NCBI GenBank assembly: GCA_038150265.1
Contig: JAYOTF010000015.1
Location: 26,614 to 71,172 of the forward strand
Source: Deltaproteobacteria bacterium
GTDB taxonomy: Bacteria; SAR324; NAC60-12
DNA length: 44,559 nt
Direction: 5' to 3'
The position numbers were made by a program, and so were the translations under genes. Shown piece after piece: positions 1 through 44,559 of this stretch. How positions within the stretch are numbered: the first letter of the stretch is position 1; every line of letters starts with the position of its first letter. The notes beneath the pieces are model-generated. The model ran no database searches, was not told the origin of the DNA, and was given only the letters and a program-made list of their open reading frames with translations.

Positions 1-34
1 AAAATTCTATCCCAAGCCATTTCTGAGCAAGCCT

Positions 35-637
35 ATGACTGAGAAGAAGAAGGCCACTGAGCAAACTCCTGAGCAAGCCGATCCGTCTGTTGACGCGGCG
101 GACCCTTCTGTGGAGTCCGAAGCGCCTGAAGCGGCTGCGGATGAAACCGGAGCCACCGAGGAAGCCACGGCTTCCGGAACTGCTGACGAAGACGACGTGC
201 AGCGCAAATTGGACGAGGTGCAGGGCCGCTACCAGTACCTGAACGCCGAATTTGAAAATTACAAGAAACGGATGGTCCGGGAAAATTCGGAGCGCTTGAA
301 GTACTCAAATGGAGACTTGATCAAGGAACTCCTTCCGAGTTTGGACAATCTGGAGCGTGCCATTGATCACGCCAAAAAGGAAGAATCCAGCCGTGAGAGC
401 ATGATTGAAGGGCTGGAAATGGTTTACAAAATGGCCCAGGAGTCCCTGGTCAAATTCGGAGTCGCCCGAATTGATGCATCCGGCCAGGTGTTCGATCCCA
501 ACCTGCACCAGGCTGTGGGCATGGTTGACGCCGGAGAGGTCCCAGAGAACCACGTTGCAGAGCAACTTCAAGCGGGCTACACCCTTTACGACCGTGTGCT
601 GCGGCCCTCCATGGTGAGGGTGGCGGGCAAGGCGTAA
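35..637 (+). CDS. grpE: Nucleotide exchange factor GrpE
   Basis: Acidic disordered N-terminus; motifs AEFENYKKR, LLPSLDNLERA, FDPNLHQAV, GYTLYDRVLRPSMV; directly upstream of dnaK. Confidence 0.97.
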   Translation: MTEKKKATEQTPEQADPSVDAADPSVESEAPEAAADETGATEEATASGTADEDDVQRKLDEVQGRYQYLNAEFENYKKRMVRENSERLKYSNGDLIKELLPSLDNLERAIDHAKKEESSRESMIEGLEMVYKMAQESLVKFGVARIDASGQVFDPNLHQAVGMVDAGEVPENHVAEQLQAGYTLYDRVLRPSMVRVAGKA

Positions 638-661
638 CCTCAATCAGACAAAAGGAGAACT

Positions 662-2587
662 ATGGGTAAAGTGATTGGCATCGACCTGGGAACCACCAAC
701 TCCTGTGTGTCGGTGATGGAAGGCGGTGACCCGAAGGTCATCCAAAACGCAGAAGGGGCCCGCACGACCCCGTCGATGGTTGCCTTCAACGACTCCGGAG
801 AACGCCTGGTGGGCCAGGTGGCCAAGCGCCAGGCCGTAACGAACCCGAACCGCACCATCTTTTCTGCCAAGCGCCTGATGGGACAGGCCATCAATTCGCA
901 GGAAGTGAAGCACACGGAGACGATTGTTCCGTACAAGATCGTGGAAGGCGCCGGCGGCAGTGCGTACATTGGGGTGGATGACAAGAAGTATTCGCCGCAG
1001 GAGATTTCCGCGTTTGTTCTGCAGAAGATGAAGCAGACCGCAGAGGAGTACCTCGGGGAAACGGTCACGGAAGCCGTGGTCACGGTTCCGGCCTACTTCA
1101 ACGACAGCCAGCGCCAGGCAACCAAAGACGCCGGCAAGATCGCCGGCCTGAACGTCCTCCGGATCATCAACGAGCCCACGGCGGCCGCAATGGCCTATGG
1201 CCTCGACAAGAAAAACGATGAGAAGATCGCCGTCTTCGACCTCGGAGGAGGAACGTTCGACATCTCCATTCTTGAGCTTGGGGAAGGCGTGTTTGACGTC
1301 AAGTCCACCAACGGCGACACCTTCCTGGGCGGAGATGACTTTGACAACCGCTTGATCGAGTTCCTGGCGGACGAGTTCAAGAAGGAACAGGGCATTGACC
1401 TCCGGCAAGACAAGATGGCTCTGCAGCGCCTCAAGGAAGCGGCGGAAAAGGCCAAGCACGAGCTGTCTTCCAGCTCTGAGACAGATGTCAACCTGCCGTT
1501 CATCACGGCGGATGCCAGTGGTCCGAAGCACCTGAACATCAAGATCACCCGGGCCAAGTTCGAGACCCTCGTGGCAGACCTCGTGGACCGCTGCCTGGAG
1601 CCGTGCCGCAAGGCCCTCAAGGATGCCGGTGTGACGGCTAATGACATTGATGAGGTGATCCTCGTCGGGGGCATGACCCGCATGCCGAAGGTCCAGCAGA
1701 TCGTCAAGGACTTCTTTGGCAAGGAGCCGAACAAGAGCGTCAACCCCGATGAAGTCGTTGCCATTGGCGCCGCCATTCAGGGCGGTGTCCTCAAGGGCGA
1801 CGTCAAGGACGTGCTCCTGCTGGACGTCACTCCGCTTTCGCTCGGCATCGAGACCCTCGGGGGCGTCATGACCAAGCTCATTGAGCGCAACACGACGATT
1901 CCGACGCGCAAGAGCCAGGTCTTCTCCACGGCTGCTGACAACCAACCTGCGGTCAGCATCCACGTGCTGCAGGGCGAGCGCGAGATGTCGACAGACAACA
2001 AGACGCTGGGACGCTTTGAGCTGGTGGGCATCCCTCCGGCACCGCGTGGGGTTCCGCAGATTGAGGTCACGTTCGACATTGACGCCAACGGCATTGTTCA
2101 TGTCACGGCGAAGGACCTCGGCACCGGCAAGGAGCAGCAGATCAAGATCACGTCCTCCAGCGGCCTCTCGGACGAGGAAATCGACAAGATGGTCCAGGAC
2201 GCAGAGAAGTTTGCTTCCGAAGACAAGACGAAGCGGGAAAAAGTGGAGCTGAAGAACCAGGCAGAGACCCTGATCTACAGCACCGAAAAGTCTCTGAGCG
2301 ACCTCGGAGACAAGGTTCCTGCCGACGACAAGGCGAAGATTGAGGCCACCAAGGAGCAGCTCCGCAAGAGCCTCGAGGGGGACAACATCGACGCCATCCG
2401 GAGCGACATGGAGGCCCTGACACAAGCCTCGCACAAGCTGGCGGAGATGGTGTACCAGAATCAGCAGGCAGGCGGCGGTGACGATGCCACTCCGGGGGCG
2501 GATGCCCAGGGGGGTGGTGACGAAGGTGCCAAGAAAAAGGACGATGAGGACATCGTCGATGCTGATTATGAAGAAGTAAAGAAGTAA
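662..2587 (+). CDS. dnaK: Chaperone DnaK (Hsp70)
   Basis: [35 protein letters not shown] and [15 protein letters not shown]; ends [17 protein letters not shown] upstream. Confidence 0.99.
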
Positions 2588-2592
2588 GCACG

Positions 2593-2619
2593 ACGCCCCC
2601 GGGAGCCTCTCGGGGGCGT
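2593..2619 (+). terminator. GC-rich hairpin between dnaK and dnaJ (mRNA stabiliser or weak terminator)
   Basis: ACGCCCCCG...CGGGGGCGT is a perfect 9-bp inverted repeat just after the dnaK stop; there is no U-tract. Confidence 0.55.
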
Positions 2620-2645
2620 ACACTGTAGAGATTCAGGAGAACCCC

Positions 2646-3782
2646 TTGGCCAAACGCGATTACTACGAAGTTCTAGGGCTTAGCAAAGGTGCCTCAAAGG
2701 AGGAGATCAAGAAGGCGTACCGCAAGGTCGCCATGAAGTATCATCCGGACCGCAACCCTGGAGACCAAGAGGCTGAGGACAAATTCAAGGAGGCGACCGA
2801 AGCCTTTGAGGTCCTGGGCGATGACGAAAAACGGAATCGCTACGACCAGTTTGGCCATGCCGGAACCGAAGGCATGGGCGGCGATTTCAGTGGCTTCAGC
2901 AACTTCGGTGGCGGGGGCGCCGGATTTGGCGACATCTTTGGGGACATCTTCGGCGAGTTCTTTGGCGGTGGCGGAGGTCCCGGAGGCGGCCGTCGGGCGT
3001 CGCGGGGCGAACGGGGCTCCGACCTGCAGTACAACCTGGAGGTCACTTTTGAAGAAGCAGCCTTTGGCGGAGCCCGGGAAATTGAAATCCCCCGGATGGA
3101 AACCTGCGACACCTGCAGCGGATTAGGCGCTCACTCACAGAGCGACATTGAAATCTGCTCCGACTGTGGCGGAAGCGGCCAGCAACGCATCCAGCAGGGC
3201 TTCTTCAGCGTGGTCACAACCTGCTCCACCTGTGGTGGACGTGGCAAGACCATCAAGAACGTCTGCAAGAGCTGCCGAGGGCGGGGACGGGTTCAGAAGA
3301 CCAAGCGCCTGCGCATCAACATCCCGGCTGGGGTCAACACCGGCTCTCGCATCAAGCTCACGGGAGAAGGGGAGCACGGCACCAACGGCGGCGGTAACGG
3401 CGACCTCTATGTGGTGCTGCGCGTCAAGGAGCACCCGGTCTTTGATCGCGATGGCTCCGACCTGTTCTGTGAGGTGCCGATCAGCTTCACGCAGGCAGCG
3501 CTGGGAACCGAGCTGGAGGTGCCCACGCTTGAGGGCAAGGCCAAGCTCAAGATTCCTGCAGGAACCCAGACGCACAAGATCTTCCGGCTCCGGAACCAGG
3601 GCATGCCCGAACTCCGAGGCGGCGGGCGGGGAGACCTGCTCTGCCGGGTGCTGGTGGAGACGCCCACCAACCTTTCGGCGCGGCAGCGGGAGCTGCTGGA
3701 AGAACTGGAGTCGGTGAGCAGCAGCGACGATCACCCCCTGCGGGACAAGTTCTTCAACGCCATTCGGGACCTCTTTTCCTGA
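2646..3782 (+). CDS. dnaJ: Chaperone DnaJ (TTG start)
   Basis: J-domain with HPD, G/F-rich region and four CxxCxGxG repeats; SD AGGAGA before the TTG. Confidence 0.99.
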
Positions 3783-3794
3783 CAGCTCCCGGAC

Positions 3795-4265
3795 TCAGGT
3801 CCGGGCCCCCTCCGGATGCCGGATCATCGCGTAGCGGGTCAACACGACCCCATCGCGCCGGCTCTGCTCCACGCATTCCACCTCAAACCCGTATCGCTCA
3901 AACAGCGGCTTCGAAAATTCGGAGGCTGCCACCGTGACGGCGTGTTTCGTGTCGGCTTGCTGCAGAAGCATTTCCAGCAAAGCGGTCCCCACTCCCTGTC
4001 GCATGAACTCAGGTGCCACAAACAGGGCCGAAAGGTGGTCTGGCGTCGCCAGCGCCCCAAAGCCCTGAAGGCGTCCAGAGGCGTCTTGTGCCACAAAGGT
4101 CTGGGCACCAGTCACCCAGTCGGCAAACTCCGCCTCGTTGGCAAAACGCGCCCACGCCGCGACCTGTTCCGGAGTGTAGGCCTGCGGGCCGGCGTGTTCG
4201 ATGGCACGGCGGTAGAGGGTCCGGAGCGCGTCCTGCTCTTCCGGTTGCATGGGACGAATGATCAC
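3795..4265 (-). CDS. GNAT-family N-acetyltransferase (YafP-like)
   Basis: Acetyl-CoA motif LFVAPEFMRQGVG and AS...KPLFERYGF; ATGA overlap with the dctM stop. Confidence 0.85.
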   Translation of the reverse strand: MIIRPMQPEEQDALRTLYRRAIEHAGPQAYTPEQVAAWARFANEAEFADWVTGAQTFVAQDASGRLQGFGALATPDHLSALFVAPEFMRQGVGTALLEMLLQQADTKHAVTVAASEFSKPLFERYGFEVECVEQSRRDGVVLTRYAMIRHPEGART

Positions 4266-5554
4266 CCCATTGCCTCGGGAATGACCAACACGAGCCAGGG
4301 CACAAAGACCAGAAGCGCCAGCCGAAACACGTCGGCCAGCAGGAAGGGCAACACGCCCCGGAAGATCGTCTGGGTTGAGACATCCGGAAGCACGGAGCGG
4401 AGGACGAAAACGTTCAGGCCAACCGGAGGCGTGATGAGGCTGATTTCGGTCACAACCACGACAATCACACCAAACCAGATGAGGTCAAAGCCCAAATCCG
4501 CGACCAGCGGGTAAAAGATCGGAACCGTCAGCAGGATCATGGAGAGGCTCTCCAGCACGGCTCCAAGGATCAGGTAGATCACGAGGATGAGCCCGATCAC
4601 GGCCAACGGGGCAAGCCCGGCATCCTGAACCCAGTCGGAAAGATCACTTGGGAGCCCAGCGATGTTGACAAAGTTGGAGAAGAGCAGGGCCCCAATGAGG
4701 ATGAAGAACATCATCGCTGTGGTGTGAGTGGACTCGACCAGTACTGAAAACAGCATCTTGCGGTTGAGCTTGCCCCGGAGCCAGGTGAATCCCAAGGCCC
4801 CGGAGGCGCCAATCCCTGCGGCTTCTGTGGGAGTGAAGACGCCCAGGTAAATGCCACCGATGACGAGGGCAAAGAGTGAGAGGATGCCCCAAACGCCTTT
4901 CAGGAGCCGAAAGCGCTCATTCATCGGCATTGGGGTCGCGCGTGGCCCCAACTCCGGTTTGAACCAGGTGACCCCCCACACCGCGGCCATGTAGCCCAGG
5001 ATGCCCAGGAGTCCCGGAAGGATCCCTGCTGCAAACAGCTTCCCAATGTCCTGCTGAGTCATGACGCCATAGAGCACCAGGATGACGCTGGGAGGAATGA
5101 GGATGCCCAGGGTGCCGCCGGCAGCAATCACTCCGGAGGCCAGGGAGTCGGCATAGCCGTACCGTCGCATGGAGGGCATGGTGACCTTGGCCATGGTGGC
5201 GGCGGTCGCAAGGGAACTGCCGCACACGGCGCTGAAGCCTCCGCAGGCCACGGCGGTCGCCATGGCGAGCCCACCCCGTCGGTGCCCGAGCCAGGCGTTG
5301 GAGGCGCCATAGAGTTCATCCGAAAGCCCGGCATGCGTCACCAGGTTCCCCATGAGGATGAAGAGGGGAACCACGGAGAGCCCATAATCCATCCCGGTTT
5401 CCAGCGTCACCTGAGCCACCATGGAAAACGCCGGGTCCCAGCCAATCATGAGCCCCAACCCCCCAAATCCGACCAGAGCCATCGAGAAGGCGATGGGCAC
5501 CCCGAGGAACATGATCGTCAGCAGAATCACAATGCCGGTTAACCAGAATTCGAT
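4262..5554 (-). CDS. dctM: TRAP transporter large permease DctM (probable non-canonical ATC start)
   Basis: Motifs GVPIAF, VPLFILMG, GTLGILIPPS, FTPTEAA and ITPPVGLN. Start placed at the in-frame ATC after AAAGGAGG; the ORF-track TTG at 5644 lies inside dctQ. Confidence 0.9.
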   Translation of the reverse strand: MEFWLTGIVILLTIMFLGVPIAFSMALVGFGGLGLMIGWDPAFSMVAQVTLETGMDYGLSVVPLFILMGNLVTHAGLSDELYGASNAWLGHRRGGLAMATAVACGGFSAVCGSSLATAATMAKVTMPSMRRYGYADSLASGVIAAGGTLGILIPPSVILVLYGVMTQQDIGKLFAAGILPGLLGILGYMAAVWGVTWFKPELGPRATPMPMNERFRLLKGVWGILSLFALVIGGIYLGVFTPTEAAGIGASGALGFTWLRGKLNRKMLFSVLVESTHTTAMMFFILIGALLFSNFVNIAGLPSDLSDWVQDAGLAPLAVIGLILVIYLILGAVLESLSMILLTVPIFYPLVADLGFDLIWFGVIVVVVTEISLITPPVGLNVFVLRSVLPDVSTQTIFRGVLPFLLADVFRLALLVFVPWLVLVIPEAMG

Positions 5555-5585
5555 GGCGCCTCCTTTGAGCGTGAGGTGAGGGAAA

Positions 5586-6086
5586 TCAGGGGTGGCGGAT
5601 GACCCGAACGGCTTGGGCGACGGCAAGGACGGCGCTGATGCCAATGAGCAGCGCCGAAAAGTAACCCACCGGCGCCAGTGGGATGAACAGGTAGGCGGTT
5701 TCGTCTCCGTATTCTGCCATCTCGGTCGCCTTCACCCAGACCCGCCACGTCATGACCACCAGCACGCTGGCCATCACCAACGCCGTGACAACGTTCTGGA
5801 TCCGGAGGGCACGAGGCGGGAGGCGATTGATGAAGAGGCTGACGGAAACATGCTCCCCGGAGCGTGTGACCAGCGGCAGTCCGGCAAAAATCAGGGACGC
5901 CATGAGGATCTCGGTGATCTCGAAGGCCCCCGGAATGGGCGCGTTGAGGAGGTACCGCCCAATCACATCAAAAAAGGTGAGGGCCATCATCGACAGCAGC
6001 ATGGCTGACGCAATCAGGCCCAGCGCCTTTCCCAACCAGTCAGAGGTGGAAACCGCCGTAGCGGCTTCCAGGTTCTCGGAACTCAT
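5586..6086 (-). CDS. dctQ: TRAP transporter small permease DctQ
   Basis: Four TM segments; DVIGRY...PIPGAFEI and HVSVSLF motifs; lies between dctP and dctM. Confidence 0.92.
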   Translation of the reverse strand: MSSENLEAATAVSTSDWLGKALGLIASAMLLSMMALTFFDVIGRYLLNAPIPGAFEITEILMASLIFAGLPLVTRSGEHVSVSLFINRLPPRALRIQNVVTALVMASVLVVMTWRVWVKATEMAEYGDETAYLFIPLAPVGYFSALLIGISAVLAVAQAVRVIRHP

Positions 6087-7099
6087 GGACGATAAGCCGC
6101 CGCTTCTGATCGGAGCATGGCCAGGGCCGCCTGGCCATCAATCCCCTTCTCGGCAAGGCGGTTGAGGACAGTGGTTTCAATGTTGGCGAGGCGGGCCTTC
6201 AGCTCGTTCATCAGAGCTGGACTGGCGGTGGAGACCTGCATGTTTTCTGCTTCCATGGCGGTCTTCCCCCGTGCATCGGCCTGGTCCCAGCCCTTGCCGG
6301 CCAGCTGCGCAAATGCCTCTCCGGAGACGCTGTCAATGGCCTGCTGGTCTTCTGGACTCAGGCGGTCCCACTTGCGCTGATTCATGATCAGGAAGAAGCT
6401 GGTGTTGTACATGCCCCCGGGAACGAGCGTGGCATACTTCAGCACCTGCGACAGCTTGAAGGAGGCAATGGACTCGGTTGGGAAGAAGATGCCATCGGCA
6501 ACACCGCGCGAGAGGATTTCGTAGGACTCGCTTGCCGGCTTGAGCAGCGTCACGGCGCCGAGAGCCTTGCCGACGTCATTGACGACTCCTCCCCCAACAC
6601 GGATCTTCATGCCGTCGAGGTCCGCCACAGACTGGATGGGCTTCTCAATGCTGTACATGTGTCCCGGGCCATGGGTGAAGACGCCCAAAACCTTGGTGCC
6701 AGCATGCTCATTGGCTGCCGCCAGGTACTTTTCATAAGTCCGCCAGTACGCAACCGAAATCGCCTCGGCGCTGTCGCCCAGGAAGGGGATTTCGGCAATC
6801 TGCGTTGCGACAAACCGTCCGGGCGTGTAGCCATGGACGCCCAGGGTGACATCGGCAATGCCGTCCCGAGCCAGGTCGTAGTGGCTCGGAGGCTTGCCAA
6901 GTGGCTTCGCGAGCAGGTTGATTTCGACGTTTCCGTTGGTCGCTTCTGCCACACGGTCGGCCCAGGGCTGAATCATCAGCGTGGTGATCGGGTGGGTCGG
7001 GGGAAGCCAGTTGGAGAAGCGAAGGGTGGTTTTGGCCTGAGCGGGGAGGGAGACAGCGAGCAGTCCGGCCAGGACTCCGGCCGTAAAGAGCTTCTTCAT
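6083..7099 (-). CDS. dctP: TRAP substrate-binding protein DctP
   Basis: Signal peptide MKKLF...AQA; DLDGMKIRV and YEILSRGVADG motifs; SD AGGAG before the ATG at 7099. Confidence 0.92.
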   Translation of the reverse strand: MKKLFTAGVLAGLLAVSLPAQAKTTLRFSNWLPPTHPITTLMIQPWADRVAEATNGNVEINLLAKPLGKPPSHYDLARDGIADVTLGVHGYTPGRFVATQIAEIPFLGDSAEAISVAYWRTYEKYLAAANEHAGTKVLGVFTHGPGHMYSIEKPIQSVADLDGMKIRVGGGVVNDVGKALGAVTLLKPASESYEILSRGVADGIFFPTESIASFKLSQVLKYATLVPGGMYNTSFFLIMNQRKWDRLSPEDQQAIDSVSGEAFAQLAGKGWDQADARGKTAMEAENMQVSTASPALMNELKARLANIETTVLNRLAEKGIDGQAALAMLRSEAAAYRP

Positions 7100-7157
7100 G
7101 GATTCTCTCCTGAGAGGTTCACAAAATGAGGCCGTTCCGAGGCCTGAGCAAGCGGAG

Positions 7158-8693
7158 TCACTCCGCGAAAAGGTGCGCCTGCTGACGCAGTTCATACTTG
7201 AGGACCTTGCCCATGGTGTTGCGGGGCAGGGTCTCGACAAAAACAAAGGCTTTGGGGTGTTTGAAGCGGGCCAGACGCTCGTGCAGCAGGGCCTGCAACT
7301 CCGGCTCGGTCACCGTCTGCCCAGGCAGGCATTCGACAAAGGCGACGGGCACTTCCCCCCAGTGCGCATCGGCTCGAGCGACCACGGCAACATCGGCCAG
7401 GGCTTCATGTTCACGGAGGGTCGCCTCCAGTTCTGCCGAGTAGATGTTCTCTCCTCCGGAAATGATGATGTCCTTCTTGCGGTCGTGGATGGTCAGGAAG
7501 CCTTCGTCATCCTGAACACCAACGTCTCCTGTCCGGAACCAGCCGTTGGCGAACGCCTCTGCTGTGGCCTCGGCGCTGCCCCAGTACTCCTGCATCACAT
7601 TCGGACCCTGCACCCACAGCTCACCAGAGGTGCCGGGAGGAACCTCGTGGCCTGAATCATCCACTACTTTCACCCTACAATGCAAGGCCGGTTTTCCCGT
7701 CGAGCCGATTTTCCGGAAGGCGTCCTCTCGTCGCAGAACCGCTGCAATCGGGGCGGTTTCGGTGGAGCCATAGACCTGCCCAATGGGAAGCTGGCGCTGG
7801 TGGAAGCCTTCAATGAATTCGGTTGGCACGACAGAAGAGCCGGTCACGACCATCCGCAGCGAAGTCAGGTCGCTATCGGCCCAACGCGGGTGCCGGAGGA
7901 GGGCCTGCATGGTCACTGGAACAAGCAGGAGCAGGCTGGGCCGGTGCTGCTCCACCAGCATGAGGGTCTGCCCGGGATCAAAACGGGGAGTGATCAGGAC
8001 TTCAGCGCCCGCATAGAGGGCGGGAGTGGTCTGGATGTTCAGGGGGCCCACGTGAAAGAACGGCAGCACCGAGAGGATGCGGTCCTGACTCGTCAGGTCA
8101 TGCAGGTGGAGGCTGTTGAGGGCATTCCAGAAGAGGGCTGCTTGCGTGAGCACGGCCCCTTTGGGGTGCCCGGTGGTTCCGGAGGTGTAGACGATCAGCC
8201 ACGGGGCGTCGAGGGAAACCATGGGGTTGGCGTCATCGGGTCCGGAGGCGTCCAGCACCGCCTGGTGAGGGGTCCAGCCAGAGGCTGTGAATTCCAGAGC
8301 AATCAGGTGGCAGTCCGGAACCGCTTCCTGAACGACGGTTGCATGAGACTGAAAATCGGCCTCGGCAATGAGAACGTGGGCGCCGGCATTTTTGACAATG
8401 TAGGCGTGTTCCGGAGGAGCAAGCCGCCAGTTGAGTGGCACCAGCACGGCTCCCAACCGGGCGCAGGCAAAGAGCAGCGCCAGCAGGTCGGGGTGGTTGT
8501 AGCCAAGAAACACGACCCGGTCCCCGCGACCGACCCCCAGTTTGTGCTTGAGCCCTCGAGCCCAGTCTCGGACACGGGCCTCCAGTTGCTGGTAGGTCCA
8601 AACCTCCTCGGTTTCAGGGGCACGGAAGAAGCGCAGGGCCGGTTTTTCGGGGGTAAAGTCAGCATGTCGCTCAATCCACTGGGCGGCATTCAC
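7158..8693 (-). CDS. Acyl-CoA synthetase / AMP-forming acid-CoA ligase
   Basis: YTSGTTGHPKG, YGSTET, GWFRTGD, DRKKDIIISGGENIY and LPRNTMGKVLK. Confidence 0.93.
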   Translation of the reverse strand: MNAAQWIERHADFTPEKPALRFFRAPETEEVWTYQQLEARVRDWARGLKHKLGVGRGDRVVFLGYNHPDLLALLFACARLGAVLVPLNWRLAPPEHAYIVKNAGAHVLIAEADFQSHATVVQEAVPDCHLIALEFTASGWTPHQAVLDASGPDDANPMVSLDAPWLIVYTSGTTGHPKGAVLTQAALFWNALNSLHLHDLTSQDRILSVLPFFHVGPLNIQTTPALYAGAEVLITPRFDPGQTLMLVEQHRPSLLLLVPVTMQALLRHPRWADSDLTSLRMVVTGSSVVPTEFIEGFHQRQLPIGQVYGSTETAPIAAVLRREDAFRKIGSTGKPALHCRVKVVDDSGHEVPPGTSGELWVQGPNVMQEYWGSAEATAEAFANGWFRTGDVGVQDDEGFLTIHDRKKDIIISGGENIYSAELEATLREHEALADVAVVARADAHWGEVPVAFVECLPGQTVTEPELQALLHERLARFKHPKAFVFVETLPRNTMGKVLKYELRQQAHLFAE

Positions 8694-9442
8694 GTTACGG
8701 ACTCCAGAAACTGATGCAGTTCATCATTAAAGCGCTGCGGGGCTTCAAGCGGAATCAGGTGCCCCGCTTCCTCAAAGCAGGTGTAGCGGGCGTGGGGGAT
8801 GGCATCAGCCATGCGCTGCATTACCCGCGCCGGCGCATTCTGGTCGTGCCCACCGGAAATGAGCAGCGTGGGGACCGTCAGTTGCCCCAGCAGCGCTCGC
8901 TGGTCGAAGTAGGTCAGGGCATGGAGGGCCTGCACGTAAGGCGTCTGGGGGACCTGTTGCATGCTCCGAAGCGCCTGTGCCCTTCCGGCAGGATCCGGGT
9001 GCGGCCCAAGCATCCTGGCCAGGGCCTCCGGGGCGAGTTCCCGGAGCGTCTTCCCGGCGCGCAGCGGAGCAAGGCGCTGCTCCAGAAATTGCTTCTGCCA
9101 GTCTCCGTCGGGTTTCCCAAAGGCTGGGCTGGTAGCGACCAGGGTCAGGGAGCGAACCCACTCCGGACGCTGAGCCGCCACCTCGAGGGCGAGCATTCCG
9201 CCCAGAGAATGTCCGACCCAGTGTGCAGGTTCAAGATTTAACTCCGGGTGGTCCGCCGCGAGGACGGCGGGCAAGTCCTTGAGGGTGAAGTAGGAAACTG
9301 GCGGGGTGCCGCCGTAGCCGGGGAGGTTCCAGGCGAGGCAGGAGTAGTGGGGGGAGAAGGCGTCGAGTTGCAACTGCCAACTGGAGGCATCGGTTCCCAC
9401 ACCATGGAGAAAGATCAGTTGGGGAGCGCCGTTCGGTTCCAT
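8690..9442 (-). CDS. Alpha/beta-fold hydrolase (PcaD/MenH-like)
   Basis: FLHGVG oxyanion motif, GHSLGG nucleophile elbow, GGHD acid and AGHL histidine; 4-nt overlap with the ligase gene. Confidence 0.88.
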   Translation of the reverse strand: MEPNGAPQLIFLHGVGTDASSWQLQLDAFSPHYSCLAWNLPGYGGTPPVSYFTLKDLPAVLAADHPELNLEPAHWVGHSLGGMLALEVAAQRPEWVRSLTLVATSPAFGKPDGDWQKQFLEQRLAPLRAGKTLRELAPEALARMLGPHPDPAGRAQALRSMQQVPQTPYVQALHALTYFDQRALLGQLTVPTLLISGGHDQNAPARVMQRMADAIPHARYTCFEEAGHLIPLEAPQRFNDELHQFLESVT

Positions 9443-9542
9443 TGAGTTGCAGGCATGAGGTCGTGTTCAGTCGGCCGATACCGTCCCAGATCAGCATCAG
9501 GAGCGCAACTTCTTTTTGAAAAATCCCGGGATCCGCGTGTTT

Positions 9543-10391
9543 TTAGAGCGAGAGTGCCTCGACGGTGCAGCCGGTTGCCTCAAGGGTGATGCGGTGCAGG
9601 GAGGTCGGGGGGCGGCTCGGCTTCACCCGCATGGTGGAAGAAGCAGAGTTGACGACCTCCAGGGGGGAGCCGTCTGGACGTGTGAAAGAAAGGTGCCAGT
9701 TCCGGTGGACGTGCCCATGGAGGTACAGCCCGATGGCAGAATGCGCCCAGACCCACTCCCGGACCCTTTCGAGTTGGTTGAGTTCGTGGTTGGCATGAAC
9801 CTCCCAGCCTTCCGGAAACCAGAGCGGGTAGTGATTCATGAGGACAAAGCGGGTGCCCGGAGGCTGAGCCTCCATGAAGGCTTCGGTCGCGGCCAGGGTT
9901 TGCTCCCGGACGGTTCCGCAGGCCTGAAGCCAGCTGTTCGGGTGGGTGCTGTCCCAGCCAATGAGCCACCAGCCTGGGCCCAGCGGCGCGGTCAGGATTT
10001 CCTGGGTGGTCCACCAGGGGCCGAAGAACTCGTAAAAGCGGTCTGGTGCGCAGGCTTCCGAAACATAGCGGTCGTGGTTTCCGGGGATGACGTGCACGGG
10101 GCGTGGGCCGTCCAGAAGCGGAGCCAGGTGCTGGCGGGCCTGCTCAAATTCGGTGGCCAGGGCCAGCTGGGTGAAGTCTCCGCTGATGAGCAGGTGGTCC
10201 CACTCTTCTGCCAGCAGGCGGTCCCGGAGCCGTTCGTAGCGCTCCGGGGGGTAGTCGGCCCGGCGGCGCAGGAGGAGATTCAGGGAGCCGAGCAGGCGCT
10301 TGGAGGTCCACTCGGCAGGCGTGTGCGGAAGGGCGTGATAGTGCAAGTCGGAGACGTGCATCAACGTGAGCGAAGAAGCCACAAATTCCAA
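9543..10391 (-). CDS. Calcineurin-like metallophosphoesterase (CpdA-like); start uncertain
   Basis: The five metal motifs SDLH, SGD, PGNHD, NHYP and HGHVH occur in order. Confidence 0.88.
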   Translation of the reverse strand: MEFVASSLTLMHVSDLHYHALPHTPAEWTSKRLLGSLNLLLRRRADYPPERYERLRDRLLAEEWDHLLISGDFTQLALATEFEQARQHLAPLLDGPRPVHVIPGNHDRYVSEACAPDRFYEFFGPWWTTQEILTAPLGPGWWLIGWDSTHPNSWLQACGTVREQTLAATEAFMEAQPPGTRFVLMNHYPLWFPEGWEVHANHELNQLERVREWVWAHSAIGLYLHGHVHRNWHLSFTRPDGSPLEVVNSASSTMRVKPSRPPTSLHRITLEATGCTVEALSL

Positions 10392-10560
10392 ACTTTACTT
10401 GTCATTTTAGGGGATTTCTCCTACCTTTTCGGGTTTCGGCATCCTCTAGATCGCCAAATCCCCAAGTTGTCTTGATGCGGCCAAGTCTGGCCTGTTCCCG
10501 CCCGGTTCGCAAGTCATCTTGTGGAACCGTATCACCTTGGAACCAAAAGGAGAACCCCCC

Positions 10561-12684
10561 ATGGTCTTGACCATTGTTGCCCTAGCCTTACTGGGGCTTG
10601 GAGTTGCACTCTACTACTCCATGAAGATTTCTGGCATCCCGCTGACGCAAGGCGTGGAGAATCCGGAAGAGGCTGACAAGCTGCGGAAGATTTCCTCGGC
10701 GATTGCCGATGGCGCGATGGCGTTTCTGAAGCAGGAGTACCGGTACATGGTGTACTTCATGATCGGCTTCGCAGTCCTCATCTCCTTGCTGGTGGACGAC
10801 CACCACACGCCTGACACGAATGAAGGCCTCTACACCGCTTTTGCCTTCCTGCTGGGGTCGGTCATCTCCATTGCCTCCGGGTTTGTGGGCATGAAGATCG
10901 CGACCATTGGCAACTCCCGGACCACTGTTTCAGCCAAGTCGGGCATTGGGAAAGCCTTCCAGGTGGCGCTGCAGTCGGGCGCTGTGATGGGATTTGGCCT
11001 CGTGGGCCTGGCCGTTTTGGGATTGGCGGTCATCTACGTGGCGCTGGACGCCATGCTCGGCTTCCCGCAGGAGCAGACGCACATCCTCATGGAAGTCATG
11101 GCCGGCTTTGGGCTGGGCGGCTCCTCCATTGCGCTCTTCGGACGTGTGGGCGGAGGCATCTACACCAAGGCAGCGGACGTGGGTGCTGACCTGGTCGGAA
11201 AGGTCGAGAAGGGCATTCCGGAGGACGACCCCCGGAACCCGGCGGTGATTGCCGATAACGTGGGTGACAACGTGGGCGACGTGGCCGGAATGGGGGCAGA
11301 CCTGTTTGGCTCGTGCGCCGAGAGCACCTGTGCGGCTCTTGTGATTGGCGCGGTGGCGTTTGCCGCTGACCTGGGCGCGTTGCTCTACCCCATCCTGATC
11401 ACCGCGGTGACGATTCCGCTGAGCCTCGTGGTGCTGCTGATGTTCGGCAAGGCCGAGACCGAAGCCCAGGTCGCTCCAGTGCTCAAGAAGCTGCTCATCG
11501 TTTCCACCGTCGTCAACAGCGCCGTGATGCTGCTCCTGACCCTGGGACTGCTTCCGGACGTGTTTGTCATCGACGGTGTGGACTACAGCAACCTCGGCAT
11601 CTTCTTCTGCTACGCCATTGGCGCCTTTGCCGGCCTGGCGGTGGGACTGCTGACCGAGTACTACACCTCCCATGACTTCAAGCCGGTCCGGGAAGTGGCC
11701 AAGGCTTCAGAAACCGGTGCTGCAACCAACATCATCTTCGGTCTGGCCCTCGGCTACGAAAGCTCCGCAGGCTCCATCATTGCCATTGCGGTGAGCATCT
11801 TTGCCTCCTTCTCCCTTGGGGGCATGTACGGGGTGGCCATTGCCGCCATCGGCATGCTGAGCACCCTCGTCATTGGCCTCGCCATTGACGCCTACGGCCC
11901 GGTTGCCGACAACGCTGGCGGCATTGCGGAAATGACGGGCATGGGCGAGAGCATCCGGAACCGCACTGACGTTCTGGACGCTGCCGGAAACACCACTGCC
12001 GCCATCGGAAAAGGCTTTGCCATCGGCTCGGCCATCCTCACTTCGCTGGCGCTGTTTGCCGCATTCATCACCCGTGCGAACTCCCTTCAGGGGGGTGGGC
12101 TGGACAGCCTGGACCTGCTCAATCCGCTGGTGCTGACGGGCACCTTCGTGGGCGCCATGCTGCCGTTCCTCTTCACGGCCATGACCATGAAGTCGGTGGG
12201 AAAAGCGGCCTTTGACATGATCGAAGAGGTCCGCCGGCAGTTCCGGACGATTCCGGGCATCATGGAAGGCACTGGAACCCCAGACTACGCCGAGTGCGTG
12301 GCCATCTCCACGAAGGCGGCGGTGCGGGAAATGATTCCGCCGGGCATCCTCATCATGGGCACACCGCTGGTGGTGGGGTTCCTCTTTGGTGTGGAAGCCG
12401 TTGCTGGCGTCCTGGTGGGCTCTCTGGTCTCCGGAGGCGTGCTGGCCATCTCCTCCGCCAACTCGGGAGGAGCCTGGGACAACGCCAAGAAGTACGTTGA
12501 GAAGGGCAACCTCGGTGGCAAGGGAACCGACACGCACAAAGCGGCTGTGGTGGGTGACACCGTCGGGGATCCGCTCAAGGACACCTCCGGTCCGTCCCTG
12601 AACATCCTGATCAAGCTCTCGGCCATTCTGAGCCTGGTCTTTGTCCCCTTCTTTGTTGAGTACGGGGGCCTGCTGGTCGGCTAA
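10561..12684 (+). CDS. hppA: Membrane-bound K+-dependent ion-pumping pyrophosphatase (H+-PPase type)
   Basis: [38 protein letters not shown] and [23 protein letters not shown] before the ATG at 10561. Confidence 0.96.
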
Positions 12685-12705
12685 TCGCTGCCAGTTTCAA
12701 GCAAC

Positions 12706-12731
12706 GTGAGGCCAGCTTCGGGTGGCCTCAC
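12706..12731. terminator. Hairpin between the convergent hppA and M20 genes
   Basis: GTGAGGCCA-GCTTCGGG-TGGCCTCAC: a 9-bp stem with a cUUCGg loop that overlaps the M20 gene stop. Confidence 0.65.
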
Positions 12732-14044
12732 CCCTCCTTTTGTTCCGCACACAGCAGCACCAGGGCCTGCGCCATCACCTGCGCAGCATCCATCAGATCC
12801 TCAATGACAATGTACTCATCGGGCTGGTGAGCCAACTCGAGCAGTCCGGGACCGTAGGCAACACAGTTCTTGAGCCGCCCAATGCGGTCGATGTGCTTCT
12901 GGTCGTAGGTGCCGGGAGAGACGACGTACTCGGCCGGTTGCTGCAGCACCGTCTCAATCGCGTGGGTGAGGGCCTGGGCAACGGGAGCCGTGCGTTCAGT
13001 AAACGTCGGAAGCACTTCAAAGAGGTCGGTGAGCCGGTAGTCGAATCCGGAGCGCTCCTGCTTCAGCTGGTCAAGGAGGTCAATGACTTCCTGCCGGACA
13101 TCAGCAAGCTGCTCCTCCGCGAGGAAGCGCCGGTCGAGGACGAGGCGACACCGGTCGGGAACACAGGGCGACGGAAGCCCCGTGCTGGCCGCCTCGCGTT
13201 CGGGTTGCCCGCCGTGAATGGAGTTGAGGTTGAGGGTCGACTGACGGGCTGCCGGAGGCACCACCGGCATGGCGGTTTGCTTCTCCTGAAGCTGGGGCAG
13301 CAGCCGGGTCTCCACCTCATGCAGAAAGGCGCCCATGTGCCGAACGGCGCAGTTTCCCAGAAACGGCATGGAACCGTGGGCGGTCCGCCCAAGGGTTTCC
13401 ACTTCAGCCCACCAGACCCCTCGGTGTCCAAGGCAGATCCGGTCCTTCTGCAAGGGTTCCGGGATGATGACGTGCTGGACGCGTTCCGGAGAAAAGTAAC
13501 CCTGCTCCGCAAGGTAGGCCACTCCGCCGTAGCCTCCGGTTTCTTCGTCTGCGGTTCCGGAAAGCTCAATCGCGCCGGCAAAGTCCGGAAAGCACTCCAG
13601 GAAGGCTTCCACCGCAATGATGGAGGCCGCCAGCCCACCTTTCATGTCGCAGGTGCCGCGCCCGTAAATGCGACCGTCTCGGATCTCGGCGCCGAAGGGG
13701 TCCACGGTCCAGCCTTCGCCCGGGGGCACGACGTCGATGTGCGAATTGAAGTGCACGCAGGGGCCTGGCTGGGTTCCTTCCCGTCGTGCAATGAGGTTCC
13801 AGCGAGGAGTGGTGTCGCTGTCACCGGGAGTGCCAAGGCCCCGGACCCAGTCCAGTGTGAAGCCCTGGGGCTCGAGCCGAGCGGCAAGGACCTCGCACAA
13901 TTCGCGGTAACCGCTGCCCGGAGGGTTGACGGTGGGGAGGCGCACGAGCTGCTGAGTGAGCGCGATGCCGTCTGCGCGTCGAGCCTCGACAGCGGCCTGA
14001 AGGGCTGAAAGACGATTCAGCGGGGTGGGATGTTCTGTTGCCAT
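12728..14044 (-). CDS. M20 metallopeptidase/deacylase (ArgE/DapE family)
   Basis: NSHIDVV, GRGTCDMKGG, ADEETGG, PEP and AHQPDEY metal-binding motifs. Confidence 0.9.
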   Translation of the reverse strand: MATEHPTPLNRLSALQAAVEARRADGIALTQQLVRLPTVNPPGSGYRELCEVLAARLEPQGFTLDWVRGLGTPGDSDTTPRWNLIARREGTQPGPCVHFNSHIDVVPPGEGWTVDPFGAEIRDGRIYGRGTCDMKGGLAASIIAVEAFLECFPDFAGAIELSGTADEETGGYGGVAYLAEQGYFSPERVQHVIIPEPLQKDRICLGHRGVWWAEVETLGRTAHGSMPFLGNCAVRHMGAFLHEVETRLLPQLQEKQTAMPVVPPAARQSTLNLNSIHGGQPEREAASTGLPSPCVPDRCRLVLDRRFLAEEQLADVRQEVIDLLDQLKQERSGFDYRLTDLFEVLPTFTERTAPVAQALTHAIETVLQQPAEYVVSPGTYDQKHIDRIGRLKNCVAYGPGLLELAHQPDEYIVIEDLMDAAQVMAQALVLLCAEQKEG

Positions 14045-15192
14045 AAGACCTCCTTCAGGGCTTCCAACCCCTGTTGATTTTCAGACGGAGTCCGAGACGC
14101 CCAGCGCAGGCACCCCTCTTGTTCCAGTCCGGGTTTGTCCGAGCAGTCCCGGACGTACACGCCATGGTCCCACAGTAGCCTGAGCATGACGGTTTCCGCA
14201 AGTTCCGGATTCGGCAGCTGGACCAGGGAAAAATTGGCGGCAGACGGAAACACGCGCAGGTCCGGAAGCGAACGAAGGTCGGTGTTGAGGGTCCGGGCGT
14301 GATCGATGGCCCGCCGCCGCGCCTGGTCGAAAGCGGCCTGAAAGGCGGAGGCCCCCAACCGCCGAAGGAACCAGGTGGCAAAGCCGTTGAGATTCCAGAG
14401 GAAGCCATCGTGCTGCAGCTCCTGCAGGCGCTCCGGAGCCAGGGCGGCATACCCGACCCGAAGCCCCGCGACGCCGTAATCCTTGGCGAGGCTCTTGATG
14501 AGGATCAGTTGCGGGAACGCATCAAGCCACCCCTGCACCGTAGGCCAGTCCGCCGGGTCCGGGGCGCTGTAGGCGATGAAGCTTTCATCGACCACCACGT
14601 TGCGGACCTCTGGGAGGGCTTCAAGGAGCCACCGGAGGGCTGACTGCGAGAGGAGGCTGCCGTCGGGGTTGTTGGGGTTGATGAGGATCAGGGTGTCTGC
14701 TTGTGCCTTCCGGACGGTGTCGACGAGGGCTTCCGGATCAAGGGCAAACTGCTGTTCTGAACGGAGCTGAAACGGGGTGACGCGTCCGAACCGGGCGGCC
14801 AGCTCGTGGTACTCCGTGAAGTTGGGCTGCACCACAACGCTCTGGTGCGCAAAGCGTCGGAGGATCGCCTGAATGGCCTCCATGGCTCCGTTGGTCAAAA
14901 AGAGCTGTTCGGGAGCCACACCGAGAGCAGGAGCCACCTCTTCAGCCAGGGCCGGCGATTGGCTGGGGTAGTCCTGAAGCAGACGGGTCAGCCCGTGCGG
15001 CGAAAGCTCGGCTTGCAGCTCAGCCCGGACCAACTCCGTGGCTTCCGGGTGGGTGAGGAAGCAGGCATCAAGCCGGACCTCCAGCTGTGGGAAGGCGTGC
15101 TGCAGCGTGCTCAGGCTGGGGGGGTGGCTTCCGGACGCGCGCTTGAGTCGACGGTAGTGGGCAGCAAAATCCTCAAAATCCGGGGAATTCAT
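14017..15192 (-). CDS. PLP-dependent class I/II aminotransferase (HisC/CobD-like)
   Basis: NGAMEAI, NPNNPDG, VDESF and KSLAKDYGVAGLRVGY (PLP lysine). Confidence 0.85.
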   Translation of the reverse strand: MNSPDFEDFAAHYRRLKRASGSHPPSLSTLQHAFPQLEVRLDACFLTHPEATELVRAELQAELSPHGLTRLLQDYPSQSPALAEEVAPALGVAPEQLFLTNGAMEAIQAILRRFAHQSVVVQPNFTEYHELAARFGRVTPFQLRSEQQFALDPEALVDTVRKAQADTLILINPNNPDGSLLSQSALRWLLEALPEVRNVVVDESFIAYSAPDPADWPTVQGWLDAFPQLILIKSLAKDYGVAGLRVGYAALAPERLQELQHDGFLWNLNGFATWFLRRLGASAFQAAFDQARRRAIDHARTLNTDLRSLPDLRVFPSAANFSLVQLPNPELAETVMLRLLWDHGVYVRDCSDKPGLEQEGCLRWASRTPSENQQGLEALKEVLWQQNIPPR

Positions 15193-15333
15193 GTTAGGGT
15201 GTCTCGTATCTGTTGGAGTGCTGATGATGGGAACCCGGAGCCTGGCCCGGGTTTCCCTGAGCCCTGCCGCCGGGCTGCTGCTCCCGCCATTCCGCCACGC
15301 TGTTCACCTCATCACATCATCAAAGGAGGGCTC

Positions 15334-16158
15334 ATGAGCCTTGCAGGAAAAACCCTTTTCATCACCGGAGCCAGCCGGGGCATTGGACTGGCCATTGGGG
15401 TCCGAGCCGCTCAAGACGGCGCCAACGTTGTCATTGCGGCCAAGACGCAAGAGCCTCACCCTCGGCTTCCGGGGACGATCTTCACCGCAGCTGAGGCGGT
15501 GGAAGCCGCAGGCGGACAGGCGCTTCCGTGTGTGGTGGATGTGCGGGATGAGGCGTCGGTTCAAAATGCGGTCGCTCAAGCCGTGGACCGGTTCGGAGGC
15601 ATTGACATTCTCGTCAACAACGCCAGCGCCATTCAGCTGACTGGCACCCTGCAGACCGAGATGAAGCGCTACGACCTGATGCACCAGATCAACACGCGGG
15701 GCACGTTCCTGTGCTCACAGGCCTGCCTGCCGGCGTTGCTGAAGGCGGAAAATCCGCATGTGCTCAACATCTCTCCGCCCCTCAATGTGGAAACCCGCTG
15801 GTTTGCCCCCCATGTGGCCTACACGATGGCAAAGTTCGGAATGAGCCTGTGCGTGCTGGGCATGGCGGGCGAGTTCCGGAAGCAAGGGGTGGCGTTCAAT
15901 GCGCTCTGGCCGAAAACGACCATTGACACGGCTGCCATCCGAAACGTGGTCGGGGCAGAGCTGGCCAACCGGAGCCGCACCCCGGCGATCATGGCCGATG
16001 CCGCCCATGAAATCTTCACACGCTCCAGCCGAGACTGTACCGGAAATTTCTTCATTGATGAAGACCTTCTGCGCAGCGCGGGCGTTTCCGACTTTTCCGG
16101 GTATGCGGTGACCCCCGGAATGAGTGATGCTGAGCTGCAAGCGGACTTCTTCATCTGA
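15334..16158 (+). CDS. Short-chain dehydrogenase (HSDL2-like SDR)
   Basis: TGASRGIG, LVNNAS and YTMAK catalytic motif; SD AAAGGAGG before the ATG at 15334. Confidence 0.92.
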   Translation: MSLAGKTLFITGASRGIGLAIGVRAAQDGANVVIAAKTQEPHPRLPGTIFTAAEAVEAAGGQALPCVVDVRDEASVQNAVAQAVDRFGGIDILVNNASAIQLTGTLQTEMKRYDLMHQINTRGTFLCSQACLPALLKAENPHVLNISPPLNVETRWFAPHVAYTMAKFGMSLCVLGMAGEFRKQGVAFNALWPKTTIDTAAIRNVVGAELANRSRTPAIMADAAHEIFTRSSRDCTGNFFIDEDLLRSAGVSDFSGYAVTPGMSDAELQADFFI

Positions 16159-16263
16159 AAAAGAGACTGGCTCCCGACCCTGGAGTGAAAAAGGCTTGAG
16201 ATTCCGGAATGAAAGCGAGACACTTCAGGGTTTGTTTTGTGTTGAAAATTTTGGGAGAAACAA

Positions 16264-16572
16264 ATGACTTACGTCGTCACCGCGAATTGCCAGAAGTGCA
16301 AGTATACCGATTGCGTGGAAGTGTGCCCGGTTGAGGCCTTCCATGAGGGACCGGAGATGCTGTACATCAATCCGGAAACCTGCATCGACTGCAACGCGTG
16401 TGTAGAAGAATGCCCCGTGGAAGCGATTTATGCGGACGTGGATGTCCCGGACCAGTGGCAGTCCTTCGTCCAGCTCAATGCGGATGGCTGCGAGGAGCAC
16501 CCGGTGATCACGGAGAAGCAGGACCCGCTTCCCACGGCCCGGACTCTGGAAGAGATTCGAGCCGCCGGCTGA
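16264..16572 (+). CDS. fdxA: FdxA-type (7Fe/8Fe dicluster) ferredoxin
   Basis: CQKCKYTDCVEVCP and CIDCNACVEECP; N-terminus MTYVVT as in Azotobacter-type FdI. Confidence 0.9.
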   Translation: MTYVVTANCQKCKYTDCVEVCPVEAFHEGPEMLYINPETCIDCNACVEECPVEAIYADVDVPDQWQSFVQLNADGCEEHPVITEKQDPLPTARTLEEIRAAG

Positions 16573-16573
16573 A

Positions 16574-17110
16574 ATGGCACTGCGCGTCCGGATTCATGAC
16601 ATCCCGAATACCCACGCGCTGGAGCATGCGGGCGTTCTGGAGCCGGAAGAGTTGCCCCGGTTTCTGGAAGCCGGAGGAGCGATACAGGAGCCCCTGCACT
16701 TTGAAACCCAACTGAAGCGGGATCAGGAGACGGTTTACGTCCGAGGCCAGCTGAAGGGGCGAGTGGAGCTCAGCTGCTCCCTCTGCCTGGAGCCGGTTCC
16801 GTGTGAGGTGGCTGAACAGTTTGGGCTCATTCTCTTGCCTGAGCATGAGCAGAAGCACCTGGCTCCGGAGTTAGTGGTCAGCGAAGAGACCGTTGACACG
16901 GATTATTACACAAGCGATCAACTGGACCTGATTGAGTTGCTGGAGGAGCAGGTGCTGCTTGCCCTCCCACTGAAGCCGGTCTGTCAAGAAGACTGTCACG
17001 GGCTCTGTCCCGGATGTGGAGCCAATCTGAACCGAGAGGCCTGCACCTGTCCGGAGCCTGATCTGTCCGACAGTCCATTTGCGGCGCTGTTACCCAAGCG
17101 TCCTTCCTGA
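16574..17110 (+). CDS. yceD: YceD/DUF177 family protein
   Basis: CSLCL and ALPLKPVCQEDCHGLCPGCGANLN; directly upstream of rpmF. Confidence 0.92.
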   Translation: MALRVRIHDIPNTHALEHAGVLEPEELPRFLEAGGAIQEPLHFETQLKRDQETVYVRGQLKGRVELSCSLCLEPVPCEVAEQFGLILLPEHEQKHLAPELVVSEETVDTDYYTSDQLDLIELLEEQVLLALPLKPVCQEDCHGLCPGCGANLNREACTCPEPDLSDSPFAALLPKRPS

Positions 17111-17124
17111 ACGAAAAAGGAACC

Positions 17125-17310
17125 ATGCCAGTCCCCAAGTACAAAACCTCCCGAAGCAAGCGCGACAAGCGCCGTGGTCAGATCAAGCTGACGGCTCCGG
17201 CGTTGTCGTCCTGCACCAACTGCAGTGCCCTGATTCGTCCGCACCGGGTCTGCCCGGAGTGTGGGCATTACAAGGGAGTGGAAGTCGTTCAAGTCGACTC
17301 CTTTTCCTGA
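17125..17310 (+). CDS. rpmF: 50S ribosomal protein L32
   Basis: MPVPKYKTSRSKRDKRR; Zn-type CTNC...PHRVCPECG. Confidence 0.97.
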   Translation: MPVPKYKTSRSKRDKRRGQIKLTAPALSSCTNCSALIRPHRVCPECGHYKGVEVVQVDSFS

Positions 17311-17329
17311 GCCTCTCTTCTAGAAAATC

Positions 17330-18364
17330 ATGGCCATTGCGGTGGATGCGATGGGCGGCGACACGCCGCTCACAATTCCGGTTGAGGCTGCGGTCCGTGC
17401 CGTCAACGACTTCGGCATTGAAGTCGTTCTAGTCGGAGACGAGGCCTCGGTTCGCGAGGAGTTGAAGCGCTATCAGTTCGACCCGGCGAAGCTGGAGGTG
17501 GTGCCATCCACAGAGATTGTGGAGATGCATGAATCTCCGGCATTGGCGCTGCGGCAGAAGAAGGATTCGTCGATCCGTGTGGCCATTGATCGCCTCAAGC
17601 TTGGGCAGGTGGACGCAGTGGTCAGTGCCGGAAACACCGGGGCGGCCATGGCCACAGCCAAGTTTGTGCTCAAGTCCATCAAGGGCGTGGAGCGTCCGGC
17701 GATCGCCACCCTCATGCCGTCCATCAATCGGCAGCAACCCTTTGTCATCCTGGACATTGGAGCGAATACCGATTGCAAACCGCTGTACCTGCTGCAGTTT
17801 GCCATGATGGGGGCCGCCTATGCTCAGGCGGTGCTGGGCGTGGACCATGCGCGGGTGGGACTCCTCAACAATGGAGAGGAGGAGGGCAAGGGCAGCCTGA
17901 TGCTCAAGGAAACCTATGGGCTCATGAAGCAGAGCACCCTCAACTTCTACGGAAACATTGAGGGCAAGGCCATGTTCAAGAATGAGGTGGACGTGGTGGT
18001 CTGTGATGGGCTGGTGGGAAACATTGCGCTCAAGGTGGCCGAAGGCACCTTCGACCTCATTGGTAACGTCCTCAAGCAGGAGATCCAGAGCTCCTGGCTG
18101 GCCAAGCTGGCGTACCTGGGCATGAAGAAGCCCTTCCAGGCCCTCAGGGACCGGGCGGATTACACCGAGGTAGGCGGAGCCCCGCTTCTGGGAGTCAATG
18201 GCATCGTCATCATCTGCCACGGAAGCTCCACTCCGCATACGATCCGCAATGCCATCCGGCACGCCAAGAACTGCGCCGACCTGAAGCTGAACGACCTCAT
18301 CGGCCTCCGGGTTTCGGAAAACCTGGAAGTGATTCAAGCCGCCCAGCAGATGGAGTCCGCTTAG
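17330..18364 (+). CDS. plsX: Phosphate acyltransferase PlsX
   Basis: IAVDAMGGD, SAGNTGA, LDIGAN and GGAPLLGVNG...HGSS; conserved position after rpmF. Confidence 0.97.
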   Translation: MAIAVDAMGGDTPLTIPVEAAVRAVNDFGIEVVLVGDEASVREELKRYQFDPAKLEVVPSTEIVEMHESPALALRQKKDSSIRVAIDRLKLGQVDAVVSAGNTGAAMATAKFVLKSIKGVERPAIATLMPSINRQQPFVILDIGANTDCKPLYLLQFAMMGAAYAQAVLGVDHARVGLLNNGEEEGKGSLMLKETYGLMKQSTLNFYGNIEGKAMFKNEVDVVVCDGLVGNIALKVAEGTFDLIGNVLKQEIQSSWLAKLAYLGMKKPFQALRDRADYTEVGGAPLLGVNGIVIICHGSSTPHTIRNAIRHAKNCADLKLNDLIGLRVSENLEVIQAAQQMESA

Positions 18365-19260
18365 CGGTAGAAGGGGTTCTCCCCACTCTGGTGGTCCGTG
18401 ATGTCAAAGACGCCGGCCACCTGCGGAATGTTTTCCTTGATCATGACCTCAACGCCTTGCTTGAGGGTCACGTCAATCATGCCACAGCCCTGGCAGCCTC
18501 CTCCGAATTCCAGGTACACCGCGTCGTCCTTGATGCCATGCAGGCGGACCACTCCGCCGTGTGAGGCGACCATGGGGTTGATCTGCTCATCCAGCAGGAT
18601 CTGAACCTGCTCCTCAATGCTGCCATCAAGCTTGCGGAGCGACAGCGTCGGGTTCTGAATCTCAAGGGCCCCGTCGGCATCAATGAAGACTTCGGTTCCT
18701 TCCACAAAGCCGATCAGCTCCTGCCGGATGCTCCACTGCAGGCCGGCGCCCTCCCAGGTGATCAACTCGGCGTCTGTTGCCTGCGGCAGGAAGGCCATGG
18801 CGTAGCTTCCCTTCAGGGCAGACTTGGCATCAACCTCAATCTGAATGACCTGTGCCGATTGCTGCTGCAGCTCATTCCGGAGTCGCTCGGCAGCGTCTGC
18901 GGTGACGGTGATCCAGTCGGGCTGGGGGCGGTGCAGCTCTTCAAAGTCTTCAATGAACCAGAAGGTGTCAAAACCGTTGTCGTAGAGGATCTCTGCAGCA
19001 GTGAGGACCTCGCCATCGGGACTTCCGTAGAGAAGGATGTCTCCGGTGAAGGGCATCTGGTAGATGGAGTTCTCAAAGTGCTCAATGGGCAAGCTGTGTG
19101 CGCCTGGAATGTGAGCCGCTTCGTAAGCAGCCGGGCTGCGCAGGTCGAACAGATAAGGCTTGCGAGACGTCCGTCGCTTCTCCCAGAATGCCTTGGCGTC
19201 AACACGGTAGGTTTCCGGACGAAAGACGTCCTCGTCAGAAAGGTCTGTGAACTTGAACAT
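18361..19260 (-). CDS. Rhodanese-like + degenerate A-type carrier + NifU-C fusion (NfuA-like Fe-S carrier)
   Basis: N-terminal FDLRSPAAYEAAHIPGA rhodanese signature; C-terminal INPMVASHGG...FGGGCQGC...TLKQGVE...DITDHQSGENPFY is typical of NfuA. Confidence 0.85.
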   Translation of the reverse strand: MFKFTDLSDEDVFRPETYRVDAKAFWEKRRTSRKPYLFDLRSPAAYEAAHIPGAHSLPIEHFENSIYQMPFTGDILLYGSPDGEVLTAAEILYDNGFDTFWFIEDFEELHRPQPDWITVTADAAERLRNELQQQSAQVIQIEVDAKSALKGSYAMAFLPQATDAELITWEGAGLQWSIRQELIGFVEGTEVFIDADGALEIQNPTLSLRKLDGSIEEQVQILLDEQINPMVASHGGVVRLHGIKDDAVYLEFGGGCQGCGMIDVTLKQGVEVMIKENIPQVAGVFDITDHQSGENPFYR

Positions 19261-19359
19261 GGGGACTCCAACTATTGCGAAAGATGAGGTGACCGGGGTG
19301 CTGGAGAAATAGCACCATTTTGGTACGATTCATTCTAAACACCGTTCAGAAGAGAGTCA

Positions 19360-20160
19360 ATGAATCCGATTGCCCCCCAAAAAATAAGTGAGCTGCTCCA
19401 GCAAAACGCCCCGTGGGTGATTGCGCATCGGGGCCTCAGCCGGTTCTTCCCGGAGAATACCCTGGAAGCCTTCCGTGCCGCCGTGAAGGTGGGAGCGGAT
19501 CTGATTGAGCTGGATGTCTCCCTCAGCCAGGACCGGGTGCCGGTGGTCATCCACGATGAGACGCTGGACCGCACGACCTCAGGCTCCGGACGGGTGGCCG
19601 ACTGGAGCTGGCAGGCGCTCCGGGAGCTGGATGCTGGAAGCTGGAAAGGCCGGGAGCACCAGGGGGCCCGCCTGCCCACCCTGGAGGCGGTTTTTCAGGA
19701 AGTCGGCTCGCAGATTGCGATCAATGTGGAGCTGAAGCCCGAGGGCTTTGAAGAAGCTCCGGCTGCAGACGCGTTGGAGCAGCAGGTCCTTGACCTGATT
19801 GAGCGCTACGGTCTTGCCGAAAGCGTGATGCTTTCGAGTTTTGAACACCGCTTCTTTCCGCGGGTCCGCACGCGTACGGCGGACCTTCCGGTAGCGTTGC
19901 TCTATGAAGCCCTCCCTGATCCGGAAGCGGCCCTGGCGGCATGCCGGGCCTGGGGCGCGATTTCCGTGAACCCGCAGGCCGCGGAACTGACCGAGGCATG
20001 GACGGTGGCCCTTCACGAGGGAGGGCTCCGGATCTTGCCCTGGACGGTAGACGAACCTGCAGAAATGCGTAAATTATTGGGGTGGGGCGTTGATGGCTTT
20101 TTCACAAATGACCCCCAAGCGCTGCAGTCTGTGCTAGGCTCATGGGAGTCAAATGCGTGA
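19360..20160 (+). CDS. Glycerophosphodiester phosphodiesterase
   Basis: IAHRG...PENTLEAF, IELDV, IHDETLDRTT, NVELK and WTVD...GVDGFFTN. Confidence 0.93.
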   Translation: MNPIAPQKISELLQQNAPWVIAHRGLSRFFPENTLEAFRAAVKVGADLIELDVSLSQDRVPVVIHDETLDRTTSGSGRVADWSWQALRELDAGSWKGREHQGARLPTLEAVFQEVGSQIAINVELKPEGFEEAPAADALEQQVLDLIERYGLAESVMLSSFEHRFFPRVRTRTADLPVALLYEALPDPEAALAACRAWGAISVNPQAAELTEAWTVALHEGGLRILPWTVDEPAEMRKLLGWGVDGFFTNDPQALQSVLGSWESNA

Positions 20161-20196
20161 ATCAGGCGCCCTAACCCTCCCCGTCAGAGATCAGAA

Positions 20197-20520
20197 ATGA
20201 GTGAAACGAACTCCGCCCTACCGGACGACCCAGTCCGTTTTTCCAATGAGACCATGCGCCGGGACTATGAACGGCGTCGGGCCCTGCTGTTTGTGGGCGT
20301 CATCATTGGCAACCTGATGCTGGTCAGCTTTGTGCTGGTGCCTCTGAACCGGTTGGGCTACCTCGAAAGTCACTACTACTACTTTGGTGCCAGCTTGCTG
20401 GCCTCCATCATCTGGGGCCGGTTTCAGTGGAAGCGCTGGGATCCCAACAGCGAGCAGCTCAACGAGCCTGCCGAGGCGGCAGAAGCGACACCGACCTCCC
20501 CGGAGTCGGCGGCTTCATGA
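20197..20520 (+). CDS. Hypothetical small membrane protein (2 TM)
   Basis: ATG-started ORF of 107 aa with two hydrophobic segments and host-like codon usage. Confidence 0.65.
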   Translation: MSETNSALPDDPVRFSNETMRRDYERRRALLFVGVIIGNLMLVSFVLVPLNRLGYLESHYYYFGASLLASIIWGRFQWKRWDPNSEQLNEPAEAAEATPTSPESAAS

Positions 20521-20768
20521 AGTTTGAAGAAGTCTCCTCCCCGGTGGTGATCACGATTGAGCTCAGCGTTGAGGACGCGCCGCTGCTGTACTGGTCGGAG
20601 GCTCGCAAGAACTGGTCTCTGGAGCTGAGCCACGCCAGCCGCTATGGGAGTCTGGATGAAGCCCAGGCCGTTGCCGATGACCTGGATCCGCGCTTCCCGG
20701 AAGGCGTGTCCGGAGTCGTCCGCCTCCAGGTCCTCAACGAGTTGGCCGGGTCCGAAACCGGGAAGTAA
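20517..20768 (+). CDS. Hypothetical protein (83 aa)
   Basis: The ATG at 20517 overlaps the upstream stop (ATGA); soluble, acidic, natural-looking sequence MKFEEVSSPVVITIEL... Confidence 0.6.
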   Translation: MKFEEVSSPVVITIELSVEDAPLLYWSEARKNWSLELSHASRYGSLDEAQAVADDLDPRFPEGVSGVVRLQVLNELAGSETGK

Positions 20769-20776
20769 AAAAAGCA

Positions 20777-20805
20777 TTGACAACTGGTTCTTCACGGAAC
20801 ATAAT
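20777..20805 (+). promoter_or_regulatory. Sigma70 promoter of the tRNA/rpmG-secE-nusG cluster
   Basis: TTGACA (20777-20782), 17-nt spacer, CATAAT (20800-20805); an A-tract upstream resembles an UP element. Confidence 0.85.
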
Positions 20806-20821
20806 TCCTGTTTGCACTGCC

Positions 20822-20897
20822 GCTGGCATAGCTCAATTGGTAGAGCAGCTGATTTGTAATCAGCAGGTTATGGGTTCGAGTCCCCTTGCCAGCTCCA
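20822..20897 (+). tRNA. tRNA-Thr(TGT)
   Basis: Cloverleaf with acceptor stem GCTGGCA/TGCCAGC, anticodon arm GCTGA-TTTGTAA-TCAGC, GGTTCGAG T-loop and encoded CCA. Confidence 0.97.
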
Positions 20898-20909
20898 CGC
20901 CATTCAGCT

Positions 20910-20994
20910 GGGGAGATACCCAAGCGGTCAACGGGATCAGACTGTAAATCTGACGGCTCAGCCTTCGAAGGTTCGAATCCTTCTCTCCCCACCA
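20910..20994 (+). tRNA. tRNA-Tyr(GTA)
   Basis: Acceptor stem GGGGAGA/TCTCCCC, anticodon arm TCAGA-CTGTAAA-TCTGA, long variable arm and CCA. Confidence 0.97.
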
Positions 20995-21026
20995 CGCCGC
21001 GGCAAACGTGCATTCCGGTTTAACCG

Positions 21027-21101
21027 GCCTTGGTAGCTCAGTGGTAGAGCGTTTCCTTGGTAAGGAAAAGGTCGGCGGTTCAATCCCGCTCCAAGGCTCC
21101 A
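21027..21101 (+). tRNA. tRNA-Thr(GGT)
   Basis: Acceptor stem GCCTTGG/CCAAGGC, anticodon arm TTTCC-TTGGTAA-GGAAA and CCA. Confidence 0.97.
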
Positions 21102-21123
21102 CGAACGTCCTGACAAAGGCAGC

Positions 21124-21273
21124 ATGAGAGAAACGATCCACTTGGAATGTACCGAGTGCAAACGGCGCAACTACGTGGCTTCTCGTAACAAGAAACTCAA
21201 GCCCAACCGGATGGAAATCCGGAAGTACTGCAAGTGGGATCGCAAGCACACGACCCACAAGGAAACCAAGTAG
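21124..21273 (+). CDS. rpmG: 50S ribosomal protein L33 (below the ORF-track length cutoff)
   Basis: Hand translation gives [49 protein letters not shown]. Confidence 0.96.
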
Positions 21274-21316
21274 GTCGTCCTGACGCGGCACTTCGGTGGA
21301 AGTCCGACAGAATTGT

Positions 21317-21392
21317 AGGGCAGTAGCTCAGCTGGTAGAGCATCGGTCTCCAAAACCGAAGGTCGCAGGTTCGAACCCTGTCTGCCCTGCCA
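21317..21392 (+). tRNA. tRNA-Trp(CCA)
   Basis: Acceptor stem AGGGCAG/CTGCCCT, anticodon arm TCGGT-CTCCAAA-ACCGA and CCA; canonical position before secE. Confidence 0.97.
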
Positions 21393-21473
21393 TTCGGTAC
21401 CTTCATCCGGCAGCACCTTCCTGAGACCTTCACCCAGGCGTTTGCGACGCCCTCGACACCCCTTAGGCAAGTC

Positions 21474-21665
21474 ATGTTCAAGCGAGTCCAGCAATTTTAC
21501 GAGGACGTGCGGTCCGAGTTCAAGCGGGTCCACTGGCCCAGCCGTGAGACCACTCTGAAGTCCACCTCTGTGGTCCTGGGCGTCTCCCTGGTGCTAGCGG
21601 TTTACTTGGGCATTGCGGACCTGGGGCTGTCCAATGTGATGAAAATCCTGATCTCCGGACAATAA
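21474..21665 (+). CDS. secE: Preprotein translocase SecE
   Basis: FYEDVRSEFKRVHWP followed by one TM helix; lies between tRNA-Trp and nusG. Confidence 0.95.
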   Translation: MFKRVQQFYEDVRSEFKRVHWPSRETTLKSTSVVLGVSLVLAVYLGIADLGLSNVMKILISGQ

Positions 21666-21670
21666 ACAGA

Positions 21671-22279
21671 ATGACGGTCCCCGAAGAAGAATTGGAAGAA
21701 ACTCCCACGCCGCCGCCTGCTGCTCCGACCCCGCCTGCGAATCCAAACGCCAAGTGGTACATCCTGCAGGCCTTTGCCGGATACGAGACCCGGGTCGAGA
21801 AGACCATCCGCGAAAAGCTCCGGATCAAGGAAATGGAGCACCTCGTTGAGGAAATCTTCATTCCTGCAGAAGATGTGGTCCGGACCAAAGGAGGCAAGCA
21901 GCGCAAGGTCAACCAGAAGTACTTCCCGGGATACGTGCTCATCAACATGGAGCTGACTCCGGACCTGTGGCACCTGCTCATGGGCGTTGACCGGGTGTCG
22001 GGCTTTGTCGGAGGCACCCAGAAGGACCCGTTGCCGCTCGATGAAGAGGAGCTGCTCGCCATTCGTCAGCAGATCAGCGAAGGCTTCCAGCAGACCACCG
22101 AGAGTGAAGAGTTCACGGTGGGACAGAAGATTCAGATTACCGATGGCCCGTTCAGCAACTTCAACGGCGTCATTGATGAAATCAACACGGAGCGGAGCAA
22201 GCTGAAGGTGCTGGTGAGCATCTTCGGACGACCCACCCCGGTAGAAGTCGAGTTCGATAAGGTCAAGCACATTTCCTAA
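21671..22279 (+). CDS. nusG: Transcription factor NusG
   Basis: KWYILQAFAGYE, FPGYVL and KOW motif DGPFSNFNG...VSIFGRPTPVE; has a Pro/Glu-rich N-terminal extension. Confidence 0.97.
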   Translation: MTVPEEELEETPTPPPAAPTPPANPNAKWYILQAFAGYETRVEKTIREKLRIKEMEHLVEEIFIPAEDVVRTKGGKQRKVNQKYFPGYVLINMELTPDLWHLLMGVDRVSGFVGGTQKDPLPLDEEELLAIRQQISEGFQQTTESEEFTVGQKIQITDGPFSNFNGVIDEINTERSKLKVLVSIFGRPTPVEVEFDKVKHIS

Positions 22280-22291
22280 CAGCAAGGCACC

Positions 22292-22714
22292 ATGGCAAAA
22301 GAAGCATCCGCGTTCATCAAACTCCAAGTCCCGGCCGGGAAAGCGAATCCATCTCCGCCCATCGGACCTGCTCTGGGTCAGCATGGCGTCAACATCATGG
22401 AATTCTGCAAGGCCTTCAATGCCCGGACCCAGGGCATGGATACGATCATTCCCGTGGTCATCACGGTCTACAAGGATCGCTCCTTTGACTTCATCCTCAA
22501 GACTCCGCCAGTGCCGATCCTCATCAAGGAAGCGCTGAAGCTGGACAAGGGGTCGGCGACCCCGAACACCAACAAGGTCGGAACCCTGACCCTGGCTCAG
22601 GTGGAGGAAATCGCCAAAAAGAAAATGCCGGACCTCAACTGCTACTCCCTGGAAGCGGCGATGAATACCGTCAAGGGAACTGCAGAGAGCATGGGCATTG
22701 AGATTGCTGCTTAA
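22292..22714 (+). CDS. rplK: 50S ribosomal protein L11
   Basis: [34 protein letters not shown]. Confidence 0.99.
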
Positions 22715-22731
22715 CTTCCAATCGATCTGTC

Positions 22732-23424
22732 ATGAAAAAAGTCACTAAGCGCGGGAGACTCATCCAGGAAAAGGTAGACCGCAACCGAAATTACGACCTC
22801 AACGAAGCCCTGCAGGTGCTCAAAGAGGTCAAGGCCACCAAGTTTGATGAAACGGTGGAAGTCGCCCTCCGCCTGGGCGTTGACCCCCGAAAAGCCGACC
22901 AGATGGTCCGAGGCACCTGCGCCCTGCCGCATGGACTTGGAAAAGAAGTCCGCGTGCTCGTCTTTGCCAAAGGCGAAAAGGTGAAGGAAGCAGAAGAAGC
23001 CGGCGCCGATTACGTGGGTGGCGAAGAGCTGGCCAAGCAGATTCAGGAAGGCTGGATGGAGTTTGAGCGCGTTGTCGCCACTCCGGACATGATGGCGATC
23101 GTGGGACGGATCGGAAAGATCCTGGGCCCCCGAGGCCTGATGCCCAACCCGAAAGTCGGAACCGTCACCTTTGACGTCGGACCGGTGGTTCAGTCCATCA
23201 AGGCCGGACAGGTGGAGTTCCGAGTCGACAAAGTCGGCAACATGCATGCGCCAGTGGGCAAGCTTTCCTTTGAGCCGGAGAAGCTGCGCGAAAACGTCGT
23301 TGCCTTTGTCGATGCCGTCAACCGCCTCAAGCCGTCCACGTCCAAGGGCGTGTACATGCGTAACTGCAGCATCAGCTCCACCATGGGGCCTGGCTTGCAC
23401 GTCGACCTGCAAACGGTCCGCTGA
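22732..23424 (+). CDS. rplA: 50S ribosomal protein L1
   Basis: [30 protein letters not shown] and SSTMGPG. Confidence 0.99.
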
Positions 23425-23454
23425 GCCACTCATTTCTTTTTCGTTAGGCTGATT

Positions 23455-23507
23455 GTCGAAGACCGTAGGGGCCTGAGGGCATAATCGCACTGCGACCCTA
23501 CCGAGAC
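23455..23507 (+). promoter_or_regulatory. Ribosomal protein L10 leader (autoregulatory RNA core)
   Basis: GTCGAAGACCGTAGG...TAAT...CCTACCGAGAC in the rplA-rplJ intergenic region matches the L10-leader core. Confidence 0.8.
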
Positions 23508-23627
23508 CGCGTGCCTGCGAACCTTACCGTTCGCTCCCCTCGCCTTCTCTCTCCCTTCGTCCTCAGCTCCAATCGGGTTCCGGGTTCCGTGACCCCTGTT
23601 CTGTCTAACCCTGCTGGAGAGTCCGAA

Positions 23628-24155
23628 ATGGACCGTTCCCAAAAGGAGCAATTCCTCGAAGAACTGCGAGGTATTTTCAGCACTTCAACGAGCGGCGTCC
23701 TCGTCGACTACCAAGGCATGAGTGCTGCGGAAGTCGTGGAGCTGCGCCAGAAGTTGTATGAGGTTTCGTCCTCAATGAAAGTGCTGAAGAATACGCTGGC
23801 TCGCTTGGCAGCTGAAGACACCGCCTTTGCTGAACTGTCCAATCAGTTTGTCCAGACCCGGGCCCTGATTTACAGTGACACTGACCCGGTGGGTCAGGCA
23901 AAAGTGGTGGCTGAATTTGCCAAAACCCACAGCAAGTTACAGGTTCTCGCCGGTCTGTTGGCCGATGAAAACAAAGTTTCGGTCTTGTCTGACACGGAAG
24001 TGGAAGCCCTGAGCAAGCTGCCTTCGAAAGAAGAGCTGCTGGTCCAGCTGCTCTTCCTCATGCAGGCACCGGCTACTCAGTTCGTCCGGACCCTCAACGA
24101 AGTTCCGGCGAAGTTTGTACGTGTCCTTTCTGCCATCGCTGAAAGCAAAAACTAA
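23628..24155 (+). CDS. rplJ: 50S ribosomal protein L10
   Basis: VDYQGM, KVLKNTLARLA and LSKLPSKEELL; ATG at 23628 after GGAGAG. Confidence 0.96.
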   Translation: MDRSQKEQFLEELRGIFSTSTSGVLVDYQGMSAAEVVELRQKLYEVSSSMKVLKNTLARLAAEDTAFAELSNQFVQTRALIYSDTDPVGQAKVVAEFAKTHSKLQVLAGLLADENKVSVLSDTEVEALSKLPSKEELLVQLLFLMQAPATQFVRTLNEVPAKFVRVLSAIAESKN

Positions 24156-24176
24156 CCCCTTACCTCAGAACCGATC

Positions 24177-24554
24177 ATGTCGATCACGAAAGACCAAGTT
24201 ATTGAGTTCATCTCCAACATGTCTGTCTTGGAACTCTCCGAGATGGTCAAGGAACTGGAAGAGAAATTCGGCGTGAGTGCTGCTGCTGCGGTGGCTGCTG
24301 CTCCGGCTGCTGCAGGGGCTGCTCCGGCTGCTGCAGAAGAGAAGACCGAGTTCGACGTTGTCCTGACTGACGCAGGTGACAAGAAGATCAACGTCATCAA
24401 GGAAGTCCGGACCATCACCGGACTGGGCCTCAAGGAAGCCAAGGAGTTCGTTGAGTCTGCACCGAAGACAGTGAAGGAAGGCATCTCCAAGGAAGAAGCC
24501 GAAGAGATGAAGAAGAAGCTCGAAGAAGCGGGCGCCAAAGTCGAGATCAAGTAA
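24177..24554 (+). CDS. rplL: 50S ribosomal protein L7/L12
   Basis: [19 protein letters not shown] and [20 protein letters not shown]. Confidence 0.99.
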
Positions 24555-24564
24555 TTGCCCTCGC

Positions 24565-24588
24565 AGGAGGCTCCTCCCGGAGCCTCCT
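24565..24588. terminator. Terminator hairpin after rplL
   Basis: AGGAGGCTCC-TCCC-GGAGCCTCCT is a perfect 10-bp stem between convergent genes. Confidence 0.75.
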
Positions 24589-24644
24589 TATCGCAACCCT
24601 CTGGTTGCCTCCCTTTCCCCAAGACCTCTCCTTCAATTTCCCCA

Positions 24645-26282
24645 TCACTCACGCTGAGGACTGGACATCGGCTCCGGACGGTAGTGCCGCAGCAGGTAGT
24701 GCAGCGCCTGCCCCAGGGCCTGGCGGCTGTGACCCGGCATCACCAGCTTTGAAACGGAACCCAGGCGCAGGGCCTCTTCCGGATTGAGCAATTCTCGTTC
24801 GTAGCGGCTTGTCAGCTCAGCCAGGGCTCGGTCCCGAATCGCCGCGGCTTCGGCTTCCGGTGTGTTGGCTCGGAGGGCTTTCTGATAAGCGTTGAGGATC
24901 TCCCGGTACTCGTCCTTGTAGATGAACTGCCGCCCCGCAGGACCCATCACGGCAATCCGGGCGCTGGGCAGCGCAAAGACAAAGTCCGCGCCGATGTGGT
25001 AGCTGTTCCAGGCACAGTACGCGCCCCCGAAGGCGTTCCGGACAATCAGGGTCAGGCGCGGGACCCGCAGGTCGACAATGGCATCGAGCAACTCCCGTCC
25101 TGCCTGAACGATTCCCGCCCGCTCCTGTTCGGATCCGGGGGCATAGCCACTGACGTCTTCAAGGAAGATGACGGGGATGTTGTAGAGGTTGCAGAAGCGG
25201 ATGAATTTGGCCCCCTTGCGGGAGGCATTCACGTCAATGTTTCCAGAATTGAAGGCGCTGTTGTTGGCAATGAAGCCACACACCTGCCCGCCCATGCGCC
25301 CAAAGGCGGTGATGATCTGACGCGCCCGGACGGGCTGGAGCTCAAAGTAATCGCCATAATCCACCAACTGCTGCAGGAACAGCCGCATGTCAAACGGCGT
25401 GTTGAATCCGGAGGCTGGGTTGGTGAAGGTCTTGTTCAGAAGAATGGCCTCTTCTTCAATGTAGTCGTCCAAAGACACGGACGTGGGACGAACCGGGGCC
25501 AGGGAGTGGTTGTTGTCCGGAAGGTAGCTGAGGAGCCGGAGCGTGAGTCGCAGGGCTCCCAGCTCATCGGGAGCCGTGAGGTCCACCACACCACTTTGAC
25601 TGTGCACCTTCGGGCCTCCGAGGTCATCCGCCGTGATGTCTTCTCCAAGCGCCTGCCGGACCACGTCTGGGCCCGTGAGGCCGAAAAAGGTCTGTTCCGG
25701 CTGAATGACAAACGAGCCCTGTCGCGGAAGGTAGGCGCCTCCGCCGGCATTGTAGCCAAACATGAGCATGATGGACGGAACCACCCCGCTGATCTTGCGC
25801 ATGGCGCTGAAGGCTTCGGAGTAGCCATCAAGGCCCCCCACTCCAGCAGGAACAAACGCGCCGGCGGAGTCGTTGATGCCAATGAGGGGAATGCCGTGTT
25901 CTCCTGCCATGAGGATCTGGCGAGCCAGCTTGCCGCCATTGGTCGCGTCCATGGAGCCGGCCCGGACGGTGAAGTCGTGTCCATACAGCGCCACATCGCG
26001 TCCGGCGATGTTGAGGATGCCGGTGACGATGCCGGCCCCATCAAGGTGAGGGCCCCAGTTCTGGAAGGTGATGTGCGGCTCTGCTTCAGTCAGCACCCGG
26101 ATCCGCTCCCAGACGGTCATGCGCTCCTTGATGTGCTGCACCCGAACCCGTGCGGGGCCTCCTCCGTTCCGCGGCTTCTCCAGCAGTTCCTCTGCCCGGG
26201 CAATCATCTCCTCATATCGGTTGGGTTGCGAGGAGGCCTCAGCGGACCGGTCAAAGGGATTGTCTAACGTAGGGGCTTTCAT
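24645..26282 (-). CDS. Acyl-CoA carboxylase carboxyltransferase (beta) subunit
   Basis: [46 protein letters not shown] and AVMGP; start inferred at [10 protein letters not shown]. Confidence 0.9.
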
Positions 26283-26390
26283 GCAGATTGTCCAAAAGGA
26301 GGTCGGGAAGGAGGAAACGCACAGCTTCCGGTATTTGCGGAAGCCGAGTTTACGGCGTGTCGCCAGTGGGGGCAAGCTAAAGGCGCAGGC

Positions 26391-27641
26391 TCAGCCGCTG
26401 ATGAGTTGGTTCATCGAGAGCATGGGCAGCAGCACGGCCAGGGCAATGAACCCCACCACGCCTCCCATCAGTAAAATGAGCGCCGGCTGCAACAGGGACG
26501 TCAGCGATTCCATCAATCCGGAGACCTCGTCCTGCATCCGGTTGGAGACCCGTTCCAGCAGCTCATCCACGCGAGCCGCCTCTTCTCCAATCGCAACCAC
26601 ATGCCGGACGTATTCCGGAAAGTACTCGATCCGTCCCATTGCAGAAGAGAGCGGAATGCCCTTGTTGTTCACATCGACAATGAGCTGGTCGAGCTTCTCG
26701 ACAAAAAAGCGATTGTCCACCACATGCTTGGAAATCTCCAACGCCGTCTTGAGGTCAATTCCGGAGTGCAGGAGCAGCCCAAGCGTCTGGCTGAAGCGCG
26801 CGACCATCACCTTGATCCGAAGCGTTTTCAGCCCCGGAAGATTCAGCTCCAGGTAGTCCCGCCAGCGGCGTCCGACCGGACTGCGCCAGAAGGACAGGGC
26901 TCCGGTCAGTGCCCCCAACACCAGTAGCAGGAGCAACAGCCCATTGTGAGAGACAAAGTCGCTCAGGCCCATGAGCAGGCGAGTCGGAAGGGGCAGAGCA
27001 GCCTGCTGCGACTCAAAGATCTGGGTCACCTTGGGGACCACGGTGGTCACCATGAAGGCGACGACGGCCACCCCAAAGACGGTCATGAAGGCGGGGTAGA
27101 TCAGGGCGGAGCGGAGCTTGGAACGGAGCTGATCCTGCTGCTCATAGTACTCGGAGAGCCGTTTCATGATCACTCCGAGCGACCCGCCATTTTCCCCCGA
27201 CCGCACCATGCTGATGTACATGCCGGGAAAGGCCTCCGGATGCTCCCCCATGGCATCGGCAAGCGACTGCCCCTCCACCACCCGGCTCCGGATGTCTGAG
27301 AGGATGCTCTGAAATTTGGGATTTTCCGTTTGAGGGATGATGAGCTGAAAGGCCCGGTCGTAGGGAATGGTGGCGTCCAGCAGCACCTCCAGCTGCCGGG
27401 TGAAGAGCATCAGCTCTCGGCCAAACCCCGTTTGCAGCTTCGGCAGCTGAAAGCGCTTCCGGCCCTTTGCTCCAGACGGGGCGCTTCGGGTGCCCAGGGT
27501 GAAGCGGCTGGTCCGGATGTCTTTGGGAAACCAGTTCTTGGCGCGAAGCCACTGCTGCACCTCGGCTTCGGAGGAAGCGTCTTGAGAGCCTTTCTGCAGC
27601 CGGCCCTGGTCATCGTAGGCTTGGTAATGAAAAATGGGCAT
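26391..27641 (-). CDS. gspF: Type II secretion / T4P inner-membrane platform protein GspF/PilC
   Basis: MPIFHYQAYD N-terminus; FTRQL, GQSLADAM, GENGGSL, ALIYP and LLPMLSMN. Confidence 0.9.
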   Translation of the reverse strand: MPIFHYQAYDDQGRLQKGSQDASSEAEVQQWLRAKNWFPKDIRTSRFTLGTRSAPSGAKGRKRFQLPKLQTGFGRELMLFTRQLEVLLDATIPYDRAFQLIIPQTENPKFQSILSDIRSRVVEGQSLADAMGEHPEAFPGMYISMVRSGENGGSLGVIMKRLSEYYEQQDQLRSKLRSALIYPAFMTVFGVAVVAFMVTTVVPKVTQIFESQQAALPLPTRLLMGLSDFVSHNGLLLLLLVLGALTGALSFWRSPVGRRWRDYLELNLPGLKTLRIKVMVARFSQTLGLLLHSGIDLKTALEISKHVVDNRFFVEKLDQLIVDVNNKGIPLSSAMGRIEYFPEYVRHVVAIGEEAARVDELLERVSNRMQDEVSGLMESLTSLLQPALILLMGGVVGFIALAVLLPMLSMNQLISG

Positions 27642-27963
27642 AGTGGGGTTTCCGAAAAAGAAGGATTCTGGCAATCGTACTGGATGCCGCCTCCGGACGC
27701 AACACCAGGCAGGGCAATCGCCTGAAACAGCTGGCTGGCAGAATGGGCTGAGTGGTGGGGGTGGACGGCCGCTTGGTGGCATCTCAGCGCAGGCTGGGAC
27801 CCAATCCTTGAGGAGCTTCTCAGGCTTGGTTCAGATCCGCCATCCTCCTCCGGAAGATCCGGGAAAGTGCATTGAAACTTGAGGGAATTGCGCGAAACTA
27901 AGCGCACGTCTGTTTGCCGGCCTCTCCCGATTTTTCTGACCTCCCTGACTGAAAGGTGCGCCC

Positions 27964-29103
27964 ATGAATGCTGTTGACCTCCTTGAAAAGCTGGTCAGTT
28001 TTCCAACGGTTTCCCGTGACTCCAACCTGCCTCTGATTGAGTTTGTGGAAGGCTACCTGGCGGAGCAGGGCGTGAGCACCGTTCGGGTTCCGAATGATTC
28101 TGGCACCAAGGCCAATCTCTATGCGACCATTGGTCCGCAGGTCGAAGGAGGCGTGGTGCTGTCTGGGCACACGGATGTGGTGCCCGTGGAAGGACAGCCC
28201 TGGACGTCGGATCCGTTCAGCTTGACGAAGCGGGGCACCCGCTACTACGGTCGCGGAACCTGTGACATGAAGGCCTTCCTGGCGTTGGCGTTGGCGCTGG
28301 TTCCGGAGATGAAACCGCTGAAGAAGCCCATCCACCTGGCGCTTTCCTATGATGAGGAGATTGGCTGCCTCGGGGCTCCACGGATGATTGAGGAACTCCG
28401 GAGCCAGATTTCCACTCCGCAGGCGGTGATCGTGGGGGAGCCTTCCCTGATGCAGGCGGTGACGGCCCACAAGGGCATTGCCGCGTTCCGGACGACAGTG
28501 ACTGGGCATGAAGCGCATTCGAGCCTGGTGAATCAGGGCGTGAGCGCCGTCATGAATGCCGCCCGGCTCATCAACTGGCTCAGTGAGCGCGGAGAGCGCT
28601 TCCGGAGTGAAACGTCCACCAGCACCGGCTTTGATCCGCATCACACGACGGTGCACGTCGGCACAGTCCGGGGAGGCACGGCCGTGAACATCATCTCCCG
28701 GCACTGTGAGTTTGTCTGGGACGTCCGGACGGTTCCGGAAAACACAGCCCAGGAGGTTCTGGCGGAATTTGAGCAGTACTGCTCCCGCGAGGTCCTCCCG
28801 AAGATGCAAAACATCCACGCCGGCACCAGCATCCGCACCGAGATCCTGGCCGATACGCCTCCACTTCAGGAGGATCCGGATTCTCCGGCAACGCAGCTGG
28901 CCCTTCAGCTGACGGGGCGGACCCACACCTCGCGGGTGGCATATGCGGCAGAAGCGGGGCAGTTCCAGCAAGCGGGCTTTCCGGCCGTCATCTGTGGTCC
29001 GGGCTCCATTGAGCAGGCCCACCAGCCTGATGAGTTCATTGAGGAGGACCAACTGGTTGCCGGAGAGGCGTTTCTGCGTCAGCTGATCACCACCCTTTCC
29101 TGA
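27964..29103 (+). CDS. argE: Acetylornithine deacetylase
   Basis: LSGHTDVVP, GRGTCDMK, SYDEEIGCLG, GEPS, AHSS and CGPGSIEQAHQPDEF. Confidence 0.88.
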   Translation: MNAVDLLEKLVSFPTVSRDSNLPLIEFVEGYLAEQGVSTVRVPNDSGTKANLYATIGPQVEGGVVLSGHTDVVPVEGQPWTSDPFSLTKRGTRYYGRGTCDMKAFLALALALVPEMKPLKKPIHLALSYDEEIGCLGAPRMIEELRSQISTPQAVIVGEPSLMQAVTAHKGIAAFRTTVTGHEAHSSLVNQGVSAVMNAARLINWLSERGERFRSETSTSTGFDPHHTTVHVGTVRGGTAVNIISRHCEFVWDVRTVPENTAQEVLAEFEQYCSREVLPKMQNIHAGTSIRTEILADTPPLQEDPDSPATQLALQLTGRTHTSRVAYAAEAGQFQQAGFPAVICGPGSIEQAHQPDEFIEEDQLVAGEAFLRQLITTLS

Positions 29104-29119
29104 TGGACAGCAGCCGGTC

Positions 29120-29151
29120 TTCACGGTTTGCACACGATTCCTTGCTAAACT
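29120..29151 (+). promoter_or_regulatory. Putative OmpR-family box pair plus extended -10 upstream of the sensor kinase
   Basis: TTCACGGTTTG and CACACGATTCC (11-bp units), then 4 nt, then TAAACT preceded by TG; same geometry as 31328-31381. Confidence 0.5.
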
Positions 29152-29188
29152 GGACCGGTTCCTTGTTTCTTCTCCTCAGGAAAGCACC

Positions 29189-30637
29189 ATGATTTGGAAA
29201 AGCCGGCTCGGGTGGAAGCTCTTCAGCGTCTTGCTGGTGAACGCGTTGGTCGTCATTGGCGTGATGGCTGGGGCCTTTCAGCTGAGCATCTCTCAGGATT
29301 TTGAAAACCTGGTCCGCGAACAGGCCCAGGATCGTCTGGAGCAGCTGGCCCGGACCCTGGGGCAGGCTTATCGTGTGGAAGGCAGCTGGGACCAGGTCCT
29401 TCGGCGTCCGGAACTCCGGGGGCTCTTCATGATGATGCCTGCGCCTCCCAATCGTTACGGCAGGAGCGACTCGAACGATGACGATCATGAGGATGATGAC
29501 CACGAGGACTCGAAGGATTACAAAGACCGGAACCGCCGCCGCCTGCGTCCACCTCCGAAGGTGATGCACATCAGCCTGTTTGACACCCAGGACCATTTGC
29601 TGATGGGACCGCTGCTTCCCGACGAGTCCCTGTCGGTTCCGATCAGGGCTGAGGGGCAAGAGGTCGGGCGGCTGGCGGCTTCGATTCGCCTGCGAGGGGC
29701 CGATTCGCGAGAGGGGCTTTTCCTGGAGCGGCAGGTGCTGCTGATGTGGATCCTCGCCGGGTCCATGGGCGTGATGGCGTTGCTGGTCGCCTTTGGGCTT
29801 TCGGCCTACCTGCTGCGTCCCATCCGGAGCCTGGCTGCAGGCACCCGAGCCATTGCGGAGCGACGGTTCACCACCCGCATTTCTCCCTACAGCAAGGATG
29901 AGTTGGGGCAACTGGCTGAGGACTTCAATGCCATGGCTGCCGACCTGGAAGCCTTTGAGGAGGAGCGGCGTCGCTGGATTGCCGACACCTCTCATGAGCT
30001 GGCGACACCGCTGGCGGTGCTCCGTGGTGAGATTGAAGCGCTCCAGGATGGGATCCGGCAACCGACTCCGGAACGCCTGACCTCGCTCCATCACGAGGTG
30101 CTTCACCTCTCTCGCCTGGTCGATGATCTGAAGCTGATCAGCCGTGCCGAAGCCGGGCGTCTGGAGCTGAACCGACGGTCCCTTGACCTGAGCACGCTGC
30201 TGGAAGAAACAGCCCAGCGCTTTCAGGGACGTTTGCAGCAGAAGGGACTGGAGCTGAAGCTGGAGACAGCCCCGGAGTTGTGGATTCAGGGAGACGCCGA
30301 GCGGCTGGAGCAAGTGCTGGGGAACCTGCTGGAGAACGTGCTGCGCTATGCGGATGCTCCGGGAACCGTCCGCCTGAGCGGTGAGGCCTCCGGAGGACAG
30401 GTCTACTGCCGCGTGGAGGATTCGGGCCCAGGTGTTCCGGAAGCATTGCTGGAGAAGCTGTTTGACCGCTTCTTCCGTGCAGAAGGTTCCCGCAACCGCG
30501 CCACGGGAGGCAGCGGGTTGGGGCTGGCAATCTGCAAGAATCTGATTGAGGCCCATGGGGGCCGCATCTCGGCTCAACCGTCCTCATTGGGAGGACTGTG
30601 TCTTGAAATTCAACTGCCTCCGGAGCAACAGGGATGA
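29189..30637 (+). CDS. BaeS-like sensor histidine kinase (2 TM, HAMP, HisKA, HATPase)
   Basis: DELGQLAEDFN (HAMP), SHELATPLAVLRGEIEALQDG (H-box), NLLENVLRY, DSGPG, FDRFFR and GGSGLGLAI. Confidence 0.93.
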   Translation: MIWKSRLGWKLFSVLLVNALVVIGVMAGAFQLSISQDFENLVREQAQDRLEQLARTLGQAYRVEGSWDQVLRRPELRGLFMMMPAPPNRYGRSDSNDDDHEDDDHEDSKDYKDRNRRRLRPPPKVMHISLFDTQDHLLMGPLLPDESLSVPIRAEGQEVGRLAASIRLRGADSREGLFLERQVLLMWILAGSMGVMALLVAFGLSAYLLRPIRSLAAGTRAIAERRFTTRISPYSKDELGQLAEDFNAMAADLEAFEEERRRWIADTSHELATPLAVLRGEIEALQDGIRQPTPERLTSLHHEVLHLSRLVDDLKLISRAEAGRLELNRRSLDLSTLLEETAQRFQGRLQQKGLELKLETAPELWIQGDAERLEQVLGNLLENVLRYADAPGTVRLSGEASGGQVYCRVEDSGPGVPEALLEKLFDRFFRAEGSRNRATGGSGLGLAICKNLIEAHGGRISAQPSSLGGLCLEIQLPPEQQG

Positions 30638-31317
30638 CAACGGGAACCATTTTAATTGTTGAGGATGAGGTCAAACTGGCGGAGCTGCTCCGGGATTACC
30701 TGCAGGCCTCCGGGTTTGAAACGGAACTGCTGCACCGGGGCGATGGGGTGGTGGAGCAGGTCCGCCAGCGGGAGCCTGACGCCATGCTGCTGGACCTGAT
30801 GCTTCCGGGCATGGACGGTACTGAAATCTGTCGGGAGGTCCGTAAGTTCTCTCAGGTGCCGATCCTCATGGTGACGGCCAAGACGGAGGAGATCGACCGC
30901 TTGCTGGGGCTGGAACTGGGCGCCGACGACTACATCAGCAAGCCCTTCAGTCCGCGCGAGGTGGTGGCCCGGGTCAAGGCGGTTCTGCGCCGGGCGCGTC
31001 TTCCACAAACGGAAGGCCCCCTGCTCAAGGCGGGGCCGCTGATCCTCAATCCCGAGACGCGCCTCGTCCATGTGGGCGAGACCGCCCTGGACCTCACCCC
31101 CACTGAATTTGGACTCCTCAAGGCCTTCCTGCATCGTCCGGAACGCGTCTTCTCGCGAGACGAACTCCTCAATCAGGTTCAGGGCTACGACTTTGCCGGG
31201 TACGACCGGACCATTGACACCCACATCAAGAACCTCCGCAAGAAACTCATGCCCTTTGAGTTGGACCGCTGCATCGGCTCCGTCTATGGCGTCGGCTATC
31301 GGTTCTCCCTGCCCTGA
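30634..31317 (+). CDS. BaeR-like OmpR-family response regulator
   Basis: IVEDE, LDLMLPGMDG, GADDYISKPFSPREV and winged helix DRTIDTHIKNLRKKL...GVGYRF; ATGA overlap with the kinase. Confidence 0.94.
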   Translation: MTTGTILIVEDEVKLAELLRDYLQASGFETELLHRGDGVVEQVRQREPDAMLLDLMLPGMDGTEICREVRKFSQVPILMVTAKTEEIDRLLGLELGADDYISKPFSPREVVARVKAVLRRARLPQTEGPLLKAGPLILNPETRLVHVGETALDLTPTEFGLLKAFLHRPERVFSRDELLNQVQGYDFAGYDRTIDTHIKNLRKKLMPFELDRCIGSVYGVGYRFSLP

Positions 31318-31327
31318 AAAAAACGCC

Positions 31328-31381
31328 TCCACATTCATCCCAGATTCCCTTCAAAATCCCTCCACATTCCCTCGTTATTCT
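31328..31381 (+). promoter_or_regulatory. Four tandem 11-bp direct repeats plus -10 (putative response-regulator site)
   Basis: TCCACATTCAT, CCCAGATTCCC, TTCAAAATCCC and TCCACATTCCC (31328-31371), then 4 nt, then TATTCT. Confidence 0.7.
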
Positions 31382-31464
31382 GGAATCAAGTTGAGCGGGC
31401 AATCGCTCACCACAAGCGAGCGATGCTGCTCCTGAATGCTTTCCAACTCACCCAAAGAGGGATT

Positions 31465-32082
31465 ATGAAAAAGTCAACGAAATGGATCATGACTGCACTC
31501 GTCGGCACCGGACTCATTGCCGGAACGGCACTGGCTCACCGCGGTGGCTATGGCGACCGGGACGGAAGCCGAGACGGCTACAACGGCAGCCGCATGGAAG
31601 AACGCTGGGACCGCGGAGATCGTCGGGATCGCCGTGGCGGGATGGGACTGGCCGCAAGGGACGAAGTTGCCCTGGACATGCGCCGGCTCTTCCAGAAGGA
31701 CATGGACACCAACCGAGTGGCCGCGCTGGCAGAAATCAGCGGCAAGTCCGAAAGTGAGGTCAGCACCCTGCTGCAGAATCGCTCCATGGGCATGGTGCTG
31801 CGCGAGCTGAACGTCACGCCGCAGCAGCTGCAGCCGGTGCTGCATGCGAAGATGGTCATGTCGGTCTACCAGGCGGTCGAAGAGCAACGCATCACCCAGG
31901 AAGAAGCGGACCGGATGTATGCCATGATGAGTGCCGGACCGCAAGGAGGACGCCCTGCGCCTCGTGGACAGGGGGCCAACCGCAACTGGGACAACGACGA
32001 TGACGATTATGGCACCTACCGCGGTGGCCCGGGCCTGAACCGGACCGCTCCGCCTGCTGATGCCCCCGATTCCACCAACTAA
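31465..32082 (+). CDS. Exported hypothetical protein A (helical domain flanked by R/G/D-rich disordered arms)
   Basis: Sec signal MKKSTKW...ALA; Met-rich core paralogous to the next gene; SD AAAGAGG. Confidence 0.8.
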   Translation: MKKSTKWIMTALVGTGLIAGTALAHRGGYGDRDGSRDGYNGSRMEERWDRGDRRDRRGGMGLAARDEVALDMRRLFQKDMDTNRVAALAEISGKSESEVSTLLQNRSMGMVLRELNVTPQQLQPVLHAKMVMSVYQAVEEQRITQEEADRMYAMMSAGPQGGRPAPRGQGANRNWDNDDDDYGTYRGGPGLNRTAPPADAPDSTN

Positions 32083-32087
32083 GCTCC

Positions 32088-32113
32088 TCCGAGGAGGCCC
32101 CGGCTTCCTCGGA
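32088..32113 (+). terminator. Hairpin between proteins A and B
   Basis: TCCGAGGAGGCC-CC-GGCTTCCTCGGA inverted repeat right after the stop. Confidence 0.55.
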
Positions 32114-32206
32114 AACGTCCTGTTCATTTTTTGAAAAATCCAACGGGGTCCGTCTCAAGGGAGTATGAACTCCTTTGAGAAACCCAACCCGCTCCAGAGA
32201 TCCAAA

Positions 32207-32647
32207 ATGAAAAAAGCCACCCCCCTGAGTACCCTGTTTGCCGCCCTGCTGACCTCCGCTGTCTTGACCGGAAGTGCCTGGGCCGGAACCCTCCCCGCTG
32301 CCTCCCCGGCGGCGCCTTCCCCCCAGCAGACTGTGCTGGCAGAGGTGGGACGAACCTTCCATGGCGAGGTGCTGCAGAATCAGGCCGCTGTGTTGGCTGA
32401 GATGAGCGGGAAGCCGCTGGACGTGGTGCAGAATGAACTGGCCCACCGTCCGCTGGTGCAACTCATCCGCAACTACGAGCTGAACCCCCGGAACGTGGCC
32501 ACGCGGTTTCAGGCCCGGATGATTGAGACGGTGATGAAGGGGCTGCAAGACCGCCGGGTTTCAAAGGCTGAAGCTGAGGCCATGTACACGGCTCTGCAAC
32601 AGGCTCAGGCTCAAAGCCCGTACGGTTTGCTGCTGAAGCTGATCTGA
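32207..32647 (+). CDS. Exported hypothetical protein B, paralog of A (alternative start 32165)
   Basis: Sec signal MKKATPL...AWA; 23/82 identities to protein A without gaps by hand alignment. Confidence 0.78.
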   Translation: MKKATPLSTLFAALLTSAVLTGSAWAGTLPAASPAAPSPQQTVLAEVGRTFHGEVLQNQAAVLAEMSGKPLDVVQNELAHRPLVQLIRNYELNPRNVATRFQARMIETVMKGLQDRRVSKAEAEAMYTALQQAQAQSPYGLLLKLI

Positions 32648-32658
32648 GGAAAGCAAGA

Positions 32659-32684
32659 CGGTCCGCCTCGGTGGAGACGGACCG
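32659..32684. terminator. Hairpin between the convergent protein B and FadL genes
   Basis: CGGTCCG-C-CTC-GGTG-GAG-A-CGGACCG. Confidence 0.55.
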
Positions 32685-32692
32685 GAAGGGAT

Positions 32693-33937
32693 TTAGAAGT
32701 TGTACCCGGCGCTCAGCTGAAGCACATTGGCTGAACCCGAATACTTCCCGGTCAGGTCCGGATTGCTGTCGGTTTCACTGGGCAAGAAGGTACTGTTGAC
32801 GTAAGCCACATCCACTTCCAACTCACCGGCCTTGTATCCGGCTCCCAGGTACAGGCTGTTCCGTCCCTTGCCATCCGGAGTCGTTGGCCCGAGCGTTTTT
32901 GCAGGAATCGGGCTGGCGGTCTTGTAGTAGCCGCCCCGAATCTTCACGGTATCCATCAGGCTGTAGAACCCTCCTACCTTGTAATCAGTCGTGTTGCTCC
33001 ACTGCTGATCAATCACCGTTTGCCCGGTTCCCGGGAGCCCCTGGTCATACTTGATGACAATCTTGTCATACGCCATCCACCCGGACTGCAACAGGCCGAA
33101 CTCCACGGCATACGCTCCGGCGGTGTAGCCGTCTCCGGAGTCAAAGGATTTGATGGAAGCACCAAACTCCAGCAGATCCGGGTACTTCAGGTTAACGGAG
33201 ATATCGCCGTCCGGGAACATGGAGGTGTAGGCTGCAGGTGCCTGTGACGTGTCAAACTGAGCCTTCCCCTTGCCGGGAATGGTGAACCCCGAGTTGTAGT
33301 TGACCGCGACGGCCCAACTGCCCTTGTCATAGAGCATGGAGCCGTTGACCCCCATGGTGCTGCCCTTGCCCCCCAAGGTGGCCTTGAAGCTGTCAGTCCC
33401 GTTGTAGACGACCTGGCGCTCCAGCAAGACACTGGCCGCAATGAAGTTGACTCCGCCTCCGTAGGAAAAATCACCGCTTTGCTTGGCAAAGACGAGGGGC
33501 TGGTTGATCGTGGCGAGGCGGAGTTTGGTCAGCACGTCTCGTCCAGCCCAGTCTTCTGGCCACTCAATGGAGGAGTTGAAGGGGAAGTAGATGCCGGTGC
33601 CAGCGGCCCAGTCTCCATAGTTGTGCATCAGGTAGAGGTGCGGCACCAGCGCAGCGGAGTGTGTGGTGTCAGCGGCATTGTTGCCGTCGAGGTCCTCGTA
33701 GCTGAACTTGGTTTGGTACTGCCCAACCCCCCCGTAAAAGTGGTTGCCGGTTTCGAGTTTGACCATCGCCGCCGGGTTTTGCGCGACCAGCCCGGCATTG
33801 TCAAAAAAGGTCAGGCCCGTTTGCCCCTGTCCGGTGTAGGATGCGCCAGATTGTCCGGTGTGGAAACCGGCGGCAAAGGTCGTTGAGGCAAGCGCCGCAC
33901 AGGAGAATGCGGCGAATAGGGTACGAATCGCTTTCAT
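32693..33937 (-). CDS. FadL/OmpP1/TodX-family outer-membrane hydrophobic-compound channel
   Basis: Signal peptide, mature start AGF, NPAAM hatch motif, beta-strand pattern and C-terminal YNF; SD AAGGAG. Confidence 0.88.
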   Translation of the reverse strand: MKAIRTLFAAFSCAALASTTFAAGFHTGQSGASYTGQGQTGLTFFDNAGLVAQNPAAMVKLETGNHFYGGVGQYQTKFSYEDLDGNNAADTTHSAALVPHLYLMHNYGDWAAGTGIYFPFNSSIEWPEDWAGRDVLTKLRLATINQPLVFAKQSGDFSYGGGVNFIAASVLLERQVVYNGTDSFKATLGGKGSTMGVNGSMLYDKGSWAVAVNYNSGFTIPGKGKAQFDTSQAPAAYTSMFPDGDISVNLKYPDLLEFGASIKSFDSGDGYTAGAYAVEFGLLQSGWMAYDKIVIKYDQGLPGTGQTVIDQQWSNTTDYKVGGFYSLMDTVKIRGGYYKTASPIPAKTLGPTTPDGKGRNSLYLGAGYKAGELEVDVAYVNSTFLPSETDSNPDLTGKYSGSANVLQLSAGYNF

Positions 33938-33950
33938 GTCATTCTCCTTA

Positions 33951-36155
33951 TCAGTTGGAACAGGTGAGTGGGGCGATGGTCGCTGCCGGATTAGGAATCT
34001 TCCCCATGGCAAGGAAGCAAGCCGCCTGAAGCTGGCCCTGCTGAGTGGCTGTTGTGGCTCCATCCAGCAGGAATCCGTGCCCGGGCGTCCCTCCCGTATA
34101 GTTTGCCGTTTTTAAAGTCCAGCGAGTTCGCGGATTGCTGGAATTGTCGGTGGCGTTATCTCCGTCCTCCAGGTTGGTCACGCCCATTGCCTGAGCGAGC
34201 AGAGCCGTGTTGTTGTTCGGAACCACCGTGTCGCCTTCCATCTCCTGGATCAGCACCTGTGCCGGGTATGTTGTATTGGCCCTGTAAAGCGGATCCACCG
34301 AGCCAGCAAACGTGGCGTGAGAAGCCAATAAATCGACACCAAGCAGTGTGGTGTTCAGCGCATATTCTCCGGCCTTGGTGCTGGTGTCATAGCCATAAGT
34401 CTCGGCGACTTTGTCCCTGATGACACTTCCAAACGCCCCGTTGAGAATGATGTCACTCAGGTCACCTCCAGGGACGTTGAGGACAAACTTGTTTGCTGGA
34501 AATGTACTAGGGCCGACAGCTGCGAGATTCGACCCGATGATTCCTCCGAGGGAGACCCCCAAAAAGTTGATGGTGCTTGTGGTAGGTTGCATGCCAACGG
34601 CAGCGATCATCTCCGGATTGGCTTGCAGCAACACGTTCAAGCGAGTCAAGTCTGCCTGAGTCTGGATCATGTACCCCACTGTGAGGGTGGGGTTGTCCGG
34701 ACGCATGAAGAGGCCCCCGGAGTCGGCATAGCTCTGCGCCATCGTGTTTTCAAGAGTCCCATTGGCGTTTGCATCTTCATAGGCCCGCTCGCCATGGCCC
34801 CAGATGTCAACGGCAACGGTGGTCATACCATAACCAGCGAGGGTGTTGGCAACGGCGAAGACAGTGTCTTTGTTGCTGGTGATGCCATGCTGGTAGATCA
34901 CGACTTGGGTGGAGGAGGCAGGTTTGAAGACCCAGACTCCGATCTTTCCCGTCATGCCGGTGACGCTATTGGGACAGTCACTCCCCGGGCTTGCCGCTCG
35001 GCCTGCAAGATCAAGCGTCCAGGTCGTCGCGCTCGTTGAGTTATCCAAAAAATTCAGACAAGGCACATAACCCTTGTACACCTTGTCAATGTTGTCCATG
35101 GGGACCGTGAGACCGGCTGCGGTCAGAACGGTCTGCAACGTGGCCTTCAAATCGGCTCCTGCCACACTGGTGTTGTCGGTAGCTGGTGTAGCAGCGACTC
35201 CTTGCGCGTAGGCCCCGAAGGTGGTGGCACTCTCCCAAACGGGATCAGCTTGAAAAGCAGTGGTGGTGTTACCAATGTTTCCTGCCATCGCAGTCAGTAG
35301 TGACTGAGTCGCTGTTTGGATTGCAGAACTGGCCGGCTCTTCCGTGGTGAAGGTGTAGAGAATGGCGAGATCGGTGTAATCCGAAATCACACTGTTGGCT
35401 TGGAGAGCCGCAACAAGACCGCCGTTGTACTGACTCCGAACGCCTTCCAGAGCCGTCGCGCTGGCCAGTCCCCCATCGCTTTCAGCCTTGTACTTCTCAC
35501 GGATGAGGGTGTTGACGATCTTGCCGTTTTCCACGATCTTGTTGGGCCCCATCAGAAGCTCTCCGAGGATATCGGCCTCAAGGTCATCTCCGTTGGCGTC
35601 TGTCAGGGCCTTCTTGATGGCGACCACATAGGTCTTGTTACCAGAGAAGGTGCTGCTTCCCGGAACCAGAACGAGGTCATGATTGGAGTCCTGGTAAACG
35701 GCCTTGAAGGTGCCACCGGTTACGCTGCCTCCCGCGAAGTCTTGGGTGGGCCAGGGACGAACGATTGCGCTAGCGTTATCGCTAGGGAAAATCAGGATGT
35801 TTTGGGCGTACTTGGCCATGTTGGTGGCATTGATGCTGCCATTGTCCTGGTACAGGCTGGGCAGCGCCCCACTGAAGGGAATGCGCAACGGCATGGAGGT
35901 TGAGGTCCCCGTCAATTCCGAAGCACCAGCGCTGCTAAGCGATTGGTTGACGGTGTTTAGGATGAGGTCGTTGGGTTGCGGAACCCGTCCAGCGTCTGTG
36001 CTGAACTGGGCAACGGTGACCGAAGACGTCTCTTCTCCTGCCGTGATGGAGGGAGTGGGGTCGGAGCTGGCCGAATCGAGGATCTGGTCGGCACATCCTC
36101 CCAAACCCAGCAGAAGAGTCAGGAAAAAGGATATTTGCCAATGACGGTGCTTCAT
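33951..36155 (-). CDS. Lipoprotein lipase/phospholipase (Pla-1/Cef/VolA-like alpha/beta hydrolase)
   Basis: Lipobox LGG-C; IYQHGIT, DIWGHG, GVSLGG (Ser), GDTVVPN (Asp) and GHGFLL (His); co-transcribed with the FadL gene. Confidence 0.8.
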   Translation of the reverse strand: MKHRHWQISFFLTLLLGLGGCADQILDSASSDPTPSITAGEETSSVTVAQFSTDAGRVPQPNDLILNTVNQSLSSAGASELTGTSTSMPLRIPFSGALPSLYQDNGSINATNMAKYAQNILIFPSDNASAIVRPWPTQDFAGGSVTGGTFKAVYQDSNHDLVLVPGSSTFSGNKTYVVAIKKALTDANGDDLEADILGELLMGPNKIVENGKIVNTLIREKYKAESDGGLASATALEGVRSQYNGGLVAALQANSVISDYTDLAILYTFTTEEPASSAIQTATQSLLTAMAGNIGNTTTAFQADPVWESATTFGAYAQGVAATPATDNTSVAGADLKATLQTVLTAAGLTVPMDNIDKVYKGYVPCLNFLDNSTSATTWTLDLAGRAASPGSDCPNSVTGMTGKIGVWVFKPASSTQVVIYQHGITSNKDTVFAVANTLAGYGMTTVAVDIWGHGERAYEDANANGTLENTMAQSYADSGGLFMRPDNPTLTVGYMIQTQADLTRLNVLLQANPEMIAAVGMQPTTSTINFLGVSLGGIIGSNLAAVGPSTFPANKFVLNVPGGDLSDIILNGAFGSVIRDKVAETYGYDTSTKAGEYALNTTLLGVDLLASHATFAGSVDPLYRANTTYPAQVLIQEMEGDTVVPNNNTALLAQAMGVTNLEDGDNATDNSSNPRTRWTLKTANYTGGTPGHGFLLDGATTATQQGQLQAACFLAMGKIPNPAATIAPLTCSN

Positions 36156-36233
36156 GGGGAACCTCCTTGAAGTGAAAGACAGACAAGCCCTTGCCTCCTC
36201 CGGAGAAGCGGCAAAGTCTGCGGGAATGATGCA

Positions 36234-36265
36234 TCAATGCTGAGTGCATTGAAACGGCTTGTCAA
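36234..36265 (-). promoter_or_regulatory. Putative promoter and palindromic operator of the lipase-fadL operon
   Basis: Minus-strand TTGACA (36265-36260), 17 nt, CAGCAT; overlapped by TCAATGC-N5-GCATTGA (36234-36252). Confidence 0.5.
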
Positions 36266-36334
36266 CCGCTTTTTATGAAGGAACCGGAGGTGATTTGAGG
36301 GGAGGGCGGCCGGAGTTTCGAGACGGGCTGGTGT

Positions 36335-37132
36335 TCAGGGGCGTGGCTCCGGACGTTGCTGGCGGATCCAGTCGTGCCAGGCGTCGAGCCCCTCGCCGGT
36401 TCGGGCAGATACTCGGAAAATTTGCAGGTCCGGATTCACCTGCCGGGCAAAGGCTTCGCACTGTTCCGGGTCAAAATCGACATACGGAAGGAGGTCGACC
36501 TTATTGAGGAGCATCACGGAGGCGGCCTGGAACATGTGCGGGTACTTGAGGGGCTTGTCTTCGCCTTCAGTGACGGACAGGATGGCGACCTTGGCCGCCT
36601 CTCCCAAGTCAAACAGCGCCGGGCAGACGAGGTTCCCGACGTTTTCCACAAAGAGCACCGATGCTTCCGGAAGCGCCAGCTGCTCGACCCCCTGCCAGAC
36701 CATCTGGGCCTCCAGGTGGCAGCCGGTCCCGGTGTTGACCTGAACCGCGGGGCATCCCGTCTGGTGAATGCGCTCAGCGTCATGCTGCGTGGCCTGATCC
36801 CCTTCAATGACAGCAAGGGGGAACTCCGGACGCAGCGTCTGCAGCGTGGACTCAAGCAGCGCCGTTTTTCCGGAACCCGGCGAGCTGACGAGGTTCAGAG
36901 CGAGAATGCGGTGCTGAGCAAACCAGTCTCGGTTGCGTCGTGCAAGTTGGTCATTGAAGGCCAGCAGGTTCTCTTCCAGGTGCAGGACCTCATGCTGGGC
37001 GCCCGCTGTGGATTCCGGAGGCGGTAGCGGAGCGGGCGCTTCCGGGGTGAGCTGAGAAACGGCTCCCAGGCGTTGGGGGAGGTGGGTGAGGGTGACAACG
37101 GCTCCAGAGGAGCAACCGCAGGTGGTACACAT
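36335..37132 (-). CDS. hypB: Hydrogenase nickel-insertion GTPase HypB
   Basis: N-terminal [39 protein letters not shown] and NKVD; TGATG overlap with hypA. Confidence 0.96.
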
Positions 37133-37461
37133 CAGCGCAACTCGATTTCCTGAAGAAACAATTCGGTGCCGGCTTCCACGGTGGTTCGGAAGGAACCGCA
37201 GGCACACGACTCATAAAGGGTAGGAGCCCTGAACACGGCTCCGCAGTCCAGGCACTTCAGCTGACCCGGAGGCTCTTCAATTTCCAGAGACGCTCCTTCC
37301 AGTGCGGTTCCGGACGTACACGCGTCAAAACAGAAGCGGACGGCGTCGGCCAGTACGCCACTCAGCTGCCCAATCTGCAGCTTCACCCGTGCTACCGGAC
37401 GCCCTTGAGCGTGGGTGGCCGCCGAGGCGACGAGTTGCTCCGTGATGGCCAACTCGTGCAT
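37132..37461 (-). CDS. hypA: Hydrogenase nickel chaperone HypA
   Basis: MHELAI N-terminus; CLDC and CACGS zinc ligands. Confidence 0.95.
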
Positions 37462-37463
37462 GG

Positions 37464-38480
37464 CTAGCAGATGCGGGGGAGTTGGTCGCCCTGCAGAACG
37501 TCCAGCATCCGCTCGGCGCCAAAGGGCGTCTCCAGCACCACGGTGTTCCGGGGCATGGCTTCCACCCGTCCGACACGGCAGGCGTTTCGGCCTTCCGGAA
37601 CCTGACGCATGGCTTCCAGCACGTCTTCCGCCACCGCTTCCGGAACCACCGCCACCAGCAGGCCTTCATTGGCCAGGTAGAGCGGATCGAGGCCCAGGAG
37701 TTCGCAGACGCCTCGGACGGTTTCCCGGATCGGCAGTTGATCTTCCTCCAAACGGAGGCAAACGTGCGAGTCGCGTGCAAACTCGTTGAGCACCGTCGCC
37801 ACTCCGCCTCGGGTGGCATCTCGCAGGCAGTGCAGGTCCAGAGACGCAGCCAGCATCGCCTGCACCAGCGTGTGCAGGGGCTGGCAGTCGCTCGTTACGG
37901 GAACCTCCAGGTGCAGCTCTCCCCGGGCATCCACAATCGCTGCGCCATGATCGCCAATGAAGCCGCTGACCAGCACCACGTCTCCGGGCTGTGCCTGATA
38001 AGACGCAATGGTGAGGGAATCCGGGACCAGGCCAATGCCAGAGGTATTGATGAAGAGCCGGTCGGCCGCACCGCGTTCCACGACCTTGGTGTCTCCCGTG
38101 ACAATGCGGACCCCGGCGCGTTCTGCAGCTGCAGCCATGGACTGCACAACCTGCTCCAGCACGGCCCACTCCAGGCCCTCCTCCAGGATCAGGGCGCAGC
38201 TGAGCGCCAGCGGCGTTGCGCCACCAACGGCAAGGTCGTTGACGGTGCCGTTGACGGCGAGGGTGCCAATGTCGCCTCCGGGAAAGAAGAGGGGGTTGAC
38301 AACAAAGCTGTCGGTGGTGAAGGCGACCCGGTGCCCCGGAGGAACCGTCAGCTGTGCCTGGTCCTGCAGCCCTGGTGCTTCCGGGCGGCCGAAGGCGTTC
38401 AGCAGGACCTGGTCGATCAGCTCCTGCGTGGCGCGACCGCCGCTGCCGTGTGCGAGGGTGATCGTGGAGGAGCGAGTCAT
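37464..38480 (-). CDS. hypE: Hydrogenase maturation protein HypE
   Basis: HGSGG, FTTDSFVV, GTVNDL, GDTKVV, DATRGG and C-terminal PRIC; ATGA overlap with hypD. Confidence 0.97.
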   Translation of the reverse strand: MTRSSTITLAHGSGGRATQELIDQVLLNAFGRPEAPGLQDQAQLTVPPGHRVAFTTDSFVVNPLFFPGGDIGTLAVNGTVNDLAVGGATPLALSCALILEEGLEWAVLEQVVQSMAAAAERAGVRIVTGDTKVVERGAADRLFINTSGIGLVPDSLTIASYQAQPGDVVLVSGFIGDHGAAIVDARGELHLEVPVTSDCQPLHTLVQAMLAASLDLHCLRDATRGGVATVLNEFARDSHVCLRLEEDQLPIRETVRGVCELLGLDPLYLANEGLLVAVVPEAVAEDVLEAMRQVPEGRNACRVGRVEAMPRNTVVLETPFGAERMLDVLQGDQLPRIC

Positions 38481-39607
38481 GAGGCCACCGAGGTGTGCTG
38501 GCGGGAGCGATACTGGTAGTAGGCGGCACAGGCGCCTTCCGAGGAAACCATCAGGGCGCCCAGCGGCTGTTCCGGAGTGCAGCGGGTGCCAAACATGCGG
38601 CACTGAGGGGGCTTGAGGTGCCCCCGGAGGACGTCACCACACTGGCAGCCCTCGTCGTCGTCGCTCGGTTCAGTTGCCAGGGTGAAGCGTTTTTCTGCGT
38701 CAAAGGCCGCAAAGGCATCCCGTAACTGAACCCCGGAATGGGGAATGGTTCCCAGCCCCCGCCAGGCGCAGGCTTCTTTAAGCTCAAACACCTGGTCCAC
38801 GGCTCGCTGTGCGGCCGGGTTTCCGGCATCCGGAACCACGCGCCGGTACTGGTTTTCCACCGTGCACCGTCCCTCCTGCAACTGCTGCAGAATCATCCAG
38901 ATCGACTGCAGCACATCCAGCGGTTCAAACCCGGAGACAACGAGCGGCTTCCGGAATTCCCGGGCAATGAAGTCGTACGGCGAGAGGCCAATGATCATGC
39001 TGACGTGTCCGGGACCAATGAAGGCGTCAATGCGCTGGTCCGGATCCTCCAGAACGGCCCGCAGCGTCGCCGGAATCGTGATGTGCTGGCAGAGGACCGA
39101 AAAGTTGGAGATGCCCTCCTGGGCCGCCTGCAGCAGCGTGAGGGCGGTGCTGGGCATGGTGGTTTCAAACCCGAGGGCAAAGAACACCACCTGCTGGTTG
39201 GGGTGCTGACGCGCCAGGCTCAGGGCATCTTCCGGCGAGTAGACCATGCGGACCTCGGCTCCGTCCGCTCGGGACTGGAGGAGGCTCTTCCGAGAGCCCG
39301 GAACCCGCAGGGCGTCCCCAAACGTGGCCAGCATCACATCCGGCTGCTCAGCCAGGGCAATGGCGGCATCCACGCGCTCTCGGGGCAGGACGCACACGGG
39401 GCAGCCCGGTACATGAATCAACTCCAGCCCCTCCGGAAGCAACTGGTCGAGCCCAAACTTGAAGATGGTGTGGGTGTGCCCGCCACAGACTTCCATCAGC
39501 CGGATCGGAGACGTTGCCGAGGCGCCGAGCTGCGCAACCTGAGTGGCAATGCTCTGACGCAGGGCCCGGACTTTTTCCGGGTCTCGGAATTCGGTCACAA
39601 ACTGCAT
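38477..39607 (-). CDS. hypD: Hydrogenase maturation protein HypD
   Basis: CGGHTH, (V)PGCPVC, GFETT, PGHVS and MVSSEGACAAYY. Confidence 0.96.
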   Translation of the reverse strand: MQFVTEFRDPEKVRALRQSIATQVAQLGASATSPIRLMEVCGGHTHTIFKFGLDQLLPEGLELIHVPGCPVCVLPRERVDAAIALAEQPDVMLATFGDALRVPGSRKSLLQSRADGAEVRMVYSPEDALSLARQHPNQQVVFFALGFETTMPSTALTLLQAAQEGISNFSVLCQHITIPATLRAVLEDPDQRIDAFIGPGHVSMIIGLSPYDFIAREFRKPLVVSGFEPLDVLQSIWMILQQLQEGRCTVENQYRRVVPDAGNPAAQRAVDQVFELKEACAWRGLGTIPHSGVQLRDAFAAFDAEKRFTLATEPSDDDEGCQCGDVLRGHLKPPQCRMFGTRCTPEQPLGALMVSSEGACAAYYQYRSRQHTSVAS

Positions 39608-39608
39608 G

Positions 39609-39872
39609 TTACCCGGCGGTGGCGTGTTCCTGAAGCTCTCCCAGGGCACTGAGGAGCTTCAGGGTTTGGTAGGCCTCGTCTTCGTCAATGCGACTGAGGG
39701 CAAATCCGACATGGACGAGGACCCAGGTTCCCACCGCCGCTTCCATTTCTGCGGCGTCCTCGACGACACAGGCGAGGTTGACGACCCGCTGGACGCCACC
39801 GACGTTGACCTTCGCCTGGCGCCGGTCGGCATCTTCGACCGCCATGACCTGTCCCGGAATTCCTAAACACAT
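39609..39872 (-). CDS. hypC: Hydrogenase maturation chaperone HypC
   Basis: MCLGIPG N-terminus and WVLVHVGFAL. Confidence 0.97.
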   Translation of the reverse strand: MCLGIPGQVMAVEDADRRQAKVNVGGVQRVVNLACVVEDAAEMEAAVGTWVLVHVGFALSRIDEDEAYQTLKLLSALGELQEHATAG

Positions 39873-39877
39873 GGGCT

Positions 39878-42217
39878 TCAGTTTCTTTGAGAAGAGGAGG
39901 TGGAGGCGGTGCTTCGGGCCGCAGCAATCAGGGCTTGCCCAAAGGCGATGCCGCCATCATTAGGAGGAATCTGCTGGGGCCGCAGGACCTCAAAGCCGGA
40001 CTGCTGCAGAGCGTTCTCAAGCAGCGTCAACAGCGTCCTATTTTGGAACACCCCGCCTGCCAGCGCAACCGTATTGGTACGGATAGACGGATGAAGCGCC
40101 TGGGCCTTGCGGAGTCCCGAGACCCAGGCCTCGGCCAAACCACGATGAAACGCGGTGGCCATGGCCGGGAGCGGTGTGCCGTGCCGGAGGTCCTGCAGGA
40201 GCGCTTCCCAGAAGGGACGCGGGTCCAGTTCCAGCAGTCCGGAAGTGGGGTCGGAGCGCCAGTGAAAGGGGTAACGGGTCGGCAGGGTGAGGTCCACCTG
40301 AGCCTCCAGCAGCTGAGCCGCCTGCCCCTCGAAGGTGAGGCGGTCCGGCCCGAGTCCCAGCGCCGCAGCAACAGCATCAAACCAGCGACCACAGGAGCTT
40401 GAGCGCGGGCTGTTGCGGGCAAGAGCGGTGAGCGTCGTGACGGGTTTTGTCTGCAGGTGCCGCACAAGGAGCAGATCCGGAAACTGCTGCTGAAGCGCTT
40501 CCCACCCAAAGCACGCGTCGAGGTGCGCCAGGGTGTTGCGCCAGGGCTCGCGCATGGCCTGGTTCCCACCGATGAGGGGGAGCGGCTGGAGACGCCCAAC
40601 GCGCTCCAGGTGCTGGTAAGTGCCCCAGCCGAGTTCCCCTCCCCAGAAGGTGCCATCGGTGCCGAAGCCCAACCCGTCCAGCAGCAGCGCCCAAACCGGA
40701 GGCGTGTCTCGCGGCAACCCGTGTTCGCCGAGGCAGGCCGCCAGGTGGGCGTGGTGGTGCTGCACCCCGAGCGTCGGAAGGCCCTGCTCAGTGGCCCAGG
40801 CTTCTCCAAAGCGGGTGGAGGCGTAGTCCGGATGAAGGTCCGTCACCACCTGCGTCGGGCGGAGGGAGTGAAGCTGAAGGAAGTGTGCGATGAGGGTTTG
40901 GTACGCCTGAAGGGTCCGGAACTCGTGGAGGTCCCCGATGTGTGGAGCAAGCATGGCCTGCCCTTCCTGAACGAGGCAGAAGGTGCTCTTCAGGTCGGCA
41001 CCGCACGCCAGGAGCGGGGGCGTGTTGGCGAATCCGGGAGGCAGCGGGCGGGCGTCCGGCGCCAGGCCTCGGGCGCGTCGCAGCACCTGCGGTCCGGAAG
41101 GCAGCACCCGGAGGACCGAGTCGTCACAGCGATGGACGATGGGGCGGTTGTGCCCGAGCAGCGCATCGGCAACGTGGTTCAGCTGCTCCCGGACCTCCGC
41201 CTCGTCCATGCACTGAGGGGCGCCAGAGCGGTTGGCGGAGGTCATCACCAGCACCTCCGGAGCCGTTTGCAGGAGGAGGTGGTGCAGAGGTGTGTAGGGC
41301 AGCATCCCCCCGAGAGTCGACTGCCCGGGAGCCAGCCCCTCCGGTAGTGGGGATGCCGGGAGTGGGTCCAGAAGCACAATCGGTGCGGCGGGATGCTTCA
41401 GCCAGGCGGCTTCTTCGGCGCTCACCTGAGCAAACCGCCGCAGGGTGGCTTCATCCTTTGCCATGAGGGCGAAGGGCTTGTGAGGCCGGTGCTTGCGGGT
41501 CCGGAGGCGCTCCACGACGTCCGGCTGCTGGGCATCACAGGCAAGGTGAAAGCCGCCGATTCCCTTCAGGGCCACAATGGCTCCCTGCCGCAGCAAGGCC
41601 GCGGTGGCGTCCAGCGGATCGTCCGGAAGCGCGTGGGTGGGGGCATTCCACACCTCAAGCGTGAGCGAGGGACCACACTGCGGGCAGGCAATGGGCTGAG
41701 CATGGAAGCGCCGGTCGGCCGGGTCTGCGAACTCCTGCGCACACGCGGGGCAGAGCGGGAACGTTGCCATGCTCGTCCGGGAGCGGTCGTAGGGAACGTC
41801 ATGGAGGATGCTGTAGCGGGGGCCACACTGAGTGCAGTTGGTGAGGGCATACCGGAAGCGCCGGTTGGACGCGTCCTGCACCTCCCGGAGGCAGTCGGGA
41901 CAGCTGGCGAGGTCGGGCAGCACCTGCAGGCCGGAACCCTCCAGCGCGCTGGGGACGATCCGGAAGGCCGCTGGACCCGCGCCAGGAAGTGGCTCGGTGG
42001 TGATGCTTTCGACGTGAGCGGCTTCCGGAAGCGCGGCGTTCAGCTCAGCAGGGAAGGCGTCAAGGGCGGCTTCCGGACCCCACAGCTCGACGGTGGCGCC
42101 GGCGCGGTCGTTGTACACCTGACCCCGGAGGCCCTGCTGCTGGGCCAGGCGCCACGCGCTGGGGCGAAACCCCACCCCCTGAACTCGTCCACGAAACCGA
42201 AACCGCCGCCCGGGCAT
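39878..42217 (-). CDS. hypF: Carbamoyltransferase HypF
   Basis: Acylphosphatase GRVQGVGFRP, zinc fingers (CPDC/CTQC, CPAC/CPQC), KGIGGFHL, QHHHAH and PPNDGGIAFGQ; SD GGAGG before the ATG at 42217. Confidence 0.97.
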   Translation of the reverse strand: MPGRRFRFRGRVQGVGFRPSAWRLAQQQGLRGQVYNDRAGATVELWGPEAALDAFPAELNAALPEAAHVESITTEPLPGAGPAAFRIVPSALEGSGLQVLPDLASCPDCLREVQDASNRRFRYALTNCTQCGPRYSILHDVPYDRSRTSMATFPLCPACAQEFADPADRRFHAQPIACPQCGPSLTLEVWNAPTHALPDDPLDATAALLRQGAIVALKGIGGFHLACDAQQPDVVERLRTRKHRPHKPFALMAKDEATLRRFAQVSAEEAAWLKHPAAPIVLLDPLPASPLPEGLAPGQSTLGGMLPYTPLHHLLLQTAPEVLVMTSANRSGAPQCMDEAEVREQLNHVADALLGHNRPIVHRCDDSVLRVLPSGPQVLRRARGLAPDARPLPPGFANTPPLLACGADLKSTFCLVQEGQAMLAPHIGDLHEFRTLQAYQTLIAHFLQLHSLRPTQVVTDLHPDYASTRFGEAWATEQGLPTLGVQHHHAHLAACLGEHGLPRDTPPVWALLLDGLGFGTDGTFWGGELGWGTYQHLERVGRLQPLPLIGGNQAMREPWRNTLAHLDACFGWEALQQQFPDLLLVRHLQTKPVTTLTALARNSPRSSSCGRWFDAVAAALGLGPDRLTFEGQAAQLLEAQVDLTLPTRYPFHWRSDPTSGLLELDPRPFWEALLQDLRHGTPLPAMATAFHRGLAEAWVSGLRKAQALHPSIRTNTVALAGGVFQNRTLLTLLENALQQSGFEVLRPQQIPPNDGGIAFGQALIAAARSTASTSSSQRN

Positions 42218-42370
42218 GCTCCTCCACCTGAAAAAACGGAAAGGCCCTACGGTAGGGCAAGATGAGCGGAGGTGCAATCCGGTTCCACACCCAACGGACT
42301 TGCAAGTTCCTGTCACTCCGGGGACTGTATCCGTTGCCTGTCAACCGTTCCCTTCACGCCGATTCCTTCT

Positions 42371-43726
42371 ATGTCCACTCCTGTGTTTTCACGCCTTCAG
42401 CACGCCCTGCAGACTCCTGTTGATGTTGCCAGCCTTGTCCTCCTCCGGGTGGCATTTGGGCTGATTCTGACGTGGGAGGTGATCCGCTTCTTCCTCTACA
42501 ACTGGATTGAGGACCTCTACATTCAGCAGCGTTTTCACTTCAAGTATGAGTGGTTTCAGTGGGTGAGTGACCTTCCGGATGCCGGAATGTATGCCGTGTT
42601 TGTTGCCATTGGGGTGTCGAGTTTCCTGATTGCCCTCGGGCTCTTCTATCGCTTGGCAACGGTGGTCTTCTTTGTGGGCTACACGTATGTGTTCTTGATC
42701 GACCGCGCCTACTACAACAACCACTTCTACCTGATTGCCATCTTCGGGTTTTTGCTGATTCTGGTGCCGCTGAATCGGGCCGGGTCGCTGGACGTCATCT
42801 GGCGCAAGCAGCCCGCGAGTGAGCAGCTTCCCGCCTTCTGGCTCTGGACCGTCCGCTTTCCCATGACGCTGGCGTACGTCTATGGGGCGATTGCGAAGAT
42901 GGATCCGGAGTGGCTCAGCGGACGGGCGACACTGGCGTTGATTGGCAAGGGCCTGGAAGGCACGGCGTGGGAGCAGGTGATGCACCTGGGCTGGGTGCCG
43001 GTCTTCTACGCGTGGTCCGGAATGCTGTTTGACCTGCTGGTCCCCTTTGCGGTGCTGTGGAAGCCGACCCGCCTGCCAGCGCTCCTGGCGGCGCTGCTCT
43101 TTCACACCCACAACTACTTCGTCTTTGACATTGGCATCTTTCCGATGCTCTCGCTGGCGCTGACCCTGCTGTACCTGCCTCCGGATTTTCCGCGTCGGTT
43201 GCTTCCGGAAGGGGTCCGGCAGCGATTGAGTCAGTGGTATGAGGCGCGGGTGACGCCCCAAGCCGCAGGACCGGTGCGACCGTGGGTGATGGCGGTGGTC
43301 GGACTCTTTGTGGCGTTTCACCTGATCTTCCCCTTCCGGCACTTTTTGTATCCGGGGTGGACGCTGTGGCATGAAGAGGGGCACCTGTTTGCGTGGCGGA
43401 TGATGCTCCGGCAGAAGCAGATTGACGTCCGCTTTGACCTCCAGCATCCGCAGACCAGGGAGGTGCGCTACGCCCCACTGGAAGACTACCTGAACCCCTC
43501 GCAAATCCGGACCTTTGCCGGGAATCCGAACATGGTCCTGCAGTTTGCGCATCACCTGGCGGACCTGGTTCAGGCAAATGCCGGGTTCACGCCCATTGTC
43601 ACCGCCCAGATCAACGTCTCCCTCAATGGCCACCCTGCGGTGCCGATGGTCAATCCGCAGCTCAACCTGGCTTCCATTCCTCCGTTTGAACCTGCTTACC
43701 GCTGGGTGACGCCGGTGCTGCCCTGA
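42371..43726 (+). CDS. HTTM-domain, vitamin K-dependent gamma-carboxylase-like membrane protein
   Basis: HFKYEWFQWV, YNNHFYL, YGAIAKMDPEWLSG, FHTHN, IGIFP and EGHLFAWRMML resemble conserved GGCX motifs; start inferred. Confidence 0.85.
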   Translation: MSTPVFSRLQHALQTPVDVASLVLLRVAFGLILTWEVIRFFLYNWIEDLYIQQRFHFKYEWFQWVSDLPDAGMYAVFVAIGVSSFLIALGLFYRLATVVFFVGYTYVFLIDRAYYNNHFYLIAIFGFLLILVPLNRAGSLDVIWRKQPASEQLPAFWLWTVRFPMTLAYVYGAIAKMDPEWLSGRATLALIGKGLEGTAWEQVMHLGWVPVFYAWSGMLFDLLVPFAVLWKPTRLPALLAALLFHTHNYFVFDIGIFPMLSLALTLLYLPPDFPRRLLPEGVRQRLSQWYEARVTPQAAGPVRPWVMAVVGLFVAFHLIFPFRHFLYPGWTLWHEEGHLFAWRMMLRQKQIDVRFDLQHPQTREVRYAPLEDYLNPSQIRTFAGNPNMVLQFAHHLADLVQANAGFTPIVTAQINVSLNGHPAVPMVNPQLNLASIPPFEPAYRWVTPVLP

Positions 43727-44121
43727 CCCCTCTCACATCACATGCCCCGCCTGGAACCCGGGCTGCAGTCTCTTCTGCACAGTCGGGTTCCTCTGAAGCC
43801 TCACCTCCTCTCGCGCAGGCGGGTATCCAGAAAAGTGAGACGGGTGGCGGCTCTTCCGGGAGAGCGAGGGAGGATCTAAAAGGTGAGGCGGCTGGTAGCC
43901 TTGAAGACTCGCCAACTCAAGCGCTTCAGTGGTGCAATCCGTTTCAGGGGATTGCCCTGGGAGCACGCAGAGGAGGGTGGCTGGTTTGGCCACTCGTTGC
44001 TCAAGGTCTGAGGGAACGTGGGGGGAAGGCTGTGGAAGAAGCCGGCGAAGCGCAGGAAAGCGCCTTCCTGGGAAAGTCAGCAGCGGAGGCGCGCGGAGAA
44101 CTGGTGGCGCCCAGGAGCCTC

Positions 44122-44164
44122 AAACAAAAAAAGCGAGGCACCTCCATGCGGAGGGCCTCGCTTT
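44122..44164 (-). terminator. Rho-independent terminator of the porin gene
   Basis: Stem AAAGCGAGGC...GCCTCGCTTT followed on the minus strand by a T-run. Confidence 0.85.
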
Positions 44165-44203
44165 AAGCGAAGTGGAGCAGATTGCTCCGTCTTATGGCTT
44201 CAA

Positions 44204-44559
44204 TTAGAAGCTGTAGGACATTTTTACTTCGATGTCGGTCTGGCTCGCGCCATCAGCTGCAGCGGTGGTATTGGCGTCGGAATTCGAGGAAGATGCCGAA
44301 CCGTAGCCAACGCCCAGTGCAACTGGACCAACGGTGGTGCCATAGCCCAACTCGAAGCCGGTCTCGGTTCCTGCGTTGGTTCCGTCGTTGAAGGTGGCGC
44401 TGCTGTAGTTGAAGACGACGCTGTCGTCCCCACCCAGAGCAACAGTTGCTCCCAGTTCAAAAGCAGTGCTCTTAAGGTCTGCTTCACCTTCGCTGGTGGT
44501 CGTTGCAGTCGTTGCATAGGTCAGGAACGGCTTGATTCCATCCATGTCCATGCCCACAC
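44204..44559 (-). CDS. Outer-membrane beta-barrel/porin, 3' fragment (truncated by the window edge)
   Basis: Amphipathic beta strands with Thr/Ala/Asp loops; C-terminal Bam signal VKMSYSF; strong terminator downstream. Confidence 0.75.
   Translation of the reverse strand, partial: VGMDMDGIKPFLTYATTATTTSEGEADLKSTAFELGATVALGGDDSVVFNYSSATFNDGTNAGTETGFELGYGTTVGPVALGVGYGSASSSNSDANTTAAADGASQTDIEVKMSYSF

Follow-up and report, generated by a model that had tools for sequence, protein, structure and literature searches.

TCCGGA sites in the window and in the source genome

The window, i.e. the whole stretch of 44,559 nt analysed (positions 1..44559), carries dnaK (662..2587, + strand), the genes of the ribosomal proteins L11, L1, L10, and L7/L12 (22292..24554, + strand), a gene for an M20 peptidase, a 734-aa ORF (33951..36155, − strand), and a hyp stretch with hypB, hypD, hypC, and hypF (36199..42077). 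A PilC-like gene is also present. Dispersed over the window are 122 exact copies of TCCGGA (2.7 per kb). Dinucleotide-preserving shuffles of the window gave a mean of 16.6 copies (sd 4.4, maximum 27), and the observed number was reached in 0/100; a first-pass annotation had come close to these values with about 120 sites versus about 15 expected. Its counts for the hyp stretch (~25) and the 2.2-kb ORF (~2) agree with the 26 sites (counted over 36.2–42.3 kb) and 2 sites found, whereas dnaK contains 3 instead of ~2. The label "lipase" that it gave to the 2.2-kb ORF had no Pfam support, as no match was obtained at E ≤ 1e-5.

The uneven density described in the same annotation is real when expressed per kb but is not special, being set by the number of positions at which each protein permits the word. 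In the whole window, 111 of 266 permitted positions are filled (41.7%), the other sites are intergenic or at gene edges, and no window gene departs from binomial occupancy. The hyp genes show ordinary occupancy (hypB 6/10, hypD 5/11, hypF 11/25), and their density differs from that of dnaK because the proteins differ in the number of permitted positions; dnaK is site-poor because its protein permits just seven, three of which are filled. The 734-aa ORF has 2 of 7 permitted positions filled, and the sparse sites in the ribosomal protein genes (3 of 5) are due to protein constraint. Two sites in the M20 peptidase gene with starts 10 bp apart (28724..28739) exemplify the favoured one-turn spacing described below.

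In the source genome (G000; 3.39 Mb, GC 61.3%, 87 contigs, 97.8% complete), TCCGGA occurs 9,711 times or once per 349 bp and ranks first among hexamers by frequency, so that the enrichment is not confined to the window. The ratio of observed to expected copies (O/E) was 8.67 at zero order and 7.57, 3.95, 2.39, and 1.22 for Markov orders 1–4. At order 4, an excess of 1,752 sites above the 7,959 expected persisted, and the ratio is low because TCCGG and CCGGA, from which this null is computed, bear the signal themselves (3.1-fold each). All gene-based figures rest on our own ORF-based gene models (2,730 in the source genome). In 30 synonymous shuffles of these models, in which the amino acid sequence and the per-gene codon usage were kept, 2,076 ± 32 copies were expected in coding DNA versus 8,629 observed (O/E 4.16), and TCCGGA was the top outlier among all hexamers. 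Thus, of the two nulls named in the first-pass annotation as tests, the codon- and dipeptide-preserving one left a clear enrichment and the order-4 model a small one. As also claimed there, the sites fall in all three frames (O/E 3.9, 3.2, and 5.1) and between genes (1,085 intergenic copies versus 143 expected, 7.6-fold).

The word extends weakly to T-TCCGGA-A. Its two flanks act near-multiplicatively (cooperativity 0.97–2.04), and CCGG cores without the T/A flanks are depleted (0.48–0.74 in GC-rich genomes). Among one-letter variants, CCCGGA/TCCGGG was among the most enriched in 4/4 genomes tested and top in three; in G018, GCCGGA/TCCGGC came first and CCCGGA/TCCGGG second. Changes of inner letters scored below those of outer letters in the source genome.

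An origin in base, dinucleotide, or codon usage alone, with no dedicated process, would fit the order-4 ratio of merely 1.22 and the fact that TCC, GGA, CCG, and CGG are common codons. This explanation has a negligible probability and is already refuted by the synonymous shuffles, the intergenic excess, and the top rank among hexamer outliers, by an enrichment that is equal at 43% and 61% GC yet lacking in g2, a genus of the same family, and by the helical phasing reported below. In the source genome and in most genera of the family, TCCGGA qualifies as a true highly iterated palindrome: it is genome-wide and lineage-specific, occurs in all frames and in intergenic DNA, and survives the nulls, in line with the HIP1-like character proposed earlier.

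Occupancy, distribution, and turnover of the copies

In the source genome, 8,627 of 20,944 permitted positions are filled (41%), whereas codon usage predicts ~1,874. Occupancy is binomial across genes (Chi2/df 1.015, n = 1,828; none significant after Bonferroni correction) and flat along codon-usage axes (0.39–0.44), and 10-kb intervals contain 29.0 copies on average with a variance of 33.2. The pressure is weak and acts equally within all genes and between them, giving a uniform statistical equilibrium with a ~7-fold odds shift over codon usage. The encoded peptides are skewed (PE 1.65 versus EP 0.82; SG 1.40), and amino acid conservation is alike at occupied (28.2%) and unoccupied positions (26.8%). 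Among copies compared with the congener G002, 995 of 1,813 (55%) are common to both genomes, and 20% of the positions empty in the source genome are occupied there, values determined without a matched control palindrome. Individual copies come and go.

An enrichment of 7.1- to 8.7-fold with a preference for T at −1 was found alike across genomes of 43–61% GC; besides the source genome, G001, G013, and G018 are the most enriched, and G009 and G010 are non-enriched. Genomes of a sister family are strongly depleted in TCCGGA (G023, 133 versus 987 for the control; G021, 40 versus 182; G026, 37 versus 151), and therefore restriction at TCCGGA is probably in circulation within the order. This depletion, together with a uniform, expression-independent occupancy that suits a whole-genome mark, is consistent with a self-marker for a defence or DNA-end-processing system, either Chi-like or the opposite of restriction, for which TCCGGA-poor DNA would be foreign. 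However, no candidate system was found, Chi-type signals are oriented whereas TCCGGA is palindromic, and helical phasing would be left unexplained, which makes such a marker very improbable.

The first-pass annotation had proposed a methylation/repair-driven or an uptake/recombination system and had suggested a search for an orphan TCCGGA methyltransferase or Vsr gene. Neither a PF00145 C5 methyltransferase nor a PF03852 Vsr nor a PF02384 protein was detected in the source genome, and C5 methyltransferases are missing in the enriched G001, G013, and G018 and present in the non-enriched G009 and G010. The depletion of near-sites, proposed as a further check, was not evident: the transition neighbours TCTGGA/TCCAGA and TTCGGA/TCCGAA gave synonymous-shuffle O/E values of 1.25 and 0.92 and are not clearly depleted. 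DUF559, with its Vsr-like fold, was detected in 7 of 32 genomes, all outside genera g1, g12, and g4. Two PF01555-type amino-methyltransferases of the source genome, C45 and C51, do not track enrichment. C45 has an orthologue in G001 only, and the vertically inherited C51-type SPPY amino-methyltransferase is found in 25 of 31 genomes, non-enriched and TCCGGA-depleted ones included; judging from its matches to UPF0020 and TIGR01177, C51 may be an RNA methyltransferase.

These results weigh against a transfer of Elhai's HIP1 model, in which an orphan methyltransferase would mark TCCGGA or its CCGG core and methyl-directed or very-short-patch-like repair would convert near-sites, phasing stemming from the enzyme's need for a second bound site. 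On the other hand, C51 is an inherited candidate for the methyltransferase, the near-constant O/E over different GC contents suggests a biochemical bias, flankless CCGG cores are depleted, and the bias towards outer-letter variants resembles that of HIP1, whose commonest one-letter variants differ in the outer letters according to Elhai (PMC4390886). Taken together, we regard this model as possible but unlikely.

TCCGGA might also serve for self-recognition during DNA uptake or recombination, with a spread by molecular drive as for the uptake sequences DUS and USS and as recently proposed for HIP1, and with a protein that prefers suitably phased copies; this appears improbable. Such a signal would account for the even spread with turnover and for the skew of encoded peptides at equal conservation, as described for uptake sequences (PMC2817400), and it gains from the presence of ComEC and DprA, from the PilC-like gene in the window, and from the recent link of HIP1 to transformation (10.1101/2024.09.10.611283; PMC13756078). 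However, ComEC (31/31 genomes) and DprA (30/32) are present irrespective of enrichment and do not separate enriched from non-enriched genera. The enriched genomes contain no ComEA-sized HHH_3 protein; PF12836 matches sit in Tex-like ORFs of 760–920 aa, and the sole ComEA-sized match is in the non-enriched G010. Moreover, a 6-mer provides only ~8-fold discrimination, and we know of no uptake signal that is helically phased between copies.

Helical phasing and a putative reader protein

The helical phasing of the copies, unforeseen in the first-pass annotation, constrains the mechanism most. In a spacing analysis restricted to short range, the normalised power at 10.5 bp was 25.1 in the source genome and equalled that of the period-3 peak (25.5), whereas the control words CTGCAG and CAGCAG gave no 10.5-bp peak. 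The signal is present in each of the three distance-mod-3 classes, was abolished by 40 synonymous shuffles (from 17.3 to 1.5), and was unchanged after 226 sites lying in repeated 20-mers had been dropped. Occupancy is ~0.50 at whole 10.5-bp turns from another copy and ~0.33 half a turn off; permitted positions alone have a phase amplitude of 0.036.

Phasing was found in three genera spanning 43–61% GC. The amplitudes were 0.34 in G002 and 0.65 in G018 (GC 42.7%), both with the same phase as the source genome, and 0.39 in G013, where the peaks lie at 10.5k+5.5 and thus on the opposite face; each value was reached in 0/3,000 permutations, and split halves were concordant in all three. The helical-face preference is the same in g1 and g11 and inverted in g12. 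In the 400 kb analysed of the fully enriched congener G001 (O/E 7.8), phasing was not significant (amplitude 0.18, a value attained in 647/3,000 permutations), and therefore enrichment does not need phasing. Copies with an in-phase neighbour were not better retained in G002 (173/323 versus 121/228 for out-of-phase neighbours, p = 0.93), a comparison with power only for ~10-point differences.

In none of four genomes did WW, SS, or A-tracts show phasing relative to TCCGGA, their amplitudes (≤0.014) staying at the noise floor. Phasing is a DNA-level, word-specific effect unlinked to A-tracts. A purely mechanical origin, with TCCGGA as a bendable or A-philic element of a curvature or supercoiling code that replaces A-tracts, would explain why the period matches the helical repeat and has a precedent in the 10–11 bp A-tract periodicity common in prokaryotes (PMC3940949, PMC3431218, PMC4132750). 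We nevertheless assign it a very small probability: the four genomes lacking cross-phasing include the AT-richer, A-tract-rich G018, and shared DNA physics would hardly yield an inverted phase in g12 or an undetectable one in G001.

The best reading is a putative site-specific protein that engages two TCCGGA copies at once (probability roughly 0.45). The protein nature of the agent, its binding to two sites, and a role in chromosome architecture and not in repair or uptake are inferences. Such a sequence-specific protein would sit on the palindrome as a symmetric dimer, and near-multiplicative flanks are the expectation from the additive contacts of a symmetric dimer. The dimer would contact two copies via short DNA loops or side by side. 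The pressure "sees" neighbouring copies, favouring whole-turn spacing and, in g12, the inverse. The protein would be a chromosome-organising "reader" with a geometry that differs between genera. No such protein was identified: no histone fold was detected, and the searches for nuclease folds of the CCGG family and of EcoRII-C were negative, although these nuclease searches were silent in control genomes too.

Further counter-points to the reader protein are that G001 is fully enriched yet not significantly phased in the 400 kb analysed, that copies with in-phase neighbours are not better retained in G002, and that an O/E of 7–9 over very different GC contents can be explained by a fixed biochemical bias (repair or drive) no less well than by selection. 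More tentatively, TCCGGA could be a genome-wide docking word for a putative chromosome-organising protein that bridges or loops pairs of copies, code and reader having co-evolved (same face in g1 and g11, opposite face in g12). If true, this would represent a sequence-specific bacterial chromatin system encoded in thousands of synonymous codon choices.

The binomial, expression-independent occupancy, the turnover of copies, and the word-specific, genus-dependent phasing narrow the mechanism. Natural contrasts between enriched and non-enriched genera, between same-face and opposite-face genera, and with the enriched congener devoid of detectable phasing provide direct access to the gene responsible via phylogenetic profiling and DNA-affinity work. 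In one genome, ~8,600 synonymous codon choices are set by a non-translational cause, which bears on models of codon usage, on metagenome binning by k-mers, and on the design of genes for these organisms.

Comparison with known systems

Highly iterated palindromes have remained puzzling ever since the description of HIP1 in cyanobacteria, and an unrelated, non-cyanobacterial lineage has evolved its own one. Dcm/Vsr very-short-patch repair enriches CCWGG and thus also concerns a short CC..GG palindrome with a frequency moved by a site-specific process. A Dcm/Vsr-type enrichment found no support, as the source genome lacks both C5 methyltransferase and Vsr and shows no clear depletion of the T:G product words; the TCCGGA effect is also much larger. 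In the CCGG family, restriction enzymes of the two-site kind (type IIE/IIF) bind a pair of copies with the intervening DNA looped, and their action thus depends on helical phase; BspEI, Kpn2I, and AccIII are TCCGGA restriction enzymes. The 6-bp palindrome with a CCGG core is common to both cases, but type II targets are usually avoided, as in G023, G021, and G026, whereas TCCGGA is enriched. A BspEI/Kpn2I-type restriction-modification target is not supported, on this ground and on the failure to find the two nuclease folds, for which the controls were equally silent.

With the A-tract "structural code" of prokaryotic genomes (PMC3940949, PMC4132750), TCCGGA shares a genome-wide phasing at the helical period over one to a few hundred bp. 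In contrast to that code, a single hexamer carries the signal, it is uncoupled from A-tracts, and its phase depends on the genus; an A-tract-type curvature code is not supported by the A-tract, WW, and SS amplitudes in the four genomes. The DUS of Neisseria and the USS of Pasteurellaceae resemble TCCGGA in their thousands of evenly spread copies, accumulation within genes, and peptide skew (PMC2817400), as well as in turnover and a family-level "dialect" behaviour. Uptake sequences are, however, non-palindromic, 9–12 bp long, and far more enriched, whereas TCCGGA is a 6-bp palindrome that competence genes do not track.

The closest known system is HIP1 (GCGATCGC) with the alternate HIPs of cyanobacteria (Elhai 2015, PMC4390886; Xu et al. 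2018, PMC5861425). TCCGGA differs in being a 6-mer instead of an 8-mer, ~3 times denser (1 per 349 bp versus ~1 per kb), hosted by a non-cyanobacterial lineage, and without a cognate methyltransferase found in the TCCGGA-rich source genome. The published periodicity of HIP1 is 10–90 kb, that of TCCGGA 10.5 bp; the text of Elhai 2015 mentions neither "TCCGGA" nor "helical", and that of Xu et al. 2018 does not mention "helical". Both words are GC-rich palindromes, hyper-abundant in coding and non-coding DNA in a manner that codons do not explain, and both are restricted to particular lineages, some branches of which have lost them. In both, selection seemingly acts on the distribution and not on single copies.

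Abundance and occupancy of TCCGGA

The first-pass annotation had described TCCGGA as strongly over-represented in the window, and the 122 sites counted there bore this out: 16.6 were expected (SD 4.4, maximum 27) from dinucleotide-preserving shuffles, none of which (n = 100) attained 122. The enrichment extended beyond the window. The genome from which it derives (G000, genus g1; 3.39 Mb in 87 contigs, GC 61.3%, 97.8% complete) contained 9,711 sites, or one per 349 bp, and TCCGGA was its commonest hexamer, almost twofold ahead of the runner-up. Observed/expected (O/E) ratios were 8.67 at zero order and 7.57, 3.95, 2.39, and 1.22 for Markov orders 1 to 4, respectively; CTGCAG ranked second among the palindromic hexamers (3.15). 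The order-4 model predicted 7,959 sites, leaving a surplus of 1,752, and soaks up most of the signal because its inputs TCCGG and CCGGA are themselves 3.1-fold enriched.

Synonymous codons were shuffled within each of 2,730 ORF-based gene models made for this analysis (87% of the genome), a procedure that retains protein, dipeptides, and codon usage (n = 30). Coding DNA contained 8,629 sites versus 2,076 ± 32 after shuffling (O/E 4.16), with TCCGGA the top outlier among all hexamers. The excess thus survived the null regarded as decisive in the first-pass annotation and was present, as noted there, in all three reading frames (O/E 3.9, 3.2, and 5.1) and between genes, with 1,085 sites versus 143 expected in wholly intergenic DNA (7.6-fold). 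The runners-up under the synonymous-shuffle null were CATTGA/TCAATG (2.6-fold; 2.59) and CAATGA/TCATTG (2.3-fold). Words containing TA were extremely avoided in this genome (O/E 0.05 for CTAG, 0.07 for TATA, and 0.20 for TTAA), and many TA/TTAA hexamers at codon junctions reached only 0.03 to 0.08 of the synonymous-shuffle expectation.

The encoded protein permits TCCGGA in three contexts: Ser-Gly; Phe, Leu, Ile, or Val followed by Arg and a codon starting with A; and Pro plus Asp or Glu after a residue that has a T-ending codon. Of 20,944 such permitted positions in the genome, 8,627 (41.2%) were filled, compared with approximately 1,874 expected from codon usage. Occupancy was flat (0.39–0.44) along the main codon-usage axes, which rules out a dependence on expression or codon bias. 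It was also exactly binomial (χ2/df 1.015 across 1,828 genes with at least five permitted positions), ruling out escape genes or islands; Bonferroni correction left no significant outlier among the 1,599 genes tested. In the window, 111/266 permitted positions were filled, among them 3/7 in dnaK, 11/25 in hypF, 5/11 in hypD, 6/10 in hypB, and 2/7 in a 734-amino acid ORF (33951–36155, minus strand). The uneven density noted in the first-pass annotation is therefore real per kb but arises entirely because proteins differ in the number of allowed positions. For the 734-amino acid ORF, labeled "lipase" there, Pfam gave nothing at E ≤ 1e-5, which leaves that label unsupported. Adjacent to the hyp genes (42272–43726, plus strand) lies the gene for a bacterial protein that combines HTTM and vitamin-K-dependent γ-carboxylase lumenal domains.

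The spacing of TCCGGA along the genome was Poisson-like, with a median gap of 238 bp (237.6 bp expected, CV 0.98) and a mean of 29.0 sites per 10-kb window (variance 33.2). Operator arrays were ruled out, as no cluster of at least five sites in 120 bp was found versus 4.3 expected. The sole dip in density lay at translation starts, in a profile of genes of at least 900 bp. Poisson-like spacing was seen in the GC-rich genomes, unlike in a relative with 43% GC (G018, genus g11), where short-range clustering was evident as well (154 pairs expected at 14–118 bp, 259 observed). The shift in odds per permitted position was approximately sevenfold, uniform, independent of expression, and nearly equal at 43% and 61% GC. 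Such a shift could result either from a fixed biochemical bias (repair or drive) or from weak uniform selection.

Helical phasing and its variation among relatives

Distances between TCCGGA sites in G000 showed a sharp 10.5-bp periodicity with a normalized power of 25.1, compared with 25.5 for the codon period; it was absent for CTGCAG and CAGCAG. Within genes, the signal was present in all three distance-mod-3 classes and fell from 17.3 to 1.5 upon synonymous shuffling (40 shuffles, pooled). At distances of up to 116 bp its relative amplitude was approximately 0.29; the phase held steady to approximately 330 bp. Permitted positions themselves were barely periodic (amplitude 0.036), which together with the shuffles rules out α-helix periodicity as the source. 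A permitted position 14–118 bp from a neighboring site was filled with a probability of 0.50 if in phase, i.e. a whole number of helical turns away, and 0.33 if out of phase. Repeated elements were ruled out, as removal of the 226 sites sitting in repeated 20-mers left the phasing unchanged. No phasing relative to TCCGGA was detected for WW, SS, CG, or A-tracts; only NCCGGN variants were phased to it, weakly and with the same phase. The self-periodicity of A-tracts was weak (2–5%), peaking at 11.5 bp in G000 and at 10.5–10.6 bp in G013 (genus g12) and G018.

The ratio of TCCGGA to the reversed word AGGCCT was determined in 32 genomes of the family (at least 85% complete, 12 genera) and was consistent inside each genus. 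Enrichment was strong in g1 (three genomes, 3.9–5.9), g11 (nine, 4.8–32), g12 (three, 14–30), g4 (three, 3.0–8.4), g6 (two, about 4.6), and g3 (one, 3.8), weak in g10 and g7 (one and two genomes, 1.8–2.6), and absent from g2 (five, 0.8–1.2) and from g5, g8, and g9 (one each, 0.9–1.4). Three genomes of a sister family were depleted in the word relative to AGGCCT (G023, 133 versus 987; G021, 40 versus 182; G026, 37 versus 151). This strong avoidance and the 16–18 PF01555-like matches in each of the three suggest a TCCGGA-specific restriction in that family.

Phasing was examined in partial samples of four relatives, with g11 represented by G018 alone. In 880 kb of G002 (g1; GC 59.9%, zero-order O/E 7.1), the amplitude was 0.34 (0/3,000 permutations) with peaks at 10.5k+9.8, the same phase as in G000. 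The corresponding values for 662 kb of G018 (GC 42.7%, O/E 8.7) were 0.65 (0/3,000) and 10.5k+10.3. In 793 kb of G013 (GC 56.6%, O/E 7.6; amplitude 0.39, 0/3,000), the peaks at 10.5k+5.5 lay on the opposite face; split halves gave +5.3 and +5.7, and 46/384 pair segments had a 14-mer in common with another segment. The 400 kb sampled from G001 (g1; GC 60.3%, O/E 7.8) gave no significant peak (amplitude 0.18, 647/3,000). With G001 enriched but lacking a significant phase and G013 phased on the opposite face, enrichment and phasing are therefore separable, and helical phase is a property of the lineage.

Turnover was followed in 713 orthologue pairs of G000 and G002 (coverage ≥0.7, identity ≥60%, 248,538 aligned codons). 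Of 4,301 positions permitted in both, 995 were filled in both, 818 in G000 only, 496 in G002 only, and 1,992 in neither; 55% of the G000 sites were common to G002, and 20% of the positions empty in G000 were filled in G002. In a smaller ortholog set from the contig of the window, 73/157 sites were common at a four-fold-site identity of 52%. Retention did not differ with the phase of the neighbor (173/323 versus 121/228, p = 0.93), a comparison of limited power. Amino acid divergence was 28.2% at filled and 26.8% at unfilled positions, so that no recent amino acid change driven by TCCGGA was seen. Measured within G000 alone, dipeptides capable of carrying the word were in excess (PE 1.65 versus EP 0.82; SG 1.40 versus GS 1.04).

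A putative two-site protein and candidate genes

What the process responds to is the rotational setting of nearby TCCGGA copies, for this word alone and over distances of as much as a few hundred bp; the preferred helical face differs between genera, and rotational sensing of this kind limits the possible mechanisms. Shared DNA physics is disfavored because opposite phases are hard to obtain from it. A protein gripping two copies could yield either phase, since the geometry of the loop or contact between its two TCCGGA copies would fix the preferred one. The letters flanking TCCGGA acted almost multiplicatively (cooperativity 0.97–2.04), the pattern that a symmetric dimer making additive contacts should produce; T was favored at −1 (1.5- to 1.7-fold) and G deficient there in G000, G002, G013, and G018. 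Rotational sensing, opposite phases, and near-multiplicative flanks thus favor a putative two-site TCCGGA-binding protein as the agent, to which we assign slightly less than even odds (roughly 0.45). Its role would most likely lie in chromosome architecture.

The activity of such a protein might instead be methylation-linked repair, one form of a fixed biochemical bias, as suspected in the first-pass annotation. This appears unlikely, as neither a C5 methyltransferase (PF00145) nor Vsr (PF03852) nor PF02384 was found in G000, and the transition neighbors of TCCGGA, whose depletion a Vsr-type process had been supposed to leave, were not clearly depleted. C5 methyltransferases were likewise not found in G001, G013, G018, or G015; among 31 genomes they occurred in some enriched and some non-enriched ones and are rejected as the cause. 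Two SPPY methyltransferases of G000 were also rejected. The PF01555 gene on contig C45, directly downstream of an RVT_1 reverse transcriptase, has an orthologue only in G001 (71% identity) and a fragment in G002; the pair (locus L001, 35–2217) looks like a mobile or defense module. The single-copy gene on contig C51 (locus L002, 2–1387), followed by a TerB-like gene, encodes an amino-methyltransferase with DPFMGGGT and SPPY motifs and a long Arg/Asp/Glu-rich repeat N-terminus. It is inherited vertically across the order (25/31 genomes) with no link to enrichment, being present in non-enriched G003, G014, G006, and G010 and depleted G023, while no copy was found in G018 or G011, both enriched. 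Weak and mixed best matches, to PDB entries for DNA N4-cytosine methyltransferases and to families of the RNA m2G type, make it possibly an RNA enzyme.

Drive by DNA uptake or recombination, which would equally act as a fixed bias, is a less probable activity for the putative protein. ComEC (31/31 genomes) and DprA (30/32) showed no link with enrichment. Nor did HHH_3/ComEA, HHH_3 occurring only in Tex-sized ORFs save one small ORF in non-enriched G010. DUF559 was rejected for the same lack of linkage. No match was obtained for a histone fold, or for Bse634I, NgoMIV, and EcoRII-C folds, for which control genomes were equally silent, making this weak evidence.

Comparison with highly iterated palindromes

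Judged by titles and the starts of abstracts, no paper was found that describes genome-wide TCCGGA enrichment in bacteria, SAR324 included. Highly iterated palindromes (HIPs), the class to which cyanobacterial HIP1 belongs, are tied to cognate methyltransferases in Elhai 2015 (PMC4390886), whose text mentions neither TCCGGA nor helical spacing. A link between HIP1 and transformation is made in two recent works (10.1101/2024.09.10.611283; PMC13756078), and Xu et al. 2018 (PMC5861425) report selection on HIP1. TCCGGA resembles the HIPs as a highly iterated palindrome and differs from them in that no cognate methyltransferase was found, the one class feature testable at the gene level. The periodicity of HIP1 given by Xu et al. 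is 10–90 kb and not helical, whereas that of TCCGGA is 10.5 bp.
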